Shown here: positions 1-64,000 of the stretch, in pieces
Numbering within the stretch: position 1 is the first letter of the stretch
Layout of the letters: each line of letters starts with the position of its first letter
Virus record (IMG/VR): IMGVR_UViG_3300032281_000616
Coordinates: 138,206-202,205 of that record
Source of the DNA: a virus
Taxonomy: Duplodnaviria > Caudoviricetes
Direction: 5' to 3' (one strand)
Length of the DNA stretch: 64,000 bases
Made by a program: the position numbers and the translations under genes
The notes under the pieces: model-generated
The model's input: the letters and a program-made list of their open reading frames with translations, nothing else
Told to the model about the DNA's origin: nothing
Database searches by the model: none

Positions 1-90
1 CCAGTGCAAGTTTTCTACCACACTTTGATCAATCTGTCAAATCAACTTTTTTATTAGATTGATTTAATTGTCAGATCAAAGTAATAATAG

Positions 91-318
91 TTATGATTCA
101 AAGGTATCTACGATCATATTGTAGAACTTACAGGCGAATTCCTCATCAGATTTGATACCCGGAAGATTACATATCTTCCATGATTTTTCCTCGATAAGAT
201 TTTCTATAGTAACAGAACTAGTATTACCTACAATCAAACCGAGATACTTCAGTTCATTCTCAGTAAGTTCAAGGGTAAAAATACGCTCAGATGGAGGAGT
301 AATATTAGTAATTTTCAT
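91..318 (-). CDS. hypothetical protein
   Basis: ORF starts 6 nt after motif -10. Confidence 0.7.
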   Translation of the reverse strand: MKITNITPPSERIFTLELTENELKYLGLIVGNTSSVTIENLIEEKSWKICNLPGIKSDEEFACKFYNMIVDTFES

Positions 319-339
319 AGTGTTATTCTAGGTTAGTGT

Positions 340-642
340 TTATTGCTTAGAACCCCATGCCAAGAGTTCCTGATAGGTTTCAAACTCGTAAATCTTAACA
401 TTACCTTCATCATTGAGCATCTTCATACATTCTTGAAGAGTCTCAGTTCCTTCAGAATACCAGTTATTACCCTCAGTCATAGAGAAAAAGAATTTGGGTT
501 TGAATGATAGTTTACCCATATCATCAGATGCAATATATCCCGGATAGTTATCAGATGAAATGAATCCATAATACTTCATGGAATTCACCTCTTTAATATC
601 TACAACGGACTTACTTTGCTCCTCAAAAATTACAGTCTTCAT
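340..642 (-). CDS. hypothetical protein, paralog of 763..1056
   Basis: shared EVNSxKxYGF...LTEGNxW...YxFxTxxELxxW pattern. Confidence 0.75.
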   Translation of the reverse strand: MKTVIFEEQSKSVVDIKEVNSMKYYGFISSDNYPGYIASDDMGKLSFKPKFFFSMTEGNNWYSEGTETLQECMKMLNDEGNVKIYEFETYQELLAWGSKQ

Positions 643-679
643 ATACGTTTATTCTATTCTAGTGTTCTATAAGAAAAAG

Positions 680-741
680 AAACCCTCTCTGAGTCATGAT
701 GAAAAACAAACGGCATTTGTTAATATACTCAGAGAGGGTTT
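680..741 (-). terminator. 15-bp perfect inverted repeat followed by U-rich tract
   Basis: AAACCCTCTCTGAGT..32 nt..ACTCAGAGAGGGTTT, then CTTTTTCTT on the minus strand. Confidence 0.55.
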
Positions 742-762
742 TACACCACCATGATGCAAACT

Positions 763-1056
763 TTATTCAGCCAACCAAGTAAACAATTCTTTAGAAGTAT
801 CGAATTGATATACTGTGAAGTTTTTATTCAAAAGATTTTCGATTGTACCTTGAAGATTACTTCGTGAATGTGAAGGCCATGAATTTCCTTCAGTCAATTC
901 TGTAATGGCTTTCATTTGATAATTTCCACCACCATAACTCACTCTTGAAATAAATCCTTTTGAATTTGTATGATTCTGAACAAACCCATAAAATTTATAC
1001 GAATTCACTTCTGATACATTTACTGTATCCCGACTTGTATTGATCACTTCTTTCAT
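763..1056 (-). CDS. hypothetical protein, paralog of 340..642
   Basis: sequence similarity by eye. Confidence 0.75.
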   Translation of the reverse strand: MKEVINTSRDTVNVSEVNSYKFYGFVQNHTNSKGFISRVSYGGGNYQMKAITELTEGNSWPSHSRSNLQGTIENLLNKNFTVYQFDTSKELFTWLAE

Positions 1057-1095
1057 ATATTCTTGTATTCTTTGAATTTCTTTGTTTCGTTGGAT

Positions 1096-1683
1096 TTAGA
1101 TATTCTCAGCCAACTTAATGAGTTCTTTTACCGTATCCAGAGGAATAGTTTGGCATCCTACCACAACCTTATCCTCATAAACCTTGGCTGTATACTCATC
1201 GGAGATCTTCAGTTCCTTATATTCTCCGAGTGGGGTGACACTCTCGAATGGTACACATACACCACTATCAGTACAAACTACACAGAACTCATGGGTTTTA
1301 AGATAATCATGAACTAAATCAGATTTATTGCTTGTTGATTCCTTGGATACCAAAACAACATTCTTAACCTTTATATGGGCAAATGAACCATTAACATAGG
1401 ATACCTTTTTACCAATAAGTTTGGTGGCTGCTTTGAATTGTTTCATATAGTCTGGTTCAGAACTTACCAGTTCAAACTTATCATCATCCCACCAAGAACG
1501 ATCATTACCCTTAGAATCGACAATATGGATGTCTCTTCCATTACTACCGATTTCATTGATTGTATATGTTTCACTTACATCATAATCGAATGATCCATAA
1601 TGCTTAGGGAGTAGTTTTACTTTGTATCCGATTTTCAAGCCTGCTGGTGTTGTTGTTTTTTCTTTCATTGTGATGATATTCAT
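1096..1683 (-). CDS. hypothetical protein, paralog of 1688..2215
   Basis: shared C-terminus YxAxVxxDxxxVGCQxIP. Confidence 0.75.
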   Translation of the reverse strand: MNIITMKEKTTTPAGLKIGYKVKLLPKHYGSFDYDVSETYTINEIGSNGRDIHIVDSKGNDRSWWDDDKFELVSSEPDYMKQFKAATKLIGKKVSYVNGSFAHIKVKNVVLVSKESTSNKSDLVHDYLKTHEFCVVCTDSGVCVPFESVTPLGEYKELKISDEYTAKVYEDKVVVGCQTIPLDTVKELIKLAENI

Positions 1684-1687
1684 AGTT

Positions 1688-2215
1688 TTATGACAATTTC
1701 TTATGTAATTCTACAATTTCTTCTACCTTGGACCAAGGGATGAATTGGCATCCTACTTTAATGAAATCTTTCTCCACAATAGCTTCATAATCTCCCACAT
1801 CCTTAACAATGTTTGATACAATAGTTAGTTGGTTTACTGGGATGACTAAATCATTGGTCATTCTGAGGGCTACAGAAAAGCCATTCCTTTTAATATCATC
1901 AGTGACTAAAGCGGATGATCTATTAGTAGGTTTGGTAAAGATTTCGATACTTTCTGGAGTGTATGTATCAATAAACATAGTAACAATCTTACCAGATTGA
2001 AGAATGTCATAAGCCTTATTTACTAATTCTTTCATAGTTTCGGGCTTATCAACAACTTCAAATCTAACAGTGAAGAATGATTCATCGGTTCCTTCTACAA
2101 AAAGAAGTTCATCGTCTTCATCATCATAACGATCAAATGTATAAATTTTATCAGCAACCAATGCGAAGTTGGGGTTGATACAACGAATCTTATCACCTTT
2201 CTTTATATTTTTCAT
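1688..2215 (-). CDS. hypothetical protein, paralog of 1096..1683
   Basis: shared C-terminus; SH3-like KKGDKIRC N-terminus. Confidence 0.75.
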   Translation of the reverse strand: MKNIKKGDKIRCINPNFALVADKIYTFDRYDDEDDELLFVEGTDESFFTVRFEVVDKPETMKELVNKAYDILQSGKIVTMFIDTYTPESIEIFTKPTNRSSALVTDDIKRNGFSVALRMTNDLVIPVNQLTIVSNIVKDVGDYEAIVEKDFIKVGCQFIPWSKVEEIVELHKKLS

Positions 2216-2222
2216 ATGTTGA

Positions 2223-2414
2223 TTAGTATGAGAAGTTTTGTGAGAGGGAAGTAGTCACTCCATTAGTCTTAAAGATAGGAGTTGATCTTGAGCTAAGGGA
2301 ACGCTTGATAGAAATGGCACCTTTCTTAGGCTTAGAATATACCATTTGAACCCATGATGTACGAAGCATCTTTTGTGGGGCGCGGAAGTCTGATTTGTTA
2401 TTGTTGCTGGACAT
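2223..2414 (-). CDS. small basic hypothetical protein
   Basis: ATG exactly 6 nt after motif -10 TAGAAT. Confidence 0.55.
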   Translation of the reverse strand: MSSNNNKSDFRAPQKMLRTSWVQMVYSKPKKGAISIKRSLSSRSTPIFKTNGVTTSLSQNFSY

Positions 2415-2442
2415 GCTCTGATTCTAGGTTAGTGTTTGATTA

Positions 2443-2769
2443 TTAAAGATTTGCATCGAATCCATCGCATCCGATAACATTACCCTTATCATCTCTGATA
2501 AGATTACCGGGAGACAATAGATCTTTTCTTGCTGGTGCTGCCATCTTTACCAAGGTTGATACGATATAATAAGTATCATCGACTTGATCCGGTAGATCCA
2601 TGACATCTCCCACTGTATTCTTATAGATAGGAATATTCATGATACTGCAAAGTTCGTGTCTTTGCATATTAACTCTTGGAACCGGATAAGACTTATCAGG
2701 ATCAATCGACATCTTGAAATCTTTTGAGATGATATTGATCGTGTGAGGTGTAAGATTGATGAACTTCAT
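2443..2769 (-). CDS. conserved phage protein with NLTPH motif (start corrected to MKFINLTPH)
   Basis: NLTPH...YIVSxLV...RxDxxGxxIGC pattern; ATG 6 nt after motif. Confidence 0.7.
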   Translation of the reverse strand: MKFINLTPHTINIISKDFKMSIDPDKSYPVPRVNMQRHELCSIMNIPIYKNTVGDVMDLPDQVDDTYYIVSTLVKMAAPARKDLLSPGNLIRDDKGNVIGCDGFDANL

Positions 2770-2794
2770 GTCAGTATTCTGCTTTAGTGTTTCA

Positions 2795-3097
2795 TCAGAG
2801 GATTTTCTTGAGAGCACTGAGGAATCTCTTTCCTGAATTACCAGATTTATTCATAATAAATAAACCAGAATTTAGGGCTGCGATTGCACCAATTCCGCCA
2901 CAATCAGTTCCCCAGATACTTCCACCCTTCAAAGGAACCATTGAAAGCAAGTGATAGTATTCCCCATCACACTCCACTAACTTATCCATATCGTTTGGAG
3001 TAAATGACTTATGAATAGATATCACCCTATCATTCTTGATATTGATATTCCATCCATACTTTTCACATTCTGATTTGAAGTCTTGTGGGGTGATCAT
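2795..3097 (-). CDS. hypothetical protein
   Basis: ORF plus motif. Confidence 0.7.
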   Translation of the reverse strand: MITPQDFKSECEKYGWNINIKNDRVISIHKSFTPNDMDKLVECDGEYYHLLSMVPLKGGSIWGTDCGGIGAIAALNSGLFIMNKSGNSGKRFLSALKKIL

Positions 3098-3145
3098 GTT
3101 TATATCTTAGGCTAGTGTTTCATGAATACTTAACTCTATTTTTCA

Positions 3146-3304
3146 TTATTCTTGAGAGAATTTATCAATCATCCTACGATACTTTTTCTTTTCCCTACGC
3201 ATCGTGCGCTTTTTGGTAGCATTACTACCAACATCGAAACAATCATCGTAATCTTTTTTCCCAGAGTGAATATGAGAACGACTATAATAATTTCGAACTT
3301 GCAT
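3146..3304 (-). CDS. 52-aa basic protein (not in ORF track)
   Basis: MQVRNYYSRSH... translated manually; ATG 6 nt after motif. Confidence 0.6.
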   Translation of the reverse strand: MQVRNYYSRSHIHSGKKDYDDCFDVGSNATKKRTMRREKKKYRRMIDKFSQE

Positions 3305-3380
3305 GTCAGTATTCTACTTTAGTGTTTCATCTATCCCAACTCAGGGTAGTTTAATGAGATACCCTAGCTCATTGTTTTGA

Positions 3381-4910
3381 TTATTCTTCCCGATTGCGGC
3401 GTGATGGAGCATCTGTAAGATGAATAAGACTTTCCATCGCACGAGTCGCTGCAACATAACGAAGATGTTTTTCTTGCTGTTGCATCCATGGAAGAACTGC
3501 GTATTTGGATGGAGAAAATTGCGCATCACCCAACCAGTAAACAGTTTTCCATTCAAGACCCTTAGCCTTATGAATAGAACTGAAGGTCACGATATTCGGA
3601 AGATTCCCATCCTTAGAATCAGTGAACATATCAGCGATAAGTTTCTCCAGAGAATAAAGATCATCCTTTCCGAGAGATTGGACACGTTCAATCAGAATGA
3701 TCATGGTATCCAACTTATCTTCCAATTGTTGCATCTTAGCATAAGAAGCTTTCTCGAACTCCTTATTGAAGAATTCATTAAGTTTGATGATGAAGTCGGA
3801 GAGAGTCTTAACCTTTTTCCACTTATTCACCAGTTTGATAAGATCCTTACCAATATCTTTTCCTTCGATACGGCAACCGATACCTTGACGAATAAGAGCG
3901 AAAGCAAGGGCAACATTAGGAGCATTGTTTCGGCAAAGAATCCCAACATTACGATCAAGCTTGATATTCATAGCTTGATCGACAAACTCTTGATACTTCA
4001 TAGAAGTGACAGAACCCTCACAGTTTCCTTCATAGGCCATGATATCAGGAAAGAACTCTTGAGCAGTCTTAATGATATTCTTTCCACAGCGGTAGCAGAT
4101 GGAAAGTGGAAGCTCTTCACATTCAAAACGCTCACGAATGAGATTCATTGAATCATTCTCAGCACCAGTGAATCCCATAATTGCTTGTCCTTCATCACCA
4201 ATAAAGATACAACGACCATCTGGTTTGACAAGTTTAGCAGCAAGAAGTTTACGACAAACATTTGTATCTTGAGCTTCATCAACGACAACCCAATCATATT
4301 GTTGACCCTTGATATCATAGATCAGGGGAAGATACTGCATATCATCAAAATCAATTGAACGAAAATCAAGATTGGAGTCCCTAAGAACTTGCTTGGCAAT
4401 TTCAATAACTTCACCAAGATCAGCATCAAAGTCTGTATCGATATCATGATGAGTGATGATTTCCATCCATGCTTGAGTATCATCGATAGAAGTTTGACCC
4501 TTAACACCAAACGCATTTTGTTTAGCGAAACCTACAAGTTTAGTAATAAAGTTGCGAGTATATTGAAGATCTTGACGTTGGCAATACTTTTCAGTGATCC
4601 AATAAACTTTACCATTCTTTGGAACATTATGCCAACCTTTAGCTTTATAGAGCATACCCTTACCCGTTGCATGAAATGTTCCAGAAATAGCATTAGGAAC
4701 GCCCATACGAGAAAGTTTCTCTTTAAGTTGCCATGCAGCTTTAGCACCAAAAGCCAACATGATAACATCACCTTTCATGAATTGTGCGCAATGCGTCACA
4801 AGAAAAGTTTTACCGGAACCAGCACGGGCTGGAATGATAAGGTTTCTCTTATTAGGGTTAGGATTACGAACCCAAGATTCGACATCAAGTTGTTGTTGAG
4901 ATAGTTGCAT
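3381..4910 (-). CDS. UvrD/Rep-like superfamily 1 DNA helicase
   Basis: ARAGSGKT Walker A, VVDEAQD, IGDEGQAIMGF, SIHKAKGLEW, YVAATRA. Confidence 0.9.
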   Translation of the reverse strand: MQLSQQQLDVESWVRNPNPNKRNLIIPARAGSGKTFLVTHCAQFMKGDVIMLAFGAKAAWQLKEKLSRMGVPNAISGTFHATGKGMLYKAKGWHNVPKNGKVYWITEKYCQRQDLQYTRNFITKLVGFAKQNAFGVKGQTSIDDTQAWMEIITHHDIDTDFDADLGEVIEIAKQVLRDSNLDFRSIDFDDMQYLPLIYDIKGQQYDWVVVDEAQDTNVCRKLLAAKLVKPDGRCIFIGDEGQAIMGFTGAENDSMNLIRERFECEELPLSICYRCGKNIIKTAQEFFPDIMAYEGNCEGSVTSMKYQEFVDQAMNIKLDRNVGILCRNNAPNVALAFALIRQGIGCRIEGKDIGKDLIKLVNKWKKVKTLSDFIIKLNEFFNKEFEKASYAKMQQLEDKLDTMIILIERVQSLGKDDLYSLEKLIADMFTDSKDGNLPNIVTFSSIHKAKGLEWKTVYWLGDAQFSPSKYAVLPWMQQQEKHLRYVAATRAMESLIHLTDAPSRRNREE

Positions 4911-4959
4911 AAGTGGTGGTTTCTCGTTACGTCCCTATTCTAGGCTAGTGTTTCATCAA

Positions 4960-5160
4960 TTAACCTTCAGTGTCAAACATCTGAACAGTGAAACCTTCCC
5001 CTTCAAAAATTCTATTCTCATAATGAAGATCAAGAGGAATGATTCCATATTCTTCCAACACTTCACCAAATTTATCCTCTTGATCCGAAATAGAATCAAG
5101 ATAATGTAGTTCAGATACCTTATTATTTTCAGTGATAATTACTAGATAGTGTGTAAACAT
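4960..5160 (-). CDS. hypothetical protein
   Basis: ORF plus motif. Confidence 0.65.
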   Translation of the reverse strand: MFTHYLVIITENNKVSELHYLDSISDQEDKFGEVLEEYGIIPLDLHYENRIFEGEGFTVQMFDTEG

Positions 5161-5185
5161 GTTAGTATTCTAGGCTAGTGTTTCA

Positions 5186-5461
5186 TCAGTCAACTACGGA
5201 CCAAATTACATCAGTGACAATTTTTCTCTTCTTCATCGGTAGATTCTTCACATTTTCAATGATTTTTTCACAATCATCGTAAGGAATACCGCGCAAAGCT
5301 AGATTGTTTGCTGTGATGGTTCTATTAAAAGTCTTAATCCATTGAGTTTTTTCATTATTCTTAGCAATTAGATAGAATCGTTTATCGTTAGATCTTTCTT
5401 CAGTGTCGGTGTAATAATCCCAAACCAATTCAACATGATAAGTATCTGGTGAGTTGTGCAT
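5186..5461 (-). CDS. hypothetical protein
   Basis: ORF plus motif. Confidence 0.65.
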   Translation of the reverse strand: MHNSPDTYHVELVWDYYTDTEERSNDKRFYLIAKNNEKTQWIKTFNRTITANNLALRGIPYDDCEKIIENVKNLPMKKRKIVTDVIWSVVD

Positions 5462-5483
5462 GACCTAATCTTAATCTAGTGTT

Positions 5484-5666
5484 TCATACTGTAATATCCA
5501 ACTTAGACTTCTTACGATTCATGATGACTTGAAACCATTCATCCAGTTGATCTTTACCAGATTTTCCACCATAACCCTGAAGTTGATTTTGTCGAATACT
5601 CATCCCCATATTGAGAGCTTTATCAACTAGAAATTTTACTTCTTGTTCTGTGTATGTATTTTCCAT
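5484..5666 (-). CDS. hypothetical protein
   Basis: ORF; stop overlaps motif. Confidence 0.6.
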   Translation of the reverse strand: MENTYTEQEVKFLVDKALNMGMSIRQNQLQGYGGKSGKDQLDEWFQVIMNRKKSKLDITV

Positions 5667-5689
5667 TGTGGTGATTTATTATTTTGAAA

Positions 5690-5801
5690 TCAAGTGATAG
5701 GACTCGAACCTATAATAATGCCGGTTGTGACGATGCGCTCGGGACAGTGCTATTTTACGCTTATCCTATTACTCACTTACCAGTGTGTCTGCCACACTTA
5801 A
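5690..5801 (-). ncRNA. 112-nt tRNA-like RNA (acceptor stem and T-arm, non-canonical middle)
   Basis: TTAAGTG/CACTTGA closing stem; ATAGG-TTCGAGT-CCTAT T-arm. Confidence 0.55.
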
Positions 5802-5875
5802 AATTATCAGAAAATTTGATAGTAACGCTACACCATCATATTCGGGGGTGGATACAGCCAGATTCTTAGACTTAT

Positions 5876-6145
5876 TCACTTCATAGGGACAAGAAGAGTA
5901 ATCATTTGCTCATCCCCATCTTCATCCTTAACATAGAGATTGGTTCCATCGAATGCGATATCTCCACAATCCTTCATAAAGACCAGACTGAATGAATTAT
6001 TATCGTCTTCCCAATCAAATTCCAACCACCAATCTTCATCATTAGAATCTTCCCATGATGGATAAACCAGAACATTATCATCGATAACGCAGGCAGAACA
6101 ATCTTGAATAAGTTTAAGTGCTTCGGCTTGTGTGATGTTTATCAT
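5876..6145 (-). CDS. acidic hypothetical protein
   Basis: ORF plus motif. Confidence 0.7.
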   Translation of the reverse strand: MINITQAEALKLIQDCSACVIDDNVLVYPSWEDSNDEDWWLEFDWEDDNNSFSLVFMKDCGDIAFDGTNLYVKDEDGDEQMITLLVPMK

Positions 6146-6170
6146 AACGTCCTCAGTTTAGGATAGTGTT

Positions 6171-6359
6171 TCAACGATACAAGTAGCGATCAGTATCATC
6201 AGGAAAATCCGAAATGACACAATTATAAAGTTGTTCATCTAAGAAAACATCCATAATAAGTTCGATCTTATTATTAGACAAATGAGGTTCTTCCAACTTT
6301 GTCTTGATATATTCAAGAGCATTTTCTCTTGTAAATCTTAGTGTTGAGTGTGCGCCCAT
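6171..6359 (-). CDS. hypothetical protein (start MGAHSTL)
   Basis: ATG directly after upstream stop; own stop overlaps motif. Confidence 0.6.
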   Translation of the reverse strand: MGAHSTLRFTRENALEYIKTKLEEPHLSNNKIELIMDVFLDEQLYNCVISDFPDDTDRYLYR

Positions 6360-6360
6360 A

Positions 6361-6609
6361 TTATTGTGTTCTTGTTTTACCTTTGGTAATCTTCGGACCA
6401 CCTTCATTGTATCCGGTCCAAGCATTCTGAGATTTATGAACCTTTAGTTCTTCATCGGGTAATGCTTCCCTGATTTCAAACCATTTATATTGTTTAAGAT
6501 TAGATTTTTTCAAAGCATTCATATAGTTTTCACACTTATGCTTTGCATTCGTTTCCAACCTGACCATCTTTTTCTTGGATTTACCAGCAAGTAATGTATA
6601 AAGTTTCAT
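6361..6609 (-). CDS. hypothetical protein
   Basis: ORF. Confidence 0.65.
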   Translation of the reverse strand: MKLYTLLAGKSKKKMVRLETNAKHKCENYMNALKKSNLKQYKWFEIREALPDEELKVHKSQNAWTGYNEGGPKITKGKTRTQ

Positions 6610-6809
6610 CTTTCGTATTGAGGAAATTGTTCTTTGAATGCTTTATAATGTGTCCAATAACCTGATCCTTTTGATGGTGGAAGTTCTTTTCCAATATCAA
6701 AAGTTATTGCATAGAAGGTTTCATCTTTGAATAAATCAGATGGACAAGTCCAAACTTGGCGCATGATTCCATTCACTTCCATATTACAATCAAATTCCCA
6801 ATGTTTCAT
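6606..6809 (-). CDS. hypothetical protein (start MKHWEFD)
   Basis: ATG 1 nt after upstream stop. Confidence 0.6.
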   Translation of the reverse strand: MKHWEFDCNMEVNGIMRQVWTCPSDLFKDETFYAITFDIGKELPPSKGSGYWTHYKAFKEQFPQYER

Positions 6810-6810
6810 A

Positions 6811-7023
6811 TTAGTCTTGTTTGTAATATCTCCTAGCATTAACTTTCTTATTAAATCCTCTCCATCCTCCACCAACTCTTACAAAGTATTTGTAATCAGG
6901 ATAATCTTTAGGATGATCAAGAGACATAATACCATTCTCGGTGGAATGATCGAAATCACGAAGTTTCCAATCTTCTACAAAGAAACCAGAATCATTAGGA
7001 TCAATTTGATAGTCTCGAAGCAT
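6811..7023 (-). CDS. hypothetical protein
   Basis: ORF plus motif. Confidence 0.65.
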   Translation of the reverse strand: MLRDYQIDPNDSGFFVEDWKLRDFDHSTENGIMSLDHPKDYPDYKYFVRVGGGWRGFNKKVNARRYYKQD

Positions 7024-7044
7024 GAGAGTATTATGGTTTAGTGT

Positions 7045-7335
7045 TCAATAACACCGATCAGGATGCCATCCGCGAGGATAACGCTCGATGAGTTTAATTT
7101 CATCAATCAAATAACCGTCTTCTTCTGTATATCTAAACTTAACAACCCCATCAACTTCAACCCTAGCTTCGACAGGAAAATCCTTTCGATCACATCCAAA
7201 ACCTTCATGGATTAAACTTTGATAGACACATTTAGCCGCATACTCAGAATGGTGAGTATCTTCTGATTTATTTTCAGATGATTCACTCCAACCTAATCGA
7301 ATTTCTCTTGGCCATACTAGAATGCTTTTGATCAT
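7045..7335 (-). CDS. hypothetical protein
   Basis: ORF plus motif. Confidence 0.65.
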   Translation of the reverse strand: MIKSILVWPREIRLGWSESSENKSEDTHHSEYAAKCVYQSLIHEGFGCDRKDFPVEARVEVDGVVKFRYTEEDGYLIDEIKLIERYPRGWHPDRCY

Positions 7336-7356
7336 GTTACTATTGTGGTTTAGTGT

Positions 7357-7533
7357 TTAATACTTTCCAACTTGCCACATAAGAACATCAAATCCTGCTA
7401 ATTGATATTTCAAACGCTTCTTATTAGCTTTATCAATATCCTTAATAAAATGTTTCTTATGAAGCACGGGTTCACCAGTTTTCCAAGACCAAACCATAAT
7501 CTGATACTTACCAATATGTTTGTCTTTATTCAT
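7357..7533 (-). CDS. hypothetical protein
   Basis: ORF; stop overlaps motif. Confidence 0.55.
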   Translation of the reverse strand: MNKDKHIGKYQIMVWSWKTGEPVLHKKHFIKDIDKANKKRLKYQLAGFDVLMWQVGKY

Positions 7534-7538
7534 AAGAT

Positions 7539-7754
7539 TCAATTCCTTTCACATGAGATAATTAATTCAGCTTTATGTCCTCTATATGGATCAGATGAAA
7601 GGTAATCATGAAGTTCGGAAGAATATCCATCCCACATAATACCTATACTTTGTCGATCAATTCTATTCAAGATTTTATCTATAGCTTCTTCCACCACACT
7701 TTCAGAAACATCTCCACAATACATAGATACTTCGATAGTTATTTTCTTACGCAT
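7539..7754 (-). CDS. hypothetical protein
   Basis: ORF. Confidence 0.6.
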   Translation of the reverse strand: MRKKITIEVSMYCGDVSESVVEEAIDKILNRIDRQSIGIMWDGYSSELHDYLSSDPYRGHKAELIISCERN

Positions 7755-7765
7755 ATTGATTTATT

Positions 7766-7984
7766 TCATTGTTCAACTTTCACAAATGCAGATTCCCAAT
7801 GACCAAATGCACCGAAAGAAGTATCCATAGGAGCCATCCAAGGTTGATTATGTTCAGAGATAAGAACCCAAAGAGGAAAATCTGGTAATTTTTGAAGGGT
7901 GTAAAGACAGCATACGGGTGTATCTTTTTTATAAAGGAATTGATCACCGGACTTCATCGGAGTGTATTGATTGACCGTTTGCAT
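7766..7984 (-). CDS. hypothetical protein
   Basis: ORF plus motif. Confidence 0.65.
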   Translation of the reverse strand: MQTVNQYTPMKSGDQFLYKKDTPVCCLYTLQKLPDFPLWVLISEHNQPWMAPMDTSFGAFGHWESAFVKVEQ

Positions 7985-8006
7985 GTCCTAATACTATCGT
8001 AGTGTT

Positions 8007-8207
8007 TCATTCATCAAGATCGCAAGCAACTTCAGCAGTTAAAGCCACCAAAAATCTCTCATCAGAATTTAATACTTTCCAATTCTTTTGAATCTCTTGA
8101 GGAACATAATTTCTCCAATCTGATCTCGAATATTGAAAGGTATCATCTGATAGATCGAAATCTTGATAAGATCTACTGAAGTTGTTTTGTAGTGTTGCTC
8201 CAAACAT
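8007..8207 (-). CDS. hypothetical protein (start uncertain)
   Basis: ORF; stop overlaps motif. Confidence 0.5.
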   Translation of the reverse strand: MFGATLQNNFSRSYQDFDLSDDTFQYSRSDWRNYVPQEIQKNWKVLNSDERFLVALTAEVACDLDE

Positions 8208-8397
8208 AATCGATATTACTCATTGCTGTCTCAATACCATCCATGGAATAACAATAGTCGATCATCATTTGATCATACTTATCGAGTTCATTGAACTTAT
8301 TCCAATACTCTTCTGTTTTAAGTTCAGCAAGTTCAAAGGATTCGTGGATGTTAATCATACGAACCTTGATCGCATTAAAGAGTGCTAAATTTCTCAT
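8173..8397 (-). CDS. hypothetical protein
   Basis: ORF. Confidence 0.6.
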   Translation of the reverse strand: MRNLALFNAIKVRMINIHESFELAELKTEEYWNKFNELDKYDQMMIDYCYSMDGIETAMSNIDYVWSNTTKQLQ

Positions 8398-8402
8398 ATA
8401 AC

Positions 8403-8720
8403 TTATTTTTTAGGAACATCACGACCTTCCCAGATCTTAGTAAAGTCTCCAAAAGCTTCATCAATAAGAGGATCTACTGTATAATCACAGATAGTTTCTT
8501 CTGGTTGATTTCCGAGAACAATATGGACCCAGAGTGTTTTACCATCAGGATTCTTAACATAAAGATGAGATTCATCAGTAGCTTCGATTTCACCCACAGC
8601 TTCTTCAGTATTATCCACAAATACTCCACCATCGCCATTATCTACAGAATGTAGAGTCAATCCTTTATTAAGTAGGCACTTAATGATATCTTCAATAACA
8701 GGAGTCCAGTTGTTTTTCAT
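8403..8720 (-). CDS. hypothetical protein
   Basis: ORF plus motif. Confidence 0.7.
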   Translation of the reverse strand: MKNNWTPVIEDIIKCLLNKGLTLHSVDNGDGGVFVDNTEEAVGEIEATDESHLYVKNPDGKTLWVHIVLGNQPEETICDYTVDPLIDEAFGDFTKIWEGRDVPKK

Positions 8721-8742
8721 GTCCTTAGTTTACTCTAGTGTT

Positions 8743-9012
8743 TCAACGATTGAATAGGTCTTCAACTTCAGGAGAACAATCGATTAGAAGAACTTTATTT
8801 TTCTCTTCATATAATTCAAATGCCCTTTTTATTACGAATTCGTCTGTTTCATAAAAAGAATCAGTATATTCAAAATATATGATTCTTTTATATTTGTTAA
8901 AGAAAGACCAGAAACCCACTCTTTCTTTATAGATGTGAAGGCTACTCTCCCAGCTAACCATTTTAGTTATCTCGTAAAAGTAAACATCATCCTTATAGAT
9001 AACCTTTTTCAT
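8743..9012 (-). CDS. hypothetical protein
   Basis: ORF; stop overlaps motif. Confidence 0.6.
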   Translation of the reverse strand: MKKVIYKDDVYFYEITKMVSWESSLHIYKERVGFWSFFNKYKRIIYFEYTDSFYETDEFVIKRAFELYEEKNKVLLIDCSPEVEDLFNR

Positions 9013-9155
9013 GGAAATTTATACGTGTGATTAACCAAAAACCACAAGATTATGGTTATAACAGAGAAAATTTTATCTATTGTGTAAGAGGAGTCATCAA
9101 ATAATACACCTACACAGGTCCATCCGATAAAGAATGCAGTAATTATAAGTAGCAT
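9009..9155 (-). CDS. 48-aa membrane protein (not in ORF track)
   Basis: MLLIITAFFIGWTCVGVLF..., two hydrophobic stretches, ATGA overlap with next gene. Confidence 0.55.
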   Translation of the reverse strand: MLLIITAFFIGWTCVGVLFDDSSYTIDKIFSVITIILWFLVNHTYKFP

Positions 9156-9157
9156 AG

Positions 9158-9451
9158 TTAAATTGTGTAAAATTTGTTATTATCAATAGGATTACCATTA
9201 AGATAAGCCTGACCCTTACTTGTAGAAATACTTACACCGGGAATTCCATTAAGTCTTTCACGGGTGACTCTAGTATTCCAGCCAGATAGAGATACCTCGA
9301 TGACTAAAGTTTTATGATTCTTTATAGCAATCAGATTACCATGAAGAAACATTTCCATTTGATCTGGACCAAATTCCACTGAAGTATTGGACCTATCAAA
9401 TGAATGGTTGAACATAAATGCATTAACAGCATCTTCAGTAATCTTTCTCAT
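9158..9451 (-). CDS. hypothetical protein
   Basis: ORF plus motif. Confidence 0.7.
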   Translation of the reverse strand: MRKITEDAVNAFMFNHSFDRSNTSVEFGPDQMEMFLHGNLIAIKNHKTLVIEVSLSGWNTRVTRERLNGIPGVSISTSKGQAYLNGNPIDNNKFYTI

Positions 9452-9465
9452 ACCCTTAGTTTATT

Positions 9466-9735
9466 CTAGTGTTTGATCATTACAACAGGATGAACAAATC
9501 CTGTAAGTTTAGTTATATTATTATAGAAAGGATTCTCTTTCGACTTTCCTAATAGACTCCAACATTTACCATTTCTATAATTAAATCTCCAGTGTCTAAA
9601 CATCATAGAGTCTCCATTAGACCAAGCAGGAGATTTAACCTTCAATGTCTCATCGTTGTTTTCTACAACATAAAGTTTATATGGTATCCAATCAACTGAG
9701 ATCCAGTCTCCCGGAGATAAATCTTTACTCGTCAT
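9466..9735 (-). CDS. hypothetical protein ending KH* in motif
   Basis: ORF. Confidence 0.6.
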   Translation of the reverse strand: MTSKDLSPGDWISVDWIPYKLYVVENNDETLKVKSPAWSNGDSMMFRHWRFNYRNGKCWSLLGKSKENPFYNNITKLTGFVHPVVMIKH

Positions 9736-9880
9736 TTTCTTCAATCTCTGCAATCAGATTATCTATTCTCTTCTTCAGATAATCCTTAAACATATCGATC
9801 TGATCATCCGGTAGATAATTAAAATCGATAACATCATAAGCTTTCCGTAGAATATCATCTACTAATTTGATGTATTCCAT
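9725..9880 (-). CDS. 51-aa acidic protein (not in ORF track)
   Basis: MEYIKLVDDILRK... translated manually. Confidence 0.5.
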   Translation of the reverse strand: MEYIKLVDDILRKAYDVIDFNYLPDDQIDMFKDYLKKRIDNLIAEIEENDE

Positions 9881-9882
9881 AA

Positions 9883-10125
9883 TCAATGTCTGTTAATATA
9901 ATTAATAAATTTTTCGAGATGTTCATCAGCCTTTTCTTCTGTTCTACAAAATGTTTTATTCATCTTGAAAACATGAAAGGAAACAGTATCAGGATATAGC
10001 CTATTGATATAGGCAATAGAAGACATCCATTATTCTTCTGTTTCATCATAGTAAGGTTTAGATACTTTAAGAATATCGGATGCCCTTACATAATCACCAT
10101 CAGGAAGTTTGATCATCTTGCTCAT
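9883..10125 (-). pseudogene. 81-codon frame interrupted by in-frame TAA at 10030-10032
   Basis: ATG 6 nt after motif; frame continues open after the TAA (EE*WMSS). Confidence 0.45.
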
Positions 10126-10146
10126 ATCAGTATTATGGTTTAGTGT

Positions 10147-10542
10147 TTAATAATGACGATAACCATCAGAGTCAAACTTCACACCCAATTCGTCTGTGGC
10201 GTATTGTTCTATGTCGTGACTAATTTCTGAAAGCATATTAGAAACTCTTTCTCTCATATCTTCCAACTTTTCCAATATCGGTTTACCGTGAATCAATTCT
10301 CTCAACATCAAAGCGGCTTTTTTCTCAACGTCTTTGTTATAACTATCACATAAATTATTGAAGAAATAAGCAATAGGAATGACATGTCCACCAATTTTCA
10401 ATTCACAATCAATTCCTTCATGTCCATCATCATAAACGTTTTTATAAATCTTATCAAATCCACTACCCACAGAAACCTCTGCAAAAGCATTTGCTAAGAT
10501 GATAGATACTGGAGAATGTTTAGTTAAAGAAATTTTTTCCAT
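10147..10542 (-). CDS. hypothetical protein
   Basis: ORF plus motif. Confidence 0.7.
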   Translation of the reverse strand: MEKISLTKHSPVSIILANAFAEVSVGSGFDKIYKNVYDDGHEGIDCELKIGGHVIPIAYFFNNLCDSYNKDVEKKAALMLRELIHGKPILEKLEDMRERVSNMLSEISHDIEQYATDELGVKFDSDGYRHY

Positions 10543-10556
10543 GAGACTATTATGGT

Positions 10557-10877
10557 TTAGTGTTTAAAGACTTCGGGTAGAATAGCTTTCAATTGATTAT
10601 CGTATTTTGAATTCAATTCTTTGGTTTCTACAGTTTTATTACCTCCGATATTTACCAATGATTCAATCAACTTCACCCCTGCTTCCCCTTCGATGATTTT
10701 GAAAGGTTCAAACCAACCTTGATAAGATTCAATATATACTTTATTACCTTTAAACTTCTCAACTTCACCCCATAAACAATATGGGAATTTATCATAAGAC
10801 CAGAATGCGTATAGTTTTTGATTCATATTATTTATAGGAAAGGAATGTTCTGACCGAATCGAAATTCGTTGAGTCAC
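10557..10877 (-). CDS. hypothetical protein ending KH* (start uncertain)
   Basis: ORF. Confidence 0.6.
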   Translation of the reverse strand: MTQRISIRSEHSFPINNMNQKLYAFWSYDKFPYCLWGEVEKFKGNKVYIESYQGWFEPFKIIEGEAGVKLIESLVNIGGNKTVETKELNSKYDNQLKAILPEVFKH

Positions 10878-11030
10878 TTCAAATGCTTATTAGCATCCGC
10901 GACTCATCAGATAACGTTACCATTATCACGAGGATTTACCCACATTGCTTTATCAGAATCACCCGACTTCATCATAGGCTTATATCAACCCCTACTAGTT
11001 ATTGATTAAATAACGTGGATGTTTAAAATG

Positions 11031-11105
11031 TGAGAGAGACAGGATTCGAACCTGCATCGATCCATTACGGTACTACGGAGTAGAATTCCGTTCCGATACA
11101 CTCCC
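11031..11105 (-). ncRNA. tRNA-like RNA lacking a D-arm, possible anticodon TCT
   Basis: GGGAGTG/CTCTCTC acceptor; ACGGA-ATTCTAC-TCCGT hairpin; GCAGG-TTCGAAT-CCTGT T-arm. Confidence 0.45.
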
Positions 11106-11123
11106 ATTAAAATCTATTACTAT

Positions 11124-11360
11124 TTATGGTGGCAACTCAGGACCAACATAATCAAAAAATCCAGTTTCAGTATTATATGCTAAATTTGGATCTGTTAGTT
11201 CTCCAACGATATAATCAATATAATCATTGACTGCTTCTAGTTGTTCTCTAGAATATCGACATCCTTCAGATACGCTCTTATCAATATCAATATCATTATC
11301 TCTTCCAGATAAGATCCATTCAACAATCTCTTGTTGAGTCATGTTTTGTTGTTTCAACAT
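11124..11360 (-). CDS. hypothetical protein
   Basis: ORF plus motif. Confidence 0.65.
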   Translation of the reverse strand: MLKQQNMTQQEIVEWILSGRDNDIDIDKSVSEGCRYSREQLEAVNDYIDYIVGELTDPNLAYNTETGFFDYVGPELPP

Positions 11361-11374
11361 AGTCTTATTATACT

Positions 11375-11539
11375 TTAGTGTTTTATGTGACCATTCTCTT
11401 TCAGATATCTAATGATAGCATCTTGGTCTGACTTTGTGTAATATCTTTTCAGTTTTCGTCTAGTTTGAATTGTATCCAAACCTTTGTATGAATTGACAAA
11501 GGATTCATGGAATACTAAACCTTTGATGACAACACTCAC
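11375..11539 (-). CDS. 54-aa protein ending KH* (GTG start)
   Basis: translated manually. Confidence 0.45.
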   Translation of the reverse strand: MSVVIKGLVFHESFVNSYKGLDTIQTRRKLKRYYTKSDQDAIIRYLKENGHIKH

Positions 11540-11546
11540 AATAAAA

Positions 11547-11622
11547 TGGTCCTCCTAACCAGATTCGAACTGGTAACTAACGGTTTATGAAACCGCTACT
11601 CTGACCGTTGAGTTATAGGAGG
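11547..11622 (-). tRNA. tRNA anticodon CAT, probably tRNA-Ile2 (lysidine) rather than Met
   Basis: 76-nt cloverleaf CCTCCTA/TAGGAGG, loop TTCATAA, encoded CCA; C4-G69 and C5-G68; adjacent to tilS. Confidence 0.9.
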
Positions 11623-11627
11623 ATATA

Positions 11628-12239
11628 TTACAAATAAAATTTCTTTAATACGACTTTCTCCAACCCTCTTCGTTCTTCGATTTTAGGAAGGATTTCATTT
11701 CTAATCCAGTTTCTTTCATATTTACTATCTGAATTGGTTTCATCAACTACTACATATCCAGATAATCCTCTTTTATCAACCCAATCCTCTAAATTAGATT
11801 TACTGTTTTTAATAAAAGGTCGCAGCAAAGTAAAATTATCAAACTCACTAATTTGTTGAATCGGTTTATATTCTGGACAACCTTTTAGACAATTCATAAT
11901 ATACTGTTCAACACAATCACCTAGATGATGACAGACTATAATTGATTCACCAATCTCATCGAAGAAACTTAATCTCTCTTGTCTCAAATTATCTTCAATG
12001 TTCTTAGTGTATTTTACGCGACATTCACCAATTGTCAAATGAATTTTGTAGTCATCACAAAACTTTCGACAAACATCAACCATCTTTAGATTCTGTTCTC
12101 TTTGATTATGATTGAAGTGGATAGCTTTGAAATTATAACCTAATGTTAAAAGAAGATGAGAGCATGCTAAACTATCAACTCCACCAGAGATAGCAACCGA
12201 AAATTGCTCAGGAATGATTTTTCTATTGATATGAATCAT
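11628..12239 (-). CDS. tilS: tRNA(Ile)-lysidine synthetase, catalytic domain only (start MIHINRK)
   Basis: PP-loop SGGVDS, HFNHNQR, HHLGDCVE, LLRP, DETN...YERNWIR. Confidence 0.85.
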   Translation of the reverse strand: MIHINRKIIPEQFSVAISGGVDSLACSHLLLTLGYNFKAIHFNHNQREQNLKMVDVCRKFCDDYKIHLTIGECRVKYTKNIEDNLRQERLSFFDEIGESIIVCHHLGDCVEQYIMNCLKGCPEYKPIQQISEFDNFTLLRPFIKNSKSNLEDWVDKRGLSGYVVVDETNSDSKYERNWIRNEILPKIEERRGLEKVVLKKFYL

Positions 12240-12254
12240 TATTGTATGAGATAG

Positions 12255-12271
12255 CCGCACCCGGACTCGAA
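12255..12271 (-). repeat. 17-bp duplicate of tRNA-Leu T-arm/acceptor 3' end (other copy 12972-12988)
   Basis: CCGCACCCGGACTCGAA flanks the endonuclease gene on both sides. Confidence 0.8.
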
Positions 12272-12297
12272 AATACACTTTTAGACTAAATAGTATT

Positions 12298-12957
12298 ATG
12301 AAGATGCTTAATTGTGATAGGTGTAATGAAGAATTCGAAGTTTCATATGACCAATGGAAGAATCGGAGGAGTAAAAAGAAAATCCATAATAGGAATAATT
12401 ATTGTTCGCTGGAATGCAGATTATTGGGACAAGGAAAAAGCCCAAGAATAGAAGTTTCGTGTGAAAGTTGTGGTTGTTTTTTTATGAAACATTATAGCGA
12501 GGTTACGAGAACCCCTAAAAATTTTTGTTCTAGATCTTGCTCTGCTACATATAACAACACTCACAAAACAAAGGGTAATCGCAGAAGTAAGTTAGAAAAA
12601 TGGTTAGAAGAACAATTAACTGTGTTATATCTAGAACTAGAAATTCTATATTCGAACAAAACCACCATTAATTCTGAGCTTGATATTTATATACCATCCC
12701 TAAAATTAGCCTTTGAACTTAATGGAATATTCCATTATGAACCAATATATGGTGAAGATAAGCTAAATCAAATCCAAAACAATGATAATAGAAAATTTCA
12801 GGCTTGTTTAGAGAAAGGTATCGAATTATGTATTATCGATACTTCTCAACACAAATACGTTAAGCCTTCTACTTCACAAAAATATCTTGATATTATCACA
12901 CATTTAGTTAACTCTAAATTAGAGTCATCCAAAACAGACTACGTGGAAGTAGTGTGA
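12298..12957 (+). mobile_element. free-standing homing endonuclease (Cys-rich N-terminus, PD-(D/E)xK/Vsr-like C-terminus)
   Basis: CxxC and CSxxC repeats; ELDIYIPSLKLAFELNGIFHY. Confidence 0.7.
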
Positions 12958-12968
12958 TTTCCTGTTTC

Positions 12969-13087
12969 TGACCGCACCCGGACTCGAACCGGGAAGCCTT
13001 TCGGCGGCAGATTTTCGACAAGGTATAATATATTTCACTTATACCCTATTAGAAAGTCTGCGATGTTTACCTTTTCATCATACGGCC
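12969..13087 (-). tRNA. tRNA-Leu (UAA after removal of a 38-nt anticodon-loop insert)
   Basis: GGCCGTA/TGCGGTC acceptor, A73, Leu-type D-loop, GCAGA/TCTGC stem, long variable arm CGCCGAAAGGCTT, T-arm CCCGG-TTCGAGT-CCGGG; 45-nt loop instead of 7. Confidence 0.8.
13016..13053 (-). other. 38-nt putative tRNA mini-intron
   Basis: CTT^TCTAATAGGGTATAAGTGAAATATATTATACCTTGTCG^AAAA; removal restores CUUAAAA. Confidence 0.65.
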
Positions 13088-13099
13088 ATTGATTTTTAG

Positions 13100-13267
13100 T
13101 TATCCTACATATTCTTCAGTGTCAATATCAATCAATTCATTGTCGTAAACTGATCCATCCTCTTCATTGAATACACATTCCATATCCATGATCTTATCAT
13201 TGAGATCATCTTCATCTTCAGCATTGATAAAGACATTAAATTTCATTGTTACGATGTATTGCTTCAT
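13100..13267 (-). CDS. 55-aa acidic protein (not in ORF track)
   Basis: MKQYIVTMKF...; ATG 6 nt after motif. Confidence 0.65.
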   Translation of the reverse strand: MKQYIVTMKFNVFINAEDEDDLNDKIMDMECVFNEEDGSVYDNELIDIDTEEYVG

Positions 13268-13292
13268 GTCAGTAGTTTACTTTAGTGTTTCA

Positions 13293-13664
13293 TCAATCAA
13301 AATCGAATCCAAGAAGAAAATACCAATTTCCGATCTTAGCTTCTCTCAATCCACCCCTAGAAAATTCATATCCAATTTGGGAATCATATACATAATCCCA
13401 ATCATCTGGTCTATAACCTTCACAACAAGCGAAGACTGGATATGATTCGTAATAGTCCTCTCTAGCTCCCATCTTATTATTGATCTCTCCTAGAGAGTAT
13501 GGAGATGATGGTTTGGATGATTTAATCCTTTCAGCTATTTCATCTGCTTTCTTATAGATCTCATCAGCGATAGGTTGATATTCTTTAGGCCAACCTTTAC
13601 GTGATTGATAATGATTATAATCATGAACCCATTGAGGGAAATCAGATATTGTTCTGAAGTTCAT
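13293..13664 (-). CDS. hypothetical protein
   Basis: ORF. Confidence 0.7.
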   Translation of the reverse strand: MNFRTISDFPQWVHDYNHYQSRKGWPKEYQPIADEIYKKADEIAERIKSSKPSSPYSLGEINNKMGAREDYYESYPVFACCEGYRPDDWDYVYDSQIGYEFSRGGLREAKIGNWYFLLGFDFD

Positions 13665-13665
13665 A

Positions 13666-13989
13666 TCAAAAGATTTGGTTCAACATATCCATAACTCTTT
13701 CCTTGAGCCTAACATCCCAACCGGGAACTCTATTGATTCTTTTTGTTTTAAGGATACCTTTGTTTGTTACTGTATTAACCGCACATATCCTGACAGCATC
13801 AGTACCGCACTTCTTCGATACACCATTAGGAGAAATTGAAGAGTAAACAAATAGACTGATATTTGGATTCTTTTTAGTTTGATAAGCGTATACATATTCA
13901 TTACCCTTAATGGTTTTGCTCCAGCCTTTATCATGCTTTAGAAGAGCATCCATTTCCAATTCTGTAATAGTGCAATAAGTAGCAGCCAT
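13666..13989 (-). CDS. hypothetical protein
   Basis: ORF plus motif. Confidence 0.7.
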   Translation of the reverse strand: MAATYCTITELEMDALLKHDKGWSKTIKGNEYVYAYQTKKNPNISLFVYSSISPNGVSKKCGTDAVRICAVNTVTNKGILKTKRINRVPGWDVRLKERVMDMLNQIF

Positions 13990-14014
13990 ATTAGGATTGT
14001 GAGTTAGTGTTTCA

Positions 14015-14356
14015 TCAGTTTTCTTTAACGTCTTTCAATCCAAGAATAAACATAAAAGCGCACACGATTCGAGTGGCGAATTTAGCGAATCCTTCCACAT
14101 AAAACATATCAAATACAGATAGACTACCAGACCTGATAGCCCATGAGTATCCAATAAGACCAACAATCATACCTAAGACATATCCTAGACCGTTTCTAGT
14201 ATGTCCAAGGATTAAATAAGCACCACCAAGACCACTAATGAATCTTAGGCATGTACCAAAGCCTCCCAGACTAAAATCCAAGAAACACCCAAAAGCCAAA
14301 AATAGTAATCCAATAATGATTCGAAATCCACCTAAAATATTTATTATTGAATTCAT
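14015..14356 (-). CDS. multi-pass membrane protein
   Basis: about 4 hydrophobic Gly-rich segments. Confidence 0.7.
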   Translation of the reverse strand: MNSIINILGGFRIIIGLLFLAFGCFLDFSLGGFGTCLRFISGLGGAYLILGHTRNGLGYVLGMIVGLIGYSWAIRSGSLSVFDMFYVEGFAKFATRIVCAFMFILGLKDVKEN

Positions 14357-14370
14357 AATTATACAACCCC

Positions 14371-14407
14371 GAGGGGTTTAGTAGGGATAGAACCTACTAA
14401 ACCCCTC
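14371..14407. terminator. 15-bp perfect hairpin
   Basis: GAGGGGTTTAGTAGG-gatagaa-CCTACTAAACCCCTC. Confidence 0.55.
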
Positions 14408-14417
14408 CATCCCACCT

Positions 14418-14834
14418 TTAGACGCCGATTTCCACCACAGTCTCGACATCTGAATCATCAGAACTTCCTGATACTTCTGCCTTAAGTTGTGCAGTAAGTT
14501 CAGCCAACTTCTTACGAAGACGCTCTTGCTTCTTAGCTTCCTTAGCAGCAGCCTTTTCTTCTTCTGTAAGAACCACCTTCTCAACCTTAACCTTCTTAGC
14601 AAGATTAAGACCATCTACCACGATGGCAAAGGTATCCACTTCTTGTGGATCACCATTATCATCAGGCATAAGCCCTACTTGATTGTTGAATGCTACTTCT
14701 AGGAGAAGAGTGATTACACCTTTATCAGTAAGGTTATAATCTTCCTTCAACTTTTGAAGTGTTGCCTTTTGTTCTTCGCTAACATTCACTACGACTTGTT
14801 TAGCGACCGACTTCTTTTCTGTTTCAGTTTCCAT
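14418..14834 (-). CDS. hypothetical charged/coiled-coil protein
   Basis: ORF plus motif. Confidence 0.7.
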   Translation of the reverse strand: METETEKKSVAKQVVVNVSEEQKATLQKLKEDYNLTDKGVITLLLEVAFNNQVGLMPDDNGDPQEVDTFAIVVDGLNLAKKVKVEKVVLTEEEKAAAKEAKKQERLRKKLAELTAQLKAEVSGSSDDSDVETVVEIGV

Positions 14835-14863
14835 ACCGTTATTTTAGTTTAGTGTTTAATCGT

Positions 14864-15061
14864 TTATTTTCCTACCGTGAAAGCAATGATTAGAGCAATC
14901 GCAATGATCAACAGAACCAAAGCAAAGCTAATCCAAATGGGGGATAGAACCCACCACCATGACCATGCAATATATCCCGTAAGTTTTAGGCCAATGAAAA
15001 GCACAGTCAAAAGACCTACAAATCCAATGCCTCCAGATGATGTTGTAGTATTATTACTCAT
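14864..15061 (-). CDS. small membrane protein (transmembrane Fragile-X-F-like phage family)
   Basis: GGIGFVGLLTVLFIGLKLTGYIAWSWWWVLSPIW. Confidence 0.75.
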   Translation of the reverse strand: MSNNTTTSSGGIGFVGLLTVLFIGLKLTGYIAWSWWWVLSPIWISFALVLLIIAIALIIAFTVGK

Positions 15062-15082
15062 ATTGTTATTTTATTCTAGTGT

Positions 15083-15601
15083 TTAATCAATATATTCTTC
15101 AGGATTATCCTTATAAGCTTGTTCCATATCAGACTCTTGTTTCTTAGTAAACCAATCCATCATATAAAGACCAAGAGCATCCCTAAGAGCAGGGATAAAT
15201 CCATTGTGTTTGGAATATTCTTTAAAATCAGAAGATGGTGGTTCCCAATAACCATAAGATTCATACGTTTCGTAACCAACTTCGAACTTTAAGAAGTTTT
15301 CTGATGCGATTACAATCACACCATCCAAAGATAGACCATAGGGAGTGTCATAAGACATAAAAGAATTCTCAACCCTTTCGAATTGACCAAATTTCTCATT
15401 AATAGATTTCAGAAATCCGTTGAATGATTTACGAACACTTTCACAATACGAGATATTACGAAGGATGTTTCGAACTTCTGATTCAGTTCCCACACCATAA
15501 GTAAGTTCAGCATCATGCCAATCTTTATCAGGTGTTTTTACTAGAAGGTTTTCCCAACTACAATCATCTTCTAGGATAGTCTCAACTTTGAACTCGATCA
15601 T
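15083..15601 (-). CDS. hypothetical protein
   Basis: ORF plus motif. Confidence 0.7.
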   Translation of the reverse strand: MIEFKVETILEDDCSWENLLVKTPDKDWHDAELTYGVGTESEVRNILRNISYCESVRKSFNGFLKSINEKFGQFERVENSFMSYDTPYGLSLDGVIVIASENFLKFEVGYETYESYGYWEPPSSDFKEYSKHNGFIPALRDALGLYMMDWFTKKQESDMEQAYKDNPEEYID

Positions 15602-15623
15602 GGTGTGAGTTTATGTTAGTGTT

Positions 15624-16157
15624 TCATCCTTCAACGTCTTCCGGTATATCAAGGATATTATCAGCCTTGATGGTGAAGCATAGAGGACGATCTTCATCAG
15701 TAGGACTAAGAAGTTTCTTAGCTTCTGATGGGGGAAGATACTCAGCAAACTTAGCCTTATCAACAATCTCACCGTTTACATAATACACAGACTTTGGAAT
15801 ATGATTATTAGCTTGGGATGGATAAAGACGAAGATAAAGATTATCCTTATGTTCGATGACATGAGGAAACCATGATTTCTTTGTCAATTTGTCCACATAC
15901 CACGACCCCCATGGTAGTTCACCAACTTCACCACGTTCACCAGATGCAATTCCTTCCTTCACAGCAGAAAGATTAGCATAATTTACACCAGCTTGCACCA
16001 CGGCAACTGTGTGTTTCTCAAGGATAACACCTTCTTTCTTAAAAGAAGCAGCAGGTGTAGGATTGCTTTTCCATGATGCTTTTACAAATTGACCCTTACA
16101 AGAAAGGATTTTGTTGCGAATAGCTTCAGCACTTAGGGGATTAGTTGTCGTTGTCAT
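15624..16157 (-). CDS. conserved phage hypothetical protein
   Basis: ORF plus motif. Confidence 0.75.
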   Translation of the reverse strand: MTTTTNPLSAEAIRNKILSCKGQFVKASWKSNPTPAASFKKEGVILEKHTVAVVQAGVNYANLSAVKEGIASGERGEVGELPWGSWYVDKLTKKSWFPHVIEHKDNLYLRLYPSQANNHIPKSVYYVNGEIVDKAKFAEYLPPSEAKKLLSPTDEDRPLCFTIKADNILDIPEDVEG

Positions 16158-16179
16158 ATCGTTAGTATATCTTAGTGTT

Positions 16180-16392
16180 TTATTGATACTTTGTAATTAG
16201 TGGATGTTGATTAGTAAACTTATATGTTTTACCTTCCCAACCACGAATCTTTTGACCTTGCTCATTATAGAAATGAGAGATAGATCCATTGGTTGAAGAG
16301 ATGATCATATTAGTAGTTTTACGAGCAGATTGAATCTTCTGATCGAAATCCTTTGTGGTTAGTTTATAGAATAGATTGATTAGTTTTTTCAT
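16180..16392 (-). CDS. hypothetical protein
   Basis: ORF; stop overlaps motif. Confidence 0.55.
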   Translation of the reverse strand: MKKLINLFYKLTTKDFDQKIQSARKTTNMIISSTNGSISHFYNEQGQKIRGWEGKTYKFTNQHPLITKYQ

Positions 16393-16393
16393 A

Positions 16394-16708
16394 TTAAAAA
16401 TCTCCACTTTCAGAAAACCGTAGTTGGAATTCTCTCAACATGCTTTCTCTTTTGGGTGTCATTTCACCTTTCCAGATTGGAAATAGTTTACAATCTTCGT
16501 CTTGTGCAACCAACACATGACAGGTCCATGATACATTATAGACTGGGATATTACACACACCATCATCCCAATCGTACCAATCATCCCCATCACTCATATA
16601 TAAAAAACATGATGGCATATCATAAACATGATCTCCATCTAATCTAAATGCCTGTAAAGCTGGTCTTGTTTTATCAACTAATTTGATATACCAATCGGGT
16701 GGTTTCAT
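16394..16708 (-). CDS. hypothetical protein
   Basis: ORF plus motif. Confidence 0.65.
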   Translation of the reverse strand: MKPPDWYIKLVDKTRPALQAFRLDGDHVYDMPSCFLYMSDGDDWYDWDDGVCNIPVYNVSWTCHVLVAQDEDCKLFPIWKGEMTPKRESMLREFQLRFSESGDF

Positions 16709-16715
16709 ACTCTCA

Positions 16716-16970
16716 TTATTCGTTAGTGTTTAATAGATAATTAGATTCCATATCCATCACACCATCCGCTATCATAATACTAACGATAGCTGTAAAGGTT
16801 ATTTCATTAAGAGGATCACTTGGTTTGATGATAGGATCTACAACTTTACCATCGATCACACTATATGTAGCCAAACCTTTGGGTATGATCTTACCTGATT
16901 CTACCTCATAGAAAACATCATGTAGAAAACCTACAGTATCATACATCTCAAAGTATCTATGAATATTCAT
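16716..16970 (-). CDS. hypothetical protein
   Basis: ORF. Confidence 0.6.
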   Translation of the reverse strand: MNIHRYFEMYDTVGFLHDVFYEVESGKIIPKGLATYSVIDGKVVDPIIKPSDPLNEITFTAIVSIMIADGVMDMESNYLLNTNE

Positions 16971-16971
16971 G

Positions 16972-17376
16972 TTAGTATTTTTCCTTTATGTATTTTTCTC
17001 CATCATAATACCACAAATTCTTATACCCAACGGCCCTTAAATTTCTTAGGCAATTCGAGCATGGTTTTGATATAGCGGTTTCTCCTAGATTATTGAGTCT
17101 CACATTCACAAAGGTTAGATGGAAACAATCCTCCAATCCAAGTCGAATCAAGGATGAAATTTCTGAATGCAATCCAGCCTTATAATTTCCTTGTGTTCTA
17201 TTGGATTTGTATTGACCAAACTTATAGTATAAGTTTTGCTTATCATATGAATTATTACCAATGGTAATCAATTTAGATCCATGATATACGAAAGTTGTAT
17301 GGAAACTCTTACCCGATTGATACAAAGGCTTCATCGCCCTAGTAATATCTTCTAAACGGGAGAAGTTAATTGCCAT
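16972..17376 (-). CDS. cytidine/dCMP deaminase-superfamily protein
   Basis: HSE and SKPCSNC Zn motifs. Confidence 0.75.
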   Translation of the reverse strand: MAINFSRLEDITRAMKPLYQSGKSFHTTFVYHGSKLITIGNNSYDKQNLYYKFGQYKSNRTQGNYKAGLHSEISSLIRLGLEDCFHLTFVNVRLNNLGETAISKPCSNCLRNLRAVGYKNLWYYDGEKYIKEKY

Positions 17377-17397
17377 GAGTGTATCTTACTTTAGTGT

Positions 17398-18087
17398 TTA
17401 CACAGTCAAAGCAAACCCAGTCTTATCAATCTTAGCATGACGCTTACCTTTCAAGGCAACGATGCAACCCTTCGGATCAAGAAACCTAAGATCATGATCA
17501 TCACCACTTACAATGCGCTTACCATTAAATTTCTTAGGTTGTTCACCATTAAAAACGATAGCAACATTTCCCTTACTTCCAAGAATAGCTTGACACTTGA
17601 GGTCATTATCTTCCTTTCTAGAAAAGGTTAGATGATAATTTTTAGGAAGCTTCTTCTCCAAGAATTCTACCATACGATCAAAATCTGGAGTGTAATCATA
17701 AAATTGAACATCATCAAACATCTCCATAAGAGTCATGCCGTTATGCTTAATCTTATGCCAAGGTAGATCACTCGTGAGATTCAATCTAAAACAAGGAGTA
17801 AGACCCTTCTTCAAAGACTTCTTGATAGCTGAAGAAATTTCCTTAATAAGTTGTTCCATGAACCCATTCTTATTAGTGAAGAAGTATTTTGTCTTATTGA
17901 TACGGGCTAATTGAACAGATGAATAAGCACCCATTCCAGCCGTATTCAAACACGCAGCACGACAACCAGCACTGGAATTCTTACAGACATTAAAACCTGA
18001 TAATTTTTCAGGAGCAAGATGGATACCAAATGTGAGATATCCAAGATCAAGAGACTTTTTTAATTTTGTGTTTGTGGTGAGAAGCAT
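17398..18087 (-). CDS. phage gp88-like protein
   Basis: C...SAGCRAACL, FRLNLTSD, FYDYT, YHLTFS motifs. Confidence 0.7.
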   Translation of the reverse strand: MLLTTNTKLKKSLDLGYLTFGIHLAPEKLSGFNVCKNSSAGCRAACLNTAGMGAYSSVQLARINKTKYFFTNKNGFMEQLIKEISSAIKKSLKKGLTPCFRLNLTSDLPWHKIKHNGMTLMEMFDDVQFYDYTPDFDRMVEFLEKKLPKNYHLTFSRKEDNDLKCQAILGSKGNVAIVFNGEQPKKFNGKRIVSGDDHDLRFLDPKGCIVALKGKRHAKIDKTGFALTV

Positions 18088-18108
18088 GTCTAAATTATAC
18101 CTTAGTGT

Positions 18109-18327
18109 TTAACCAAATCTTTTCTTAAAATATGTGTATTGTCTTTTTGTATCTAAAATAATTTTAATGTTTATTCTAGGCATACGTCCAAAATTATCTT
18201 CTTCGATATAATACTTGTAACCTTTCCGACCACAATAATACATTATACATGCAAACAGGTGTGGTTTATTCATCACACTATACATACAAATCACAGGATC
18301 AGGTGGAATATAAAATTTGGATTTCAT
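18109..18327 (-). CDS. hypothetical protein
   Basis: ORF; stop overlaps motif. Confidence 0.6.
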   Translation of the reverse strand: MKSKFYIPPDPVICMYSVMNKPHLFACIMYYCGRKGYKYYIEEDNFGRMPRINIKIILDTKRQYTYFKKRFG

Positions 18328-18773
18328 GTAAAACTAACGGTTTGTTTGAAACAGTCTGGTTTAGGAATTCTTTTGTATTGATAGTTTTCATCCATCTTAT
18401 ACCAAATCTCCCCATCTTCGGGATACTCGTCTCCCCAACAAATACCATCAATACAATTAAGATAGTGTTTCTCAATCAGAAGATATGTATAGTAACATTC
18501 ACAGATACCATAACAATCATTTTGATCCTCCACACATTTGATCAATAGATCTAAGTCGGTGAATGAACCACGATAAGCTTTACCGAAATATGTATCAGTT
18601 GGATCTGGTTTATTTTCAATCCACCAACGTTTACCAAACTCCATCTTTTCATCTTGAGTCATACCATTGATCAGATTTGTATACTCCTTTTCTTTCTCTC
18701 TACGAGCTTCCCATGCCTTAATATGAGAGTCTGAGAAGGCGATGAGATTGTAAATGTATTTTGGTGATTCCAT
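18324..18773 (-). CDS. hypothetical protein
   Basis: ORF. Confidence 0.7.
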   Translation of the reverse strand: MESPKYIYNLIAFSDSHIKAWEARREKEKEYTNLINGMTQDEKMEFGKRWWIENKPDPTDTYFGKAYRGSFTDLDLLIKCVEDQNDCYGICECYYTYLLIEKHYLNCIDGICWGDEYPEDGEIWYKMDENYQYKRIPKPDCFKQTVSFT

Positions 18774-18841
18774 AAGTTTGTCAGATTAGTTAATTTATTA
18801 AATCGATGAAGTTATTATATTCTAGTGTTTAATCATTTATG

Positions 18842-19222
18842 TTACACATATTTTTCAATAGCTTCTTTTAGACGAATTAAATCTCCTTTATCACAGTCTG
18901 GTGATTCAATCCATTGTATGATACCGCTTATGGCTTCATTACTAGTTCCACCAAATAAAAAAGATTCGATTGCATCAAGTCTATCCTGATACATTTTATC
19001 CAAGTCTGCTGTTTTGTTTACGATGCTTTCAAAGACTCTATCGTTTTCTTTGAAGTAATCACAAATTGAATCGTATTCATCATCCCTCAATAATCCGCTT
19101 TTGTAAAAGATTTCAGCTACCTTATATTTGTCTACGTATTCTTCCATATCATCAGAAAGATTGCATGCTTCCACCATGTCATATATAGACCCTACAACAT
19201 AACTCATTCTATCTTCATCCAT
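18842..19222 (-). CDS. hypothetical protein
   Basis: ORF. Confidence 0.65.
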   Translation of the reverse strand: MDEDRMSYVVGSIYDMVEACNLSDDMEEYVDKYKVAEIFYKSGLLRDDEYDSICDYFKENDRVFESIVNKTADLDKMYQDRLDAIESFLFGGTSNEAISGIIQWIESPDCDKGDLIRLKEAIEKYV

Positions 19223-19223
19223 A

Positions 19224-19541
19224 TTAGTTTTCTTTCAAAAATGCGCTTAAAATATCAACTTGAAACATACCAAAGAACATACCTTCCGCTTGCTTAGAAA
19301 AAGCGTAAAAATCAGCAGACTTAAATGCTACATCAGCGGGGTATACAAAAGCATACAGACGACCCTCATGAGATACGTTAATGAAATCTGGTTCGTATTC
19401 ACAAATCTTAGCGTCCTTAATTTGTTTATATAGCTTCTCACAACTCTCCTTAGAAGATGGTTGTTGACTAGCTAATATAAATCCCGGACGATCCGAATAC
19501 AGACTCTTAAGGTCTTCGATTGGTAGTTCTTTGTATGTCAT
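19224..19541 (-). CDS. hypothetical protein
   Basis: ORF. Confidence 0.65.
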   Translation of the reverse strand: MTYKELPIEDLKSLYSDRPGFILASQQPSSKESCEKLYKQIKDAKICEYEPDFINVSHEGRLYAFVYPADVAFKSADFYAFSKQAEGMFFGMFQVDILSAFLKEN

Positions 19542-19710
19542 TTTTAATAAAATTCAAATCCTTTTTACTATACCATCCAATCCAACTTTCATCAAATTCT
19601 ACAATATATTTTCTAATTTTAGAATCCCAACCACTTACAACACCCGTTTTATTGAATGTTAACATTTTGTTGTTTTTTATAGAGACTATAGTGTTTGTAT
19701 ATTTACTCAT
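19507..19710 (-). CDS. small SH3-like hypothetical protein
   Basis: KTGVVSGWD...YIVEFD; ATGA overlap. Confidence 0.5.
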   Translation of the reverse strand: MSKYTNTIVSIKNNKMLTFNKTGVVSGWDSKIRKYIVEFDESWIGWYSKKDLNFIKNDIQRTTNRRP

Positions 19711-20252
19711 ACCCTTATCCAATAGGTTTCGCCACCCGCAGAAATATCAAAGTAATCTGACTGAAGTTCTTGAGCAGCAGACTCCCAATCAATTTTCATA
19801 TGATTGAATGGCCATTGACCTGATTGGAATTCTTTAGGAAATTCACATACATCATTGGCTAATTGTTCTGCATATTCTGTAAAGTATGATTCGTGGATCA
19901 ACCCTTCTCCATAAGACCAATCAGGTGAATCCTCACCTTGAGAGATTACTTCAGTGAGTAGATCAAGTTCATCCTTATCAAAGGACTGATTGAATTGATC
20001 TAGAGCTTCTTGTGCTTCTTCGACAACTTCATGAAGTTCATTAAGTCTACGTCTAATAAACGCAACCGAATCATCATCCTCATCCTTACTGTCTGGATCA
20101 GTATCATTTTCTCGAAGAAAATCATCAAGATCTCCCTTAGCTTCTTCCAGTGCTTCCACTAAAGAATTATACTCGTCTTGTAATTCTTCATGGCGAGTAA
20201 TGATGTCGCGGGAATCGATGATATCGTCACCCCAATTGAAATCTGTTTTCAT
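19707..20252 (-). CDS. highly acidic protein (possible DNA-mimic/antirestriction type)
   Basis: very Asp/Glu-rich; C-terminal YAEQL...IDWExAAQEL resembles ArdA-like proteins. Confidence 0.6.
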   Translation of the reverse strand: MKTDFNWGDDIIDSRDIITRHEELQDEYNSLVEALEEAKGDLDDFLRENDTDPDSKDEDDDSVAFIRRRLNELHEVVEEAQEALDQFNQSFDKDELDLLTEVISQGEDSPDWSYGEGLIHESYFTEYAEQLANDVCEFPKEFQSGQWPFNHMKIDWESAAQELQSDYFDISAGGETYWIRV

Positions 20253-20280
20253 AGTGTTATTTTATTCTAGTGTTTTATAA

Positions 20281-20958
20281 TTAATATCCCCACGCTTCTA
20301 GCGTATGTTTAAATGGTTTACCTTTAATACCCATAACAAGATCAAGCATTTCCTTGGCAATATCATTGATTTCCTTTTGTGCATGATCCGAGTATCTTAG
20401 TTTCAACAAATTTGCAAAGCTTCTCATATTGAAACTAATATCTGCTTGGATCTGAGAATTGTATGTTTTGAAGAATCGGGCAGATTCTTTTGCTCTTTTG
20501 CGGCCAAGAGTAGGCTCAAGGTCTTTTAAACATTGATGATATAGCTGATTCCCCATTTCTGTGTATCTCTGTAGAATTTCACTCCAATTATCTCCAAGAT
20601 AGTAGTCTAGTTCTTGAGCGTCAGCTTTTATGTTTTCCCAATCTTGCGGGATATAATACTTATCTTCTTTAAGTTCCTTATATCTTGCGGATTCAGCATT
20701 CATACTAGAAATCCTATGTTTCAATAAATGAATATGTGAAGCAATATCTGTATCGACCAAAAAATGAACCATGCCTTTTTCAAAAGGTGTTTCGTGTCCA
20801 TTATCCCATAGATCTTTAATCAACTTGGGAATACGTTCTTCTTTATCAGGTGATAAATTTCTGCTTGTGCTAGTCCACGCTGAACATGCGATGATTTTAT
20901 CTGACCCATAGTATCCAATTAACGAAACGGTGTTGGAATTGTTATTAGTATTGTTCAT
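20281..20958 (-). CDS. thyX: flavin-dependent thymidylate synthase
   Basis: HETPFE, HLLKHRISSMNAESARY, FANLLKLRYSDHAQKEI. Confidence 0.92.
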   Translation of the reverse strand: MNNTNNNSNTVSLIGYYGSDKIIACSAWTSTSRNLSPDKEERIPKLIKDLWDNGHETPFEKGMVHFLVDTDIASHIHLLKHRISSMNAESARYKELKEDKYYIPQDWENIKADAQELDYYLGDNWSEILQRYTEMGNQLYHQCLKDLEPTLGRKRAKESARFFKTYNSQIQADISFNMRSFANLLKLRYSDHAQKEINDIAKEMLDLVMGIKGKPFKHTLEAWGY

Positions 20959-21640
20959 ATTTAAAATGTTTATATTTATTTGGTGGATTACCTTTTCGAA
21001 TGTTTAAAAGCGATGTTACACTGACCCCACTCAATCTACTCAATTCTTGTATTGAACCAGCTTCAATTTCGGTAGAGTCTATAATGTTGATTAATTTACA
21101 TTTTATAGATATGGGTGTTAACCTACCTTTCAATTTTTTACTTATATTTGGGCGTTTAGTTCCTTTAAGTTTGCTGGGAACCCCTCTCAATTTAGAAGAT
21201 CTTTTTTCTATTTGTTCTGGTGTAAAAACCTGTAATTTTCTTTTCTGTCTTATCTTTTCCTTTGTGGATTCTGAATGTATACGTCCTCGATTAGCATCCC
21301 CAATCTTTTTTTTATGTTCTTCGGATTTGGGTTTGTTCTGTTTCGGTGGTATATTTCCACCAGAAGCTATATTCATTCCAATACTTGCATCCGTGCTGTT
21401 TTTCTCATTTATCCAATAAATTTCGCGTTCAGATAAATCTTCTTCTGATACTTTCTCCAACACTTCAAATTTATGATTAGATACCCCATATTTTTTAAAT
21501 GAATTGTGTAGATATGGTTGATTTCTTGTATTACTTAAAAATCTATAATGCATCCACCTTTTATGAATATTTGCAGATAGCCCTATATAAATTTTATTAG
21601 AAGGACTTGTGATGATGTAAATACCTGATATGATTTCCAT
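20945..21640 (-). mobile_element. GIY-YIG homing endonuclease with NUMOD3-like repeats
   Basis: SGIYIIT...KIYIG; HSESTKEKI. Confidence 0.88.
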
Positions 21641-21717
21641 ATCATTATTTAATCTATCAACCTATTAATTCTACTTTATTATCCATATTATCAAAAATTA
21701 TTATCAGAAAACGTTTA

Positions 21718-21748
21718 TACTCTGCTCTGCCATCTGAGCTATACCTCC
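21718..21748 (-). ncRNA. isolated tRNA 5' half (acceptor 5' strand and D-arm)
   Basis: GGAGGTA-TA-GCTC-AGATGGCA-GAGC-A-GAGTA with no T-arm downstream. Confidence 0.55.
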
Positions 21749-21760
21749 GTTTTATATATG

Positions 21761-21878
21761 TGGAGGCAGGATGATTCGAACATCCGACACGAGGGATTCA
21801 TTCCTTAGTATTTGCTGTATGTTTTCTTATCAAGTTACATTTTTTGCTACGTGTCCTAGCCAATTAGACGATACCATC
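21761..21878 (-). ncRNA. 118-nt tRNA-like element with about 46 extra nt in the anticodon region and mismatched halves
   Basis: GTCT/GGAC D-arm, GGATG-TTCGAAT-CATCC T-arm; acceptor GATGGTA vs TGCCTCC has 2 mismatches. Confidence 0.5.
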
Positions 21879-21936
21879 TTTCATAGAAAGCGATGGCAGT
21901 GTTAACGGGAGTTGCTTTAAGTTTTGTTTCGAACAT
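21856..21936 (-). CDS. 26-aa leaderless ORF overlapping the tRNA-like element
   Basis: MFETKLKATPVNTAIAFYERWYRLIG; ATG 6 nt after motif -10. Confidence 0.4.
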   Translation of the reverse strand: MFETKLKATPVNTAIAFYERWYRLIG

Positions 21937-21971
21937 GTTGTTAGTTTAACTTAGTGTTTTACGAAGTCAAG

Positions 21972-22208
21972 TTAATTTAATTTATAATTGAAAAAGTTTT
22001 CGTCAGTTGATTTAACAACCCTAGATGGATCAAACTCTTCTCCGATAGTGCATTGGAATCCTTCGAAGATATATACAGCAACGTCTCCGTAAAGGGATTC
22101 CATAATTTCTTCAATATTTGAGCATTCGATCCAAGTTTTCTTAGTTAAGCAATGATGATGACTCCCAGAAATCCAACGATCTTCCCAAATCACGGTGTAT
22201 TGTTTCAT
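21972..22208 (-). CDS. hypothetical protein
   Basis: ORF plus motif. Confidence 0.65.
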   Translation of the reverse strand: MKQYTVIWEDRWISGSHHHCLTKKTWIECSNIEEIMESLYGDVAVYIFEGFQCTIGEEFDPSRVVKSTDENFFNYKLN

Positions 22209-22233
22209 GTCAGTAGTATAGTATAGTGTTTAA

Positions 22234-23034
22234 TCAATAATCTTGGCAAGGATCGTTATTATGTCCGGGAAACAGATCTTCTCCAGCCTGTAGTTTCTTT
22301 GAAATCACATAAGCAATTCCATCTTGGAAGATGTAGTTATCAATATCATTATAGTTAGTTAGATTGAAGTTATCAACCTTATCACAAGCCCACCATGAAC
22401 CATTTTTTTGTTGATCGGTGCATTCAATAGCCCAATTGTGATCAATTCTATAAAGCATTTCATGTCTTTCCACACGACATTTACCTTCTAGGTCCTTATG
22501 AGAGAAGAACTGCTCACAGAACATATTAAGACTATTACGTTCCCAATTCTTTACTCTCCATAGGAAGACATTAGCGACATCATCTTTAGGACATTGAAAT
22601 GCACGGGCATAAAATACAGCAGGTGTGGAATCCATATAATCCCACTGATTAAAATGTTCATGATTACTATGATCTTTAAGCAACCAATTTTTATTAAAGT
22701 ATGCTGTCATCATTGCAGCCGTAACACTTTCAATCTTATTCTGTCTACCACCAAACCATTGTTGAGTGTCAATAGTAGCATCATCAGTTAATACAAATGT
22801 TACTTCATCACTCTGAGCATACAGAGCTTTACATCCTTGCATTTGTTGTGCTACTTCTTTAGCAGAGTCAAACATACAAGTGATCAATGTTTGATCGAAT
22901 GGTCTTTGACAACCCTTAGTCCATGTATGAAAACTTTTCCCGTCAAGTCTCACAATAATTGGAGTCTTTGGTAGAAAGTAGTGTTCGTAAATACTTTCGT
23001 AATTTTTGCAGCGGTCGCCCAAATTGTCTTTCAT
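22234..23034 (-). CDS. thg1: tRNA-His guanylyltransferase Thg1-like protein
   Basis: IVRLDGKSFH, YAQSDEVTF, FxARAF, WRxxNWERN. Confidence 0.88.
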   Translation of the reverse strand: MKDNLGDRCKNYESIYEHYFLPKTPIIVRLDGKSFHTWTKGCQRPFDQTLITCMFDSAKEVAQQMQGCKALYAQSDEVTFVLTDDATIDTQQWFGGRQNKIESVTAAMMTAYFNKNWLLKDHSNHEHFNQWDYMDSTPAVFYARAFQCPKDDVANVFLWRVKNWERNSLNMFCEQFFSHKDLEGKCRVERHEMLYRIDHNWAIECTDQQKNGSWWACDKVDNFNLTNYNDIDNYIFQDGIAYVISKKLQAGEDLFPGHNNDPCQDY

Positions 23035-23055
23035 ATAAATAGTATATTCTAGTGT

Positions 23056-23211
23056 TTAATCGAGAGGATTCAGTTTTAGATAAGCATCTCGCCACAACAT
23101 AAACTCAAGATATTTTACGTATGTATACTTCTCTCTTTTCAACCACTTCATCCATTCTTCTTGAATTTTTTGATCTGGGTGTTGCTTAGATGGTAATGTC
23201 GGTTTTTTCAT
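23056..23211 (-). CDS. 51-aa protein (not in ORF track)
   Basis: MKKPTLPSKQH...; stop overlaps motif. Confidence 0.55.
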   Translation of the reverse strand: MKKPTLPSKQHPDQKIQEEWMKWLKREKYTYVKYLEFMLWRDAYLKLNPLD

Positions 23212-23393
23212 ACAATGTAATTCTTCTTTTGTGCTATCTCAATTGCCCGAGAACTACACGCCAATAGTCTTTCTATTAGTTCAATAGCTATGCATAGTTC
23301 TGTCTTTGCTTGTGCTTCTGTTAGTTCGGATACTAACTTAACACCATATTTGGGATTATCTACTTGATAATTTGACCAATCTTTTTTATTCAT
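23208..23393 (-). CDS. hypothetical protein
   Basis: ORF. Confidence 0.6.
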   Translation of the reverse strand: MNKKDWSNYQVDNPKYGVKLVSELTEAQAKTELCIAIELIERLLACSSRAIEIAQKKNYIV

Positions 23394-23400
23394 AAAGAGG

Positions 23401-23520
23401 TGGGTGGGTTAACTCATAATTGGTATATTCCAGCTAGGGTCACTCCATAACATCAAGGCGTCTGTCTTTACGTTTTTGACAAAAACTTGAAAACTGGATA
23501 TATACTTCATATGCCACCCA
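23401..23520 (-). ncRNA. structured RNA closed by TGGGTGG/CCACCCA
   Basis: terminal stem; internal GTATAT(A)TCCAG/CTGGAATATAC helix. Confidence 0.4.
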
Positions 23521-23529
23521 TTAAAAAAT

Positions 23530-23645
23530 TTTAAGTATATCAAATTCCTCTCTCATATGTATCAGGAGACTCTCCTAGTAGAGCTATGGCCATAGATACT
23601 TCGGTATTGATGTCGATGATAAACACTCCGAAGAGCATACTTAAA
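23530..23645 (-). ncRNA. structured RNA closed by TTTAAGTAT/ATACTTAAA
   Basis: 9-bp terminal stem; CTC-TTCG-GAG and AGGAG-AGT-CTCCT hairpins. Confidence 0.4.
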
Positions 23646-23648
23646 TGA

Positions 23649-23799
23649 TTGAGTGTGTGGAATTCGAATCCACGATTAACAGCTATAGACCATTTTGGGT
23701 ATATAAGGCATTCTCAACGTTCCCGAATACCTTATATATTATTCCCTCTCAGAGTTTTCGAATTACTCCAACCTCGTATCCACAGAGGATTACACTCAA
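23649..23799 (-). ncRNA. 151-nt tRNA-like RNA with 8-bp acceptor-like stem and T-arm
   Basis: TTGAGTGT/ACACTCAA; GTGGA-TTCGAAT-TCCAC; 14-bp internal stem TATATAAGGTATTC/GAATGCCTTATATA. Confidence 0.6.
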
Positions 23800-23805
23800 A
23801 TTATT

Positions 23806-24138
23806 TCACACATTCACATCTTCCCAACCAAGATGACCCTTGAGGGCAACATCTTCATATGGAAGATCCTTGAAGTATTTGATACAACGCTTTTCAAGGT
23901 TCTCAAAAGCTTCAAGGACAGATGCTTCACGATCCTTTACCGCAGGGAGTTTATAAGCTGGGGCTAGAGCGCGAGCAATCGCAATCTTTTCACCATGTTT
24001 TTTATCCCACTTATCTAGTCGAGTATTACATAGAGAAAAACCGTAATTGATTTTTCCTTCATGTTTGATAGCAACAGCAATTCCTTTCGGTTGGTTGGTT
24101 TCAGTGTTGCGAATGTATGTTTTGATAATGTCTTGCAT
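23806..24138 (-). CDS. hypothetical protein
   Basis: ORF plus motif. Confidence 0.7.
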   Translation of the reverse strand: MQDIIKTYIRNTETNQPKGIAVAIKHEGKINYGFSLCNTRLDKWDKKHGEKIAIARALAPAYKLPAVKDREASVLEAFENLEKRCIKYFKDLPYEDVALKGHLGWEDVNV

Positions 24139-24159
24139 ATCGTTATTTTAACTTAGTGT

Positions 24160-25158
24160 TCACAGATGAACAGTTGTAAGTCCATCAGTAGTTGTCCAAT
24201 ATTCTCCAAGTTGTTGAAGTGCATTCAATACTTGTTCCTTGGTCGCCCAATTAGGAGAGAAAATATTTTGGATTTGTCGAATAGTTACTTCTGTGTAACC
24301 TTCATCCCTCTTCTTAGTGAGATAATTATCAACCTTTGTTACAAAGGCATCTAATTCCTTAACAAGATCGGGAACAATTGTATTTTCTCCATCCTCATCA
24401 ACAACGGGTGCTGTAATTTCTTCTACAAAGTCTGACATAACTTCATATTTACACACACGAACCTTTTGACAATTACAATCAGATGGAACTGATACAACAT
24501 CAGCAGGATTGATCTTAACTACAATTAGTTTAGAGGCAAATCCCCTAGCATAATCAAGAGATCCAGCATGAAGACCGAATGAACAATGCTTTTCACGATT
24601 ATCATCAACATCACGACGACGAACTTCAATAACAGATCCTACTCCATTATAAATTTGTCCATCAGAATTAACATAACCCTGAATAACCTTAGTATTCAAA
24701 TTTCCATGTGACGAAAAATAGTTATAATTGACACCCTTATAGGCAAGGAAGCAACCATCTTCTGTGAGAGGTAGTTCCTTATAGTCTAGGAATTCTGTCA
24801 ATTCCTTCACACTCTGAGCACTTGGATTTTGCTCTAGGTTAGCCCAGAACTTCTCAAAGTGTTCCAATGGGAGTCCATCAGCGATGATAGACAAAACCTT
24901 ATCTGAGAAAGCTTTAGGAAGCTTCTCGCCCTTATAGAAGATTTCTTCACCTTGGATATCAAATCCTTCAGTTTCTTCGATAACCTTATCAGCCTTGACG
25001 ACCTTATTAAGGATCGCCTCGACCTCTGCTTCTTGCTCATCTTTTGGTAGTTGAAAGACTTTGATAATTTTTGGATATCGTTGATCAGTCTTCTCAACGC
25101 GGATATTCTTTCCGTTAATAAAAAGAATAATTGCTTCTGTGTTAATTGCGTATTTCAT
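24160..25158 (-). CDS. rIIB: rIIB-like protein
   Basis: FLAYKGV, DDNREKHCSFGLHAG, VKINPADVVSVPSD; follows rIIA. Confidence 0.8.
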   Translation of the reverse strand: MKYAINTEAIILFINGKNIRVEKTDQRYPKIIKVFQLPKDEQEAEVEAILNKVVKADKVIEETEGFDIQGEEIFYKGEKLPKAFSDKVLSIIADGLPLEHFEKFWANLEQNPSAQSVKELTEFLDYKELPLTEDGCFLAYKGVNYNYFSSHGNLNTKVIQGYVNSDGQIYNGVGSVIEVRRRDVDDNREKHCSFGLHAGSLDYARGFASKLIVVKINPADVVSVPSDCNCQKVRVCKYEVMSDFVEEITAPVVDEDGENTIVPDLVKELDAFVTKVDNYLTKKRDEGYTEVTIRQIQNIFSPNWATKEQVLNALQQLGEYWTTTDGLTTVHL

Positions 25159-25193
25159 AATCTATGTTTAGTATATCTTAGTGTTTTATAATG

Positions 25194-25436
25194 TCAACGG
25201 TTCATATTTGATTTAATTCCACCAACAGTCCTACGATACTTACCAAGAATATCATAAAGTGGATCTTGGTTCATCATAAGGAATGTCGCTACATCAGTAG
25301 CGGATAGAGAACCTTGACCTTTACCAGATGATTGTAGAAATCCTCTGATATTAAGCATCAGTTCATGTTGTTCAGCTTGTAGACGATCCATAAATAGTTT
25401 ACCGTCCTTAGTTTCGTATGATTTGACTTGCTTCAT
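25194..25436 (-). CDS. hypothetical protein (start MKQVKSYET)
   Basis: ATG 6 nt after motif. Confidence 0.7.
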   Translation of the reverse strand: MKQVKSYETKDGKLFMDRLQAEQHELMLNIRGFLQSSGKGQGSLSATDVATFLMMNQDPLYDILGKYRRTVGGIKSNMNR

Positions 25437-25475
25437 ATTGTTATTATATTCTAGTGTTTTATAAATTGAATTGGG

Positions 25476-25490
25476 TGGGAGCGTCCTCCC
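25476..25490 (-). terminator. short GC hairpin
   Basis: GGGAG-GACG-CTCCC. Confidence 0.35.
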
Positions 25491-25560
25491 ATAATGATAT
25501 TGGATTCGAACCAATTACTAACCCGATCAGGCTTGGAAGTCACCATGCTTCTCATCATTC
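25491..25560 (-). ncRNA. degenerate 70-nt tRNA-like element (possible anticodon GAT)
   Basis: GAATGAT/ATCATTA, D-arm GAAG/CTTC, T-arm ATTGG-TTCGAAT-CCAAT; weak anticodon stem. Confidence 0.45.
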
Positions 25561-25566
25561 CCAAAA

Positions 25567-27432
25567 TTATTTTGTTGTAAGGATTTTACGCAGATCTTCT
25601 CGTGTAATTTTTGTGTTGTATGTTTCAATACTAGACAAAACCCTACCTCGGAAAGAATTTTCCTTCAAAATCTTATTCTTGACCATATTCAATCTAGTCA
25701 ACTTTGATGGATTTTTTCCAATGACCTTGATCAGTCTTTGAGATGGATGGATTCTAAACATCGCACTTTTAACACGATATTCGGCATTCTCCATATCTCT
25801 TTTGGCTTGCTCAATGACATTGAGCTCAGCGCAGCGTTTTGTATATTCTGGTGAGTTAAGCTCAAACCAACCCAGTTCGAGAAGTTGTTCTTTCATCTTC
25901 TTAGAATTACAAACCCAATAAGGATTATTAACACCACACTCAGAAGTCAATCCAATAACGCGCTGTCTAAGGTATGAGATACTATCAATAGATTTTTCCC
26001 ATCCATCTACGATTTCAACACCGTTGAAAGACTTATCAGTTACATGTTCATCCAATTCTTCAGCAGTGAAATTTCTCTTGTGACCATTGAAATACACAAC
26101 ATACCTAACCTCATTAGGATCTTTGGCTAGTTTGGGTAAACCAAGTTTCTTAACGTCTACAAATGTTACATCAGAAACATCCAAGGTATCGGTTGATAAA
26201 ATATCACCTTTATTAAGCATCCAAACAATTTGTGTATTTGGAAACAACCCAGCAATATATTGATCAAGACGCTTCACCCAACCTTTGTATGACTTGATAT
26301 CTGGAATCTGATACACCACATACTTACCTGTCGTTTTATTATGACCATACCCAGTGTGAATATAATCTAGACATTTTTGAATTTTATAAGTATCTGGAAA
26401 AGTATTAGAGAATGAGTATCTGAACCACTCACCTTCATAGTATGAATTATGCTTATTTTCTAAAATCGCTTCCCCAAATTTTGGTGTAACAATCTTGGAT
26501 CGATCTTCATCACTAAGTTGAACTATGGCATCAGTGATTTCATCCAGAACCTTTTTATTGTTTGGAGTATCTTCAATACTTTCACGAGAAATTGGCACAG
26601 TCAATTTACCGATAGGAACATCCACTACAATCTTACCCAGAGGGTTCACAACCTTGATATCGGATCGCATATTGTAAACAATCCCACCCATACGAATGGC
26701 TACATAATCAGGAGATGTCCAAAATGTGCTTTGGTATAAGTTGATGGTATAGTCCCCGATATCCTTAGTTAGGAGAGGTTGAATAGGAGTATGTTCAACA
26801 TCATATTGATCTGTAAATTTAATATTTGCATTCGGTAGAAAGCGTTCCACGAAAGATGCTGATTCTGTAGAGAAATTGTAGTAGTTTTTGTTTACATCTA
26901 GTGATACCTCCAAACCCGATTCTGTTGTCGGTTCTGGATCTGATACACGATAGATTTCTCCTACAGATAAACCATTGTCACCAGCACCGAGAATACAAGC
27001 GTATTGAGTTTTTAATCCTTCATGATATGAGGTGATGTAGAATGAATCCGAGACAGCAAATGGTGACAATGCACCTACACCAAATCCACCGACTTGGTTA
27101 TTATTGTTTCTCTTATCAGATCCACCATACATACCATAAATGGTTCTGATAGACTCCTCACTAAGTCCCTTAGCGAAGTCCCTAGAACTCCACACATATT
27201 GACCATTGACATTCTCAAGCTTAACCTCTACAGCTTTGTCGATACCATACTTGATATGTTCATCCTGAGAGTTTGTGATAGTCTCACGGATACATGCGAG
27301 GGTTTTATTGGAGTAAATCTTATCGCGTAAAAATCCAGCGATCATATCTTCAGCACCCGAAGCTACTCCCATTTTTGAAACGTTCATGTCTTCCGATGCT
27401 ATGGTGGGTGAATTCTTAAAGTTTAATTTCAT
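25567..27432 (-). CDS. rIIA: rIIA-like protein (GHKL ATPase N-terminus)
   Basis: LRDKIYSNKTLACIRETITNSQDEH, RDFAKGL, GGFGVG. Confidence 0.85.
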   Translation of the reverse strand: MKLNFKNSPTIASEDMNVSKMGVASGAEDMIAGFLRDKIYSNKTLACIRETITNSQDEHIKYGIDKAVEVKLENVNGQYVWSSRDFAKGLSEESIRTIYGMYGGSDKRNNNNQVGGFGVGALSPFAVSDSFYITSYHEGLKTQYACILGAGDNGLSVGEIYRVSDPEPTTESGLEVSLDVNKNYYNFSTESASFVERFLPNANIKFTDQYDVEHTPIQPLLTKDIGDYTINLYQSTFWTSPDYVAIRMGGIVYNMRSDIKVVNPLGKIVVDVPIGKLTVPISRESIEDTPNNKKVLDEITDAIVQLSDEDRSKIVTPKFGEAILENKHNSYYEGEWFRYSFSNTFPDTYKIQKCLDYIHTGYGHNKTTGKYVVYQIPDIKSYKGWVKRLDQYIAGLFPNTQIVWMLNKGDILSTDTLDVSDVTFVDVKKLGLPKLAKDPNEVRYVVYFNGHKRNFTAEELDEHVTDKSFNGVEIVDGWEKSIDSISYLRQRVIGLTSECGVNNPYWVCNSKKMKEQLLELGWFELNSPEYTKRCAELNVIEQAKRDMENAEYRVKSAMFRIHPSQRLIKVIGKNPSKLTRLNMVKNKILKENSFRGRVLSSIETYNTKITREDLRKILTTK

Positions 27433-27491
27433 ATCAGCAGTGTAGTTTAGTGTTTAATCAAAAAAATTCTTCTTAAGAGATAAATAATAAT

Positions 27492-28472
27492 ATGACAAAA
27501 GAATGTAGTAAATGTAAAATAGTTAAGGATGTTTCTGAATTCGGTATTTGTAAACTAGTAAAGAGTGGGTTATATCCATCATGTAATCCATGTAGGAGAA
27601 AGTTAGCTAAAGAAGCTACAATATTAAAAAAATTAAAAAAGGAGGAGGAACTCAAACATAATCCACCAGCACCAAAGATAGGTAAAAACTGTTCCAAATG
27701 TAAAGAATTCAAATTATACAGTTTTTTTGTAGTTAATAATTCAGCAAAAGATGGAAAATCTTCTAGATGTAAAGCCTGTAAAAAAAATGAAAGAATCGAT
27801 AATAGAGAATATATAAATAAACAGAATAAAGAATACTACAAAAGGGTTAAACACACAGATCGTTACAGGGAAGCTTATGATGTATATTATAAAAAAAATT
27901 CAACAGCCATCAAAAAAAGAGTGAAGGATCATTATCAAAGAAATAAAGAAACGATGTCTAAAAAGGCGAACGTTAGGAAAAGTAGAAGATATCATTCAGA
28001 TAATAACTTCAATCTTTTGTGTAAAATACGAGCAATGATTATAAGAACAATCAAAGGCAGAAAATGCAAATCTGTTTACTATGTCGGGGTGAATACACCA
28101 GAAGAGTTTTTAAATATCATGAATTCTAAGTGTAACAATCCGAATTGGATTTCTGATAAGTATCAGATAGATCATATATGGCAAGTTCATTGGTTCACAG
28201 ACGCTCTAGAAAAAGACCCAGAGAATGTTTCTAAGATAATACACAACCACAAAAATCTAAGACCGATACCAGCATCAGAAAACATCAATAGGGACAAATA
28301 CGATTATACTAGTTTGTGTATCGAAGATTTTGAAATATATAAACCATACATAAATAAAAACATCCTAATCCAGATATCCGATCACTTCTCCATATCACCT
28401 GCCCCAGCAGCTACTCCCATCTTAGATACAGACATATCTTCAGATGCAATAGTTGGTGAATTTTTGAATTGA
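27492..28472 (+). mobile_element. HNH-type homing endonuclease
   Basis: CSKC/CKAC Zn knuckles; YQIDHIWQ...HNHKNLRPIPASENIN. Confidence 0.75.
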
Positions 28473-28480
28473 AGTTTCAT
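28382..28480 (-). pseudogene. displaced duplicate of rIIA 5' end (32 aa) with its own promoter motif
   Basis: MKLQFKNSPTIASEDMSVSKMGVAAGAGDM vs rIIA MKLNFKNSPTIASEDMNVSKMGVASGAEDM. Confidence 0.8.
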
Positions 28481-28507
28481 ATTGTGATGTAATTATATCT
28501 TAGTGTT

Positions 28508-28774
28508 TTAACTATAAAATTTAACGCCCATGTAACCATTTTTCACCATGAAAGATCTAATGATATCCATAGCTTTTCCATAATCCTTTCCCCACATAGG
28601 AGGAAAGCATATATTATCAATTTCATCTACCAAATCCTCATGGTAAAAATCATCACTTGTTCCATTAAAATTGATGGCATTAGTCTTGAAGAAAATTCGA
28701 TGACATTCGCTCCATGAAAGACGCCATTCTTTAACAGCGTAATCGAATAGTGTTGTATATTTGAGTCTTTTCAT
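28508..28774 (-). CDS. hypothetical protein
   Basis: ORF; stop overlaps motif. Confidence 0.65.
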   Translation of the reverse strand: MKRLKYTTLFDYAVKEWRLSWSECHRIFFKTNAINFNGTSDDFYHEDLVDEIDNICFPPMWGKDYGKAMDIIRSFMVKNGYMGVKFYS

Positions 28775-29088
28775 TGTTCGAAATCATCCCAATTAATAGA
28801 GTCCAGATCAATATCCTCTTCAGGAGGATAAATTGGTTCGTATGAAGTCACTGTAGTAACCTTGGTTACTTTCTTCACTGGTCTTGGTGTATAGGAATCT
28901 TTTTGATAACCCTTACCTTTGTGACAATCTTCTAATAGTCGATTATTTAACCAATTTACAGCATAGTAATCGTTTCCTACTTTATGATATGATGTGTGCC
29001 ATTCATTGCCAGAACCATCGTATTCTATGTCAGAGTGATCAATCTCTGGGTGATCTTTCAACCACATATTTAATTCTATTTTATTCAT
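28771..29088 (-). CDS. hypothetical protein
   Basis: ORF. Confidence 0.65.
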   Translation of the reverse strand: MNKIELNMWLKDHPEIDHSDIEYDGSGNEWHTSYHKVGNDYYAVNWLNNRLLEDCHKGKGYQKDSYTPRPVKKVTKVTTVTSYEPIYPPEEDIDLDSINWDDFEQ

Positions 29089-29279
29089 TATATTAAATCT
29101 TTATGTTCTTGAAATAATTTCTCTAGTTCGCTTCTCAGGGGATCATCGATATTCATCTCTTCAGAATGTATATCATAGTATATTGTATAAGTCCAATGGT
29201 TTTCATCGTATCTATGGACTTCCATATCATCTATCGTAAGGTGATAGATTACTTCTTTTCTAATATTTTTAAGATTCAT
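29088..29279 (-). CDS. hypothetical protein
   Basis: ORF. Confidence 0.6.
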   Translation of the reverse strand: MNLKNIRKEVIYHLTIDDMEVHRYDENHWTYTIYYDIHSEEMNIDDPLRSELEKLFQEHKDLI

Positions 29280-29282
29280 GAC

Positions 29283-29585
29283 TCAGTATAACATTTCCGA
29301 ATAAAGTGTATACCCATCTCCGCTTCCATGATCGGGAAATCTCATTTGTCCATTTTTTTCTGCAATAATATAAGCTTCTTCACGAGAAACCCATTCTCTT
29401 AGTTGAGTTATAAAACCCTGATCAAAATCTCGAAATCTTTCTGATTCCAATCTCTGAGAACGCATTACATCATCCCAATGTCTAGGTCCACATATAATTC
29501 TACCAGTTTTCTTGTTTTTATTTGCAGCACAAACAATCCAAGGATCGGGTTTAATTAGACCATTTTCAGTCCAGTAATCACTCAT
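29283..29585 (-). CDS. conserved phage hypothetical protein
   Basis: IVCAA...GPRH...QGFI...VSREEA...LYSEMLY pattern. Confidence 0.7.
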   Translation of the reverse strand: MSDYWTENGLIKPDPWIVCAANKNKKTGRIICGPRHWDDVMRSQRLESERFRDFDQGFITQLREWVSREEAYIIAEKNGQMRFPDHGSGDGYTLYSEMLY

Positions 29586-29588
29586 TTC

Positions 29589-29669
29589 CTAAAAAAAAGA
29601 TAAAATCGATTCCTTAAAAACATACCATACACCATAAACAGCGTATTTAATTTTTCTTACTACTTTCAT
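29589..29669 (-). CDS. 26-aa peptide
   Basis: MKVVRKIKYAVYGVWYVFKESILSFF; 8 nt after motif -10. Confidence 0.35.
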   Translation of the reverse strand: MKVVRKIKYAVYGVWYVFKESILSFF

Positions 29670-29706
29670 ATGAAAGTAATATACGCTAGTGTTTAATAAC
29701 TAAGTC

Positions 29707-29961
29707 TCACAGATTGGCATCCGTTACTAGAGGTGGATTAACAATTGGATAAAATGGTATCCAAATGGGCATCTCTATAGCTTTATCTAAAGGGTTAGAG
29801 TCTCTATTTGTATCTTCGTATGGGGAACATTCTTCGAGTGAATGTTTCTTCGATACGACTTCTTTAGCTGAGTCTATAATATCTTTAGACGAGTATATGT
29901 CTTCTTTCAAATTAGAAGAAGATAAAAACATTAGTAACCTAAAGATAATTAAACTCTTCAT
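29707..29961 (-). CDS. hypothetical protein with hydrophobic N-terminus
   Basis: ATGA-coupled to PEP-CTERM gene. Confidence 0.5.
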   Translation of the reverse strand: MKSLIIFRLLMFLSSSNLKEDIYSSKDIIDSAKEVVSKKHSLEECSPYEDTNRDSNPLDKAIEMPIWIPFYPIVNPPLVTDANL

Positions 29962-30392
29962 TTTCTACGTTTGAGTAACAATAGAGTTCCTAATACACCA
30001 CATAAAAAGGTAGTAGGTTCTGGAACACAAGATGGACTCCATACCGAATCTTTGAATACCTTCTTACCATTATCTATTTCAACCTTTTGCATTTCTGGTG
30101 CATTATCTGAATAAAAGCCAAATATCAGATACTCCTCTTTCTTATACTTGATATCATCAAATTCTATGTAATCTTTACCGTATTCTAATTCGTATCGGTA
30201 ATTTGTATATAGATCATATAGATCACATGAATCACATAGGTCTAAAGTAATTGTGTCAATATCCCTCTTATCAATCGATGCATCTACGATATATTCGTAA
30301 TGGTATTTCGAACCATCAAATCCAACTGTGGAAGTGATATAAGATTGAGCTTGAGCCAAGCTAATCATCATTATTGCTAATAGTATCTTCAT
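29958..30392 (-). CDS. secreted PEP-CTERM sorting-domain protein (start MKILLAIMM)
   Basis: signal peptide; C-terminal VPEPTTFLCGVLGTLLLLKRRK; TATAAATA 5 nt upstream. Confidence 0.85.
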   Translation of the reverse strand: MKILLAIMMISLAQAQSYITSTVGFDGSKYHYEYIVDASIDKRDIDTITLDLCDSCDLYDLYTNYRYELEYGKDYIEFDDIKYKKEEYLIFGFYSDNAPEMQKVEIDNGKKVFKDSVWSPSCVPEPTTFLCGVLGTLLLLKRRK

Positions 30393-30400
30393 ATTGTTAT

Positions 30401-30865
30401 TTATAAAATCCAGTCTGGTTTTTCTCGGTTTGTCCATTTAAACAAATGTTTTTTTTCATTCAAATAATACGACCTGTAACTCGTTACAGGATCTTCTGTT
30501 TTATATTGGTCCGGCATAGCCAAAGCAAAAGGCGTCATTCCAACTTTAGGAAAAGATAATAGGTGTCTATTTTCTTCAACCCATTTGAGCAGAAGAGAAC
30601 TTTTATGAACCTTATCGTATCGAATGATATTTTCTACACTTAAAGCCATTATATAGTCGATAACATATTGAAAGTTATCTTTTGATGTTCTTGTAAAAAT
30701 GGCACAAGGATGATTTTGATGAGTGCAAGCGTATGGTGCTTTTACACCTTGTAGGTGAAAAGTTGTGCATATCAATTGTGTCGCCTCTAATAACATTTTC
30801 ATGTGTCTATCCACATGATAAGATGCTGATTTTTCTAAACAATCATCTAAAATAAACAAATTCAT
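30401..30865 (-). CDS. pyrimidine-dimer DNA glycosylase / DenV-like protein
   Basis: MNLFILD...HVDRHMKMLLEATQL...THQNHPC...YRSYY. Confidence 0.75.
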   Translation of the reverse strand: MNLFILDDCLEKSASYHVDRHMKMLLEATQLICTTFHLQGVKAPYACTHQNHPCAIFTRTSKDNFQYVIDYIMALSVENIIRYDKVHKSSLLLKWVEENRHLLSFPKVGMTPFALAMPDQYKTEDPVTSYRSYYLNEKKHLFKWTNREKPDWIL

Positions 30866-30872
30866 GAATAAA

Positions 30873-31244
30873 TTATTCTTTAGTATATAATAGTTCTGAA
30901 TGTTCGTGTATATTTCCAATCACAACATTGTGTTCTTGAGCCATAGATATCCATTTAGCATCTTCGTTATCGTATTCTAAAGGACTCACATAATAAATAC
31001 CAAAAGTATCAAATCCAACAACTCCCACACTTGGACCATAATTTAGATCGATGCTCGACACAACATCACCTTCATAAATCTCTTTACCATTCTTATCCTT
31101 TAGACCAGTGTATTGTTGAATGTTACCGTGTTCAACATCATTGATGATGTCCCAAAATTTATAATTATCGAATCCAGCATCGTGATCGTAATACATGAAT
31201 TTTTCATTATCTAAATCATAAACCCTAACTTTAAATTCTCTCAT
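30873..31244 (-). CDS. YopX-family protein
   Basis: REFKVRVYD...QQYTGLKDKNGKEIYEGD...VIGNIHE. Confidence 0.88.
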   Translation of the reverse strand: MREFKVRVYDLDNEKFMYYDHDAGFDNYKFWDIINDVEHGNIQQYTGLKDKNGKEIYEGDVVSSIDLNYGPSVGVVGFDTFGIYYVSPLEYDNEDAKWISMAQEHNVVIGNIHEHSELLYTKE

Positions 31245-31265
31245 GTGTGTATTATTCTTTAGTGT

Positions 31266-31607
31266 TTAATGTTTACTATTCTTCCAAACAGTATCAAATT
31301 CTTTTTGACTCATCCACCAAATATGTTCAATTTCTGGATTACCCGGATTGGTTTCGTTTGTCCAAATAGAATATCCATCACCATTTAAGATTAACAGATA
31401 TGGATAACCTTCTGGAGGATTTTCTAAAGAATATTCTTCAGAATGACATAATTGACAACCTTCACCATCGGACCACGACCACTCACATTGATAAAATTCT
31501 GGAAGAGGACTGTCTTCGTAGAATAGACTTCTATCTGTTTTGATACAAAGAATATACTCTCCATCTTTTGGGAGACTTTGTTTTGTCGATTTAAATTCTA
31601 GTTTCAT
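31266..31607 (-). CDS. hypothetical protein
   Basis: ORF. Confidence 0.65.
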   Translation of the reverse strand: MKLEFKSTKQSLPKDGEYILCIKTDRSLFYEDSPLPEFYQCEWSWSDGEGCQLCHSEEYSLENPPEGYPYLLILNGDGYSIWTNETNPGNPEIEHIWWMSQKEFDTVWKNSKH

Positions 31608-31608
31608 A

Positions 31609-31827
31609 TTATCGTTTAATAGCTTCGTTGATGATTTTCAAATCTGATACTGAAATACAAAATGTTGAGAGATTACCTTTGCATTCTTTCGAATGAAATG
31701 ATACACCGGGATCATAAGCATGGACTACAAACCCTAAAGATTCCATAGGCTCAAATAAAGCATACCACTCATTCAATGCTTGAAATATTGGTTTGTATTC
31801 CCCATCTGGTGTTCTCATCGTTTCCAT
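31609..31827 (-). CDS. hypothetical protein
   Basis: ORF plus motif. Confidence 0.65.
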   Translation of the reverse strand: METMRTPDGEYKPIFQALNEWYALFEPMESLGFVVHAYDPGVSFHSKECKGNLSTFCISVSDLKIINEAIKR

Positions 31828-31848
31828 GACAATATAATATTTTAGTGT

Positions 31849-32052
31849 TTAATCATCAGCTTTTATCCTAAGCTCATAATCATTTTTATCTAAATGTTTT
31901 TGAACAATAGAAACTACTTCGATTGCTAATGGTGTGACTCCGATATCTGTAACTTGTTTTTTGTTTCTTAATATCACACCTGATATATCATCAACCATAT
32001 CCATTGTCCAATCTACATCTATTGGTAATAATTTGGTTCGTATATCAATCAT
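31849..32052 (-). CDS. hypothetical protein (start MIDIRTK)
   Basis: ORF; stop overlaps motif. Confidence 0.55.
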   Translation of the reverse strand: MIDIRTKLLPIDVDWTMDMVDDISGVILRNKKQVTDIGVTPLAIEVVSIVQKHLDKNDYELRIKADD

Positions 32053-32737
32053 TAATTTCTGTATCTGGTAGTTTCCAATTCTTAAGTTCCTTTTCATTGA
32101 GAGAACGAATATGCTTCGCATCAATGAAACGCTTCACATTTTTATTATTCTCTTTAATGGTATACTTGATATAATTATAACCTCTTTTAAAGGGACTATA
32201 TTTTCCATCAAGTTCCCACCAAGTATCAATACCCATATCGGTTGATGCTTTGAAAAATAATCCTTTATCTTTGAAGACAACAAATCCCTCATTGAAAGTC
32301 ACGCGAGTCTTTGGATCTCTGATTCTACCCGAAAACCATCTAGATTTACTACGCTCACAAAGAATACCATTATGAACATAAAATCCACTCACTTCTTGAG
32401 CCCCCCAAAAACCATTAGAATAAATCTTACCATCCTGTTCGAAAGTATGGAGTTCAACCTTCCACTTCATACTCTCCTCATGTCCAACCTTCTTAACAAT
32501 TTCGGAATAGACATCATCCCATTTTTTTCCAAGATTCATTCGAAGAAATCGATCAAATGCATTAGAAAAATATTTACCCCGATAAACCAAGTTACTCTTT
32601 CCTTTAGATGGAAGTTCATCCAATCGGTCTTCATCTTTGATCTGATGAATTTTAGGATTCTTTTTGATCATATCGAAATCATAGCGCGATTGATCACCTT
32701 TCAAAAAGTCTTTCTTCTTATGTTTATCGGGGCGCAT
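32045..32737 (-). CDS. hypothetical protein
   Basis: ORF plus motif. Confidence 0.75.
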   Translation of the reverse strand: MRPDKHKKKDFLKGDQSRYDFDMIKKNPKIHQIKDEDRLDELPSKGKSNLVYRGKYFSNAFDRFLRMNLGKKWDDVYSEIVKKVGHEESMKWKVELHTFEQDGKIYSNGFWGAQEVSGFYVHNGILCERSKSRWFSGRIRDPKTRVTFNEGFVVFKDKGLFFKASTDMGIDTWWELDGKYSPFKRGYNYIKYTIKENNKNVKRFIDAKHIRSLNEKELKNWKLPDTEIND

Positions 32738-32762
32738 ATTGATATTATAGCTTAGTGTTTTA

Positions 32763-33092
32763 TCAAAATTCTATGTAAGCGTAATTGTTTGTTATTTTCC
32801 TCTTCTTTGCTGTTTCTGATATATCTCTTAGATACTTCACACATACATTATCATTAGGGAATCCTGTTATACCTTGAAGAACAATCTCACCGTTTTCTGA
32901 TACTTTACCGAAGCACATTAATTCAGGATGTTCATATAACATCACCGTTATTTTACTGGTATTTGGTTCTAGTTGAAGGTTACATCCTTCTCCACACGAT
33001 TCACTTAAATGATAATAATCGACAGCATCAAAATTAGCCCACCCATCAATAAAATGAGATTTCTTAACATTTAAAATATCAAAGTTTTTCAT
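32763..33092 (-). CDS. hypothetical protein
   Basis: ORF. Confidence 0.65.
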   Translation of the reverse strand: MKNFDILNVKKSHFIDGWANFDAVDYYHLSESCGEGCNLQLEPNTSKITVMLYEHPELMCFGKVSENGEIVLQGITGFPNDNVCVKYLRDISETAKKRKITNNYAYIEF

Positions 33093-33104
33093 GGATGGGT
33101 ATAT

Positions 33105-33135
33105 GGGGTGAATCTATTGATTATAGATTCACCCC
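33105..33135. terminator. 13-bp perfect hairpin
   Basis: GGGGTGAATCTAT-tgatt-ATAGATTCACCCC. Confidence 0.55.
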
Positions 33136-33143
33136 TCCTAAAA

Positions 33144-33407
33144 TTAGAAACTATGAAACTTAGAATTCCTAAGCTCAATACATAGATCACGAGTATCTAC
33201 ATTAACCCACTCAGCCAAATGCTGATTCTTACGGATTAGAACTCTATTCATACCACCAACCAATCGAAAACTTGAGTCTGGGTTTCGTTCCACTGTAATA
33301 TTATACAGTTTACGTGTCTTGAGTTGATCTGGATTTCGCATCCAAACCTTATCCTTACGGTTGCTTCTTTTCATTGTATTATTTGTCTTTATTGTTTGTC
33401 TTTTCAT
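33144..33407 (-). CDS. basic hypothetical protein
   Basis: ORF. Confidence 0.6.
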   Translation of the reverse strand: MKRQTIKTNNTMKRSNRKDKVWMRNPDQLKTRKLYNITVERNPDSSFRLVGGMNRVLIRKNQHLAEWVNVDTRDLCIELRNSKFHSF

Positions 33408-33628
33408 AATTCTACGTCTCTTGTTCTTCCCGGACCATTTTCAAGAAAATCTTCGACAGCAACCATATCATCTAAATCAGATAATTTTTGTTTTAGTTTA
33501 TGATTTTCTTTCAATAACTCATCCAAGACCACCTGATCCGGGTTTTGGTCTTTTACTTTATTCACTTCATCTACATGTTTATCAATTTTATTGAACAACA
33601 TTTCCGCTTTTTCCGCTACTTCTTTCAT
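33404..33628 (-). CDS. coiled-coil hypothetical protein
   Basis: ORF; shares xxEDFLExP pattern with next-upstream gene. Confidence 0.6.
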   Translation of the reverse strand: MKEVAEKAEMLFNKIDKHVDEVNKVKDQNPDQVVLDELLKENHKLKQKLSDLDDMVAVEDFLENGPGRTRDVEL

Positions 33629-33882
33629 AAATTCTCAGAAGACCTGATTCTAACACGCCTTCCGCTGGAGTCAATAACCCAGAATGATTTTTGTGGGGAT
33701 TCCAAAAATTCATCAATAGCTATCTCATCCTGTAGATCTTCTATTTCTTCAATTAGATTGTCTACTTCCTTTTTATAGTCTATTGGAGGATAAACTAACT
33801 CAAAGGAGTCGATACTTTTTTCTATATCGAGCTTCTTTTTGAGAAGTTCTTTATATTTCTGCTCGTAATCTTCTTGAAGCAT
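33625..33882 (-). CDS. coiled-coil hypothetical protein
   Basis: ORF. Confidence 0.6.
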   Translation of the reverse strand: MLQEDYEQKYKELLKKKLDIEKSIDSFELVYPPIDYKKEVDNLIEEIEDLQDEIAIDEFLESPQKSFWVIDSSGRRVRIRSSENL

Positions 33883-34541
33883 TAGTGTGTCCTATTGTGG
33901 TCAAGGATGCGTATCGATTTTGTAGACATCACATCTTCAATCTCTGAATACGTCCAAACATCATTCTTATAATCCCAACCAAGATCCAATCCTTTTTGAT
34001 CTGCTGATTCTGGTCTACGTCCTTTATCTTGCATATGAGAATGACCAGACAGCATCCATGAGCCTCTAGCGTCTCCTACCCATATCCTCAATGGAAAATG
34101 ATTCATGATAATCTGCTGTTTACCAATCCAGATTTCTTGATGATTACCAAGAAATACTACATTATTCATGCGAAGAGGATAAATTTCAATATCATCTCTT
34201 CCGAATTGTTTGATCATTTCTTGCTTATAGAGACGATACATTTGTGATTCATGATTACCGAAAAGCATCATGATATTTTGACACTTGATGCTATTCAACC
34301 AACCAATCACTTCTCCATCGGTAGCCGACAGAAAGCTATCTCCAAGAATCCATAAGATTTGATTCTCTCCAACCTTAGCATTGATCTTCTCTCTGACATC
34401 ATTATAAGATTCTTCTGGTGAGTTGTAACCCCTCATCTTCCAAATAGGAACTGGCCAACTTGGATCATGATAATTATGAAAATCTGTAGACCAGAAATGA
34501 TCGTTTCGATTTTCGTATTTGTATTTTAGTATCTTATACAT
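33882..34541 (-). CDS. calcineurin-like metallophosphoesterase
   Basis: STDFH, ILGD, FGNHE, NHFP, GHSH. Confidence 0.85.
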   Translation of the reverse strand: MYKILKYKYENRNDHFWSTDFHNYHDPSWPVPIWKMRGYNSPEESYNDVREKINAKVGENQILWILGDSFLSATDGEVIGWLNSIKCQNIMMLFGNHESQMYRLYKQEMIKQFGRDDIEIYPLRMNNVVFLGNHQEIWIGKQQIIMNHFPLRIWVGDARGSWMLSGHSHMQDKGRRPESADQKGLDLGWDYKNDVWTYSEIEDVMSTKSIRILDHNRTH

Positions 34542-34770
34542 TCTCTATTTCTTTAATGATTTCGTCAATCCCTTGAATGATTGTAACGTTTTCTCCATCC
34601 TCAACAACTAAGCGAGGGACAGATCTAATTTCATGTTTAGTGAAAAAATCCCTGTCCCCAGCCAAGCTATAATCCTTCACCTCTACCTCTAGACCAAGTT
34701 TGGATAGCTTAGATTTAAGCATCGAACATGGTCCACATGAGGGAGATATACATAAGGTATTTTTTTTCAT
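34534..34770 (-). CDS. glutaredoxin/thioredoxin-like protein
   Basis: CGPC, RSVP. Confidence 0.8.
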   Translation of the reverse strand: MKKNTLCISPSCGPCSMLKSKLSKLGLEVEVKDYSLAGDRDFFTKHEIRSVPRLVVEDGENVTIIQGIDEIIKEIENV

Positions 34771-34802
34771 ACCCACAAATGGTAACACACCCAAAGGTGA
34801 AG

Positions 34803-34946
34803 TCAAGGTAAAAATAAACCCACTGTGCTTGAGATAGTCTTATTGTCCACGCGACCTTCGGACAACTCCTGCACTCGTTTGATTACTTTACCCATATCCT
34901 TCTTAGAAGTTGCTCCTAATTCTAGGATTGTGTTCTTAACCATCAT
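34803..34946 (-). CDS. 47-aa protein resembling the C-terminal half of YqeY/GatB
   Basis: ELGATSKKDMGKVIKRVQELSEGRVDNKTISS. Confidence 0.5.
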   Translation of the reverse strand: MMVKNTILELGATSKKDMGKVIKRVQELSEGRVDNKTISSTVGLFLP

Positions 34947-34948
34947 AA

Positions 34949-35185
34949 TCAATTTTCTCCCTCCATTTTATAAATTTCATCCGACAAACTATCATATAAA
35001 TGAATAAGTCTTTTGCTTACACAATTCTCATCATGTTTAATATCACTAATAGAATTCATACTACGATTTCGACAAAATATACAAGTATTTGTTAAATCCC
35101 ACATACCAGATGTTTCAATATAATTGTAATTATTGGATATACTATCAACAACATCTCTCAAATCTTCTAAATCTTGTATGAACAT
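34949..35185 (-). CDS. hypothetical protein
   Basis: ORF plus motif. Confidence 0.6.
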   Translation of the reverse strand: MFIQDLEDLRDVVDSISNNYNYIETSGMWDLTNTCIFCRNRSMNSISDIKHDENCVSKRLIHLYDSLSDEIYKMEGEN

Positions 35186-35207
35186 ACTCGTATTATATCT
35201 TAGTGTT

Positions 35208-36278
35208 TTATAATTCTGATTCTATTGCAGATTTGATAAGCTTATCTTCCACTACCTTGTTGTCTAGGGTAACGAACCCGTAGGATTCCCGCCAATCTTG
35301 CCAGTGTTGCATGATACACATAGCTTGATCCTTTCGAGTGAATGAATCACCTCTGATACCATCGATGACATGATCAACCTTCTTCATCTTTTCTAAGACT
35401 TTATTGTAAGCAGTAACGATCTTGAACATATCATCTTTGATTTTCTCAGCTATCTCAAAATCCATAGTGAATTTTACAAAATTATAAAAATCCTCATATT
35501 TTGTAAACTTCTCAGTAGTCATAAACAAATCGAGAACTTGGTTAATATTCTTGATACCAGTAGCGAGTGAATGTAGAGATAAATATAAGTCCGCTTTAAT
35601 CTTCTTAAGTGTATTTCCATCTGGTGAATATAAAACTACACCCTCCGCGTGTTCCCACACTTTAATATCCATAATACACTCTTCCACTGTTTTGTAGTGA
35701 TATCTTTTTGGTCGAGATATATTCCATTTCTGAGCATATGAATCAACCTCGTCCTGTGGAAACATTATAGCAGTCTCATTATCTACGATTGCTAGTAATG
35801 TTAATGTTGGTATATTGTGTTCTCTCAAAACAATAATCCTACTTGGTCCAGTGTGTTCAAAGATTACAGAATGTTTACCATCTCTAACGAAGTTCTTAAT
35901 ATCTGGATAAAATTCGATCAACTTATGGACTTCTGGACCCGTTTCTTGAGTAAAAACCGATTCAACTCCTCTTGTTCTCAAAATCATTTGATTATTGTGA
36001 CATGAAAATATAATTGTCGATCCATCAATCTTATGCAATGCTTGAACGGGCCAAGAATGATCCCATGATTGAAATTCAGGATCTTCATGCCAATTTTTAA
36101 ATTTAGGCAACGATTGAGAAAGAACCTTATTATCTGACTTACGAACGATGCATGAACGAAATCGTGCATTTTCATCAGTCCACTTACAACCAATATGGTT
36201 CGGGGTGATAAGCCAGCAATCATCTCCTGCGATAACACAGTCTTTGTAAGTGAATTCTTCAGTCGTTGGTAGCTTCAT
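35208..36278 (-). CDS. RNA ligase 1 (T4 Rnl1-like; start MKLPTT)
   Basis: PKFKN, HKIDGS motif I, EGVVL, KKIKADLYL. Confidence 0.82.
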   Translation of the reverse strand: MKLPTTEEFTYKDCVIAGDDCWLITPNHIGCKWTDENARFRSCIVRKSDNKVLSQSLPKFKNWHEDPEFQSWDHSWPVQALHKIDGSTIIFSCHNNQMILRTRGVESVFTQETGPEVHKLIEFYPDIKNFVRDGKHSVIFEHTGPSRIIVLREHNIPTLTLLAIVDNETAIMFPQDEVDSYAQKWNISRPKRYHYKTVEECIMDIKVWEHAEGVVLYSPDGNTLKKIKADLYLSLHSLATGIKNINQVLDLFMTTEKFTKYEDFYNFVKFTMDFEIAEKIKDDMFKIVTAYNKVLEKMKKVDHVIDGIRGDSFTRKDQAMCIMQHWQDWRESYGFVTLDNKVVEDKLIKSAIESEL

Positions 36279-36981
36279 ACTCAGCATTATGGTTTAGTGT
36301 TTTATCAAGTAACACCACCGTTTTATTATCTACCCAATAATACTCTTGAGCATTTTCGTCAACAAATCTGTTCCATGCTTCTTGTAAATAATCTGGTGTA
36401 TTGGGAATTTTTGGGTAATCTTCGCCAATTTCACCGATATTCTCAAAATGCCTTGAAATCATTTCATCTAAATCACAACCATTGATAGTGTAATGTTTAG
36501 TAGATCCCATTACATACTCTGGAAGAGGATAATCATAATCCCAACAATCTCTAAGATCATCTACACCACCATAATAGAAAGTGTCCCCATCAAAGACAGG
36601 TTGCCAATAATCGGCTTCATCTACCTTTATAGCACTATCATAGATTCTCTTATCCCTAGCCTCACAATAGGCATTCATAGCCTTGGAATTACACATTTTA
36701 ACCTCTTCTTGTGATAGATATTTCTCAAGAACTTGTTTTTGCCAATATTCCATTGTATATTTGGGAACTTTATCAATACCATCTTGTGCAATAAAAGATG
36801 ATTGTGTTTCAGGATTGAATGCGATATTTTTATACTTTACCCCATCCTTCAACTCTGGATTAATCCAATTATTAACGACTTTAAGAATCTCTTCCCATCT
36901 CTCTTCAGAGAAGAGTGGTTGAAAATATTCCAGAGGATAATTTGTTAGTTGAATATAGTTCCCGAGTTTATTGTTTTTCAT
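36259..36981 (-). CDS. hypothetical protein
   Basis: ORF; C-terminus reads through motif (KTLNHN). Confidence 0.7.
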   Translation of the reverse strand: MKNNKLGNYIQLTNYPLEYFQPLFSEERWEEILKVVNNWINPELKDGVKYKNIAFNPETQSSFIAQDGIDKVPKYTMEYWQKQVLEKYLSQEEVKMCNSKAMNAYCEARDKRIYDSAIKVDEADYWQPVFDGDTFYYGGVDDLRDCWDYDYPLPEYVMGSTKHYTINGCDLDEMISRHFENIGEIGEDYPKIPNTPDYLQEAWNRFVDENAQEYYWVDNKTVVLLDKTLNHNAEYEATND

Positions 36982-37399
36982 ACTTAGCCTTCAATTCTTC
37001 TAATTTTTTACGTTCTGCTGCTTCTTGTGCAGCCGCTTCTTCTTTATCCCAGATATCTTTCCATTTCTTCCACTCTTTCAACTCTTCGGAATGTTTTTTC
37101 TTATCTTTATTATATTTTCTTAATTCAGATTTATAGTTTGGATTCTCGATATCCTCTTCTGAAAATTCGATCAAATATGCTTCGATAGATGGAATATCTG
37201 ATGGATAATAACAACACCCATAATCGTGATCTAAAGACAGTTTATATCGTCTACCTTCTTCAAAGATCAATTCGTCTCCATCACTCACTCTAACCTTAGA
37301 TAATTCACTATATGCTGGGATAGTTTTATTCGGTTTTTGTGTGAGTAATTTAGGCGGCCAAGTAGCACGAAACCACTTTGGATATTTAGATTTAGCCAT
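36968..37399 (-). CDS. hypothetical protein
   Basis: ORF. Confidence 0.7.
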   Translation of the reverse strand: MAKSKYPKWFRATWPPKLLTQKPNKTIPAYSELSKVRVSDGDELIFEEGRRYKLSLDHDYGCCYYPSDIPSIEAYLIEFSEEDIENPNYKSELRKYNKDKKKHSEELKEWKKWKDIWDKEEAAAQEAAERKKLEELKAKYEKQ

Positions 37400-37401
37400 A
37401 C

Positions 37402-37803
37402 TTATCGTAGTTTAAGATTTTCTCTAATGGTTTTCTCTTGGCGTTTCAGAGTTTCCTCTGGTACCGAGTGTACATCCCTACCACCGTGCCTATTTTCAAG
37501 CACAATAAAGGTCACAATGAACCCAAGATCTTCAGCTTGTTTCACATACTTGTTCCAATCAGAGGGTTTAGCATTTACATTAGCGATGATGATATCCTTA
37601 TCGGTTCCCAAAGCATCAACAAATTTGTTCCAACAATATCCATGAGCTTTCCCAAGACCCTCGGGATACCACTTATAATTACCTCCCTTATCAGTGAAGT
37701 AATCATCAGCACAGCATACTAAGGCATCAGGAAAAAGATTACAAAAAGTAGTCTTACCCGCTCCAGATACACCCCGAAGTACAATTAAATTTCTTTGTTT
37801 CAT
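37402..37803 (-). CDS. P-loop polynucleotide-kinase-like protein (AAA_33 type)
   Basis: LRGVSGAGKTT, CCADDYF, ENRHG...HSVPEE. Confidence 0.82.
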   Translation of the reverse strand: MKQRNLIVLRGVSGAGKTTFCNLFPDALVCCADDYFTDKGGNYKWYPEGLGKAHGYCWNKFVDALGTDKDIIIANVNAKPSDWNKYVKQAEDLGFIVTFIVLENRHGGRDVHSVPEETLKRQEKTIRENLKLR

Positions 37804-37804
37804 A

Positions 37805-38092
37805 TTATCGATTCCTTTTAGCTTTTGCTTTCTCTTGCCTAATCAACTTAGCTTCTTGCTTATTTGGAATATGTTCTCTGGTTGATAAGACTTCTTTCAA
37901 TCTATCAAAATAATTACTATAGAGTTGTAAAGAAATTTCTGCTTCTTCTAAAAGATATCGTCTATCCTCTGCAACACCTTCCGCCTTTGTTTTATAGGCA
38001 CGGATAGTCTCAAAATAAGACATCAATTCTCTTGTATTCCATTTTTCAATCTCTTCTATAGGATACTCATTCCAACATTCTCTTTTTGACAT
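37805..38092 (-). CDS. hypothetical protein
   Basis: ORF plus motif. Confidence 0.65.
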   Translation of the reverse strand: MSKRECWNEYPIEEIEKWNTRELMSYFETIRAYKTKAEGVAEDRRYLLEEAEISLQLYSNYFDRLKEVLSTREHIPNKQEAKLIRQEKAKAKRNR

Positions 38093-38106
38093 AATTTTAT
38101 TATACT

Positions 38107-38412
38107 CTAGTGTTTAATAATTTCTATTTTAGTTTCCTCGGTCACTTTAGCCTTTTTATTATACAACAAATCACCATGTATATTGAACCACCAGATACCC
38201 ATAGATTCTTGAAGAGGGTATTCGTCTTCTTCATTGTATGGAAGCTCATCATAAGCTTCGTATGCGGCATCTAATCCATCCTTTTCAAAGACATCGATGA
38301 CTTTAATCAACGCATCCCGATACTTCTTTTTCTTAAAGATTCTACGGATTCTATTTCTCTCCTCTTCGGGGTCGAATTCAATTGTAGTTACCTTAGTCTT
38401 GATTATTTTCAT
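38107..38412 (-). CDS. hypothetical protein ending KH*
   Basis: ORF. Confidence 0.65.
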   Translation of the reverse strand: MKIIKTKVTTIEFDPEEERNRIRRIFKKKKYRDALIKVIDVFEKDGLDAAYEAYDELPYNEEDEYPLQESMGIWWFNIHGDLLYNKKAKVTEETKIEIIKH

Positions 38413-38582
38413 TTATGTGAATTATATGCCTTTTCTAAACCGTTCGTTGAGTCTTCTTTGGTTTTACCTATAACAGATATACCTAAAGGTTGATAATATG
38501 CTATCCAAAAGGATTCAGCTTCTAAATATCTGATATCTTTCGCTATTTCAGAAAAATCTGGTAAAGTCTTTTTATCTGTCAT
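38409..38582 (-). CDS. 57-aa protein (not in ORF track)
   Basis: MTDKKTLPDF...; ATGA overlap. Confidence 0.5.
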   Translation of the reverse strand: MTDKKTLPDFSEIAKDIRYLEAESFWIAYYQPLGISVIGKTKEDSTNGLEKAYNSHK

Positions 38583-38583
38583 A

Positions 38584-38625
38584 TTATCGCAATTCTATGG
38601 TTTTTGGCCAATCTGGAAATACTGA
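38584..38625 (-). pseudogene. displaced duplicate of 2H-phosphoesterase 3' end
   Basis: SVFPDWPKTIELR* vs SAYPSWPKTIEIR. Confidence 0.7.
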
Positions 38626-38629
38626 TCCG

Positions 38630-39607
38630 TTATTCTTTTTTCCAAAGGAAACCTTTGTAATGTTTTTTTGTTCCAGCAAAAACCGCTGATATTGGAGAAA
38701 AATTGAACATATTAAAATATTTTTTAATTTCTGTTGAAGTTTCCCAAACCTTTATCAAGTTCCCTGACATATCATATTGACCAATGTTGCGAAGTATCAA
38801 CTTATCTGGATTGCTCATTTTTTGTCTACTTTCACATATTCTAGTTTTTATATAATCAACTATCTCTCTTTTGGTTTTCTTTTCATATGAAAAGAAATAT
38901 CCTTTATATGAAATATTCTTACCCATAGCAACATGAGATATACTACAAATACTTTTAAGATTTAGTGCATCAGCACAACTCCTAGCATCTTTCCATATTC
39001 CCACAAAACACCCATCCAACATGTATGCGTATACATTTTTCCGCCTATAATCTCCATTTTTTGGAATTATATTGTAGTCTTTTAAAATTTTTAAAACTAC
39101 ACTATGACTCAATCCCAATTCCCTCGAAACACCCAAAGCATTTTTGGTTTCTTTATAAAGCTTAAGAACATCGATTTCGTAAGGTTCCCTTTTCTTTCTT
39201 TTTGTTATATTTGTCTTTTCTATGATAGACTTGGAGACTTTATAACCGACATTACTTTCTGCGGTGGGTCTAGAATTGTAACCATTATTACAACTATCGT
39301 ATTTGGTAATATAAAACGTCTCCATCTCTATTATATTCCCACCATCGCAAGAATCTATGATTTCGAATGTAAGATTTTCTCCGCCATACTTATTATAAGC
39401 ATATTGTAATTTTTTCGAATAATGTATTCCCAATTTAAGTAAATCAGCGTGTTTACCCCATCTAGTTCTAATTCCGTAATAACTACCTTTCCGAATACTC
39501 GCAGAACTTCCTATATAAACTTTATTAGATGTTGAATTAATAAATGTTAATTTATATACGCCTGTAGTAACTGGCCAACTTTTCCTATCTTGTAATGTGT
39601 ATACCAC
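38630..39607 (-). mobile_element. GIY-YIG homing endonuclease (NUMOD1-like repeats)
   Basis: TGVYKL...KVYIGSS; GYNS; QYDMSGNLIKVWE. Confidence 0.85.
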
Positions 39608-39611
39608 AATA

Positions 39612-40073
39612 CTATTTAGTCATTGTGGTAGCATTTTTTTCTCTAATTTCGATAGTTTTTGGCCAACTGGGATAAGCTGAATTAAATTTTCCATTCGCTA
39701 TAGTCAAATGAATTCCTTTAAATCTTTCACCATCTACAACTTCAACCTTCTTCTTGATCTTATCTAGTTCTTGCGAATACACTCTAAGGTAATACATTAA
39801 GAATCCCTTGGTATAACCACCTTCAACAATGTTCTCATCATAATCAAACTCGATAGTTTTACCACGATAATACATAGCTTTCTCCCAGTTGATTTTCTTG
39901 TTAAATTTTTGAGAATATAAAGTGATATGAGCCCCGTGCATTGGTCTGTTCATTCTGATCCAATACTTACGCTGAATAAACCAATAATAAAGCTCAACAA
40001 GATCTTGAGAAACATCAAGAACCATACGACCTTTGTGTGGTTGAACATTTATAACTCCAGACGCCTTTAACAT
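39612..40073 (-). CDS. 2H phosphoesterase-family protein
   Basis: two HxT motifs: GAHITL and GIHLTI. Confidence 0.7.
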   Translation of the reverse strand: MLKASGVINVQPHKGRMVLDVSQDLVELYYWFIQRKYWIRMNRPMHGAHITLYSQKFNKKINWEKAMYYRGKTIEFDYDENIVEGGYTKGFLMYYLRVYSQELDKIKKKVEVVDGERFKGIHLTIANGKFNSAYPSWPKTIEIREKNATTMTK

Positions 40074-40098
40074 GTCTAAATTGTAATCTAGTGTTTAA

Positions 40099-40647
40099 TC
40101 AAGTCCAAAGTGATTGTCTAAGTCTAACGATACCCATCATAGCCCATGTATCTTTCTCTTCAATCAAAGCCTCCAAACGATGAACTTCGGCATATGCATC
40201 CTTGTAAGATTTACCATAAATTTGTTCACATGTTCTCATTTGATATACTTTATTCCCATCTTTATCAATTTCATCAATATGATCAAAGAAATTACCACCA
40301 TCAAGAGGTTTAGGATATGACACATCCAACTCTTTTTGGAGTTGTGGTCTAATGTTTTTAATGTAGTCATAAATCTCCTCTAGTTCCTTTCTGATTGGTT
40401 CTCTGATAAGTCTCCAATCTTCAGATTCTCCTGTATATCTCTCACCCCAAATCGACTCCAATCCTTCTTCATCTTCCACGAAATTCACAAGTATTTCAAA
40501 AAGAATAATGGGAATAAGCTCTACCTTATCACAAAAATGATTTGGGATTTTTTTGATTAACCATTTTTGTCTTGGATTAAACCAATCTCGAATATTATAA
40601 AATTGTTCTTTCCACCAATAGCTATTTGTAATAGTTCTACGCTTCAT
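40099..40647 (-). CDS. hypothetical protein
   Basis: ORF. Confidence 0.7.
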   Translation of the reverse strand: MKRRTITNSYWWKEQFYNIRDWFNPRQKWLIKKIPNHFCDKVELIPIILFEILVNFVEDEEGLESIWGERYTGESEDWRLIREPIRKELEEIYDYIKNIRPQLQKELDVSYPKPLDGGNFFDHIDEIDKDGNKVYQMRTCEQIYGKSYKDAYAEVHRLEALIEEKDTWAMMGIVRLRQSLWT

Positions 40648-40756
40648 ATAATAATTCTAATTTATTAATCTCCTTTAAAACCTCATCTTTTGTCATATTA
40701 AACAAATTGTATACTGGAATTTTGTAGTGATTAGCTACGCGAATAGCTTGACTCAT
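40637..40756 (-). CDS. 39-aa peptide resembling the C-terminus of phage DprA/SLOG-like proteins
   Basis: MSQAIRVANHYKIPVYNL; ATG 6 nt after motif. Confidence 0.45.
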   Translation of the reverse strand: MSQAIRVANHYKIPVYNLFNMTKDEVLKEINKLELLYEA

Positions 40757-40770
40757 AACCGTATGATATC

Positions 40771-41439
40771 TTAGTGTTTAATGTATTTTTCAGTTAAAGG
40801 AGTTAATGATGATAATTTACCGTCTTCAATCAAATACACTTCACCGTTTTTCGGAGTCTTATATTTTTCGAATTCTTTAACAGACCAACCTAAAATATAC
40901 ATAAGATATAATTTGTTGAATTCTCCATGAGCAACTACAATATTATTCTCATAATTAGTATTACTCTTCATCCACATATCAAATAAAACTACTCTCTGAT
41001 ATGCATCCAAGAAACTCTCACCACCTTCTGGTCTATAATAGAAATTAAAATGATCCTCTGTTTTTTTACCAGCTTCTACAATATCTCTCAGAGATCCCCA
41101 ATTTCTTTCAATCAATAAAGGCATCTCCTGATAATTCTCAATATGATATCCTTCAAAATTGGTGATTTGTCCATGAATGATGTCTGCTGTTTGCCTAGCT
41201 CTTTTATATGGGCTATAAAACATATTGAACCTATAAGGTGGGTTCTTGCTAGGGTATGGATAATCGGGATCGTTTTTATGAACGATATGATCATTTAAAT
41301 CCATGATTCTGTCACCAGATTTTACAGCTTGAGCTTGTCCCTTGAGTGTGATAGATATGTCACAATCCAATTTTTCAAAATAAACAGAGGGGTTCTCGTT
41401 CCCCTCCGAACTTCCGTGGCGCACTAAATACAATTTCAT
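40771..41439 (-). CDS. histidine phosphatase (phosphoglycerate mutase family)
   Basis: LYLVRHG, SPYKRARQT, GGES, VAHG. Confidence 0.88.
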   Translation of the reverse strand: MKLYLVRHGSSEGNENPSVYFEKLDCDISITLKGQAQAVKSGDRIMDLNDHIVHKNDPDYPYPSKNPPYRFNMFYSPYKRARQTADIIHGQITNFEGYHIENYQEMPLLIERNWGSLRDIVEAGKKTEDHFNFYYRPEGGESFLDAYQRVVLFDMWMKSNTNYENNIVVAHGEFNKLYLMYILGWSVKEFEKYKTPKNGEVYLIEDGKLSSLTPLTEKYIKH

Positions 41440-41702
41440 AATAATTCAAAACTTTCCCATCTAATAAGACCCTCTGAGTCGAAGTTGCATCCACCACAAC
41501 CACCACTTCGACCATTACAAATGATACAAACTTTCCTGTGATGCTCTTTATTTAAAGATTTAATAACACCTCTCCCAGAACAATGATAACAACCAGTAGT
41601 AGATTCGTGACCACAAAAATAATCCAATTCACCCTCACCTTCACAAGCAGGACAAATCATTAAACCTGTGGATTCTATAATTTTTTTTACGCTACCTGTC
41701 AT
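41436..41702 (-). CDS. DnaJ-type CxxCxGxG zinc-finger protein
   Basis: CPACEGEG, CYHCSGRG, CIICNG. Confidence 0.7.
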   Translation of the reverse strand: MTGSVKKIIESTGLMICPACEGEGELDYFCGHESTTGCYHCSGRGVIKSLNKEHHRKVCIICNGRSGGCGGCNFDSEGLIRWESFELL

Positions 41703-41857
41703 AATAATGGTAAGTGATTTGTTATTCCTTCAAACTTATAGTCCCAGTGTGGTCCTATTCCTAAACAAGTTATAGGTTCTGTCGGATAGTCTGTATAATA
41801 CGTTAGATTATCTGACTTATACTTATTATCTATAAATTTAGTAATCTTTGTAGCCAT
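41699..41857 (-). CDS. 52-aa protein resembling the C-terminal half of peptidyl-tRNA hydrolase 2
   Basis: TEPITCLGIGP...ITNHLPLL*. Confidence 0.45.
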   Translation of the reverse strand: MATKITKFIDNKYKSDNLTYYTDYPTEPITCLGIGPHWDYKFEGITNHLPLL

Positions 41858-42605
41858 ATCTCGCATCTAGAACAATGTCGGAAGCCAAGTCAACATCAAA
41901 TTTGAAATTGATGATAGATTCATCCATGATTTTCTCTAATTTTTTAAATTCTTCATCAACCAAACCAGACAATTCATCCTTTGTAAAGTTTTCTGGTTTG
42001 GTTTTGATTTCCATCAAAAAATCGTGATAATTAGGATCGAAATCTTTCACTTTAACCATATAATCCCCAGAGGTGAAGAATACTTGACCCACTTTACATA
42101 AACGCAAAATTTGTACAAAATTCTTCGGGCTGTATTCATACTTTTCAACCGCAGCTTTTCGTTTACCACCTAATTGACCAGATCTTTCTCCCGTAGCTAA
42201 TCTAATCTCACTGAACACATAACCCTTCAAAGAAGACTTTAGAATATTAGTTTCAATTAGATCATAACGGTTTTCTCTAATATAGTCAAACAGATTAGAC
42301 TTATATGTGAAGGCATCATCTGGTGCAAATAGAATCTCTAATACTTGCGTATTTGATTTTCTCAAAAGCTTTAAATATCGAGTGAGTTCGTAATAAGTAG
42401 AATCAATTTCATTGTCCTGAACGATAGACTCAATTGTATCAAATCCACTGATATACTTTTTATCGGTGGCTATAAATAAACCACGATAATCGATATCTGA
42501 TGATTCATTATTCAGTCCATACAAAGTCGATCCACCGATAAGCTCGACTAATAATTCACCTCCACAATTTACAAAGGCTGGATGTTCTTTAATTGATTCA
42601 TTCAT
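41838..42605 (-). CDS. Pol-beta-superfamily nucleotidyltransferase (RlaP-like; start MNESIKE)
   Basis: GGSTLYGLNNESSDIDYRG; KSNTQVLEIL. Confidence 0.8.
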   Translation of the reverse strand: MNESIKEHPAFVNCGGELLVELIGGSTLYGLNNESSDIDYRGLFIATDKKYISGFDTIESIVQDNEIDSTYYELTRYLKLLRKSNTQVLEILFAPDDAFTYKSNLFDYIRENRYDLIETNILKSSLKGYVFSEIRLATGERSGQLGGKRKAAVEKYEYSPKNFVQILRLCKVGQVFFTSGDYMVKVKDFDPNYHDFLMEIKTKPENFTKDELSGLVDEEFKKLEKIMDESIINFKFDVDLASDIVLDARYGYKDY

Positions 42606-42756
42606 GTTCAACATTATGATTTAGTGTTTTATTATTTTGAGTTTCGTTAGAAAATGCTAATCTTTGACATGTTCCTACACCTAAACACAATAACAAAATC
42701 AAAATACCTATACCCAAGAATTCAGCAAAGTTAGAGTTATACCATTTATCGTTCAT
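42598..42756 (-). CDS. 52-aa membrane protein (not in ORF track)
   Basis: FLGIGILILLLCLGVG; ends by reading through motif (KTLNHN). Confidence 0.5.
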   Translation of the reverse strand: MNDKWYNSNFAEFLGIGILILLLCLGVGTCQRLAFSNETQNNKTLNHNVEHE

Positions 42757-43009
42757 TTTTATTTCTCCTATAATTTTCTACTTTTATATAATCGTCTTCA
42801 CTAATTACTCTTAACTCACTGGAATAACATTCTGTTGTCCATCTTCTACCTTTGGGTTTGACATAGAAATATCCACCATCAATCCTAGTAATTCTACCAT
42901 ATTGGGGATATGTTTTTTTGATAAATGGTGATCCGAGTTTAGGACATTCCACGCGAGGCTGTAATTCAGCTATTGTAGATAGTAATTCTACTGGATCACC
43001 CTTTTTCAT
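42746..43009 (-). CDS. SH3-like hypothetical protein
   Basis: MKKGDPV...YGRITRI...YVK. Confidence 0.65.
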   Translation of the reverse strand: MKKGDPVELLSTIAELQPRVECPKLGSPFIKKTYPQYGRITRIDGGYFYVKPKGRRWTTECYSSELRVISEDDYIKVENYRRNKNER

Positions 43010-43051
43010 GAAAAAATAATTATGTTTTGATTAAATAATACTAAAGATATC

Positions 43052-43189
43052 ATGAAAATAGAAAAAAGCAAAATCGAAGTTTTTTTAACCACCGAAATAA
43101 AAAATAAATTAAGAGATCGTGCGAATAAACATGGAACAACTATGTCCGAAATAATCAAAAGAATGTTGGAAGAATATTTAAACAAATGA
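43052..43189 (+). CDS. ribbon-helix-helix DNA-binding protein (not in ORF track)
   Basis: IEVFLTTEIKNKLRDRANKHGTTMSEIIKRMLEEYL; ATGA-coupled to endonuclease. Confidence 0.7.
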   Translation: MKIEKSKIEVFLTTEIKNKLRDRANKHGTTMSEIIKRMLEEYLNK

Positions 43190-43974
43190 AATTAACCAAT
43201 AAATTTGAAAATATACCGGGTGTTTATGTTATAACAAATTTAATCAATGGTAAAGTTTATGTCGGAGAAAGTTTAAAAATACATAAACGTATTTCGGAAC
43301 ATAAATCTAGAAAAGACAGACTTATAAGTAAAGCGTTTAAAAAATATGGTATTGAAAATTTCACAATTTATATAGAATATATGCCAAATTTTTCTAAAAA
43401 TGATTTGTGGGATTTGGAAGAACAGTTAATTTTAAAATTTGATTCATTGTCTCCAAAAGGATATAATATATGTTCGCGTGGCGATGGTCCTGTTGGCTTG
43501 AAACATTCACCAGAATCCAAGCTCAAAATGAGTGAATCACAAAAACTAATAGCAAAATACGGTTCCGAAAATCCACTCAGCAAGCCTGTGTATGTTTATG
43601 GAATAAATGGAAAATTTATCAAACATTTTATAGGTTATACTCAAGCAGGGAGAGAATTGGGGTTATCTCATTCGACTATTATAGGTGTTTTAGATGGAAC
43701 ACATTTGCAAAGCAAAGGATACATATTCAAAAAAGAATATATGGGGAAAGAAATTACACCAATTTCAAATAACGAAATCGAAAGCAAATCAACAAAAAGA
43801 AAAGTTGCTCGCTGTGATATAGAAGGTAATATACTAGAAAAATTCGATTCTGTTTGGGATGCAGCAGTATCCACTAATACAAGTAGACAAGCCATCACAG
43901 GAGCGTTGAGGGGATTAACCAAAAAATCAAAATTTCGACTATGTAAAGGATTCAGATGGAAGTATTTAAATTAA
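43186..43974 (+). mobile_element. GIY-YIG homing endonuclease
   Basis: PGVYVITNLINGKVYVGES; GYN; HSPESKLKMS. Confidence 0.88.
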
Positions 43975-45368
43975 TTTTCATCTTCTAGATTTAATTCATC
44001 TCTATCCCTTTCCTCAGATTCCCTAACTAAGAAATTTGGACTCTTATATTTAAAAACTGGTTTCGTTTCTCGACTATTGATTTTTATAACAACACCCTCA
44101 TTAACAACACCTGTTGTACAATATTCACAAATTTTATCGAGATATTTTTCTTTTGTCTTCTTCATCCAATTATCACCCCAAGCATCATTAAGCGGAATAT
44201 CTGGAAATAAATCTTTGGCCTTCCCTTTAAAATAAACAGGAACAGTTTTTAATCCAATTTCTTCACAAAGCCTTTCAATTTCTTCCCATGTAAATTCATA
44301 ATAATTTCCACATTCATCAACTTTACTAGCCCTGTATACCCATAATTCGGATTCTCCTTTGATCACCCCATAATCATACTGACTTTGAATAGTTTTGTTT
44401 GGAGAAGCCCATCCTAAAATTTCACCAAATATTTCGACACCCTTTGGAAGCTTTCCCTCTATTAGTTCGGCGTGTTTCCCATAAAGATTATCTGTATATT
44501 TCCCATCTCGTCTATTTTGTAATATATTTCTACTGGAATACACAAGCTTATATTCAGTCTTTGGTATATTCAACCCAAAATATGATAATACACTTTCGCT
44601 TAATCCTAAATTTCTTTTACATAAGACGTAACCAGCACAAAAACTCGTTCCGTGAATTTTTGATGTGATTGTTATATCATCATCTGGTTGTAGTATCCAA
44701 CTATTTTTGTAAAAATTCTCTGTTTTATAGTGTTGTCTGAATTGTCCATCAACAATAAGAGACTTGATACCATCGTCCTTAGATAGACCATAGTACCACT
44801 TAACTACAGGGAAAATGGTAGTCCTAACAGTGCGAGGGAAAATACCCAAGGTTGTATTAATCCACTTAGGAATTTTATTTTTGGATGTATTATTCTCATT
44901 GTTAGACTTAGCCTCTGGTCTAATGTATTTGGTTACAAGTAAATCCTCACCAACAGTATCAAATGATTCACCCAAGGCAAAAATTCTAGGAGAAATGTTG
45001 TAATATTTGGCCAATTCCTCAATCTTATACAAGAACCCTTGAGATGGAATTCCGCGCAATTTGACAGCTTTTACACGATTACCCTTTTGCGAGAAAAATC
45101 CCTTAGTCTTCCCATCAGCATTAAGAATTTCCTTATCATATAAATTAGCCCATGACAAGAACTTAGGCGATAGACAAGATTCTACAGGGAAGTAAACACA
45201 TAGGTCATCCTTCACATAAGATCCTTTTCCTAATACCACAGTATTACCAAAAATTTCTGTCAACTCCAACTTATCCGCATTTGGATGATTTGTAATTTCT
45301 CCAATTTTGACTACTGTAGCCAAGTAATTCGGATCTGCGTTTTCTGATACTTTCAATTTAGTTTCCAT
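43971..45368 (-). CDS. RNA ligase, Rnl2/DRB0094-like with N-terminal OB-like domain
   Basis: HPNADKLE...CVYFP; TSKIHGTS motif I; FGEI; EGVVI; FKYKS. Confidence 0.85.
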   Translation of the reverse strand: METKLKVSENADPNYLATVVKIGEITNHPNADKLELTEIFGNTVVLGKGSYVKDDLCVYFPVESCLSPKFLSWANLYDKEILNADGKTKGFFSQKGNRVKAVKLRGIPSQGFLYKIEELAKYYNISPRIFALGESFDTVGEDLLVTKYIRPEAKSNNENNTSKNKIPKWINTTLGIFPRTVRTTIFPVVKWYYGLSKDDGIKSLIVDGQFRQHYKTENFYKNSWILQPDDDITITSKIHGTSFCAGYVLCKRNLGLSESVLSYFGLNIPKTEYKLVYSSRNILQNRRDGKYTDNLYGKHAELIEGKLPKGVEIFGEILGWASPNKTIQSQYDYGVIKGESELWVYRASKVDECGNYYEFTWEEIERLCEEIGLKTVPVYFKGKAKDLFPDIPLNDAWGDNWMKKTKEKYLDKICEYCTTGVVNEGVVIKINSRETKPVFKYKSPNFLVRESEERDRDELNLEDEN

Positions 45369-45469
45369 ATGATTAAATAATTATGTATGAAATTTTGTGA
45401 TGAATTTAAACAAAGCTAATTCTGAAGGTTGGCTGTTCCTAGATAATTGAATTATATTTTAGTGTTTAA

Positions 45470-45622
45470 TTATTTGTTTTTTATTTGATCATCAAGACCA
45501 GAATCTTTGGCTAATTGTCTAATATCTTGAATTTCCTTTACCGTTGGTAACGTGCTTTGAGCTTTTTCTCCACCCTCAATATCATAAACCACGAACTCGA
45601 TATTTGGATGCAATTCTTCCAT
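45470..45622 (-). pseudogene. displaced duplicate of macrodomain 3' end
   Basis: IVESILQTMEELHPNIEFVVYDI vs IISAILLSTEKRHPNIEFIAYNL. Confidence 0.6.
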
Positions 45623-45685
45623 GGTTTGTAAAATGGATTCTACAATGGTTCCTCAATATCCATCAGCTAGACTAAATAATATTAC

Positions 45686-46519
45686 ATGAGTAAAATATTT
45701 TATGTATATGGGTTAATAGATCCTAGAAACAACCTACCATTTTATATAGGTAAGGGTACAATTAACCCAAAACGTCGAGGAGTCAGATATAGGAGAATAT
45801 TAGAGCATTTAAGTAAGTCGGATACGGTTAATAAATTTAAAGTTAAAGTAATGGAAAAAATTTTACTAAATTACGACAAAATTCCATATATTATATATAA
45901 ATATTTTGACGATGAAGTGGAATGTTTTACGTGTGAAGTAGAATTAATATCTAAATACGGTAGAAGAGACTTAAAAAGCGGATGTTTAACAAATTTGACA
46001 AATGGAGGTGAAGGTTTTAGTGGTAGAATAAAAACCACTGAGGAGAAATTTAAAATTTCTCAAGCTAAAAAATTGTATTATGAATCAAACCCAGCTAATT
46101 TCAAAGGATGTAAACACACAGAAGAAACGAAAAGATTGATGTCAGAAAAACAACAACAAATGGCGAAACACCTTTCTATGAAAGCCACTGGGAGGAAACA
46201 CACAGAAGAGACTAAACAAAAACTCAGAGAAATTAATTTGGGTAGAAAAATCCCCAAAGAAATATGTCACAAATTCGCTCATCATGGATCAAATAATTGT
46301 CAGGCTAAGACTTACATCTTCGTCTCACCAAATAAAGAATGTTTTATAGTCAATGGAGAATTTAAAAAATTTTTAATCGATAAAGGGTTATCGATACAAA
46401 CATTTAAAAAATTTGTAAATAAAGGAATTATTCCACCACCAACCAATCCAAACCACAATAAAATGACACAAGCTAGGTTAGATTCTACTGGGTGGGAAGT
46501 GAAATATCATTTAGAATAA
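45686..46519 (+). mobile_element. GIY-YIG (LEM-3-like) homing endonuclease with NUMOD3
   Basis: FYVYGLIDPR...FYIGKG; LTNLTNGGEG; HTEETK repeats. Confidence 0.85.
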
Positions 46520-47004
46520 TCCTCTTCTACTAAGTTATACGCTATAAATTCAATATTTGGGTGTCTTTTTTCTGTGCTCAATAAAATCGCTGAAATTATA
46601 TCCCAATCACCACCAGCCCTGACAGCACCCATACCCCAAGGAACACCGACTCTAACAGGACTCTCCCACAAAGAACAGTTGTATTCAATCTCTTCACAAA
46701 TTTTATCGAGAGCATCAGCTAGGGCATCGTAACTACAATTTCTACCTAGGTGAGATCCATCATTTCCCAATCCTCGCATAGCATAAATGTTATAGATACC
46801 ACGACCATCTCCAATATCACCATAAGAATAATTTCCAAGCTTATCAACTTCATTCAGGTCACAGTCTAAATCAGCCTGATAAACTTTTGGGAATTTTCGT
46901 CTAATGAAATAAGCGATTCCACTACCAAATGTTGTATAACAATTTGCGATGTGACAAGCAAAATCCCAATCACCCTCTAACATATCACCATATATAACTT
47001 TCAT
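46507..47004 (-). CDS. macrodomain (ADP-ribose processing) protein
   Basis: GDML...HIANC...FGSGIA...GMGAVRAGGDW. Confidence 0.82.
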   Translation of the reverse strand: MKVIYGDMLEGDWDFACHIANCYTTFGSGIAYFIRRKFPKVYQADLDCDLNEVDKLGNYSYGDIGDGRGIYNIYAMRGLGNDGSHLGRNCSYDALADALDKICEEIEYNCSLWESPVRVGVPWGMGAVRAGGDWDIISAILLSTEKRHPNIEFIAYNLVEEDYSK

Positions 47005-47408
47005 ACAAAATTTTCCTTTTTAATCCAAGACTCTACAGCATTTTCTGAGATAACTTCATAATTTTCTGATACATTTGGATAATGAACATCCAAATATAGC
47101 TCTAACTCTTCAATACTCTCCGCACAAATGTAATAAGTATTTTCTCCTATTTTAATTTGATACATATTGTGTATAATTGTATCATAGTAAATGTATTTAT
47201 AGACCCTTCCTTGAGCAACTCTCCAAAAATATTCGAGAGTGCAGAATCCAACAGCACCCATAACCCAACACTTTTGATACCATTCAATGCTATCATCTCT
47301 AACGATAATAGCCATTAGACCAATTCCCACTAAGGATGCTAACCATCCAAACCAATCATAAGGTTTGAATATTCTTCCTTTATACTTTGGTAATTCAATT
47401 TCAAACAT
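47001..47408 (-). CDS. membrane protein
   Basis: two hydrophobic segments. Confidence 0.65.
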   Translation of the reverse strand: MFEIELPKYKGRIFKPYDWFGWLASLVGIGLMAIIVRDDSIEWYQKCWVMGAVGFCTLEYFWRVAQGRVYKYIYYDTIIHNMYQIKIGENTYYICAESIEELELYLDVHYPNVSENYEVISENAVESWIKKENFV

Positions 47409-47598
47409 CTGTTAATTCTTTCTTTCGGTTATTGATACTTTTTTCTAGATCATCAAGTTTTTTGGTTATCTCTTTAGTTTTTCCAAAAACCTCGTTCTTA
47501 GCTAATTTAAACCATCTCTCTTTTAATGCTGATAAAGTTTCATCATTGGCATATACCGCTTCTGTTTGCTCTTCATTCATAATCTTCTGATTTTCCAT
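47401..47598 (-). CDS. coiled-coil hypothetical protein
   Basis: ORF. Confidence 0.55.
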   Translation of the reverse strand: MENQKIMNEEQTEAVYANDETLSALKERWFKLAKNEVFGKTKEITKKLDDLEKSINNRKKELTDV

Positions 47599-47758
47599 AT
47601 GATGTAAATGATTTTTCCTTATTTGAAGCTTCTTGGTATCCTTCCCAAAACCAAGTATTGGCTAATTCTTCCATCTTATCTCGAATATCATTCAACTCTT
47701 CGGTAGTATACCCCCAAGTTTCATGTAGCTCTTGTAATGCTAGATCTGTAATTGTCAT
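47573..47758 (-). CDS. hypothetical protein (start MTITDLA)
   Basis: ATG 6 nt after motif. Confidence 0.6.
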   Translation of the reverse strand: MTITDLALQELHETWGYTTEELNDIRDKMEELANTWFWEGYQEASNKEKSFTSYGKSEDYE

Positions 47759-47780
47759 GTCCGTATTATTCATTAGTGTT

Positions 47781-48206
47781 TTATTGATCATTCTGGAAAA
47801 TATTTCCAACAATCTTCATGTCATATGCTTCGCAAAGAGGAAATCCAGAGTCTATATCTATACCTTGTAGAACCCATCCATAGTTTTGCCATTCAATCCT
47901 ATCTTTGAATCTAGAATTAGCTAATGTGTATTCTACAATATCTCCTTCGTATATATCTACACTCTCTTTATCAGTCATTCCTGTCCATTGTTGGATGATA
48001 TATGGACTCTCCGAAACAAGAGTCGTTTTATCCATATAAAAATCTGGCTCTACATCTGGTGTGTAATGCTCTCCAACTAAAGCGAAATCATATATTTTTC
48101 CACTGAAAATATCCAACATCCAGTGACTCCAACAATGTAGACTATGGTCATCTTTAGACAACCATCTTTTATTTCTCTTATTCCAAACTCTAAACTTCGG
48201 CCTCAT
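47781..48206 (-). CDS. YopX-family protein
   Basis: KFRVWN...QQWTGMTDK...IYEGD...IVGNIFQN. Confidence 0.85.
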   Translation of the reverse strand: MRPKFRVWNKRNKRWLSKDDHSLHCWSHWMLDIFSGKIYDFALVGEHYTPDVEPDFYMDKTTLVSESPYIIQQWTGMTDKESVDIYEGDIVEYTLANSRFKDRIEWQNYGWVLQGIDIDSGFPLCEAYDMKIVGNIFQNDQ

Positions 48207-48744
48207 AATCAAAAGCTGTTTCTATTTTTTTAATTAGTTCTTCCAATGTAATATCTAAACCTTCTTGGAAATATCTTACATCAAAATTAGTAACTTGGAC
48301 TAATTTCTCTGGTTCTAACCCATACAAAAAATTTACCTTGTTATGATAACCTCCTCGATGGTATGAATAATTTTCATTGTCCACCAATACATTATTCTTA
48401 TTCTCAAATCTTGGAACTGTGTATCCAATATCTTCTCGTGTAAATGTATTTTGGGGTGAGATGCCTAAATCCAAGAGATGAGCAGCCCTCAAAACATAAT
48501 CATTAGTCCCCCAAGAAAGAATACAAATATTATCCAATCCTAAAGTCATCTGGAAGTATGATATCAATTCCTTAGACCAAGATCGTATGAATGATACATA
48601 CCACCCATCGTTCGGTAATTGAAATTTAACACCGTGCCAATATTGGCCATACGTTTCCAACAATTCATCAGCGTGTTTTTCATTACTGGCATACATAGAT
48701 GAGGCCAATGTCTCATCAAAATCCAATACTAATACTTTAGTCAT
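48190..48744 (-). CDS. HAD-superfamily phosphatase
   Basis: LVLDFDETL; LVDN. Confidence 0.75.
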   Translation of the reverse strand: MTKVLVLDFDETLASSMYASNEKHADELLETYGQYWHGVKFQLPNDGWYVSFIRSWSKELISYFQMTLGLDNICILSWGTNDYVLRAAHLLDLGISPQNTFTREDIGYTVPRFENKNNVLVDNENYSYHRGGYHNKVNFLYGLEPEKLVQVTNFDVRYFQEGLDITLEELIKKIETAFDYEAEV

Positions 48745-49475
48745 AATTTATATTCTTTGTTAGCATCAAATTCAAAAATCTCATTAATATCCAAACACTG
48801 ATAGTATACACCATTTCTTTCCTCTTTCTTAGAATTGTGGAAGTGACCACTTACGAGCGTTTTAGCCTCTGATTTTTCCAGAATAGAGGACATTAACTCT
48901 CTTTGAGTATAACAATCTGATAATAGTGTTGGATCTTTATCAATAGACCATTGAAATCTCACATGTAGAGTATTCGTTGGATGATTGAAGTAATCTGGTG
49001 CATCATGCGAGAACATGATATCACATTTCTCCACGTTATCAATAGGTATTGTGGGTTCATCATACCAATAATCAACACCTTGTTTTCGATTACATCTATC
49101 AACGCTTATTCCACCACCTACTAGAATAGCTTTCTTCCCATTTGGGAATTCTACATATTCGTGATCTTTGACGAGAACAATATTTGACCATTTACTGTCC
49201 CAAATTTTGGGATAAGTTGCATCATGATTTCCTCTTATAATGTAATACATCACATCTATAGCTTGACATAGTTTATTGATTCTATCCAGCCAAGATAAAG
49301 CGTTCTCGATAGCATACGAGATATTACCAAAACCAAGTCCACTGTCGCCACAGTGAACCACATCACTCCCATCAGGAATATTAATATTTAAAATATCATA
49401 TACTATAGAAGTAGAGTGGGTATCGCCAATTAAAATGACTTTATTGCTTCTGAATTTAAATCTATTTTGTCTCAT
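48741..49475 (-). CDS. calcineurin-like metallophosphoesterase
   Basis: IGDTH, HCGD, RGNHD, SHDAP, GHFH. Confidence 0.85.
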   Translation of the reverse strand: MRQNRFKFRSNKVILIGDTHSTSIVYDILNINIPDGSDVVHCGDSGLGFGNISYAIENALSWLDRINKLCQAIDVMYYIIRGNHDATYPKIWDSKWSNIVLVKDHEYVEFPNGKKAILVGGGISVDRCNRKQGVDYWYDEPTIPIDNVEKCDIMFSHDAPDYFNHPTNTLHVRFQWSIDKDPTLLSDCYTQRELMSSILEKSEAKTLVSGHFHNSKKEERNGVYYQCLDINEIFEFDANKEYKL

Positions 49476-49514
49476 AATTTGGTGTATTTGGTGTAGGATT
49501 TACTAAATAATAAC

Positions 49515-50471
49515 ATGGATGAAGTTAGAATAATTGAAATGTATACGCAGGGGAAGGGTTCTCCGACTATAGCTAAAGAATTCGGAACCAATTTTTATGA
49601 GATTTTAAAAGTTTTGAAGCGAAATAAAATCGAGCTAAGAAGTGCGAGAAAAAGTTCTAAAAGGACCATATTCGATGAAAAATTTTTTGAAAGAATAGAC
49701 ACCGAAGAAAAGGCTTACTTTCTAGGTTTTATTTTAGCAGATGGGTGTATAAGTGTCAAGCGTAATTATCTGAAAATTGGAATCTCCAGCAAAGATATAA
49801 TAATTTTAAAAGAATTTAATAGGATAATGAAATCGGATGTAAAAATTCACACATACCCACATAAAGGAAGCTTCAGTGGTGAACGATACGAATTATCGTC
49901 TCTCACCTTTATATCCCCAAAAATAGTATCTGATTTAAACAATCTCGGAATCGGTGAAAGGAAGACATTTACAGTGATTCCTCCTATAATAGATGAATCA
50001 TTGGAACATCATTTTTGGAGAGGAGTAATGGATGGGGATGGTCATATTAGTTTATATAATACTAAAAACTTAAAACACGTCCCCAATATTGAATTCGGTA
50101 TATGCGGAAACATGTCAACTATGTCATCCCTATCTACATTTTTAACAAAATATGGTATAGATCATAAGATTACACCAGATAAATCAATTTTTAGAATTAG
50201 ACTAACTAATAGGCGAGCATTAAAAATTTTGGATATCTTATATAAGAATTCTACGATTTTTCTTGATAGAAAAAAGGCGAATTATATGATGTATAAAAAT
50301 GCTAGACAAGAAGCGGACAAATCTAGTCCTAAAAATCTAGGAATAAAAAAGACAAAATCTGGTAATTATACATCTTCATCATTAATAAGTATACATGGCA
50401 TACAAAAACGCATCGGAACCTTTAAAACCTTTGAAGAAGCTTTAGAAGCGCAAAATAACTTTAGTGTTTAA
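49515..50471 (+). mobile_element. LAGLIDADG homing endonuclease (two motifs)
   Basis: AYFLGFILADGCI and FWRGVMDGDGHI. Confidence 0.88.
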
Positions 50472-50895
50472 TATATTGCCTTGCCGATTCAAAAATAGAC
50501 TTGATTATAGGGCGGGCAGCACTATTCGCACTATGAACATAATAAGTTGGTAGAGGGTGCTGTAGCCTCTTACAGCGATCACACAACCAATCAGCGCAAT
50601 GCGCTCCAGTCTTATACTTAGAACCTCTCCAATTCATCATAGAATACAATTCTACTAGATCTCCTTGAGGTATATCTGTATCACAACAATTAACCAAATC
50701 ATTATCAAATGAGACGACATGGGGAATTCCGAACTTTTCAACATACTCCACAAATTCTTCATAAGATCTAACAACATCCCACTTTGAATTGGATATACCA
50801 GAGTATTGCTGCAAAGTCTTATCCTCTTCAAATATATAACAATGTTCAGGTTCTCGAATGTCATCGAGTAAAATCGCTCTAAATTCTTTTTTCAT
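50461..50895 (-). CDS. cyclic-phosphate-processing receiver-like domain protein
   Basis: ILLDDIR...WDVVRSYEEF...SFDNDL...TGAHCADWL...HSAN. Confidence 0.7.
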   Translation of the reverse strand: MKKEFRAILLDDIREPEHCYIFEEDKTLQQYSGISNSKWDVVRSYEEFVEYVEKFGIPHVVSFDNDLVNCCDTDIPQGDLVELYSMMNWRGSKYKTGAHCADWLCDRCKRLQHPLPTYYVHSANSAARPIIKSIFESARQYIKH

Positions 50896-51649
50896 ACACA
50901 TATTCTAATTCTTTCCATTTAATTTTGCTGTAAATTTGATTTTTCGTCAATCCCAATTCATCTCCCGCATTTTTAATAGTTTTCCATCTTTTGTTTGTTT
51001 TTGGACAAAAGATGTATCTTATCTCTAATGGGGTATTATGACATTTTTCTAGTGGTGTAAAATTTTCAATATCAAAACTCCAATAATATCCGTGAGTTGA
51101 CTTACCACGCCTTCTACAAGTATTACTTATTAATTGAGTGGGTATATTTGTCGCTTCGGATGCTTGTTTGATGGAATCAAACTCATTTAATACTTTTAGT
51201 GTTTTTTTATCTATTTGATAAACTTTTTTATACATAGATTTAAGTATTTTATCCATTGCTGGAACAGATCGTCTCTTCCCGAGATGAGAATCTGACATTT
51301 TCTTTCTACTCTCATCTGAGACTTTTTTCTTCCAATTGCTTCCAGCTACTCTTAATACATTATATCCAAAATCCCTATCATAAGATTTATAATAATCCAT
51401 CCATTTTTGTTCATGTGTCAATAATTCGTCTAAATTTTCAATTTCTTCAATCGGTAAAAATTCAAAGACCCCCATCCCCCATTTATAAAATGATGATTGT
51501 AGATATTTACTATCGTGCGTTCCTTTTCGAAGTTTATTCCGATGTTGTTTCCATCGTTTACGCATATTGACAGCACTTCCTATATAATGCTTACCAGTTT
51601 CTTTATTTGTTATCCTATAAATTCCAGATATATTATTATTTATTTTCAT
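50879..51649 (-). mobile_element. GIY-YIG homing endonuclease
   Basis: SGIYRITNKETGKHYIGSA; GYN. Confidence 0.88.
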
Positions 51650-51827
51650 CTACACTAGTATTTAGTGTAGAATCGAAAATTTTATCGTCTAGTAGAAGAA
51701 ACCTCTTTGGCTTATATTGATCCTCTGTAATATTTTCTTCCATAGTTTTTTTCTTCAAATTATCCCATAAAGGACTGGACCAGTATGCATTTAGATCACT
51801 TACTCTATTTTTATCACCTTTACTCAT
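51636..51827 (-). CDS. hypothetical protein; C-terminal part resembles the receiver-like gene N-terminus
   Basis: KRFLLLDD vs FRAILLDD. Confidence 0.5.
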   Translation of the reverse strand: MSKGDKNRVSDLNAYWSSPLWDNLKKKTMEENITEDQYKPKRFLLLDDKIFDSTLNTSVDENK

Positions 51828-52326
51828 CTGTTTTCAGTAAATCTTGTTGTTTTATATCTAATAACTCTTGCTCTAATTCATTCTTTACCATTCTTTCACC
51901 CTCTTCTTTATTAAGAACAAAATTAGTAATCACACCAAATTCCGAATGACTCAAAGAATAAACTATTTCATCTGATTCTAATCTAGGAGTCAAAATATAT
52001 CGAAATTTACTATCCTCATCACCCCAATAACTTTCCTTCGAATATATTGTGTTCCCAAATGAATCATAATCCTCAACTGACCAAAATTCGGGTTTCAGTG
52101 ATCTAATATCAATATCTAAAACTGGACCATTCTCGGATTCTGTGATAGATACAATACCCATGCTAACCAAATCTTTCATTATTAATGATAATCCTTTATC
52201 TAGACTCCACTCTAATTTAGAATCATCTGATATCTTGTTCATGGAATATAAAACAAAAATAGCACCAATCTCATCTAATGTGAGTTTGGTTTCAGCTAGT
52301 TCTATTGGAAGTGTAAGATCATTCAT
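51820..52326 (-). CDS. hypothetical protein
   Basis: ORF. Confidence 0.7.
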   Translation of the reverse strand: MNDLTLPIELAETKLTLDEIGAIFVLYSMNKISDDSKLEWSLDKGLSLIMKDLVSMGIVSITESENGPVLDIDIRSLKPEFWSVEDYDSFGNTIYSKESYWGDEDSKFRYILTPRLESDEIVYSLSHSEFGVITNFVLNKEEGERMVKNELEQELLDIKQQDLLKTDE

Positions 52327-52543
52327 GAATGATATCCTCCACTTTCTTATCGTATCTCAATAGATATTTCTGAAAAGTTTCGTCATCATCTCCAGAATTG
52401 AAAATGTAATCGAATAACCAATTTTCATTTTCTTCAGAAATACCCAATTCATCCAAAAGACTAAAGTATCTCAAGTCTTGAGTCTCTGTAAGAGCCTTGA
52501 CAAAATCTTTTACTTTTTCTACTTCATTTAACATTTTATTCAT
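52319..52543 (-). CDS. hypothetical protein
   Basis: ORF. Confidence 0.6.
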   Translation of the reverse strand: MNKMLNEVEKVKDFVKALTETQDLRYFSLLDELGISEENENWLFDYIFNSGDDDETFQKYLLRYDKKVEDIIHE

Positions 52544-52547
52544 ATTT

Positions 52548-52739
52548 TTATCCTATATTTTGCATCCACCAAAAGGAAATTTCCTTTTCAAAATCTTTTT
52601 TATTTTTGACCGATCCCGGTCTAACAAAGATATACGTCTCTGCTTGTTCTAAATTAGAATCTGACCAAACTTCAATTACATCATCTTCTTGCATGATGAA
52701 ACTATAGTTTCCCACATTACCCTCATATTTCTCACTCAT
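52548..52739 (-). CDS. hypothetical protein
   Basis: ORF plus motif. Confidence 0.6.
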   Translation of the reverse strand: MSEKYEGNVGNYSFIMQEDDVIEVWSDSNLEQAETYIFVRPGSVKNKKDFEKEISFWWMQNIG

Positions 52740-52774
52740 CTTTACCTATTCATTATAGTTTAGTGTTTTATTTA

Positions 52775-53659
52775 TCAAAGCCTCTGTATTACGTTTTTTA
52801 CAAGACTTTTGAATCTGTATGTTGCTGTATTATTAGGCATCTTTTTCCAATTTTCTATTAATACAGCAAAAAATTCGTCAAAATTTGTCAAACCATATTG
52901 GGGAAATCCTAATTTCTCTGAAATTCTTTTTCTCCATTTTAAAGTTTCTTTCATATCATCAGCTTTGGTGGGATCACCTTGCAGAATACGTTTCTTCCTT
53001 TTAGATTTTCTCCAATAAGAATCTAATAATTCTTCATAGGATTTTTTCAACAATGGTTCGGTTTGTGTTGGTATCAAATCTGCGACATAATGAGCATATT
53101 CGTGAACAAATATGCTTGGTTCATCGATAGCGTATTGATCAATAAAAATCAATCTATCTCGATAGATACCTGCTGCATCTCCAGCATATGTATTTTTAAA
53201 TCTAAAATTTTTGGATTCATCGGTAATAACAAATCTTGGTTTTCTGTTAGGTAAGATGTCTTTGATTTCGTTCAGCATATTGATTATAGAATTTCTCAAC
53301 ATCTTCATATTATACGCATTGGTTTCGAAACTCTGGTCAACCAACCCATCCAAAAAAACTTGGATCCCTTGATGTTCAAATATTTTCTTATATTGTGATG
53401 TTTTTTCTCTCCTGCTCAACACAGCAAATTTATCAGCTTGTTGATCTAACCAACTATCCGCTCTATTAGGAAATATCCCCTTTAACTTTAGGTAATCGTC
53501 TTTAATTTTTTGATCGACTTCATTCTCAATCTCACCATTAAGAATGTAATTTTTCCAATCCCTTTTCCATTCTTGGACTGGAGGTAGTTTTTGAGCAGGT
53601 GGTAGTTGCGCTTTTCTTAGGGGATTTTTAATACCCTCAGTGAGTTGATCAAAATTCAT
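52775..53659 (-). CDS. late-expressed protein with zincin HExxH motif
   Basis: FVHEYAH...DEFFA; TAAATA 6 nt upstream. Confidence 0.65.
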   Translation of the reverse strand: MNFDQLTEGIKNPLRKAQLPPAQKLPPVQEWKRDWKNYILNGEIENEVDQKIKDDYLKLKGIFPNRADSWLDQQADKFAVLSRREKTSQYKKIFEHQGIQVFLDGLVDQSFETNAYNMKMLRNSIINMLNEIKDILPNRKPRFVITDESKNFRFKNTYAGDAAGIYRDRLIFIDQYAIDEPSIFVHEYAHYVADLIPTQTEPLLKKSYEELLDSYWRKSKRKKRILQGDPTKADDMKETLKWRKRISEKLGFPQYGLTNFDEFFAVLIENWKKMPNNTATYRFKSLVKNVIQRL

Positions 53660-53984
53660 CTACATTATTTATGTAATCTTTAACAACTTGAAGTTTATGT
53701 TCTGCTTGTGCAGCCAATTCGATTGCACATTCCCATTTATTCTTCCAACCTACAATTTCGTTTTTGAGTTGTTCATTCTCAATAGCAAATTTAGTATTCA
53801 CTTCCCTTAAATTTTCTAAATCTTTGGGTAAACATGGTAGCTTACTGAACTTAACTAAGTGATCTGTATATTCTCGGAGATGTTCAACCTCTTTTTGTAG
53901 TTCTATGATATCAGAGTAGAATACCAACGATCCCCCTTTAGAGGGAAAGAGACGACCATACTGTGTTATTCCATACCTATTCAT
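53649..53984 (-). CDS. coiled-coil hypothetical protein
   Basis: ORF. Confidence 0.6.
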   Translation of the reverse strand: MNRYGITQYGRLFPSKGGSLVFYSDIIELQKEVEHLREYTDHLVKFSKLPCLPKDLENLREVNTKFAIENEQLKNEIVGWKNKWECAIELAAQAEHKLQVVKDYINNVDEF

Positions 53985-54481
53985 CTGTAATTCTCCCATT
54001 TTTCAGCTTCTTCATCACACAAAGTTTTAGTCCAATAATTTCTATGTCTGGCTTTGCCTTCTTTTCCTGTGATTTCACAGGTTTTTAGAGAATCGAGAAC
54101 TAATTTATGTTGTAAATCTTTGTAATCTTCCCAATAAAGCTCACGATATTGTCCATAGAATTTACCCTGATTAGCAATCTCCCCAAACTTCTCCTTCAGG
54201 ATAAAGGTTTTGAAATAAATTTCGTGTCCATTATCCTTAGCTTTTTGAATAAGTTTTCTCATATTCGAACAAAATTCTCGAATAATCTCTTTCCACCCAA
54301 CATCCATCTCAAATCCGTATCTCAAATTACACAGGTTCTCGAATCGAGGAACCTGAACCTTTCTATAATAATTGTGATACCAATCTAATACATCTGGAGA
54401 TGGTTCCAGAAAAATTTCTGGATATTCCTCTACAACATCCAACCATTCTGGTTTTATTGATGCTCGGTCAAATTCTTTCAT
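53981..54481 (-). CDS. conserved phage hypothetical protein
   Basis: GWxEII...KEKFGE...TCEITGKEG...WTKTLC. Confidence 0.7.
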   Translation of the reverse strand: MKEFDRASIKPEWLDVVEEYPEIFLEPSPDVLDWYHNYYRKVQVPRFENLCNLRYGFEMDVGWKEIIREFCSNMRKLIQKAKDNGHEIYFKTFILKEKFGEIANQGKFYGQYRELYWEDYKDLQHKLVLDSLKTCEITGKEGKARHRNYWTKTLCDEEAEKWENYR

Positions 54482-54485
54482 GGGC

Positions 54486-54845
54486 TTATGATACCAGAGT
54501 TTTGTGGGAAGTCAAGGACAAAATCTCTTCATCATCCACTTCTTCAATTTTATACACTGAATTCTGTGTTTCGAATCCGTCTTCGGTGATTTTTGTGACT
54601 CGTGATGTTTTAAAGGTTCCTCGAATGAGTTGACCATTTCGCATCCACCGATCCATAATCAGAGATTCTCCAATAGTCGGTCCACGTAAAATATCCCCAA
54701 TAGTCCAGTAATCCACATTAGGGGACAAATGATCATCACTGTATGAGAATACAGAATTTTCTACAGACTTACGATATTCATCGTGTGTTTCCGCTGTTGG
54801 AAACCTTGCTTCGTCGGAAGCTTTCAGCTTTGTGATCTTGTGCAT
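54486..54845 (-). CDS. hypothetical protein
   Basis: ORF plus motif. Confidence 0.7.
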   Translation of the reverse strand: MHKITKLKASDEARFPTAETHDEYRKSVENSVFSYSDDHLSPNVDYWTIGDILRGPTIGESLIMDRWMRNGQLIRGTFKTSRVTKITEDGFETQNSVYKIEEVDDEEILSLTSHKTLVS

Positions 54846-54878
54846 GTCGCCATCATAGGCTAGTGTTTAATGAGTAGA

Positions 54879-54910
54879 ATGTAAAATATAGAAAAAATAT
54901 GTAAAATATA
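54879..54910 (+). repeat. 12-bp direct repeat with 20-nt period at the late promoter of the HTH/endonuclease pair
   Basis: ATGTAAAATATA at 54879 and 54899. Confidence 0.55.
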
Positions 54911-54922
54911 CTAAATAAGGAT

Positions 54923-55138
54923 ATGACGAAGTTATCAGACTACGCGAAGAAAAGGGGAATTACTTACAGAACTGCCTACAACCATTTTAAACAAGGAATC
55001 ATACCAGAAGCCCATCAAATGGATAATGGGACAATTTATATCGATGATAATCATACGCTGGATAATGATGACCTCTGGATAAACATTAGCGAAATTTTAA
55101 AGAATAAAGGATTTGTAATTAGAAAGGACGGTAGGTAA
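54923..55138 (+). CDS. IS607-TnpA-like N-terminal HTH DNA-binding protein
   Basis: KLSDYAKKRGITYRTAYNHFKQG...GTIYI. Confidence 0.7.
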   Translation: MTKLSDYAKKRGITYRTAYNHFKQGIIPEAHQMDNGTIYIDDNHTLDNDDLWINISEILKNKGFVIRKDGR

Positions 55139-55848
55139 TGGGTTCTGCACAAAGGAGGGGGTATTTGTATAGACACATTAGATCGGATAAAAATGAAGTG
55201 TTTTATATCGGAATTGGCGTTGACACAAAAAGCAAATATCGAAGGGCGTTCATGAATTATTCGAGAAACAAATTTTGGAATAATATTACAAATAAAACGG
55301 GTTATGTTGTAGAAATCGTGTTAAAAGATTTAGAGTATAATGTTTTATTGGAAAAGGAAAAAGAATTTATAAAATTATATGGTCGCAGAGATTTGGGATT
55401 GGGGACTTTGGTGAACCTGACTGATGGAGGTGAGGGAACATTGGGCTGTAAAGCCAATTTGGGTAAAAAACGATCACTAGAAACTAAGTTAAAGATGAGG
55501 GGTCGGGTGAGGTCAGAGGAACATAAGTTGAAAATATCCAAAGCGAATAAAGGTAGGCAAAAGACTCCCGAACAGTTATTAAAAGCATCCCAAGTTAGAA
55601 TTGGTAAAAAACACTCAAAACCACACTCTTCCCGAAGAAAAAAGATTTTACAAAAAACTTTATCGGGGGATATCGTTAAAGTTTGGGATTGTGCGTCCGA
55701 TTGCGAACCCCACGGCTTCCGAAGAAGCACTATAAATGAATGTTGTCATTTAAAACACAAATCCCATAAAGGGTTTATATGGGAGTTTTACGATGACCTA
55801 ATGGTTTTGCCTAATGTTGATATATTGGCTACGCCCGAATTCACATAG
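55138..55848 (+). mobile_element. GIY-YIG (LEM-3-like) homing endonuclease
   Basis: YLYRHIR...FYIGIG; LVNLTDGGEG; NUMOD repeats. Confidence 0.82.
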
Positions 55849-56864
55849 ACCTGTTCCACACCAAACGAATCTTTATTAGATAGAGAAACAATATTGAAAC
55901 CTTGGTTCCAATTTGGAGCGGATGCATACACAGCGTCCAAACTACATAAGCAACCACCTTCGATACCTAACAATTGTTGCTCTGGTCTATGCCCAATGGC
56001 AGGAATTCTTTTCATTGAACTTCCAATCCTATGAGTATGACCATGTAGAATACTTGAACCCCATTTATTAATTTCTCCTAAACAAGATGCTCCACCATTT
56101 GATCTAACTGTGGTTCCATGTGTAACAATCAATCCATTAAGATCAACATAATCTACATGCTCAACCTTAGATGCATAATCCCCCATGAAAACCTTTTCAT
56201 AAGAAAGAATATCAGAAATATTATCTAATGAGGAAAGTTCTCCGAGTCTATCTGATAAATATCGTCTCCATCTTCCATCAATACTTTGACCACTATGATT
56301 CGATGTTGTTTCATAGATCTTAGCACCTCCAGAGATACCAATTAGTTCGTGTAAGAACGCATGGTATTCTTCTCGCTCTTTTTGAAGTGACCAATTTTTC
56401 TTAATGTCTTTTGGATACTTCGAAATAGCCAAAAAGTCCATCGTATCACCATTAAGAATAATGGTCTTGGGTTTCAATTGGAAAATAACCTCTAAGAAAA
56501 TATCGATAGCCTTCGGATCGTGACAACCAAAGTGGAAGTCTGATCCCACAACAGCATAATCTGTTAATTCAAACTTTGATGGTTCCTCATATCTAGGAGC
56601 AATATTAATTGGGGCTAGTTGCGATAAGAATTCTAAAACCTCATCTTCAGTTTTTTTAAATCTCTGTGGACGATCCCTTTGGAAATTATCGTTCGTATAT
56701 CCAACTACCTTAGTTTCTTCAAATGTTTGATAACCTTCATTATCTTCAATCCATCTTTTATACCACCCAATCGCAGTGCTTTTAGCAACTCCAAATTCTC
56801 TGTATATTTCTGAATAAGTTTTTCCACTATGTCGGGCTTGTATTACTTGATCTCTTACTTGCAT
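55788..56864 (-). CDS. metallophosphoesterase with N-terminal HTH
   Basis: SDFH, LNGD, SNH, THG, GHTH. Confidence 0.82.
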   Translation of the reverse strand: MQVRDQVIQARHSGKTYSEIYREFGVAKSTAIGWYKRWIEDNEGYQTFEETKVVGYTNDNFQRDRPQRFKKTEDEVLEFLSQLAPINIAPRYEEPSKFELTDYAVVGSDFHFGCHDPKAIDIFLEVIFQLKPKTIILNGDTMDFLAISKYPKDIKKNWSLQKEREEYHAFLHELIGISGGAKIYETTSNHSGQSIDGRWRRYLSDRLGELSSLDNISDILSYEKVFMGDYASKVEHVDYVDLNGLIVTHGTTVRSNGGASCLGEINKWGSSILHGHTHRIGSSMKRIPAIGHRPEQQLLGIEGGCLCSLDAVYASAPNWNQGFNIVSLSNKDSFGVEQVYVNSGVANISTLGKTIRSS

Positions 56865-56873
56865 AATTTTATT

Positions 56874-57104
56874 TTATTTTATTGAATCTATCGACAATCT
56901 TAAATCACTCATCATCTTCAGAGCATCGGCTTGGGAAGGTTTGCTCTCCAGATCCTCTAAAGTCGCTCTAGCCTCTTCATATGTATCATAGGTCGAATGG
57001 ATGTCAACCTTCTTTTTCACCAAATCCTTTTTAAGAATCGCATACGATCCATCACTTTGGCGTTTTATGTCGTATCTGACATAGACTTTAAAGTTTTTAC
57101 TCAC
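56874..57104 (-). CDS. late hypothetical protein (GTG start)
   Basis: TAAATA 5 nt upstream. Confidence 0.6.
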   Translation of the reverse strand: MSKNFKVYVRYDIKRQSDGSYAILKKDLVKKKVDIHSTYDTYEEARATLEDLESKPSQADALKMMSDLRLSIDSIK

Positions 57105-57134
57105 TATTGTATTTATTCTTTGTTAAATATATTC

Positions 57135-57617
57135 ATGTCTGAATACGATGACGATATCGATAAAAATGTTGATTCAATTTTAAACCAATTGAAAAACCAA
57201 AGTCGATCCCTAAAAGAAGTTAAAAGAAATCCACCTCCCCAACTACAAAAGGAGGAAATGGAGCAATTTATCATTGATAAAGCATCTGAGATTGTGAATG
57301 GATGTGTCGAGGTCATTGGAATTATTCACGATGAAATCAAATGTGCTCCTGATCCTAAATTAATCGAATCGGGTGCCACATTCATAAACGCATTTACATC
57401 AGCGTTAGATGCTCTCGGGAAATTAGAAATAAACAGACAGAAGATTGGAGCACAAAAAGACATCGCTAAATTAAATGCTTCAGCGAAACTTCTTTCTAAT
57501 GATGAGGAACAAAGTTCTAAGGGTGTTTTCATTTCTAGAGAAGAATTGATCAAGGGTATTTTAGAATATAAAAAAGAAGATGTTAAGGAAGTAACCGAAG
57601 ATCCTATCGATGTTTAA
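57135..57617 (+). CDS. possible terminase small subunit (T4 gp16-like; start MSEYDDD)
   Basis: helical core PKLIESGATF...; C-terminal VFISREEL; TAAATA 5 nt upstream. Confidence 0.45.
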   Translation: MSEYDDDIDKNVDSILNQLKNQSRSLKEVKRNPPPQLQKEEMEQFIIDKASEIVNGCVEVIGIIHDEIKCAPDPKLIESGATFINAFTSALDALGKLEINRQKIGAQKDIAKLNASAKLLSNDEEQSSKGVFISREELIKGILEYKKEDVKEVTEDPIDV

Positions 57618-58519
57618 ACTTCTCCAGTTGGTGTATTTCTTTCGTAGTCTGTAGATTTTTCATCATTGGAAATCTTCAATAGATTACCACGTTTTTCTGG
57701 AGTGTCAAGCACATCACCCAATATATCCAATTCAACGTCTTGTGATGTGTCTCCAGATTTAAGTTTCTTCTTAATCTTGGTATTGGCGGATACTGATTGA
57801 TTCTTTTCCACATTGAATGGAGAATAAGTCTTGTTCTGTTCAAATATTCTGAAATTTTCTGAACCTATTGTTTCCTTAATTTTATCGTATAAATCACCGG
57901 ATATTTTTTGAATAATATCAATAAATCTCAAATCTTTAGTCATATAGGAACCATGTGAGTAAGTATCCCAAGATGATTCTTTATCGTATCTGAGTTGAGG
58001 CTTTTTATCAGCCAATGGTAAAGTATTGTCATGAACAATTCCACTAATTAAACTAGATTTGAACATTTCCTCAGATGTATTCACAAAGGCTAAAGTCTTC
58101 TGCATGAAACTTGGGAGTTTATTGAAGGTATCAACTGAACAACCCAATGAAACTGGTTTCTCCATATACATTGAAGTATTACTAATAGATATATTAAGAT
58201 TTCCGTTATTTCCTAATATGTCTGGGTATGATGAAAAATATTTTTTATCTTTTGAGTATTCTGAGACGTATACACCAAGGGGTCCATTTCTCAGAATGCT
58301 AGTGTAATACATTATACTATACTCATCGAGTTCAGATCCATCCGAGTCTAATTTATCTATAAATTTATACAATTGAGGCAACCCCAATTCATAAATTTTC
58401 TTAAACTCAACCATAAAATCTATATCAATCTCAGAGAAAGCATCTCCAAGATTTGTTATATCGCCCATGTCCTCTTTTGTAAAACACAGACTTCGAAGTA
58501 TTTCAACTTTATTGTTCAT
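57614..58519 (-). CDS. hypothetical virion/baseplate-region protein
   Basis: ORF in late cluster. Confidence 0.65.
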   Translation of the reverse strand: MNNKVEILRSLCFTKEDMGDITNLGDAFSEIDIDFMVEFKKIYELGLPQLYKFIDKLDSDGSELDEYSIMYYTSILRNGPLGVYVSEYSKDKKYFSSYPDILGNNGNLNISISNTSMYMEKPVSLGCSVDTFNKLPSFMQKTLAFVNTSEEMFKSSLISGIVHDNTLPLADKKPQLRYDKESSWDTYSHGSYMTKDLRFIDIIQKISGDLYDKIKETIGSENFRIFEQNKTYSPFNVEKNQSVSANTKIKKKLKSGDTSQDVELDILGDVLDTPEKRGNLLKISNDEKSTDYERNTPTGEV

Positions 58520-58953
58520 ATTTTTGGTATCGCTGTTGTTATATTTCCAACTTTCTTTATATCAAATTCATCTGAAAAGATTTTATCGAAATATCCAACC
58601 GTCTTCGGACTAACGAGTTCGCTTTTAACGATCAAACTATATTTTAAGGCTTGCATTTTATGAAAGGGATATATCTTTTTAAGTAACCCGAAATCTTTAC
58701 CGTAGTATGCAGCGTAACTTTTAATTTTTTCCAATATCAATACACCATTATCAATCCAAAGATCTATGTGTCCTATTTGATCATCTCCCTCATAAATTCC
58801 ACGATAGGATGGATCGGCGTATCCAATATCTGGGTTGAATAAATTCGGTCCAAGACGATAGCCGTATTGTCTCAAATGGTTATCTAACTCATTATAATAT
58901 TGTTCAGTGGTTATCCCACCGATACTCTCATAAAATGTTTTAAATTTCATCAT
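58516..58953 (-). CDS. hypothetical virion-type protein (start MMKFKTFYES)
   Basis: ATGA overlap; N-terminus typical of large-myovirus internal proteins. Confidence 0.6.
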   Translation of the reverse strand: MMKFKTFYESIGGITTEQYYNELDNHLRQYGYRLGPNLFNPDIGYADPSYRGIYEGDDQIGHIDLWIDNGVLILEKIKSYAAYYGKDFGLLKKIYPFHKMQALKYSLIVKSELVSPKTVGYFDKIFSDEFDIKKVGNITTAIPKI

Positions 58954-60272
58954 TCGGTGTCTTCTGTAAAAACTGAATTTGGTCCAATGTAAGTTTTTGT
59001 GCAAAATAATTGATTTGTGTACAAATCAGCGAAGAATATGTGATGCACCTCGGTCACATACCATCTTCCAAGAATTTTCTGATCACTCTTGAGTTCATCT
59101 TCATTTCTGGTCGTAAATATATCAATAAATTTACCAGATCGTCTAGATGTTTTTCCTATATTCGAGAAAGATGCCTGTAAATTATAAAAGGTTAAAGAAT
59201 TATGAATATCAGCTTCTACTATTTTCACATTATCTTCAATAGGGTAAGGAAACGAATATCTTTTAAATTTTTTCGCTGTTGTTTTATTGAAAACTATGAA
59301 TGGTTTCGGTTTACCTGAGTTTGACTTAAAAACATCAACGAATTTCCTAACCCATTTCTCCTTTATTTCATCAATTGATAATTTTATTATTTTGTGGATA
59401 CCTAAAATTCTATCGTAACCAAAAACTAAACTATTAATGAAATAGTCGGTGTTCCACCCATAAAAAGGTGTAGAATATCCCAAATTTTTTATTTGACCGA
59501 TATATTCCCCAACGGGTGCTTTTGATATAGGATTATTAGGATTAGATGTTTCAATTTTTGAAGTTAAGTCGCCCAATCCAAAAGCTTCAATTGTATGCTT
59601 TTCATTATCTGTAAAAATTTTAGACAAAAGATCCAATCTGAATTTAGATGATTTCATATCCCAAGATATAAACCCCTTTACATGAATTTCTCCATCTTTG
59701 GCATAGTATAACTGCATCAAAGTATGTATTAGATCCACGTATCTATATGTTGCAGGTGGGTAATACTCTAATACAAAATCCCCATCTTCCCAATTTTCTT
59801 CATCTACTGCATTATCGCCTAAAACTTCTTTAAATACATTTTTTAAAATTTCTCCAACTTTACCAGAATATTTTTTACCATACGGGATAGTATCTGAGAA
59901 TGGGATGGCATTTTTAGCAACTAAAACAAAAGTTTTTATATTTTCGGATCTAACAACTGGGTTGGCTGTATTGGATTCATCGATTACAGCAAATGTGTAT
60001 TCGTATGTATCTTCATCCTTCTCGGAATCCTTGGGTTTGAATTTAATATATAGTTCATCTCTTCCATCACCTCTAAGAAAATATTCATTTTCAATGAAGT
60101 CATAAGGATTAGCTATAGATATAGTTCCAGATGCAAATGGATCGAAAACATTATCCACTAATGTCATACCACGAATAGCAGACTTTGTGAATTTTATTTC
60201 TTGATCATCTGGATTAGACAACTTAAATTCACACTCATATTCAATATCATTAATTTTGAAAATATCCATCAA
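58950..60272 (-). CDS. baseplate hub protein (gp27-like)
   Basis: size and position after gp53; SGK...GRWYVTEVHH C-terminus. Confidence 0.5.
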   Translation of the reverse strand: MMDIFKINDIEYECEFKLSNPDDQEIKFTKSAIRGMTLVDNVFDPFASGTISIANPYDFIENEYFLRGDGRDELYIKFKPKDSEKDEDTYEYTFAVIDESNTANPVVRSENIKTFVLVAKNAIPFSDTIPYGKKYSGKVGEILKNVFKEVLGDNAVDEENWEDGDFVLEYYPPATYRYVDLIHTLMQLYYAKDGEIHVKGFISWDMKSSKFRLDLLSKIFTDNEKHTIEAFGLGDLTSKIETSNPNNPISKAPVGEYIGQIKNLGYSTPFYGWNTDYFINSLVFGYDRILGIHKIIKLSIDEIKEKWVRKFVDVFKSNSGKPKPFIVFNKTTAKKFKRYSFPYPIEDNVKIVEADIHNSLTFYNLQASFSNIGKTSRRSGKFIDIFTTRNEDELKSDQKILGRWYVTEVHHIFFADLYTNQLFCTKTYIGPNSVFTEDTE

Positions 60273-60667
60273 TAATGTCTTCCACTGTATATAGTCTGTA
60301 TAGTTATATCTTGATAAATAGCTGTTCTCAATGAGTCAGTTATATATTTTAGTTGTGTCCCACCATTAACATAAAATGGTGCTCCCTCAAATTTGTCCTT
60401 GTTAAGTAAATACAATATCCACCAAGACTTGATATCTCCATAGATTTTATAAGATGCTATTGTTAGAGGCATTCTACTTTCAACATCGTAAAATTCTAAA
60501 AATTGACTATCGATTGTAGGGAAATCGATTCTATTTAAAATATTAAATATATAAAAATTTTTATCTTCCTCTGATTGTTTGAAAATTTTAAAAATTCTCT
60601 CATAATCCCTAATACTTAAAGCAGATAGGGATGGGACTTCGTTTTGATATTTACCTAGATCGATCAT
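60269..60667 (-). CDS. baseplate wedge subunit (gp53-like)
   Basis: PLTIASYKIYGDIKSWWILYLLN. Confidence 0.65.
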   Translation of the reverse strand: MIDLGKYQNEVPSLSALSIRDYERIFKIFKQSEEDKNFYIFNILNRIDFPTIDSQFLEFYDVESRMPLTIASYKIYGDIKSWWILYLLNKDKFEGAPFYVNGGTQLKYITDSLRTAIYQDITIQTIYSGRHY

Positions 60668-60669
60668 AA

Positions 60670-61524
60670 TTATGCCTCCTTCAAAAATCCCGAATGTTCT
60701 AAAGTTAGCGACTTAAAGCTGAGAGAAATTTGATATCCCTCTGGAACAATAACATCATTTATCACTCTTCTAGTTCCTAAGAATGAAACAGAAAAAGAAT
60801 CACAATATGCCCATCTAATCAAGCGATGACCGGGGACACGAACCTGATAGATTCTTGGTGGATCAACAGCAATACTGTTCTTTCTGAGTGGTCTATTGAT
60901 ATATGTTAGTCTTTGAATCAACTTATGATTTTTTTCATAATCACTATTAATAGTGTTTGATAAAACAAACGAAACTTCGAGAGGACCATCATTTTTTTCA
61001 AATTGATAGAACATAGGAGTTTCTACATAAGATCCCGGATCACCACCACCCTTCAAACCATTTAATATAGTATCCGTCATTCCAGTTATATCTCCTGTCC
61101 CTAGTTGACCAGCAGCTTTCACAACATTTTCAACACCAATCAATCCAGTAGCTTGAGCAACATTACCGACAAAAGATTTTGCCATCGCATCCATAGCTGT
61201 TCCTATACCACCACCCCCACCAACTCCGTTTTGAAACGTATCAGCGAAGTTATTGGAAAATGATCTAACATTGTCTCCAAAGAATGGGAAATTAAAATCA
61301 TCTTCTGCTGTGGAAGAATCTGAATACATTTTATCGTAAAACTCTTTTGCATTCTGTTCACCAGCACCCTTAGCTATGGATATATAATTCTTAATTGATG
61401 TCATTATATTATTTGACTTCAATTTATATGACTTCACCCAAACTCTCGGAGCCTGTTTACGAATAGAAGACCCTCTTGGAGCAATTGTCCAATCGTAGTC
61501 TTTCACAACATCATATTTTGCCAT
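60670..61524 (-). CDS. baseplate/tail-tube junction protein (gp48/gp54-like)
   Basis: position; SFVL...PP IY V...CDSFSV...LSFKSL. Confidence 0.5.
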   Translation of the reverse strand: MAKYDVVKDYDWTIAPRGSSIRKQAPRVWVKSYKLKSNNIMTSIKNYISIAKGAGEQNAKEFYDKMYSDSSTAEDDFNFPFFGDNVRSFSNNFADTFQNGVGGGGGIGTAMDAMAKSFVGNVAQATGLIGVENVVKAAGQLGTGDITGMTDTILNGLKGGGDPGSYVETPMFYQFEKNDGPLEVSFVLSNTINSDYEKNHKLIQRLTYINRPLRKNSIAVDPPRIYQVRVPGHRLIRWAYCDSFSVSFLGTRRVINDVIVPEGYQISLSFKSLTLEHSGFLKEA

Positions 61525-61532
61525 ATTACTAT

Positions 61533-63761
61533 TTAACCCAATGCATAAGGACTAGAAGCAAATCCGGTTCTATTGTTCGATATAGGTATTGATGGTGTTT
61601 TGGATTGTTGTTGGGGTGGTGATATAACAGTTGTTGTTCCACCTTTATTAGGGTTTCCAGAAATTCTCTTAAGTTCGCTTAGAGAAGAATTTCCGATATT
61701 CACCATCATACCCAAAAGCTTAACCTGTTCCAGAGATGTGTTATGTAGCATATGTAACCATTTGTTGCTTACTATGTTATTTTTTGCAACATTCTCCATA
61801 TATGTCGTATCTGTAGAATTAACAACATTTTCTGATTTTTTTACAGGTGCTACTTTAGCGATTTCAGGATCTTCTGGAGATACTAACCCCATGACCCAAG
61901 ATCCAATTTTATCAGCAATACCTTTTAGGATACCAAGTGCTGAATCCGTAATACCAGTTATAGTATCAACTATTTTGGGAACCCAAGCATCGATTAATGT
62001 TTTAGCTTCAGATGCCATACTCTCGATAGCGTTATACGCCCATGTTCCAGCCTCCTTTGCCTTCTCTAATGCTTTAGATGATGTCTCTTTGATACTCTCC
62101 CATAATTTACCTCCTTCTTCAGAAGCTACCTTCCAAGCATCAGAAGTGAATTCTTTAGTTCTCTCCCAAGCTTTACCACTTATATCTTTTACAGCTTCCC
62201 AAGCTTTTGGTGCATTTTCTTTTATAGATGACCAAGCATCGGAGGCTACATTTTTAACACCATCCCATGTTTTTGGTATTATTGATTTTATACCTTCCCA
62301 AGCTTTCCCAGCTATATCTTTGGTTTTGCTCCATGTATCGGATGCGAATTTTCCTATATAACCAACAGCATCACCAATTGGTCCTTTAATAGTATCCCAT
62401 ATACCAGAGAAGAATTTTTTACTACCTTCGAATCCAGCCTTTACTCCAGCCCCGATATCACCAAAGGCATTAGAATTAATTCCACTATCATCTTCCATGA
62501 TACCAAACCAAGATAGGGGTTTTTTAATCCACCATGGCAAGTCTTGTAGTTTGGATTTTACCCAATCCTTTAGTTTGGAAAACCACGATGTATTCTCAGT
62601 TAGTTTGGGATCTGCTGGTTTTTTATCAGAAAAGAATCCCATAAGCATCTCAACACCCTTGATGATAAATCCTGCACCGGGAATTAAGGCAAACATACCT
62701 AATCCAAAATTTTTCAACATATCCATGTAATTCCCACCTTTAAAGGAATCGTATGCTTTACCAAACCATTTAATAGTCCCTAAGACAGGAATATACTCGG
62801 CTCTACTCCAAATCCATGCACCCAAACCTTTAGCCATATCCCATAAAATATCACCCTTTTTCTTAGATGCTTTTGGATTAGACCCACCAGCTTTAATATC
62901 TAAAAATGCGTTGAGGACATCTAACCCTAAAGATAGACCGAATCCTAGACCCGGAACTACTAAATCCAGTAACCCAACAAGTCCACTCATGACATCAATA
63001 ACACCACCAACAGTATCACCAGATCTAAATCTGGATATGGCAAATCCAACCGATATAAGAGATCCAATGATTGGTATTCTTTTTAGTAGTTTAGCTGCTG
63101 GTTTTAAACCTTTTATAATAGAAGCACCTAATTTTCCAAATAACCCTTTACCACCTTTCGGTAAAACCTTTGCTGCAATTGAAGCAACACCTTTACCCAG
63201 ATCATCTACAAAAGATTTTGCGAATTTTATAACATTATCAAACATCCCACCGAATATACCACCGAATTTGGATAGTATACCTGTTAAGGCTTTGATACCA
63301 CCAGCTATAGTTATCTTAGATAAGATCTTTAATACACCCTTTAAAGAACTATCTGTCATAAGACCAGCTATAAACGTAAACAATCCACCTAATATAGCCA
63401 ATCCACCTAATAAGAATCTACCAAATCCACCCTCTGACTTTTGTTGCATAGGAGGTGGAGGTAATGGTGGAGGAGTTACATTAGCTTTGGCTATTTGAGA
63501 TACCTTAGTCTTTTCCTTCTCATCGACTCTTACCTTTTTCTGAAACTCGAAAAACATTTGATTGAACAGTGTGAATGTTTCAACCAAATTTTGTTTTTGT
63601 TCAGATGATAAGCCTCCGCGCTTTTCTCTTTTGTCAGAATCAAATGTCGAATTTTTTGATTTGACGATATTCTTCTCAATGATCTTATCTTGTTTAGGCA
63701 CACCTTTCTGCTCGTGCATTTCTTTAAGCACACCTAACAAATTTAAGATAACTGGGTCCAT
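61533..63761 (-). CDS. tape-measure / baseplate hub protein (gp29-like)
   Basis: 742 aa; about 11-aa periodic W repeats (KAWEGIK, KTWDGVK, DAWSSIK...). Confidence 0.65.
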   Translation of the reverse strand: MDPVILNLLGVLKEMHEQKGVPKQDKIIEKNIVKSKNSTFDSDKREKRGGLSSEQKQNLVETFTLFNQMFFEFQKKVRVDEKEKTKVSQIAKANVTPPPLPPPPMQQKSEGGFGRFLLGGLAILGGLFTFIAGLMTDSSLKGVLKILSKITIAGGIKALTGILSKFGGIFGGMFDNVIKFAKSFVDDLGKGVASIAAKVLPKGGKGLFGKLGASIIKGLKPAAKLLKRIPIIGSLISVGFAISRFRSGDTVGGVIDVMSGLVGLLDLVVPGLGFGLSLGLDVLNAFLDIKAGGSNPKASKKKGDILWDMAKGLGAWIWSRAEYIPVLGTIKWFGKAYDSFKGGNYMDMLKNFGLGMFALIPGAGFIIKGVEMLMGFFSDKKPADPKLTENTSWFSKLKDWVKSKLQDLPWWIKKPLSWFGIMEDDSGINSNAFGDIGAGVKAGFEGSKKFFSGIWDTIKGPIGDAVGYIGKFASDTWSKTKDIAGKAWEGIKSIIPKTWDGVKNVASDAWSSIKENAPKAWEAVKDISGKAWERTKEFTSDAWKVASEEGGKLWESIKETSSKALEKAKEAGTWAYNAIESMASEAKTLIDAWVPKIVDTITGITDSALGILKGIADKIGSWVMGLVSPEDPEIAKVAPVKKSENVVNSTDTTYMENVAKNNIVSNKWLHMLHNTSLEQVKLLGMMVNIGNSSLSELKRISGNPNKGGTTTVISPPQQQSKTPSIPISNNRTGFASSPYALG

Positions 63762-63769
63762 TATAATAT

Positions 63770-64000
63770 TTAACCATCAAATAAACTTACATCTATATCC
63801 AATGTTTTTTTGTCACCATTGATATCTACAGTAAGCCATTCTTTCTCAATCTTATTGATATTTTGGATAAAATCAATAACTTTTTGATTGATAGAAATTG
63901 GTAAATTATCCACAATCTTTACTCTATCCTTAATAGGAATATCGATAAAAATAATCGATCCTCCATCGAATTCAATTTCTCTAATATATTTTACAATTTC
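63770..64000 (-). CDS. C-terminal part of baseplate hub assembly protein (gp26-like), truncated by window edge
   Basis: EIVKYIREI...KIVDNLP...IDFI...IDVSLFDG*. Confidence 0.55.
   Translation of the reverse strand, partial: EIVKYIREIEFDGGSIIFIDIPIKDRVKIVDNLPISINQKVIDFIQNINKIEKEWLTVDINGDKKTLDIDVSLFDG

Follow-up and report, generated by a model that had tools for sequence, protein, structure and literature searches.

An 11-bp spacer box marks a putative clade-specific class of leaderless promoters in an uncultured freshwater T4-like phage

The genome of an uncultured freshwater T4-like phage (202,205 bp) contains a single 57-kb block (135.9-193.1 kb) of small, fast-changing genes, about 60 of which are each preceded by a nearly invariant box promoter, i.e. 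about one promoter per 0.8 kb. Our window, the whole stretch of DNA analysed, comprises 64,000 nucleotides (genome positions 138,206 to 202,205). In full, the motif reads A(-26)T(-25)nAAACACTA(-16)-N3-TAnAAT-N6-ATG, where position -1 is a pyrimidine and the 11 bp at -26..-16 make up the box itself. Judging from sequence, these sites probably form a promoter class private to one phage clade, which would be used by the host RNA polymerase together with a phage factor and would give rise to leaderless mRNAs.

The window holds 53 exact copies of AAACACTA (-23..-16), every one on the minus strand, compared to 3.38 on average and never more than 8 in 100 dinucleotide shuffles. This agrees well with the original prediction of 52 copies on one strand and two to three by chance, as 52 copies lie within 334-54868 and the 53rd, at 60951-60958, has no -10; the motif ends at the structural region as had been described. 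A 3-nt gap followed by an nAnnnT hexamer, with the predicted A(-11) and T(-7), was found in 48 of the 53 copies, and our recount likewise gave 40 copies with the ATG exactly 6 nt past the hexamer, while the ATG lies 2-6 nt past the expected position in five more. The five copies without a -10 are about the chance expectation of 3.4. Genome-wide, AAACACTA occurs 67 times on the minus and six times on the plus strand, box-N3-nAnnnT 64 times (1.35 in shuffles) and box-N3-nAnnnT-N6-ATG 41 times (0 in shuffles). The hexamer-ATG offset has a sharp peak at 6 nt (41/64 sites), every other offset being represented by at most four sites. In a position matrix of the 64 sites, A(-26) is present in 54, T(-25) in 62 and C or T(-1) in 56, positions -15/-14 are purines (A or G) with no TG, and no base is conserved at -35..-30, in line with the lack of a conserved -35 noted originally. 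A(-11) and T(-7) are found in all 64 sites, which were chosen on box plus hexamer, and the other hexamer positions are degenerate. The signature of sigma54 (GG at -24, GC at -12) is absent, with n/T at -24/-25 and T/n at -12/-13.

Table 1. Positions of box promoters and associated features in the window.
Feature	Position	Strand	Remarks
Part of the block within the window	334..54868	-	48 copies with box, N3 and -10
First box base, units 1-12	54868, 52768, 47781, 45467, 42629, 40779, 40096, 38115, 36302, 35208, 32760, 31850	-	
First box base, units 13-24	31267, 29694, 28508, 27455, 25459, 25186, 23057, 22231, 21959, 20275, 18830, 18110	-	
First box base, units 25-36	17399, 16731, 16180, 15624, 15084, 14857, 14012, 13290, 11383, 10565, 10148, 9474	-	
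First box base, units 37-48	8743, 8007, 7358, 6171, 5484, 5183, 4953, 3327, 3120, 2792, 2437, 341	-	
Example unit	316..344	-	A(-26) 344, box 341-334, linker 333-331, TAGAAT 330-325, N6, ATG 318-316; 75-aa ORF downstream, predicted leader 0
First unit of the block	54486..54871	-	box 54868-54861, hexamer TATGAT, ATG at 54845; 119-aa ORF, conserved (60% in related phage G004, 36% in G003)
Variant box GAACACTA	24154..24161	-	good -10, ATG at +1
Other variant boxes	7039-7046; 660-667	-	one mismatch
Orphan boxes	60951-60958, 51197-51204, 50462-50469, 19689-19696, 18463-18470	-	no -10
UvrD/Dda-like helicase gene	3381..4953	-	box promoter, 20-nt leader
Canonical promoter and 166-aa ORF	53981..54515	-	TTGACT-N16-TATCAT-N6-ATG
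Second canonical -35/-10 promoter in the block	34534..34806	-	upstream of a 78-aa thioredoxin-like ORF
HTH and metallophosphoesterase protein, 358 aa	55788..56864	-	just upstream of the block

The box is non-palindromic, sits in the promoter spacer 3 bp upstream of the -10 and is much more rigid than the latter, with about five credible one-mismatch variants, among them GAACACTA with four copies. The stop codon of the preceding ORF adjoins or overlaps the box, and the G in GAACACTA is due to such an overlap, the upstream ORF ending with TGA. An ATG at +1 is missing from several box promoters, and some lack any ORF of at least 25 aa in the next 40 nt (the downstream stretch of one ORF-less promoter ends in a tRNA-like T-arm and acceptor); therefore, the box is not a translation signal. 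The promoter reading proposed originally is supported by sequence logic, i.e. sigma70-like variation in the -10, spacing to +1, Y(-1)/A(+1) and canonical promoters with the same geometry. The proposal that the box stands in place of a -35 holds in so far as most sites have none, but the box is not located at the -35 position; it is a spacer element that can accompany a true -35.

Canonical promoters of the type TTGAC(A/T)-N16/17-TAnnnT-N6-ATG form a small class in this genome (7 vs 0.35 in shuffles); counts were 3-7 in the three larger genomes (0-1 for scrambled controls) and 2 in a 99-kb fragment (G005; 0 for controls). They share the -10-N6-ATG geometry with the boxed sites and have no box in this genome, where few sites carry TTGAC at -34..-30 and canonical promoters number about ten in all. 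One of them precedes a 166-aa ORF whose orthologs in sister phages have a promoter with a -35 plus the local box; in the related genomes G001 and G003, -35/-10 promoters harbour the box within their 16-nt spacer. By its position, the 166-aa ORF is a candidate immediate-early gene, and its predicted structure (AlphaFold2, pLDDT 96) had no matching fold in the PDB. A T4-type late class is also fused to ATG (TAAATA-N5/6-ATG, 74 vs 17) and goes with a gp55-like ORF, and the boxed hexamers (TAnAAT, N6 to ATG) differ from the TATAAATA-type late box at about -13..-6. Taken together, ATG-fused promoter motifs are found ahead of approximately 40% of called ORFs genome-wide (133/326). A generic sigma70 scan gave no excess (92 vs 90.9 in shuffles). 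There was no enrichment of Shine-Dalgarno sequences (66/780 vs 71/780 in a control window), nor, over the initial 20 kb of the window, of terminator-like hairpins (12 vs 8.4 in shuffles). The early region was found in no public RNA run, and its comparison with four metatranscriptomes yielded only fragments of 18-82 nt, mostly 30-45 nt.

Related phages were retrieved via the UvrD/Dda-like helicase gene. Eight related phage contigs have kept the geometry, and the box sequence has changed between lineages. Four box variants (ATnAAACACTA, ATTAAAAACTA, ATAAAACGTTA and AATTAAAACCG) were found over nine contigs and track overall phylogeny; nine related contigs carry 15-37 boxes each per 15-21 kb locus. 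The A/T tract at -26..-21 is common to all variants and lineage differences are located at -20..-16, while -10, spacing and canonical -35 (TTGACA/T) are constant across box lineages. The cargo of nine helicase loci is highly variable except for one gene family common to all. Among the matches listed, all multi-copy contigs in IMG/VR and GTDB genomes come from this phage clade, no unrelated phage contig holds many copies, and the sole multi-copy bacterial record is a metagenome-assembled genome with misbinned phage contigs. Ten out of ten single-copy IMG/VR contigs tested are unrelated to the clade, consistent with chance. No bacterial species representative among the matches listed has the motif in many copies, and the host may be outside the collection.

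A six-frame search of the complete genome (PF09114, PF09158, PF09010; E <= 10) gave no match to motA or asiA. Searches for a phage RNA polymerase (PF00940 and PF00623, E <= 1) had no match either, although the PF00940 half of this test is weak, its control having matched nowhere; with neither T7-like nor multisubunit RNA polymerase domains recovered, transcription would have to rely on the host RNA polymerase. Sigma region 2 had one weak match, a gp55-like 153-aa ORF, and sigma regions 3, 4 and 4_2 were absent or sub-threshold and inconsistent between genomes, although a very divergent sigma could escape these profiles. Among 50 proteins compared to Pfam and 30 to PHROGs, mostly from the block and its surroundings, DNA-binding domains were found only in one HTH protein and two homing endonucleases. 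The former, a 358-aa HTH and metallophosphoesterase protein with 72-74% identity in sister phages, was rejected as box reader, its recognition helix being constant across box types.

We infer from these patterns that a host RNA polymerase with primary sigma would read TAnAAT at -12..-7 and begin the transcript 7 nt further on, with the A of the ATG, that the first gene of each unit would be translated from a leaderless mRNA, and that a factor of phage origin exists. Promoter choice would depend on the box at -26..-16 because most sites have neither -35 nor TGn. The box sits within the spacer, upstream of the -10 by one turn of the helix, and its reader would most likely be a phage-encoded DNA-binding factor that also touches RNA polymerase, be it an activator, a sigma appropriator or a sigma-like subunit, i.e. 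a putative functional counterpart of T4 MotA/AsiA that would differ in site, position and protein. Shape readout in the minor groove might serve for the A/T tract (-26..-21), and readout in the major groove for positions -20..-16. Leaderless messages are predicted for a genome without Shine-Dalgarno enrichment, and without enriched ribosome-binding sites or terminators an efficiently translated gene would need its own promoter, which would explain their density. If the factor is phage-encoded and unpackaged, the roughly 60 box promoters could not be immediate-early, leaving the ten or so canonical ones to start the cascade. The class may be early, as proposed originally, or delayed-early or middle. 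A more detailed scenario is put forward more tentatively, falling somewhat short of what we would call probable: the host makes no use of Shine-Dalgarno sequences, an unrecognised sigma-appropriating or sigma-like phage factor reads the spacer at -26..-16 next to the -10, and its DNA specificity has changed on four or more occasions among sister lineages, resulting in a private code per lineage and one leaderless mRNA per gene.

Promoters of T7, T3 and SP6 are near-invariant per genome, with a few specificity positions differing between sister phages. The box promoters resemble them in both respects but possess a sigma70-type -10, and the searches recovered no gene for a phage RNA polymerase. 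The fixed distance of a few bp from TANNNT to the start is shared with ORF-adjacent leaderless promoters of Deinococcus-Thermus, phiYS40 and lambda cI (from PRM), which do not include the extra invariant box. Middle and late transcripts of the Thermus phage phiYS40 are reportedly leaderless. Experiments in Deinococcus identified TANNNT a few bp ahead of an ORF as a promoter yielding leaderless mRNA, and this ORF-adjacent architecture is experimentally validated in D. radiodurans (PMC12340547). For T4-type phages, ATG-fused promoters at approximately 40% of ORFs without Shine-Dalgarno sequences were not reported in the literature searched. PeSL cassettes of T4-type phages likewise have a repeated early-type promoter ahead of nearly each small ORF of hyperplastic regions and cargo that varies between close relatives (PMC2839356, PMC4122927). 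However, terminator-like stem-loops are not enriched here, conservation falls on an 11-bp spacer box instead of a canonical sigma70 promoter plus hairpin, the box varies by lineage, and promoter and start codon are fused. T4 middle promoters are similar in combining a host-type -10 with a phage-specific box further upstream in lieu of the -35, in about 60 copies per genome, and T4 also uses host RNA polymerase with separate early-like and late classes (PMC2988021). On the other hand, the MotA box (TGCTT core, centred at -30) is unrelated in sequence and spans -35..-26 at a distance of 12-13 bp from the -10, compared to -26..-16 and 3 bp here; AsiA prevents use of the -35, with which our box can coexist. 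MotA sites also tolerate many changes (PMC2988021), while the box is almost invariant, which is unusual for an activator site, and its transcripts are predicted to be leaderless. T4 early promoters (UP/-35/TGn/-10) differ as well, given that boxed sites have no -35 consensus and no TGn.

The original prediction left the choice between a phage factor and an unusual host sigma, and four box variants next to a constant -10 and -35 in a clade-restricted motif favour the former. Alternatively, the box might be an immediate-early element of great strength that the host holoenzyme reads directly, whether through the beta-prime zipper, sigma domain 3 or a host protein associated with RNA polymerase, and the four variants would reflect four hosts. 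Box variation follows phylogeny as host switches would, so different hosts could also underlie it; moreover, boxed genes form a typical early-type block with no other abundant early class next to about ten canonical promoters, profile searches gave no phage factor, and T4 early promoters hold extra conserved information beyond -35/TGn/-10 (PMC2988021). Nevertheless, a change in host sigma would have to touch spacer reading alone in view of the constant -35 and -10 in all lineages, and among the matches listed neither bacterial species representatives nor unrelated phage contigs carry many copies. To our knowledge, no primary-sigma holoenzyme has been described that reads -26..-16 base-specifically, and we consider direct host reading unlikely.

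Even less likely is a role of the box mainly as operator, where a phage repressor or shut-off protein would silence the whole class and promoter strength would come from the -10 and its A/T-rich context. Operators typically overlap the footprint of RNA polymerase, as a site in the spacer does, extreme invariance fits a tight-binding repressor, and the box accompanies full -35/-10 promoters that should need no help. However, most sites have no -35 or TGn, no repressor-like HTH protein was found among the proteins compared and the box has no palindromic symmetry. Further, TAnnnT-N6-ATG without box requirement occurs 277 times in the genome; the -10 therefore cannot select some 60 sites, and the box must carry positive information. 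We regard it as very improbable that the motif acts on RNA (as transcript-trimming site or in ribosome loading without Shine-Dalgarno) or in recombination as microhomology for cassette shuffling. Read-through between units is probable as terminators do not exceed shuffles, so that transcripts would carry the motif as well, and cargo between boxes is as variable as in PeSL-flanked regions (PMC2839356, PMC4122927). Yet the hexamer is a sigma70 -10 signature whose geometry is shared by box-free canonical and late promoters, and neither the boxed units without ATG or ORF nor the lack of stem-loop enrichment would fit. An 11-bp sequence is short for homologous exchange, and a role in recombination could add to promoter function but not replace it.

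Cyanophage-, pelagiphage- and methylophage-like members of the T4-type phages lack MotA/AsiA as well as any recognisable middle promoters (PMC9004378). The timing of pre-replicative genes is largely unknown for T4-type phages beyond T4 and its near relatives, a gap that the box promoter class would fill. The four box alleles represent a natural specificity series that can be tested by box swaps, and the box-N3-hexamer-N6-ATG rule fixes gene starts and exposes small ORFs in metagenomic phage genomes. ATG-fused motifs without Shine-Dalgarno signal are a strong clue to an unusual translation regime of the host. If the box is indeed read by a new factor binding RNA polymerase, this would be a compact orthogonal promoter/factor pair and a new spacer-based way to reprogram bacterial RNA polymerase.

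The box AAACACTA is real and lies far beyond chance. It occurs 53 times in the window, in every case on the minus strand (53/53), against 3.4 copies expected from dinucleotide shuffles, and 48 of the 53 copies lead, after exactly 3 nt, into a hexamer whose second base is A and whose sixth is T; the five copies without such a hexamer are about the chance number. The original prediction of a repeated one-strand box with a fixed 3-nt gap is thus borne out, and its 40 copies with an ATG exactly 6 nt past the hexamer were recovered in the same number (40/53). Genome-wide, the box is present in 67 minus-strand and 6 plus-strand copies, box-N3-hexamer in 64 (1.35 in shuffles), and box-N3-hexamer-N6-ATG in 41 (0 in shuffles), with one sharp peak, at 6, in the hexamer-to-ATG offset. 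Alignment of the 64 box plus hexamer sites gave the full motif, i.e. A(-26), T(-25), n, AAACACTA (-23 to -16), two purine-rich positions, n, T/C-A-n-A-A/C-T (-12 to -7), six bases, and ATG, with a pyrimidine at -1 in 56/64 and A at +1 in 52/64 sites. Across these 64 sites nothing is conserved at -35 to -30, in line with the predicted absence of a -35, and TG at -15/-14 is likewise absent. The box is far more rigid than the hexamer, with only about five believable one-mismatch variants; four of these read GAACACTA, in which a TGA stop codon runs into the box. The sites are clustered in one block, spaced by a median of 777 bp, and many boxes adjoin or share bases with the stop codon of the upstream ORF. 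At 40/64 sites, box, linker, and hexamer together place a stop in each of the three frames (2.8% of random 30-mers do), so that each promoter also ends any upstream reading frame. A literature search on the box sequence returned nothing relevant.

Sequence logic supports the claim that the motif is a promoter, predicted to yield leaderless mRNAs, and on this basis we consider the reading well supported. The hexamers vary (TATAAT, TAAACT, TAGAAT, CATAAT, and others) and are fixed only at A(-11) and T(-7), which, judged by sequence, is exactly the variation of a sigma70-family -10 element, and both the spacing to +1 and Y(-1)/A(+1) would fit a start site. Fusion to the start codon is likewise seen in two promoter classes of this genome that lack the box: a canonical class, TTGAC(A/T)-N16/17-TAnnnT-N6-ATG (7 vs. 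0.35 in shuffles), preceding genes for a clamp loader, a helicase, a kinase, thioredoxin, a glycosyltransferase-like protein, and others, and the T4-type late box TAAATA-N5/6-ATG (74 vs. 17). Experiments in Deinococcus have shown that TANNNT placed only a few bp upstream of an ORF is a promoter and yields leaderless mRNA (PMC12340547). No Shine-Dalgarno enrichment was detected in five genomes before ORFs lacking a promoter motif (66/780 vs. 71/780 in the control window) and terminator-like sites were not above shuffles, which suggests that efficient translation needs a 5'-terminal AUG, a need that would account for a promoter ahead of every gene or small group of genes. The early region appeared as RNA in none of the listed runs. 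A capsid-gene search of RNA runs gave small shares only (≤0.17), and four freshwater metatranscriptomes mapped to window positions 1-20000 matched only in pieces of 18-82 nt (mostly 30-45 nt) that gave no usable coverage.

Ten box promoters in G+C-richer DNA occupy the final 1.8 kb of the block, immediately left of the window. Several of them have no ATG at +1 and some boxed units have no ORF of at least 25 aa within 40 nt, which argues against the box being a translation signal. Downstream of one of these promoters, a stretch of ~170 nt ends in a tRNA-like T-arm and acceptor; ARAGORN and Rfam returned no tRNA call and no family for it, and the stretch may encode a small RNA or represent some tRNA-like element. 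An inverted pair of boxes ~40 nt apart, possibly a hairpin or boundary element, is located exactly at the junction of the minus-strand early block with a plus-strand region.

Coordinates of the features discussed in the text
Feature	Position	Strand	Remarks
Block of box promoters	genome 135.9-193.1 kb	minus	filled by the 64 box plus hexamer sites
Example box site	window 316-344		
Homing endonuclease genes (GIY-YIG, LAGLIDADG, HNH)	window 20945-21640, 49515-50471, 50879-51649, 55138-55848		in and beside the early block; late-type TAAATA boxes in place of the early box at the first two
RNA-repair-type gene cluster	window 33882-50901	minus	two RNA-ligase-like ORFs, AAA_33 kinase-like ORF, two metallophosphoesterases, histidine phosphatase, NIF-like phosphatase, cREC_REC domain protein
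166-aa ORF	window 53981-54481	minus	
HTH-metallophosphoesterase	window 55788-56864	minus	358 aa
Glycosyltransferase-like gene	L003:16822-17526 = genome 56822-57526	minus	Glyco_tranf_2_5 by language-model neighbours
Final 1.8 kb of block	L007:15900-17650 = genome 135.9-137.7 kb	minus	
Box promoter before RNA-like stretch	genome 136370		
Inverted box pair	genome 135833 and 135882 (L007:15833-15889)	plus and minus	

The phage genome (202,205 bp, circularly assembled, 33.8% G+C, with the window as its final 64 kb) encodes T4-type core genes, namely a gp23-like capsid, gp20-like portal, gp43-like polymerase, gp44-like clamp loader, gp46-like nuclease, UvsW, and a gp55-like ORF. Core genes share only ~30-33% identity with any cultured phage, the top matches being cyanomyophages and one pelagimyophage, and megablast of 20 kb of sequence against GenBank phages gave no matches. 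The RNA-repair-type cluster may counter host defences that cut tRNA or mRNA. The glycosyltransferase-like gene, whose canonical -35/-10 leaderless-type promoter is conserved in three lineages, may modify DNA by analogy with T4 glucosyltransferases.

Relatives were fetched from IMG/VR with the UvrD/Dda-like helicase of the block as query. Eight related contigs share this architecture, with 15-37 copies in loci of 15-21 kb, and differ in their boxes: ATnAAACACTA (variant A) in the present genome and in L008, L013, and L014 (77%, 57%, and 59% helicase identity to it), AATTAAAACCG (variant B) in L009 and L010 (67%), ATTAAAAACTA (variant C) in L012 (66%), and ATAAAACGTTA (variant D) in L015 and L016 (54%). 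The A/T tract at -26 to -21, the 3-nt gap, the hexamer, and N6-ATG are constant across variants, and positions -20 to -16 are variable. Farther relatives (36-39%) are without the architecture. In whole records, each genome or fragment has 59-81 box copies counted on both strands, most of them on a single strand and in one region of ~50-70 kb, and the canonical -35 is TTGACA/T throughout all lineages. In two sister genomes (G001 and G003), complete -35/-10 promoters carry the local box within their 16-nt spacer, e.g. that of the gene orthologous to the 166-aa ORF at the head of the block. The box is thus a new, lineage-variable spacer element and no shifted -35, and it leaves room for sigma region 4 at a -35.

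Which factor reads the box was sought in the phage as well as in potential hosts. No T7-like RNA polymerase or Rpb1 domain was found in the phage, so the host RNA polymerase is used. The genome has no homolog of MotA or AsiA, the gp55-like ORF is the only sigma-like ORF found, and sigma regions 3, 4, and 4_2 had no consistent matches. Family scans covered 50 (Pfam) and 30 (PHROGs) proteins, most of them encoded in or near the block. They identified RNA-repair enzymes, phosphatases, YopX, homing endonucleases, and a glycosyltransferase, and no DNA-binding regulator apart from the conserved HTH-metallophosphoesterase beside the block; the latter was rejected as reader, its recognition helix being identical in lineages with different boxes. 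A 294-aa ORF in the block with a late promoter resembles a zinc peptidase. The 166-aa ORF is the only block gene with a canonical promoter in three lineages, and its product is a candidate reader by position only. Its AlphaFold2 model is confident (pLDDT 96, pTM 0.90), Foldseek and VIA-align found no fold relative in the PDB (best Z 3.9), no functional hint was obtained, and homologs occur only in viral metagenomic contigs.

Alternatively, a property of the host sigma could read the box, with different hosts for lineages with different boxes, and box type does track genome-wide phylogeny (median identity to the present genome 69% for G004 and 53% for G001, both sister phages), leaving no discordance to exploit for covariation. 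However, a search for box A plus hexamer plus ATG in one genome per prokaryotic species (GTDB) gave, among the matches listed, single chance matches and one Flavobacterium MAG (JAYVIK01), and box B, for which the scan was complete, had 24 single matches, all unrelated. The many copies in JAYVIK01 are on five small contigs (C225, C126, C129, C86, and C319), and C225, the one compared, carries early genes of the phage clade, which identifies it as misbinned phage DNA. Moreover, every multi-copy contig in IMG/VR belongs to this clade, and ten single-copy contigs tested were unrelated. The JAYVIK01 contigs are a weak hint at a Flavobacterium host, which conflicts with the canonical TTGACA/TATAAT promoters of the phage and the missing Bacteroidota-type motifs (TAnnTTTG/-33 TTTG promoters were not enriched). 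psbA was not found, and the nearest matches of a ferredoxin-like accessory gene in bacterial records come from a freshwater Synechococcus assembly, where they sit on tiny contigs. Of the two readers originally proposed, a phage factor or an unusual host sigma, we therefore favour a factor encoded by the phage clade, given that the multi-copy matches in these scans are confined to this clade, although the candidates above yielded no reader, box type tracks phylogeny, and the lineages could differ in host. With such a clade-encoded factor, the -10 would be bound by the host primary-sigma holoenzyme, while a phage protein on the spacer box would supply the binding energy otherwise obtained from a -35 or TGn, reading the shared A/T tract by shape and the variable positions -20 to -16 by base contacts. 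Boxed genes would be delayed-early or middle if the reader is made from the few canonical promoters, and immediate-early if it is injected with the DNA.

The ORF-adjacent leaderless architecture is shared with Deinococcus-Thermus, and is also found in the Thermus phage phiYS40. Literature searches retrieved no report of it with a private box or in T4-type phages. In function, the T4 middle promoter comes closest; it combines a host -10 with a phage box (PMC2988021) but differs in box sequence, box position, and the MotA/AsiA genes. PeSL cassettes similarly place the same promoter before every variable ORF, but use canonical promoters and stem-loops (PMC2839356, PMC4122927). We rate the box promoters as a class specific to the phage and served by host RNA polymerase, with a substantial chance that the factor behind them is new. 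In the 10 kb flanking the helicase on each side, no other gene is common to the nine loci (the present genome and the eight contigs), all of them packed with box promoters; what stays constant here is the promoter, with the genes as exchangeable cargo.

Follow-up and report, generated by a model that had tools for sequence, protein, structure and literature searches.

The window analysed here, a stretch of 64,000 nt, contains an array of short elements that probably serve two purposes, as predicted leaderless early promoters fused to the start codons of small genes and as short patches of homology for general recombination. In this region, exchange between these promoter copies would be one route of gene flux among several and would operate with no dedicated site-specific system. 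Among known arrangements, the best reading of the array is a minimal new variant of the PeSL (promoter-early stem-loop) cassettes of T4-type phages.

Architecture of the repeated element

The octamer AAACACTA, hereafter the box, occurs 53 times in the window and always on the minus strand (positions 334..60958), where shuffled sequences yield 3.38 ± 1.87 copies. The 202-kb genome contains 67 copies on the minus strand and 6 on the plus strand, concentrated at 135.8-199 kb. The grammar is rigid (AT-n-AAACACTA-N3-TAnAAT-N6-ATG), and the logo of the 53 copies reads A(-3) T(-2) n AAACACTA N3 TAnAAT N5 (C/T) ATG. The ATG follows at exactly 15 nt from the box in 35 of the 53 copies, and the same number have a distance of 6 nt between the end of the -10 element and the ATG. 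This spacing fits a leaderless start, because a -10 hexamer that ends six bases before the ATG would place the beginning of the message at the start codon. One-mismatch variants of the box also occur on the minus strand within the array, for example near 649-680 and at 7039 (TGAACACTA). Ahead of the -10/ATG grammar the octamer is either exact or one base off (26 sites), or else it is unrelated, with at least three mismatches, and this lack of intermediates indicates strong selection on the box. Relatives at about 70-75% nucleotide identity keep the box, its spacing and its strand coupling; all 46 copies in the distant relative R1 lie on one strand, and R2-R4 and L002 agree with R1 in all three features.

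Other promoter and terminator signals were not detected near the box. A -35 hexamer would lie 7-12 nt upstream of the box, where the information content is low, with a maximum of 0.42 bit, and TTGACA-N16-18-TATAAT pairs occur at chance frequency (92 versus 90.9). The 52 nt preceding the box match controls in minimum free energy (p=0.23) and terminator-like sites are at chance level (12 versus 8.4 ± 3.3); there is no room for a stem-loop or terminator because the upstream stop codons overlap the box. Motifs resembling a Shine-Dalgarno sequence (SD) are not enriched ahead of any gene class, and an SD-like 4-mer precedes one of 43 promoter-linked genes. The Pfam models of MotA (MotCF) and AsiA found no match in a search whose controls were uninformative. 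The element would be the early-gene promoter of an uncultured freshwater T4-like phage clade, giving rise to leaderless messages, and it lacks a -35 hexamer, a ribosome-binding site and a terminator.

In 26 cases the stop codon of the upstream gene overlaps the box, exactly the number given in the first-pass annotation. Counted from the first base of the box, the stop lies at -1 in ten cases (TAA-ACACTA), at -2 in nine (T[AG]A-AACACTA) and at +6 in seven (AAA CAC TAA/TAG), and a further eight upstream ORFs stop at -5 (TGAtnAAACACTA). In 49 of 53 copies, the interval from -6 to +9 of the box closes at least two reading frames, compared with 11% of random positions. Because the genes are packed end to start, the stop of the upstream gene usually falls within the promoter, either at its A/T-rich 5' edge (tGAT-n-AAA...) or in its TA(A/G), and these sequences close two or three frames. 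The AT at -3/-2 is retained in 12 of 17 copies that have the upstream stop elsewhere, which argues that it is part of the promoter and not a selected stop. The KH C-termini reported for the ORFs ending at 9466, 10557, 11375, 38107, 40771 and 50461 are all real; the first of these genes, for instance, ends with AAA CAC TAG inside the box (9466..9474, minus strand). A seventh ORF with this ending (25451-25558) is spurious and overlaps tRNA-Ile. Both reported cases of read-through are also real: the gene 36259-36981 continues through box and -10 element as KTLNHN (36259..36302, minus strand), and ORF 42598-42756 reads KTLNHN through the box at 42622-42629.

The near-identical promoter blocks quoted earlier for neighbouring genes are all present. 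The genes starting at 13267 and 22208, however, have only MKQY in common, and homology between them was not detectable. At lags 1-5, neighbouring promoters resemble each other more closely than random pairs do (z 3.3-3.8), and pairs at lag 10 do not exceed random pairs. Much of this local similarity is underlain by a regional gradient of TAGAAT versus TATAAT, which relatives show at matching positions. Thus, the similarity is partly ancestral or functional and not a product of recent homogenisation.

Promoter-to-promoter differences between two strains

Two assemblies yielded contigs of a co-occurring sister strain, S, one of 139 kb from JGI and one of 17.9 kb from Logan, which are 99.99% identical. 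Gene by gene, the window and S share 71-100% identity, and promoter conservation between the strains is not above that of the flanks (91% versus 91-93%). In S, 30% of the motif region has no counterpart, and the two strains are distinguished by 37 structural differences, a set of few events that rests on this one close strain pair. Five differences (events 20, 23, 26, 32 and 34) are scarless insertions or deletions with both ends in promoter copies; they leave one intact hybrid promoter and have 20-36 nt of homology at the joint. Two further events (13 and 30b) are gene replacements bounded by two promoters. Recombination at the motif, which had been proposed from the window alone, thus occurs in nature, and the pairs 2785/3320 and 10141/10558, flagged earlier as near-identical, are those that actually recombined in events 32 and 26. 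The recombined promoter pairs are among the most similar local pairs, within the top 17 of 181 in the window (p ~0.01), and in S the recombined pair ranks first of 140.

In event 32, the boxes 2785-2792 and 3320-3327 (2785..3327, minus strand) flank the genes 2795-3097 and 3146-3304 together with an internal promoter (3113-3120). Exactly 2797-3294 is missing in S, with 36 nt common at the joint. R1 has an orthologue of the gene 2795-3097 (84% identical), so that the difference probably reflects a loss in S. The boxes of event 26 (10141-10148 and 10558-10565; 10141..10565, minus strand) lie in a promoter pair with 20 nt of exact identity around the ORFan 10147-10542; S lacks 10151-10547 and has one hybrid promoter. 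Event 34 concerns two promoters, one at 334-341 and a variant, GAACACTA-gaa-TAGAAT, that lies just upstream of the gene 340-642 (334..680, minus strand). Here S lacks 342-635, and the joint is within the common TAGAATAA / promoter tract. Events 32 and 34 are independently visible as contig joints, 2781 to 3317 with 15 nt exact and 322 to 649 with 8 nt exact, respectively. In the other two scarless events it is S that carries the additional DNA. At the promoter with box 20268-20275 (20249..20280, minus strand), S has an extra cassette of 734 nt with a 151-aa ORF between two identical 32-nt promoter copies, which are the top-ranked pair in that strain (event 20). Behind the promoter with box 15077-15084 (15058..15087, minus strand), S carries a DNA-methylase gene of 799 nt (PF00145), and the downstream promoter copy in S is degenerate (event 23).

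Of the replacements, event 13 is bounded by the boxes 32753-32760 and 31843-31850 (31843..32760, minus strand), between which the window has one gene (32045-32737) and S has 3,072 nt with four genes, namely a PRPP-synthetase-like gene, a 104-aa gene without Pfam match, NADAR and Band_7. Event 30 involves three promoters (boxes 4946-4953, 5176-5183 and 5477-5484; 4946..5688, minus strand) and the ORFans 4960-5160, 5186-5461 and 5484-5666, in place of which one other cassette, of 64 aa, lies between the outer promoters in S; the promoters at 5176 and 4946 are exactly identical over 23 nt. The cassette cargo consists of ORFans to which no family was assigned. In a more distant relative, single promoter-gene units are found in changed order.

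Homing endonucleases account for seven of the remaining differences, and the others are junctions at ATGA stop/start overlaps or illegitimate joins. Events 6 and 7 are of the same kind as the promoter events but took place at stop/start overlaps of the form (T)TATGA(AAT), where 7-9 nt are in common, and the non-promoter events 28 and 33 carry scars or filler. In eight strain-specific inserts, genes without a promoter of their own occupy the space from the preceding stop codon to the box's 5' edge, which does not bear out the earlier definition of the mobile unit as an ORF plus its downstream motif. One of them, at 13283..13297 (minus strand), consists of three extra promoterless genes (741 nt) in S and is flanked by the repeat ATTGAT (event 24). 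At another promoter 5' edge (35201..35214, minus strand), S contains an extra 568-nt gene with an HD domain, whose start lies within an ATGA overlap and which has ATTAT at both ends (event 11).

Alternative explanations

Whether breakpoints are non-random with respect to the motif depends on the yardstick. By sequence position they are, as promoter elements make up an estimated 3% or so of the DNA but contain 27 of the 56 junctions. Compared with other gene junctions they are not. For gene presence/absence boundaries relative to S, motif-bearing junctions gave 10/18 versus 20/46 (odds ratio 1.6, p=0.42), the corresponding figures for R1 were 28/60 versus 7/14 (odds ratio 0.9), and identity jumps between adjacent genes are not larger at promoters (p=0.31). 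Without an enrichment among gene junctions, selection for intact genes could explain all one-sided junctions. Even for events with both ends at promoters, the seven to eight observed come close to the roughly five of 28 that chance would provide, an estimate that assumes a promoter share of 43% and independent gene-boundary junctions. Homology-driven exchange is argued for only by the scarless, in-register joints.

These results leave some room for the view, which we consider rather unlikely, that the element is a promoter and nothing else. The stop overlaps and the cassette-like appearance would then be by-products of gene packing, and genes would be gained or lost at any junction and filtered by selection, with no special role of the promoter in plasticity. 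The absence of enrichment among gene junctions is in line with this, as are the like events at stop/start overlaps, the seven endonuclease insertions, the assignment of AT at -3/-2 to the promoter and the gradient common to relatives; on this view, the few promoter-by-promoter events would be no more than any abundant short repeat produces. However, the five scarless events represent a sizeable share of the approximately 28 non-endonuclease events, it is the most similar promoter pairs that recombine, and the non-promoter events 28 and 33 are not clean. This explanation and the favoured one differ in emphasis only. A more elaborate model is improbable: a phage or host protein bound to the box could replace -35 recognition and also stimulate exchange, the units could travel as mini-circle cassettes among co-infecting freshwater T4-like phages, and the three-frame stops could have been selected to insulate incoming genes.

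Homing endonucleases are a rival source of gene flux. They might, together with their co-conversion tracts, even be its chief cause, with promoter duplications and near-identical blocks as relics of endonuclease cassettes that carried a promoter and a recoded gene start. Endonuclease genes make up seven of the 37 differences. A promoter plus gene start is duplicated on the two sides of the unit 27492-28472 (28501-28508 and 27448-27455; event 17), and a LAGLIDADG gene absent from S (49515..50471, plus strand; event 1) was inserted inside a promoter, between 50462-50469 and that promoter's gene, 48741-49475. Yet neither the five clean promoter-by-promoter events nor most ORFan cassettes contain an endonuclease gene, and no endonuclease remnants or recoded duplicates are found near the clean events, which makes this scenario very unlikely. 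Least credible of all is the integron-like system postulated in the first-pass annotation, in which a dedicated recombinase, either unrecognised or encoded by the host, would mobilise single-gene cassettes by cutting and rejoining AAACACTA. The invariance of the octamer, the many breakpoints adjoining the 5' edge of the box and the single small ORFans would suit such a system. The absence of an integrase noted for the window, however, extends to the complete 202-kb genome (rated 100% complete, with terminal repeats), where neither the tyrosine recombinase model PF00589, matched in 14 of 14 control genomes, nor the serine recombinase model PF00239 found a match. The box is neither palindromic nor folded like attC, its rigid spacing to the -10 hexamer and ATG is that of a promoter, and the cassettes carry promoters of their own. 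A fixed site is also at odds with joints in long identical tracts, as clean events require long flanking identity, and with the fact that most gene-content differences bypass the box and use other seams. The favoured explanation, general recombination between promoter copies, needs no such enzyme. The promoter is the most abundant 25-35-nt repeat of the genome and would therefore offer a short homology patch. The phage's own recombination machinery, which includes a RecA/UvsX homologue (RecA-family ORF at genome positions 60764-61528), may act on these copies, and unequal exchange would remove, insert or swap promoter-gene units without scars, as in PeSL cassettes.

Known systems and significance

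T4 early promoters have sigma-70 -35 and -10 elements, and middle promoters have a MotA box centred at -30. The window resembles these systems in its dozens of near-consensus promoters ahead of small, predicted early genes on one strand, but its box is centred near -19.5, not at -30 or -35. Reportedly, the promoters of Thermus phage phiYS40 are leaderless and -10-adjacent, without SD and with a dispensable -35 element. In the Deinococcus-Thermus group, leaderless '-10 adjacent to ORF' promoters have the -10 element a fixed few bases before the start codon, no SD and a dispensable -35 element (PMC12340547). The predicted promoter described here shares with both the fixed short distance of the -10 element to the start codon, the lack of an SD and the predicted independence from a -35 element, but belongs to a T4-like phage and has an additional invariant octamer immediately before the -10 element. 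Integrons (attC and IntI) come to mind because single small genes stand in rows, separated by a short recurrent site, and gene content varies between strains. In contrast to integrons, the genome has no integrase, the site is a promoter whose copies all face one way instead of a folded imperfect palindrome, each unit has its own -10 element and ATG instead of a common Pc, and exchanges need extended identity.

PeSL cassettes are known from the T4-type phage pairs RB49/phi1, PST/T4 and nt-1/KVP40 (Arbiol et al., 2010, PMC2839356; Comeau et al., 2014, PMC4122927). Their joints lie between the -10 element and the ATG or SD, and general homologous recombination on patches shorter than 50 bp has been proposed as the mechanism, with no dedicated recombinase known (PMC2839356, PMC4122927). 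Common to both systems are a reiterated early promoter before small ORFans in a hyperplastic T4-like region, with 53 copies in 61 kb here, and close relatives that differ by deletions, insertions and replacements with joints inside promoter copies. The array in the window differs in lacking a stem-loop or terminator, a -35 hexamer, a Shine-Dalgarno sequence and a spacer to the gene; its unit is only about 26 nt long, with the invariant octamer at -23..-16 relative to the ATG at +1 and overlapping upstream stops. Shuffling with such an element implies that the stem-loop is not required for the effect.

The range of PeSL-type modular shuffling would thereby widen to T4-like phages of an uncultured freshwater branch, with a predicted leaderless promoter as a much smaller element. 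The two co-occurring strains provide a natural, base-resolved set of events, in which promoters account for roughly a quarter of the non-endonuclease events in the early region, and homing endonucleases, start/stop overlaps and illegitimate joins for the rest of the gene flux. The genes moved, ORFans together with a DNA methylase and nucleotide-metabolism genes, form an accessory set that is expected to be relevant to host adaptation and counter-defence.

The box unit and its predicted promoter function

The 8-mer AAACACTA (the box) occurs 53 times in the window, always on the minus strand, as compared to 3.4 expected copies. The complete 202,205-bp genome carries 67 minus-strand and 6 plus-strand copies, which cluster at 135.8-199 kb. 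Aligned copies follow a common grammar consisting of A/T at positions -3/-2, the invariant 8-mer, N3, TAnAAT, N5, C/T, and ATG, and the spacing from box to ATG is exactly 15 nt in 35 of the 53 copies, so that the box occupies -23..-16 relative to the ATG. In front of the -10/ATG part of this grammar the 8-mer is either exact or one base off (26 sites), or else unrelated. The TAnAAT hexamer ends six bases 5' of the A in ATG, and six bases are the usual gap from a -10 element to the transcription start. The simplest reading of a -10-like hexamer in this position is that the box unit represents a predicted promoter fused to the start codon, whose message would be leaderless. Several negative results fit this reading: the aligned copies have nothing conserved at the place expected for a -35 hexamer, neither intrinsic terminators nor classical -35/-10 pairs deviate from chance frequency, the 52 nt 5' of the box show no excess of structure over random stretches, and a Shine-Dalgarno (SD) signal is absent before every gene class in the whole window. 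Across the window, ATGA overlaps form the starts of 13 promoterless genes. Translation start in the host must be SD-independent. A literature search did not find AAACACTA as a phage promoter, and searches for MotA and AsiA were uninformative, with no match either for these proteins or for the controls. The label of a T4-like phage agrees with genome matches to rIIB, GP88, T4_Y16D, Kyano_Gp96, and a RecA/UvsX homologue.

Left of the window (-2323 to -574; genome 135.88-137.63 kb), ten motif promoters have no ATG behind them and lead instead into strong hairpins, with energies down to -29.5 kcal/mol for 62 nt. ATG-less sites of this kind also exist in two more distant relatives, R1 (contig L026, 6406-6704) and R4 (contig L012, 1615-1679), and in R4 the box is repeated every 20-24 nt. 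These hairpin-linked promoters may drive small RNAs or form a promoter array.

The first-pass annotation had described the motif as a gene-cassette junction with built-in stop codons and near-identical local variants. Its observations on stop codons hold: the 26 overlaps place the upstream stop at -1 (10), -2 (9), or +6 (7) relative to the box, and the six KH* termini and two KTLNHN read-throughs were confirmed on translation. A further eight upstream stops lie at -5 within a conserved TGAT, and at least two reading frames are closed within 15 nt in 49 of 53 copies versus 11% of random positions. However, AT at -3/-2 is retained in 12 of 17 copies with the upstream stop elsewhere, and thus belongs to the promoter and not to the stop codon alone. 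The near-identical promoter blocks of neighboring genes are also present, and promoter similarity exceeds that of random pairs out to approximately five neighbors (z 3.3-3.8). Part of this local similarity is a regional gradient from TAGAAT at the left end to TATAAT farther right, which is matched at corresponding places in the relatives and is hence at least partly ancestral or functional. The genes 13100-13267 and 21972-22208, which start at 13267 and 22208, do share their first four codons as noted earlier, but these codons are the sole shared part and paralogy was undetectable.

Relatives and structural differences between co-occurring strains

DNA and protein searches of a curated phage collection retrieved only distant matches and no close relative. 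In a pattern scan of viral contigs, several with ~70-75% nucleotide identity to the window had this box with identical spacing and strand coupling. The best relative, R1, is represented by contiguous 51 kb with 46 box copies, all on one strand. Its GP88-like protein is ~93% identical to that of the window at an overall nucleotide identity of ~70-75%, and a search for this protein in viral and metagenome contigs yielded nothing closer. The gene order of R1 is mostly collinear with the window, apart from four order swaps of single genes and numerous differences at the gene level.

Alignment of public contigs to window 1-20000 revealed a second, co-occurring strain (S) in a run of the same study. 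Its sequence was obtained by exact-protein look-ups as a 139-kb JGI contig and a 17.9-kb Logan contig, which agree to 99.99%, and the window's own structure was also found in an ENA scaffold and a 66-kb Logan contig. With both structures present in two contigs each, assembly artefacts are an unlikely cause of the differences. Besides the window and S types, the look-ups retrieved only one 7.4-kb contig (L070) of a third, more distant strain, where variable blocks again adjoin promoter edges. Over 55 kb (window 1-54100 against L074, L072, L069, and L066 of S), identity between the two strains changes from gene to gene in a mosaic ranging from 62% to 100%; segment 16972-17376, at 71%, lies between neighbors at 96%. 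Such a mosaic between co-occurring strains points to frequent exchange of single-gene alleles. In addition, S lacks any counterpart to 30% of the early region in the window.

The 37 structural differences (#0-#36) were classified by inspection of both junctions, and this base-level comparison covers one close strain pair, represented by contigs. Five are scarless promoter-by-promoter insertions or deletions, which leave one intact hybrid promoter with 20-36 nt common at the joint. Window segments 2797-3294 (#32; 36 nt common), 10151-10547 (#26; 20 nt), and 342-635 (#34; 30 nt) are missing in S. At 20249-20280 (#20), S has an additional 734-nt cassette between 32-nt identical promoters, and at 15058-15087 (#23) it has a DNA-methylase gene, the second promoter copy being degenerate. 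The gene lost in #32 (2795-3097) has an 84% identical orthologue beside the same neighbors in R1, which argues for a deletion in S. Two further differences are replacements between two promoters (#13, #30b). In eight cases (#11, #17a, #22, #24, #27, #29, #30a, #35), promoterless genes lie between the 5' edge of the box and either an ATGA overlap or the stop of the upstream gene, some of them with short repeats of 5-6 nt (ATTGAT or ATTAT, for instance), and three junctions lie directly 3' of the -10/ATG (#8, #9, #18). The joints of #6, #7, #14, and #21 lack the motif and fall at stop/start overlaps. In #6 and #7 they are located at (T)TATGA(AAT) with 7-9 nt in common. Overlaps of this form are a second, promoter-independent type of recurrent seam, and S has additional small genes exactly at those of window 41699-41705 and 41433-41441.

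Homing-endonuclease genes account for seven of the 37 differences (#0, #1, #2, #4, #17b, #19, #25). Genes of this type are located at 12298-12957, 27492-28472, 43186-43974, 45686-46519, and 49515-50471 on the plus strand and at 20945-21640 and 50879-51649 on the minus strand. One of the seven separates a promoter from its gene, and another lies between two copies of a promoter plus gene start. The remaining differences comprise in-gene or illegitimate events with scars or filler (#5, #12, #16, #28, #33; in #33 the deleted gene left its first codons behind), divergent in-gene segments that are not insertions or deletions (#10, #15, #31), a promoter displaced from its ATG (#3; the box directly precedes the RNA-ligase gene in S, and 190 nt intervene in the window), and #36, which was too complex to be assigned. 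Among the cargo specific to S (L066 9172-9996; L069 1607-4640) are a DNA cytosine methylase (PF00145) and, in one block, genes of PRPP-synthetase-like, NADAR, and Band_7 type; where S has this block, the window has a single ORFan. Strain-variable segments also adjoin two tRNA-like 3' ends on the minus strand (~5690-5770 and ~21780-21925; GGTTCGAGTCC..., GTTCGAATC...). ARAGORN did not call these, its only calls being tRNA-Met (11547-11622) and tRNA-Ile (25490-25561).

Probable recombination at the predicted promoters

The 28 events that do not involve endonucleases have 56 junctions, 27 of which fall within promoter elements; by our own estimates these elements make up ~3% of the DNA and occur at ~43% of gene junctions. 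Presence/absence boundaries relative to S are not significantly enriched at promoter junctions (10/18 versus 20/46, odds ratio 1.6, p=0.42). Nor are synteny breaks relative to R1 enriched at motif junctions (28/60, compared to 7/14 conserved adjacencies), although the power of this comparison, with only 14 conserved adjacencies, is low. Identity jumps between adjacent genes are no larger at promoter junctions (p=0.31), and promoters are on average not conserved islands between divergent alleles. Selection by itself can therefore account for one-sided junctions next to the box on its 5' side, because the gap between stop and box is the only insertion point between packed genes that spares the downstream promoter. 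Selection does not account, however, for the scarless, in-register nature of the five promoter-by-promoter events. The recombined pairs in the window rank within the top 17 of 181 local promoter pairs by similarity (p ~0.01), the recombined pair in S ranks first of 140, and non-promoter events, unlike these five, left remnants or filler. Thus, the proposal that breakpoints among relatives fall at the motif is partly borne out, by five scarless events between promoters, but not as an enrichment over other gene junctions.

Two kinds of candidate joints were discarded. A joint leading back from 8742 to 1 in contigs of sequencing runs X3 and X4 was not counted as a circle junction; it rests on ~30 nt of promoter similarity and may come from nothing more than a similar promoter located 3' of gene 91-318. 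Skips from 13297 to 16162 and from 16183 to 18811 in run X1, with sides of only 20-22 nt, are repeat mapping artefacts.

Mechanism and comparison with PeSL cassettes

The integron-like system suggested by the first-pass annotation is not supported. The complete genome (terminal repeats, CheckV 100%), including the part beyond the window, contains no tyrosine or serine recombinase, although the positive controls were matched, and it encodes a RecA/UvsX-family protein. Moreover, the site has an orientation but no folded structure and is linked to a -10 element and ATG, and exchange between copies requires extended identity. For the promoter-early stem-loop (PeSL) cassettes of T4-type phages, mapping placed the crossovers between the -10 element and the ATG or SD, and the proposed mechanism is general recombination that uses patches <50 bp (PMC2839356; PMC4122927). 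The box unit shares their two behavioral features, repetition before ORFans in a hyperplastic region and strain differences with joints inside the repeats, and its exchange behavior matches that described for PeSL cassettes. In contrast, the three features of PeSL composition, namely the stem-loop, the -35 hexamer, and the SD, are all missing. Judged from sequence comparison, the box unit is thus best filed as a putative minimal PeSL-like variant, which would work like PeSL and not like an integron. What distinguishes it is the predicted leaderless and terminator-free form, together with natural exchange events that can be followed at the base level.

Follow-up and report, generated by a model that had tools for sequence, protein, structure and literature searches.

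A conserved 38-nt hairpin insert at position 34/35 of a phage tRNA-Leu(UAA) gene, a candidate mini-intron with relatives in freshwater T4-like phages

The window analyzed here, a stretch of 64,000 nt, is the last 64 kb of a complete virus record of 202,205 bp with direct terminal repeats. The phage is T4-like and encodes rIIA/rIIB, Rnl1, ThyX and many homing endonucleases; public sequencing runs containing parts of the window are labelled as freshwater metagenomes. Ten tRNA genes were found in the genome, and the only tRNA-Leu among them is a split gene at 13087..12969, which is organized as follows.

12969..13087, minus strand: interrupted tRNA-Leu(UAA) gene (ARAGORN with introns allowed, RNAfold, RNAalifold)
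13054..13087, minus strand: 5' exon, tRNA positions 1-34, last bases C32 U33 U34
13016..13053, minus strand: candidate mini-intron, a 38-nt insert starting with UCUAA and ending with UCG
12969..13015, minus strand: 3' exon, tRNA positions 35-73, first bases A35 A36 A37 A38
13018..13049, minus strand: hairpin of the insert, 11-bp stem and 10-nt apical loop (GUGAAAUAUA)
13012..13056, minus strand: 45 nt separating the two strands of the anticodon stem (normally 7)

Once the insert is removed, all features of a bacterial class II tRNA-Leu are present according to ARAGORN and the consensus fold. These comprise a 7-bp acceptor stem with two G.U pairs, a D arm with GG (G18G19), the anticodon stem GCAGA/UCUGC, a 13-nt variable arm, a standard T arm and T-loop, and A73; CCA is not encoded. 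The insert sits exactly between U34 and A35, and its removal restores the loop CUUAAAA with the anticodon UAA. With introns allowed, ARAGORN reports a tRNA-Leu(UAA) with a 38-nt intron (gactt-intron-aaaat); the split gene is missed both by ARAGORN without the intron option and by the Rfam tRNA model. Alternative cut points would produce the anticodons GAA, UUA or UUC, and insert-free genes read CTTAAAA, so the boundaries of the insert are not arbitrary. The insert is single-copy, as no second copy was found elsewhere in the genome. A preliminary description, drawn from the letters of this locus, had already recognized a complete Leu-type body with a long variable arm, A73 and an anticodon loop of 45 nt, and had placed the restored CUUAAAA at the deletion of 13016-13053; the first point agrees with ARAGORN and the fold, and the second with the insert-free relatives. 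Its statement that the insert follows a U and ends in G is true of the window copy, and the 9-bp hairpin it described is real and extends to 11 bp in RNAfold.

The complete 119 nt are folded by RNAfold into a perfect cloverleaf (-45.6 kcal/mol, z = -5.0), and none of 200 shuffled sequences was equally stable. In this structure the anticodon arm is lengthened into a rod of about 20 bp, in which the 5-bp stem is followed by a C32.A38 mismatch, four pairs, a 2x1 internal loop and the 11-bp hairpin. The four pairs are U33-A37, U34-A36, i1(U)-A35 and i2(C)-i38(G), with i1 being the first base of the insert. Both splice sites are located within the helix, one per strand, flanking the i1(U):A35 pair.

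The codon usage of the phage is of interest here, as UUA is its commonest Leu codon (35% of Leu codons, 29 per 1000) and AUA accounts for 33% of its Ile codons. A short TilS-like PP-loop protein of 203 aa is encoded at 11547-12239 (minus strand), with a tRNA(CAU) directly after it; the two genes are probably a self-contained AUA-decoding module. In addition, the window contains several unusual tRNA-like elements. A weak Rfam tRNA match (33 bits) at 11031-11105 (minus strand) has a nearly absent D arm, a long variable region and the anticodon-loop sequence AUUCUAC, and is not called by ARAGORN. At 21700-21950 (minus strand), next to a Thg1-like gene (22234-23034), the 3' acceptor strand TGCCTCC of a tRNA-like gene is mismatched to its own 5' strand and instead fits an orphan 5' half, GGAGGTA..., located 13 nt downstream. 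Two further RNAs of about 110-150 nt (5667-5875 and 23649-23799, minus strand) combine tRNA-type acceptor stems and T arms with large non-canonical centres, one of them with a long internal hairpin.

The 3' end of the split tRNA gene is directly adjoined by a mobile element, while the small ORFs neighbouring the tRNA gave no Pfam or PHROG match.

12255..12971: homing-endonuclease cassette of 717 bp at the 3' end of the tRNA, recognized by its absence from the related contigs X2, X3 and X4
12298-12957, plus strand: ORF of the cassette, matching HNH and homing-endonuclease PHROGs

Direct repeats of 17 nt border the cassette (12255-12271 and 12972-12988) and correspond to the T-arm/acceptor end of the tRNA. 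The X2, X3 and X4 contigs join 12254 to 12972 and thus do not have the cassette. Since these cassette-free relatives carry the identical insert, the endonuclease is a separate, later arrival and the insert is older. A homing endonuclease at this tRNA, as the preliminary description noted, is confirmed by the cassette at the 3' end, which does not belong to the insert. We also considered that the insert might shield the tRNA gene against the adjacent endonuclease and rejected this, because the identical insert occurs without the cassette and, elsewhere, a cassette lies beside an insert-free gene. In other relatives, this position is occupied by genes of the HNH or LAGLIDADG type (L007:1999-2445, L004:59-793).

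Next, we analyzed the conservation of the locus by aligning contigs of related phages to positions 11500-14500 of the window. In X3 and X4, the segment 12972-13102, comprising the tRNA and the insert, shows 0 differences, and the flanks have diverged: the neighbouring gene differs at 43/755 nt and the other flank at 54/493 nt plus gaps. In the X2 contig, the first difference upstream of the tRNA is found at 13094. The three contigs represent three related phage populations in which the insert is identical and the flanks are 5-11% diverged. Judged by these alignments, the tRNA and its insert are under purifying selection and do not constitute a decayed gene.

More distant relatives were reached via the neighbouring short TilS gene. 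Two of them, L007 and L171 (TilS 75% and 73% identical), carry a long-arm tRNA-Leu(UAA) with strongly diverged exons and a 38-nt insert at the same site as that of the window. RNAalifold places the three genes in the same extended cloverleaf with 39 pairs, 16 of which show changes on both sides. Six of the ten pairs of the insert hairpin in this three-sequence consensus belong to this group; the remaining changes fall in the acceptor stem (4), the T stem (3) and the D, anticodon and variable-arm stems (1 each). No pairs are broken except for two at alignment gaps. Within the hairpin, conservation is stronger in the apical loop (GUGARAYAUA) and the four uppermost pairs than in the lower part of the stem.

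Including the window copy, we identified eight distinct inserts of 33-39 nt, all of them at 34/35 and distributed over three kinds of tRNA, namely long-arm Leu-UAA, short-arm UAA and CAU. This small sample comes from about seven contigs of one clade of freshwater T4-like phages. Besides the gene in the window, the family comprises the following members.

L007:1873-1996: long-arm tRNA-Leu(UAA), 38-nt insert
L171:589-713: long-arm tRNA-Leu(UAA), 38-nt insert
L168:1159-1274, the same as G001 c20571-20684 (a 197-kb record): short-arm tRNA(UAA), 39-nt insert
L005/L006:3305-3414: short-arm tRNA(UAA), 33-nt insert
L186, the same as G002 c73468-73579: short-arm tRNA(UAA), 35-nt insert
L005/L006:4047-4160: tRNA(CAU) beside TilS, 39-nt insert
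G002 c73097-73205: tRNA(CAU) beside TilS, 35-nt insert

All eight share one layout, in which the anticodon stem leads into a helix containing both splice sites, then into an asymmetric internal loop and finally into a hairpin of 7-12 bp, counted as 8-12 bp in the pair tally of the eight. The first insert base is a U paired with A35 in every case, whereas the second and the last base covary (C:G in four members, U:A in the other four). The insert starts with a conserved U-Y-U followed by two variable positions; the internal loop reads UA, UAA, UCC, CC or G on its 5' side and C, CC, UC or A on its 3' side. The loop bases of the tRNA are exactly CUU...AAAA or CUC...AUAA in 8/8 members. The distance between splice sites and anticodon stem is constant, whereas hairpin length and the distance to the internal loop are variable. 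Over the eight members, the helices contain 135 Watson-Crick pairs, 16 G.U pairs and 0 A.C pairs, which fits a structure in the tRNA-sense RNA and not a DNA palindrome. The preliminary description had suggested searching related phages for inserts of variable length; such inserts do occur at the same site, but the terminal G and the pairing expected of a group I P1 helix are not kept.

Insert-free counterparts exist as well. An intact gene at L172:1142-1218 and the partial genes of L004 and L008 read CTTAAAA, L169 contains a long-arm Leu gene without insert, and further tRNA-Leu contigs without insert from the same kind of samples read ...GACTT/AAAATC.... The L008 copy is truncated at its 5' end; its retained exon parts are identical to L168, and the insert is missing to the base. 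As base 35 and the first base of the insert are different, the junctions cannot slide.

The ends of the inserts track the genome and not the kind of tRNA. For example, both inserts of L005 start with UUUCCGAG and end with UUYCAA, although one is located in a UAA and the other in a CAU tRNA, and the short-arm UAA tRNA of L168 has the insert UCUCCGG...CCUCG. This would be expected if a genome-encoded factor reads the ends or if the insert spreads within a genome. Regarding the tRNA genes themselves, the D arm of the short-arm tRNA(UAA) is that of tRNA-Leu in a comparison with Aeh1. The short-arm genes (L168, L005, L186, L172) have a variable loop of only 5 nt and appear as Leu-type tRNAs that have lost the long arm. 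In L005 and G002, the tRNA(CAU) adjoining TilS carries a mini-intron of the same family as the window insert.

Several searches defined the range of the family. An exact 28-mer of the 3' exon retrieved no further members from IMG/VR, and pattern searches with the terminal motifs added only L175 and L186 among many chance matches. A metagenome scan via TilS gave, among the matches listed, only distant relatives without inserts. In a pattern scan of bacterial genomes, 0/10 stem-compatible matches among those listed were in a tRNA context, a result that is uninformative on hosts. Cultured phages (INPHARED) yielded ordinary tRNA-Leu matches only, e.g. Aeh1 without insert.

Other unusual tRNA genes were encountered along the way. 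Genes of 90-93 nt at L004:1466-1558, L007:3480-3569 and L012:7199-7289 combine a class II variable arm with a CAU anticodon, an unusual pairing for bacterial-type tRNAs. Distant TilS-bearing phages contain oversized tRNA-like genes, on which ARAGORN forces doubtful intron calls: a 147-nt gene with a central insert of about 70 nt (L003:9192-9338) and the genes at L012:3993-4103, L016:5026-5138 and L018:4246-4345. The 111-nt genes of such phages have a second T-arm-like hairpin inside.

The window also encodes a set of RNA-repair proteins suited to healing and sealing, comprising an Rnl1-type ligase, a second RNA ligase, a P-loop kinase and phosphoesterases.

33882-34541: metallophosphoesterase; a 90-aa ORF lies between it and the Rnl1 gene
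35208..36287, minus strand: RNA ligase of the T4 gp63 (Rnl1) type, candidate sealing enzyme (phrog_562, E = 3.6e-31)
36259..36981, minus strand: 240-aa protein between the kinase and Rnl1, conserved and syntenic in G001
37402..37803, minus strand: P-loop kinase, candidate 5' end-healing enzyme (AAA_33, weak polynucleotide-kinase PHROG)
43971..45368, minus strand: second RNA ligase (PF09414 and a PHA02142 OB domain)

Further repair genes encode a HAD-type phosphatase, a cREC (cyclic-phosphate-processing receiver) domain, RlaP and a Thg1-like protein. The insert-bearing phage G001 encodes a copy of Rnl1 with 58% identity and has the same gene order of kinase, 240-aa protein, Rnl1 and metallophosphoesterase; a 143-aa neighbour, predicted to form a small sheet and a long helix, is absent from G001. 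The 240-aa protein is a candidate only by its position. It has no Pfam or PHROG match, and its AF2 model (pLDDT 83) retrieved nothing informative from the PDB (Foldseek, VIA-align; best Z 4.3) and only uncharacterised proteins from the AFDB clusters and the ESM Atlas. A search of the phage genome for the tRNA-splicing endonuclease EndA (PF01974) gave no match at E <= 1, with control genomes matched, although a remote homologue or a host enzyme could escape such a search, and the Tpt1 2'-phosphotransferase (PF01885) had no match either. The search with PF09511 found nothing in the phage genome nor in the controls and is thus uninformative; Rnl1 was found by PHROG and protein search. It is well established that tRNAs with a break in the anticodon loop are rejoined by Rnl1 and Pnkp of T4. 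However, Rnl1 and a kinase are also commonly encoded by T4-like phages that lack inserts of this kind, and the repair genes are therefore permissive and not diagnostic. The larger RNA-repair island (33882-51000), interleaved with GIY-YIG and LAGLIDADG endonuclease genes, contains two RNA ligases, the P-loop kinase, two metallophosphoesterases, a histidine phosphatase, the HAD-type phosphatase, RlaP and the cREC receiver domain.

With moderate confidence, we propose that the insert is a selected intervening sequence of a working tRNA-Leu(UAA), that it belongs to a small family of mini-introns, and that it would be excised by proteins before the tRNA is resealed. The insert is too small to splice itself, so removal and resealing by proteins appear probable. 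That it has to come out is suggested by the exactly kept loop bases, the existence of insert-free genes and the heavy use of UUA and AUA. The excision, its chemistry and the enzymes given below are what we infer from the sequences. The precursor would have no anticodon loop; its stem would continue via C32.A38 into a short pyrimidine/purine helix made of U33-A37, N34-N36, i1(U)-A35 and the pair of i2 with the last base, followed by the asymmetric internal loop and the hairpin. A postulated protein endonuclease of phage or host would cut on the 5' side of the first intron base and of A35, i.e. on either side of the invariant U:A pair. This enzyme would probably measure from the tRNA body, which is favoured by the fixed position of the sites relative to the anticodon stem in the face of a varying hairpin length. 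The tRNA halves would be held together by the other stems, the kinase and the phosphoesterases of the phage could heal the ends, and its T4 Rnl1-type ligase may then reseal the anticodon loop to CUUAAAA with the junction of GCAGACTT to AAAATCTGC. A protein-spliced intron using the repair enzymes of the phage had been one suggestion of the preliminary description; the evidence favours it, but it is unproven.

The geometry of the sites speaks against this proposal to some extent, as they are placed inside a helix and not in bulges, and the implied cuts leave a 1-nt 5' overhang. Excision by RNase III was rejected on similar grounds, because the overhang is 1 nt at the 5' end (2 nt in the other register) instead of 2 nt at the 3' end, and because hairpins of 7-12 bp place the sites at differing distances from the apical loop. 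Excision as a minihelix by RNase P and RNase Z was also rejected: the 5' site would suit RNase P if i1-A35 is the first pair, but the 3' site then falls one base into the helix, and a CCA is missing.

One alternative is that the RNA works unspliced, as a tRNA look-alike with a rod which acts as a decoy or sponge for anticodon nucleases or tRNA defence, or as a non-decoding leucine carrier. We regard this as unlikely, though several observations would suit it: the rod-shaped anticodon arm is itself the conserved, covarying feature, the splice sites are buried in the helix, the searches for splicing enzymes (EndA, Tpt1) remained without match, and the genome contains several further odd tRNA-like genes. 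Moreover, E. coli LeuRS does not read the anticodon, so that an unspliced long-arm Leu could still be charged and used otherwise. This would not account for the seven loop bases, which are fixed in all eight members although pairing alone would permit covariation, nor for relatives with insert-free genes and a normal anticodon loop. The tRNA(CAU) members are also difficult to reconcile with it, since they adjoin TilS, whose substrate is C34 of an intact anticodon loop, and since IleRS and MetRS read the anticodon. Finally, the phage would be left with its only tRNA-Leu unspliced, despite UUA being its commonest Leu codon. That insert and tRNA together form a very small novel self-cleaving or self-splicing RNA, with a ligase perhaps needed to finish the reaction, seems quite improbable to us. 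The conserved start of the insert (U-Y-U with two variable bases), the invariant U:A pair, the maintained internal loop and the apical loop of the long-arm Leu genes, better conserved than its stem, could be read as signs of a catalytic RNA; 33-39 nt of mostly plain hairpin, however, can hardly accommodate a catalytic fold, the internal loop varies in sequence (UA/C, UCC/UC, CC/C, G/A), and no Rfam ribozyme was matched.

The site of insertion, CUU/.../AAAA, is the classical position of group I introns in tRNA-Leu(UAA), as stated in the preliminary description and in agreement with Williams 2020. A decayed group I intron that lost its core, and is either unspliced or spliced in trans by a core encoded elsewhere, was therefore a natural suggestion, and in the window copy the U before the insert, the terminal G and a drawable 5-bp P1-like pairing are in line with it. 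Nevertheless, this interpretation is largely refuted by the available sequences and we find it barely credible, the insertion site being the only property shared with group I introns. Over the complete 202-kb genome the best RF00028 match reaches 13 bits (cut-off 50) and lies at another place, so that no core acting in trans was found; the last base of the insert is A in 4/8 and G in 4/8 members; and the bases drawn as P1 partner (AGGGU) take part in the covarying hairpin and are conserved in neither L007 nor L171. Furthermore, U34 pairs with A36 in the conserved helix and leaves no U.G wobble, and all members start with U in contrast to the A of classical Leu introns. The CAU members have C at -1 and are interrupted at site 3 (CUC/AUAA), which is not among the sites known for group I introns in Met or Ile2 tRNAs, fMet.2 and Ile2.5 (Williams 2020). 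At gathering thresholds, Rfam detects two other tRNAs only in the window, and at E <= 10 the region 12850-13250 yields nothing but noise of snoRNA and miRNA models, with no ribozyme and no group I intron. Another conceivable reading is that selfish DNA or an accidental insertion inactivated the gene, so that it is now a pseudogene or holds a palindromic DNA element without function as RNA; the many homing endonuclease cassettes and tRNA fragments of the region could be taken in its favour. We consider it highly improbable in view of the zero differences across diverged strains, the compensatory changes in the insert and in all tRNA stems, the bias of G.U over A.C pairs and the presence of a single copy in the genome. 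A freely drifting insert, the outcome that the preliminary description associated with a pseudogene, is not what was found, as the hairpin covaries, the U at i1 is invariant and the loop bases are kept.

The reading that we prefer, a mini-intron excised by proteins, can be compared with several known systems. Our literature search found no published account of short hairpin inserts at 34/35 or of their splicing. The nearest published case, and the only report of phage tRNA introns that this search found, is that of the Lak megaphages, whose tRNA introns were called enigmatic and were believed to be the first in phage tRNAs (Devoto et al. 2019, Nat Microbiol, PMC6784885). They resemble the present family as anticodon-loop inserts of phage tRNA genes which are unexplained by Rfam, present or absent among relatives, identical or nearly so across populations, and without a known splicing route. 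However, the Lak Tyr intron (Table S6) has 93 nt with a T-arm-like GGTTCGAATCC, and a tRNA is predicted within another case, one of the Lak introns, whereas the inserts described here are plain hairpins of 33-39 nt. The Lak phages are 540-kb phages of gut Prevotella, in contrast to 200-kb freshwater T4-like phages with inserts always at 34/35, and a common architecture with covariation, as found here, is not reported there for the Lak introns (PMC6784885).

Group I introns of the Leu.3Ug type (RF00028), known from bacterial and plastid tRNA-Leu(UAA), occupy the same insertion point of the same tRNA according to Williams 2020 (bioRxiv 10.1101/2020.01.27.920355), which treats bacterial tRNA introns as self-splicing group I ribozymes and notes that introns above about 400 bp may hold protein-coding genes. 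The present family differs from them by its missing core, by a final A in half of its inserts, by the C at -1 of the CAU genes and by a P1 pairing that is not maintained. A 2014 review placed every phage group I intron then known in a protein-coding gene (PMC3984707).

With respect to architecture, the inserts share with archaeal and eukaryal tRNA introns that they are short, lie in the anticodon arm, have no catalytic RNA and pair with bases of the anticodon loop, and excision would here precede ligation by healing and sealing. Archaeal and eukaryal splicing relies on the EndA/Sen endonuclease, a RtcB or Trl1 ligase and a bulge-helix-bulge of two 3-nt bulges that are 4 bp apart. Such a motif is absent from the minimum-energy and consensus folds of the present family, where the sites lie in a helix of 4-5 bp flanking one U:A pair and where a 1x1 mismatch and a 2x1 or 3x2 internal loop are the only unpaired elements. 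The position also differs, being 37/38 in archaea and eukaryotes and 34/35 here, and we know of no archaeal/eukaryal tRNA-splicing machinery in bacteria. The fungal and plant ligase Trl1 consists of an Rnl1-like ligase and a T4 Pnkp-like kinase (PMC3400036). The tRNA repair of T4 likewise rejoins a broken anticodon loop by means of kinase/phosphatase and Rnl1, homologues of which are encoded in the window, but there the damage is a single cut by the anticodon nuclease PrrC of the host at positions 33/34 of tRNA-Lys, whereas two programmed cuts would remove 38 nt here. A last comparison concerns the intervening sequences of bacterial 23S rRNA, where an extended hairpin takes the place of a terminal loop and a host RNase removes it post-transcriptionally. 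These are cut by RNase III, which leaves a 2-nt 3' overhang that the geometry of the window insert does not fit, and the pieces are not rejoined, whereas the anticodon loop of a tRNA must be resealed.

Altogether, the analysis gives inserts in phage tRNAs a defined anatomy, consisting of the 34/35 site, the U:A pair, the covariation of i2 and the last base, the internal loop and the covarying hairpin. The same design in three kinds of tRNA, along with the conserved block of kinase, 240-aa protein and Rnl1, provides a concrete set of candidates. To our knowledge, protein-dependent cut-and-reseal splicing of tRNAs has not yet been shown for bacteria or their viruses, and the question of whether it exists there, and of whether it is a native job of phage RNA ligases, thereby becomes testable. 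For annotation, the split genes are of relevance because standard tRNA finders overlook them. As a more tentative extension, which we consider possible but would not yet favour, infected bacteria may perform true protein-catalysed tRNA splicing with an endonuclease that cuts astride the U:A pair and with Rnl1 and the kinase as a routine splicing ligase, and the mini-introns may be a mobile family that moves among tRNA genes at 34/35. If this is true, Rnl1 and the kinase, so far known only as tools for repairing the damage of anticodon nucleases, would serve routine splicing.

Follow-up and report, generated by a model that had tools for sequence, protein, structure and literature searches.

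Although the species 1 and species 2 RNAs of phage T4 were described long ago, no function has been assigned to them (PMC3014915). Species 1 RNA, the product of rnaC, is 139 nt long and lies at 70908–71046 of NC_000866, the T4 record, which annotates it as a small stable RNA; Rfam holds no family for either rnaC or rnaD. Its long hairpin, which rises from a 3-bp base (AGG/CCU), is enclosed by an acceptor stem of 7 bp and a T arm of canonical form with the loop UUCGAAU; a second, short hairpin stands just before the T arm, and NCA rather than CCA follows the discriminator. The RNA described here resembles T4 rnaC in each of these respects, with GGG/CCC in place of AGG/CCU at the base of the long hairpin. 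It also comes from T4-like phages, measures about 140–150 nt as the T4 RNA does, lies among tRNA and tRNA-like genes, and falls outside Rfam. We refer to it as domain 1, and it constitutes a conserved, undescribed tRNA-mimic RNA family in a small clade of uncultured T4-like phages.

The window, that is, the whole stretch of DNA analysed, comprises 64,000 nt at the end of a virus record that is 202 kb long and has direct terminal repeats. The source phage has no close cultured relative, and the GenBank phage collection contains no match either to the DNA of the block that holds domain 1 or to the adjacent gene, orf110. The neighbourhood of the block is T4-like and is read from the minus strand throughout, in the following order:

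25567–27432, minus strand: open reading frame of 621 aa, at the position where rIIA is expected
between the 621-aa frame and rIIB, minus strand: tRNA-Ile gene
25170–25197, minus strand: sigma-70-like promoter match upstream of rIIB, TTGACA-16-TATACT (a consensus match only, at 11 of 12 positions)
24160–25158, minus strand: rIIB
23806–24138, minus strand: orf110, the upstream 110-aa gene, with no assigned function; it precedes the RNA in 4/4 loci, and its stop codon lies 7 nt ahead of the RNA in the window
23649–23798, minus strand: domain 1, the conserved element, a 150-nt tRNA-shaped RNA measured from position 1 through the discriminator base
23530–23645, minus strand: domain 2, a 116-nt insert bounded by the 9-bp inverted repeat TTTAAGTAT/ATACTTAAA
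23401–23520, minus strand: domain 3, a stem-enclosed spacer directly upstream of the 61-aa gene
after the RNA block and before the Thg1-like gene, minus strand: genes of 61 aa and 51 aa
22234–23034, minus strand: Thg1-like gene (PF04446, E = 3e-28)

The gap between the gene end at 23806 and the gene start at 23393 contains no credible minus-strand open reading frame, in agreement with the first-pass annotation of this DNA; its only frames are short, at 44 aa (from a TTG start) and 32 aa. The same annotation had divided the gap into three tandem structured RNAs, and the closing stems on which it relied are all present in the sequence. The pair TTGAGTGT/ACACTCAA contains the T arm GTGGA-TTCGAAT-TCCAC and a 14-bp internal stem with one G.U pair, the pair TTTAAGTAT/ATACTTAAA contains a small UUCG hairpin, and TGGGTGG/CCACCCA closes the last of the three.

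Relatives of the locus were found through orf110, the protein product of which has 13 relatives in a large protein collection. An alignment of orf110 proteins (A1) was used to retrieve two loci from IMG/VR (L002 and L003) and two from metagenomes (L004 and L005), and a scan of IMG/VR with orf110 returned the L002 and L003 contigs and nothing else. A homologue of domain 1 lies directly after orf110 in three of these loci (L002:4341–4490, L003:4370–4515 and L004:3342–3492), and these three sequences together with the window make up the domain 1 alignment (A3), from which the covariance model R1 was built. In L005, the orf110 relative is followed by other tRNA and tRNA-like genes rather than by domain 1 RNA. 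Two tRNA-like genes missed by ARAGORN occupy L005:416–575 after the orf110 homologue, and CCA is encoded in both; the T loop of one is AUCGAAA, and the other, with the anticodon UCU, seemingly lacks a D arm. Domain 1 RNA is absent from the more distant rIIB relatives L019–L024, and in L021, the one of these that was inspected, different genes follow rIIB. A scan of IMG/VR with a pattern for the 3' part of domain 1 again returned the L002 and L003 contigs, the rest being chance matches rejected by R1, and a pattern scan of prokaryote genomes yielded 42 matches, all of them due to chance. A search with R1 identifies exactly one copy of domain 1 in each of the three phage records G000 (which contains the window), G001 (the L002 phage) and G002. 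In L002, an unrelated open reading frame starts 18 nt after domain 1, which thus stands alone.

Domain 1 takes the form of a cloverleaf enlarged by two extra arms, V1 and V2, and its parts in the window are as follows:

23792–23798, minus strand: 5' strand of the acceptor stem, UGAGUGU, pairing with ACACUCA at 23650–23656; 7/7 pairs are 100% paired, 3 of them with double changes
23772–23788, minus strand: D-like arm, in which CCUC and GAGG flank the loop UGUGGAUAC, which has GG
23751–23769, minus strand: anticodon-like arm, a 5-bp stem and the 9-nt loop AAUUCGAAA, with the invariant UCGAAAA at 23755–23761; compensatory changes occur in 3/5 stem pairs
23697–23746, minus strand: extra arm V1, comprising a hairpin of 14 bp (23700–23738) on a GGG/CCC base; its apical loop, GGGAACGUUGA (23714–23724), includes the invariant ACGU at 23717–23720
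23678–23694, minus strand: extra arm V2, the short hairpin AAUGGU-CUAUA-GCUGUU, located where a class II tRNA has its variable arm; 6/6 pairs are 100% paired
23657–23673, minus strand: T arm GUGGA-UUCGAAU-UCCAC, abutting the 3' strand of the acceptor stem
23649, minus strand: discriminator A, followed by UCA at 23646–23648

Comparison of the four homologues provides evidence supporting this fold. The whole 412-nt block folds marginally better than its shuffles (z = -1.98), and domain 1 alone reaches z = -4.68, with 0 of 200 shuffles folding as well. RNAalifold predicts 40 pairs from the alignment (n = 4), and compensatory changes are found in 19 of them. When alignment cells are scored, 97.5% are paired, against 38–47% if the partners are slid by 1–3 columns, and the 19 double-change pairs compare with 0–3 in these slid controls; none of 500 shuffles reached the observed values. 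The T arm has a canonical 5-bp stem and a 7-nt UUCRANY loop in 4/4 loci, the V1 hairpin measures 14–15 bp across the four loci, and the pairing of V2 is kept through changes from U.G to C-G and from G.U to G-C or C-G. The stem of the D-like arm is almost invariant, so that covariation is uninformative there, and RNAalifold favours an alternative pairing, AUCC with GGAU. Several pairs of domain 1 are an invariant U.G or G.U, possible only in the minus-strand sense, so that domain 1 is transcribed the same way as the genes around it. Across loci, domain 1 RNA is 66–79% identical and the adjacent coding DNA 64–78%, with third codon positions at 40–46%; this conservation above neutral sites indicates that domain 1 is under purifying selection.

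The V1 loop has a feature of its own. The invariant ACGU is flanked by A and U in three loci and by U and A in L003, so that it represents either a tetraloop with a covarying closing pair or a preserved 6-nt palindrome (AACGUU/UACGUA) able to form kissing dimers. Within domain 1 RNA, the only complementarity between loops is the palindromic UCGAA/UUCGA, which is not kept in L003, and possible antisense targets of its loops in the phage genome are limited to 9–11-mers, at chance level.

Domain 1 matches no Rfam family at the gathering score or at E≤10, with tRNA, tRNA-Sec, tmRNA and Y RNA all uncalled, and the remainder of the block is equally empty against Rfam 15 at both thresholds. ARAGORN does not call the block as tRNA or tmRNA. 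The suggestion that the block contains an undescribed non-coding RNA family thus holds for domain 1, where covariation backs the fold, and for domain 1 alone.

The division into three structured RNAs does not survive for domain 2. Its fold is no better than that of shuffles (z = +0.54), it has no counterpart in L002, L003 or L004, and it is single-copy in the genome; on these comparisons, domain 2 is apparently a recent, lineage-specific insertion. For domain 3 the case is mixed. Its fold in the window has z = -2.99, but the only sequence with which it aligns, L004:3496–3622, folds at z = +0.59. The 6-bp closing stem is kept between the two, with 2 compensatory pairs, and the interior is not conserved. 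A small open reading frame in domain 3 encodes 33 aa in the window and 15 aa in L004, the frame being broken by indels, and the small frames of domains 2 and 3 were rejected as genes because they are not conserved. In L003, the domain 1 homologue is immediately followed by a second tRNA-like RNA (L003:4593–4706), which has a variable hairpin of ~36 nt, an anticodon-like loop of 8 nt and the T arm GCGGT-UUCGAUU-ACCGC. Domain 3 may be the leader of the gene that follows, closed by a stem and weakly conserved, and, since L003 has this second tRNA-like element at the same place, possibly the relic of a second tRNA-like gene.

Domain 1 RNA almost certainly does not decode codons. As in a tRNA, a 7-bp acceptor stem is stacked on a 5-bp T stem with a UUCRANY loop in 4/4 loci, and the pairs covary. 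A decoding tRNA would also have a 7-nt loop with U33 and a constant anticodon. Here, the loop is AAUUCGAAA in the window and in L002 (9 nt in each), AGUCGAAA in L004 (8 nt) and AUCGAAA in L003 (7 nt), with UCGAAAA invariant in all; the L003 loop is a counterpoint, being a legal anticodon loop. The variable region of ~76 nt, with two hairpins, compares with 4–5 nt in class I tRNAs and a single arm of at most ~25 nt in class II tRNAs. Neither ARAGORN nor the Rfam tRNA model RF00005, even at E≤10, recognises the native sequence. When the ~76-nt insert is removed in silico and ARAGORN is relaxed, L003 is called as tRNA-Ser(CGA) and L002 as tRNA-Arg(UCG), with the window and L004 uncalled; the anticodon is thus not constant between close relatives. 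Finally, CCA is encoded in 5 of the 9 tRNAs that ARAGORN calls in this phage, whereas N73 of domain 1 RNA is followed by UCA in 4/4 loci.

The likeness to a selenocysteine tRNA drawn by the first-pass annotation from an 8+5 stack of acceptor and T stems is not supported. U(-1) can pair with N73 in 4/4 loci (N73 = A, A, G, A), which would give a possible eighth pair. U(-1) is also the usual leader base at bacterial RNase P sites, so that a 7/5 reading is equally consistent. The other features of tRNA-Sec are missing: the loop holds UCGAAAA and no UCA anticodon, the D stem has 3–4 bp rather than 6, and RF01852 gives no match at E≤10.

We consider it moderately probable that domain 1 encodes a small RNA that is tRNA-shaped, stable and non-decoding and whose hairpins bind a putative partner, and domain 1 is probably descended from a class II tRNA gene of the long-variable-arm, Ser-like kind. 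The promoter match upstream of rIIB, judged by its consensus, is likely the start of a transcript that covers rIIB, orf110 and the RNA, and no terminator-like site was found between that match and the RNA; domain 1 RNA would then be co-transcribed with rIIB and orf110. Its intact top half, with a 7-bp acceptor stem, a T arm and the GG of the D loop for the elbow, would make it a substrate of RNase P. The host enzyme would cut the 5' end, the 3' end would be trimmed and possibly given CCA, and the product would be a free, stable RNA of ~150 nt, like T4 species 1 RNA. The tRNA body would serve as a scaffold for processing and stability, and the working surfaces would be the three projecting hairpins, comprising the invariant loop UCGAAAA, the invariant ACGU on its 14–15-bp helix, and the short V2. 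The partner bound by these hairpins would most likely be a protein that recognises tRNA or binds RNA, and the orf110 product is the obvious candidate.

Several other explanations were weighed against this reading of domain 1 as the gene for a stable small RNA. It is unlikely that the element is a purely cis-acting processing signal, in which the fold recruits RNase P and 3' processing, splits the rIIB-orf110 mRNA from the downstream genes, and leaves an excised piece with no function. Such a signal would fit the position of the RNA, 7–8 nt past the orf110 stop codon in 3/4 loci with further genes close behind, and the finding of neither a promoter nor a terminator of its own; it would also preserve a tRNA-like top half, and the acceptor stem and T arm are indeed the best-formed parts. 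However, a minimal acceptor/T-arm helix would suffice for RNase P, and here the D arm, the anticodon-like arm and the two extra hairpins also covary and the loops hold the invariant UCGAAAA and ACGU. These compensatory changes, which occur in every helix, together with the invariant loops and conservation above neutral sites, render a decaying tRNA pseudogene or a chance structure extremely improbable, even though tRNA finders fail to recognise the element.

A working, aminoacylated class II tRNA, Ser-like or Arg-reading, with a hugely expanded variable region and sometimes an expanded anticodon loop, is also improbable, and somewhat more so than a cis-acting signal. It would explain the full cloverleaf with its elbow, the location of V2 at the class II variable-arm position and the Ser and Arg calls obtained once the insert is removed, and the same phage possesses both a 96-nt tRNA-Pro(UGG) with a long variable arm and a nucleotidyltransferase of the PF01743 family, which includes CCA-adding enzymes. 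It would not explain a loop of 7, 8, 9 and 9 nt, an inferred anticodon that differs between close relatives, native sequences that ARAGORN and RF00005 miss, UCA for CCA in 4/4 loci, or the 3-nt spacer before the D stem in 3/4 loci. Very unlikely is a tRNA gene with a protein-spliced insert, whose GGG...CCC hairpin would be excised as the hairpin mini-intron of tRNA-Leu is. The same genome does have a tRNA-Leu split by a 38-nt hairpin, and UCG|AAAA occurs both at the 3' junction of that intron and in the domain 1 loop. The domain 1 insert, however, is located in the variable region and not in the anticodon loop, its removal still leaves an irregular anticodon loop, and a BLAST search of G001, which is 96% complete and carries the RNA, turns up no copy of the mini-intron tRNA-Leu. 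Domain 1 RNA may serve as a tRNA decoy, a role offered earlier for the block. We assign a low probability to a natural 'tRNA scaffold' that acts as decoy or substrate for an anticodon-loop enzyme, whether a defence anticodon nuclease or the enzyme that cuts the tRNA-Leu mini-intron, or that forms a dedicated RNP with the adjacent 110-aa protein; were either true, it would also hint at the purpose of T4 species 1 RNA.

Candidate partners were sought among the genes of these phages. The orf110 protein matches nothing in Pfam or PHROG, and fold comparison gives nothing informative. Its model (pLDDT 80.5) gives as best matches a Foldseek hit to Rv2632c at E = 0.046, a 'dsRBD-fold' lead from Atlas at 0.82 and a VIA-align Z of 4.9; all of these structural matches are too weak to use, and on them the assignment of orf110 as an RNA-binding protein was rejected. 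The Thg1-like gene, which lies beside the RNA in the window and in L004, was rejected as a partner because it is absent from G001, which bears the RNA. The tRNA-His(GUG) of the phage (G000:C1:119927–120001, outside the window) has a eukaryote-like A73 and a T at -1, with G-1 not encoded. This combination explains the Thg1-like gene better than domain 1 RNA does, and the enzyme probably adds the extra 5' nucleotide to this tRNA-His.

The earlier proposal that the block is the trans-acting partner of the mini-intron was likewise abandoned. Complementarity is no better than with shuffles, and no copy of the tRNA-Leu that contains the mini-intron is detected by BLAST either in G001, where the RNA is present, or in G002. 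The motif UCG|AAAA forms the 3' junction of this tRNA-Leu's 38-nt hairpin mini-intron (window 12969–13087) and also the 3'-side motif of the domain 1 anticodon-like loop (23755–23761), at the same structural position, a coincidence with a chance of ~1%.

The phage and its relatives carry further unusual tRNA genes and tRNA-like elements. The tRNA-Pro(UGG) at G000:C1:119750–119845, outside the window, is 96 nt long and has a long variable arm of 9 bp, which gives it a class II shape unusual for proline; it scores 22.9 bits with R1. A second oversized tRNA-like element of 113 nt is found at 5689–5801 of the window (minus strand), with the acceptor TTAAGTG/CACTTGA and the T arm ATAGG-TTCGAGT-CCTAT, and the L002 phage has a 113-nt R1 match of 22 bits at G001:C1:20572–20684. 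The PF01743-family nucleotidyltransferase, a family that also includes poly(A) polymerases, is encoded at G000:C1:131849–132214, outside the window, in a 512-aa frame, and is absent from G001 and G002.

Among described tRNA-shaped RNAs, domain 1 RNA resembles the class II tRNAs (Ser, Leu, bacterial Tyr and Sec) and the allo-tRNAs (PMC5389517) in its cloverleaf shape and in the extra arm that separates the anticodon arm from the T arm, and, like a tRNA-Ser, the L003 loop AUCGAAA would read as anticodon CGA. It differs from the class II tRNAs in that its variable region is not a single arm of at most ~25 nt, its loop length is not fixed at 7 and CCA is not encoded. The YrlA and Y RNAs bound by Ro60 (PMC4201824) are likewise non-coding RNAs that mimic tRNA and possess both D and T arms. 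However, the ends of domain 1 RNA lie in the acceptor stem, whereas the acceptor end of YrlA is closed, and a gene for Ro60 (TROVE, PF05731) is absent from G000, G001 and G002, although the control genomes did give matches; the Y-RNA likeness suggested earlier is therefore not supported. The tRNA-like domain of tmRNA similarly closes an acceptor stem and a T arm around a large insert, but domain 1 RNA has 150 nt rather than ~360 nt, contains no tag reading frame and no pseudoknots, and draws no tmRNA call from ARAGORN or Rfam.

T4 species 1 RNA is comparable in architecture, and the first-pass annotation had cited the T4 species I/II RNAs as tRNA-like background. Membership in the same family is not borne out by covariance models in either direction. 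R1 scores T4 rnaC at 11.2 bits (E = 0.3), below ordinary tRNAs (15–23 bits). The reverse model R2, built from five T4-type rnaC sequences (T4, IME523, KM16, KaAlpha and NM4.3; alignment A7), finds nothing in the window and its relatives at E≤10 with default filters; with filters off, nothing exceeds 5.6 bits, and the best minus-strand match is to the T arm alone, at 4.1 bits. The T4-type RNAs are unlike domain 1 in lacking D and anticodon arms, in having the acceptor CGGUUCG/CGUUCCG with two conserved U.U mismatches, and in their invariant loops TTGACG and CGTCAA, both missing from domain 1. Because the models fail both ways and the T4-type RNAs have these mismatches and no D or anticodon arms, the relation is one of design and not of demonstrable descent, that is, a shared architecture by analogy. 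The sequence GGAACGTT, common to domain 1 and T4 rnaC, was dismissed as a chance match because it is not conserved within the T4-type family. In that family (T4 rnaC at L006:2909–3047, and L008–L011), the two most conserved internal motifs are the apical sequence of hairpin 1, TTGACG, and the loop sequence of hairpin 2, CGTCAA. Their perfect 6-nt complementarity suggests that the two hairpins make a kissing contact through their loops.

Standard tRNA finders and Rfam miss genes of this kind. Domain 1 represents a second family of the T4 species 1 design, the top half of a tRNA with extra hairpins, in distant uncultured T4-like phages, and its invariant UCGAAAA and ACGU loops offer concrete targets for mutation and pull-down studies. 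The recurrence of one design, with no detectable homology, in distant phages suggests that 'tRNA-scaffolded' small RNAs are a recurring phage device rather than an oddity of T4.
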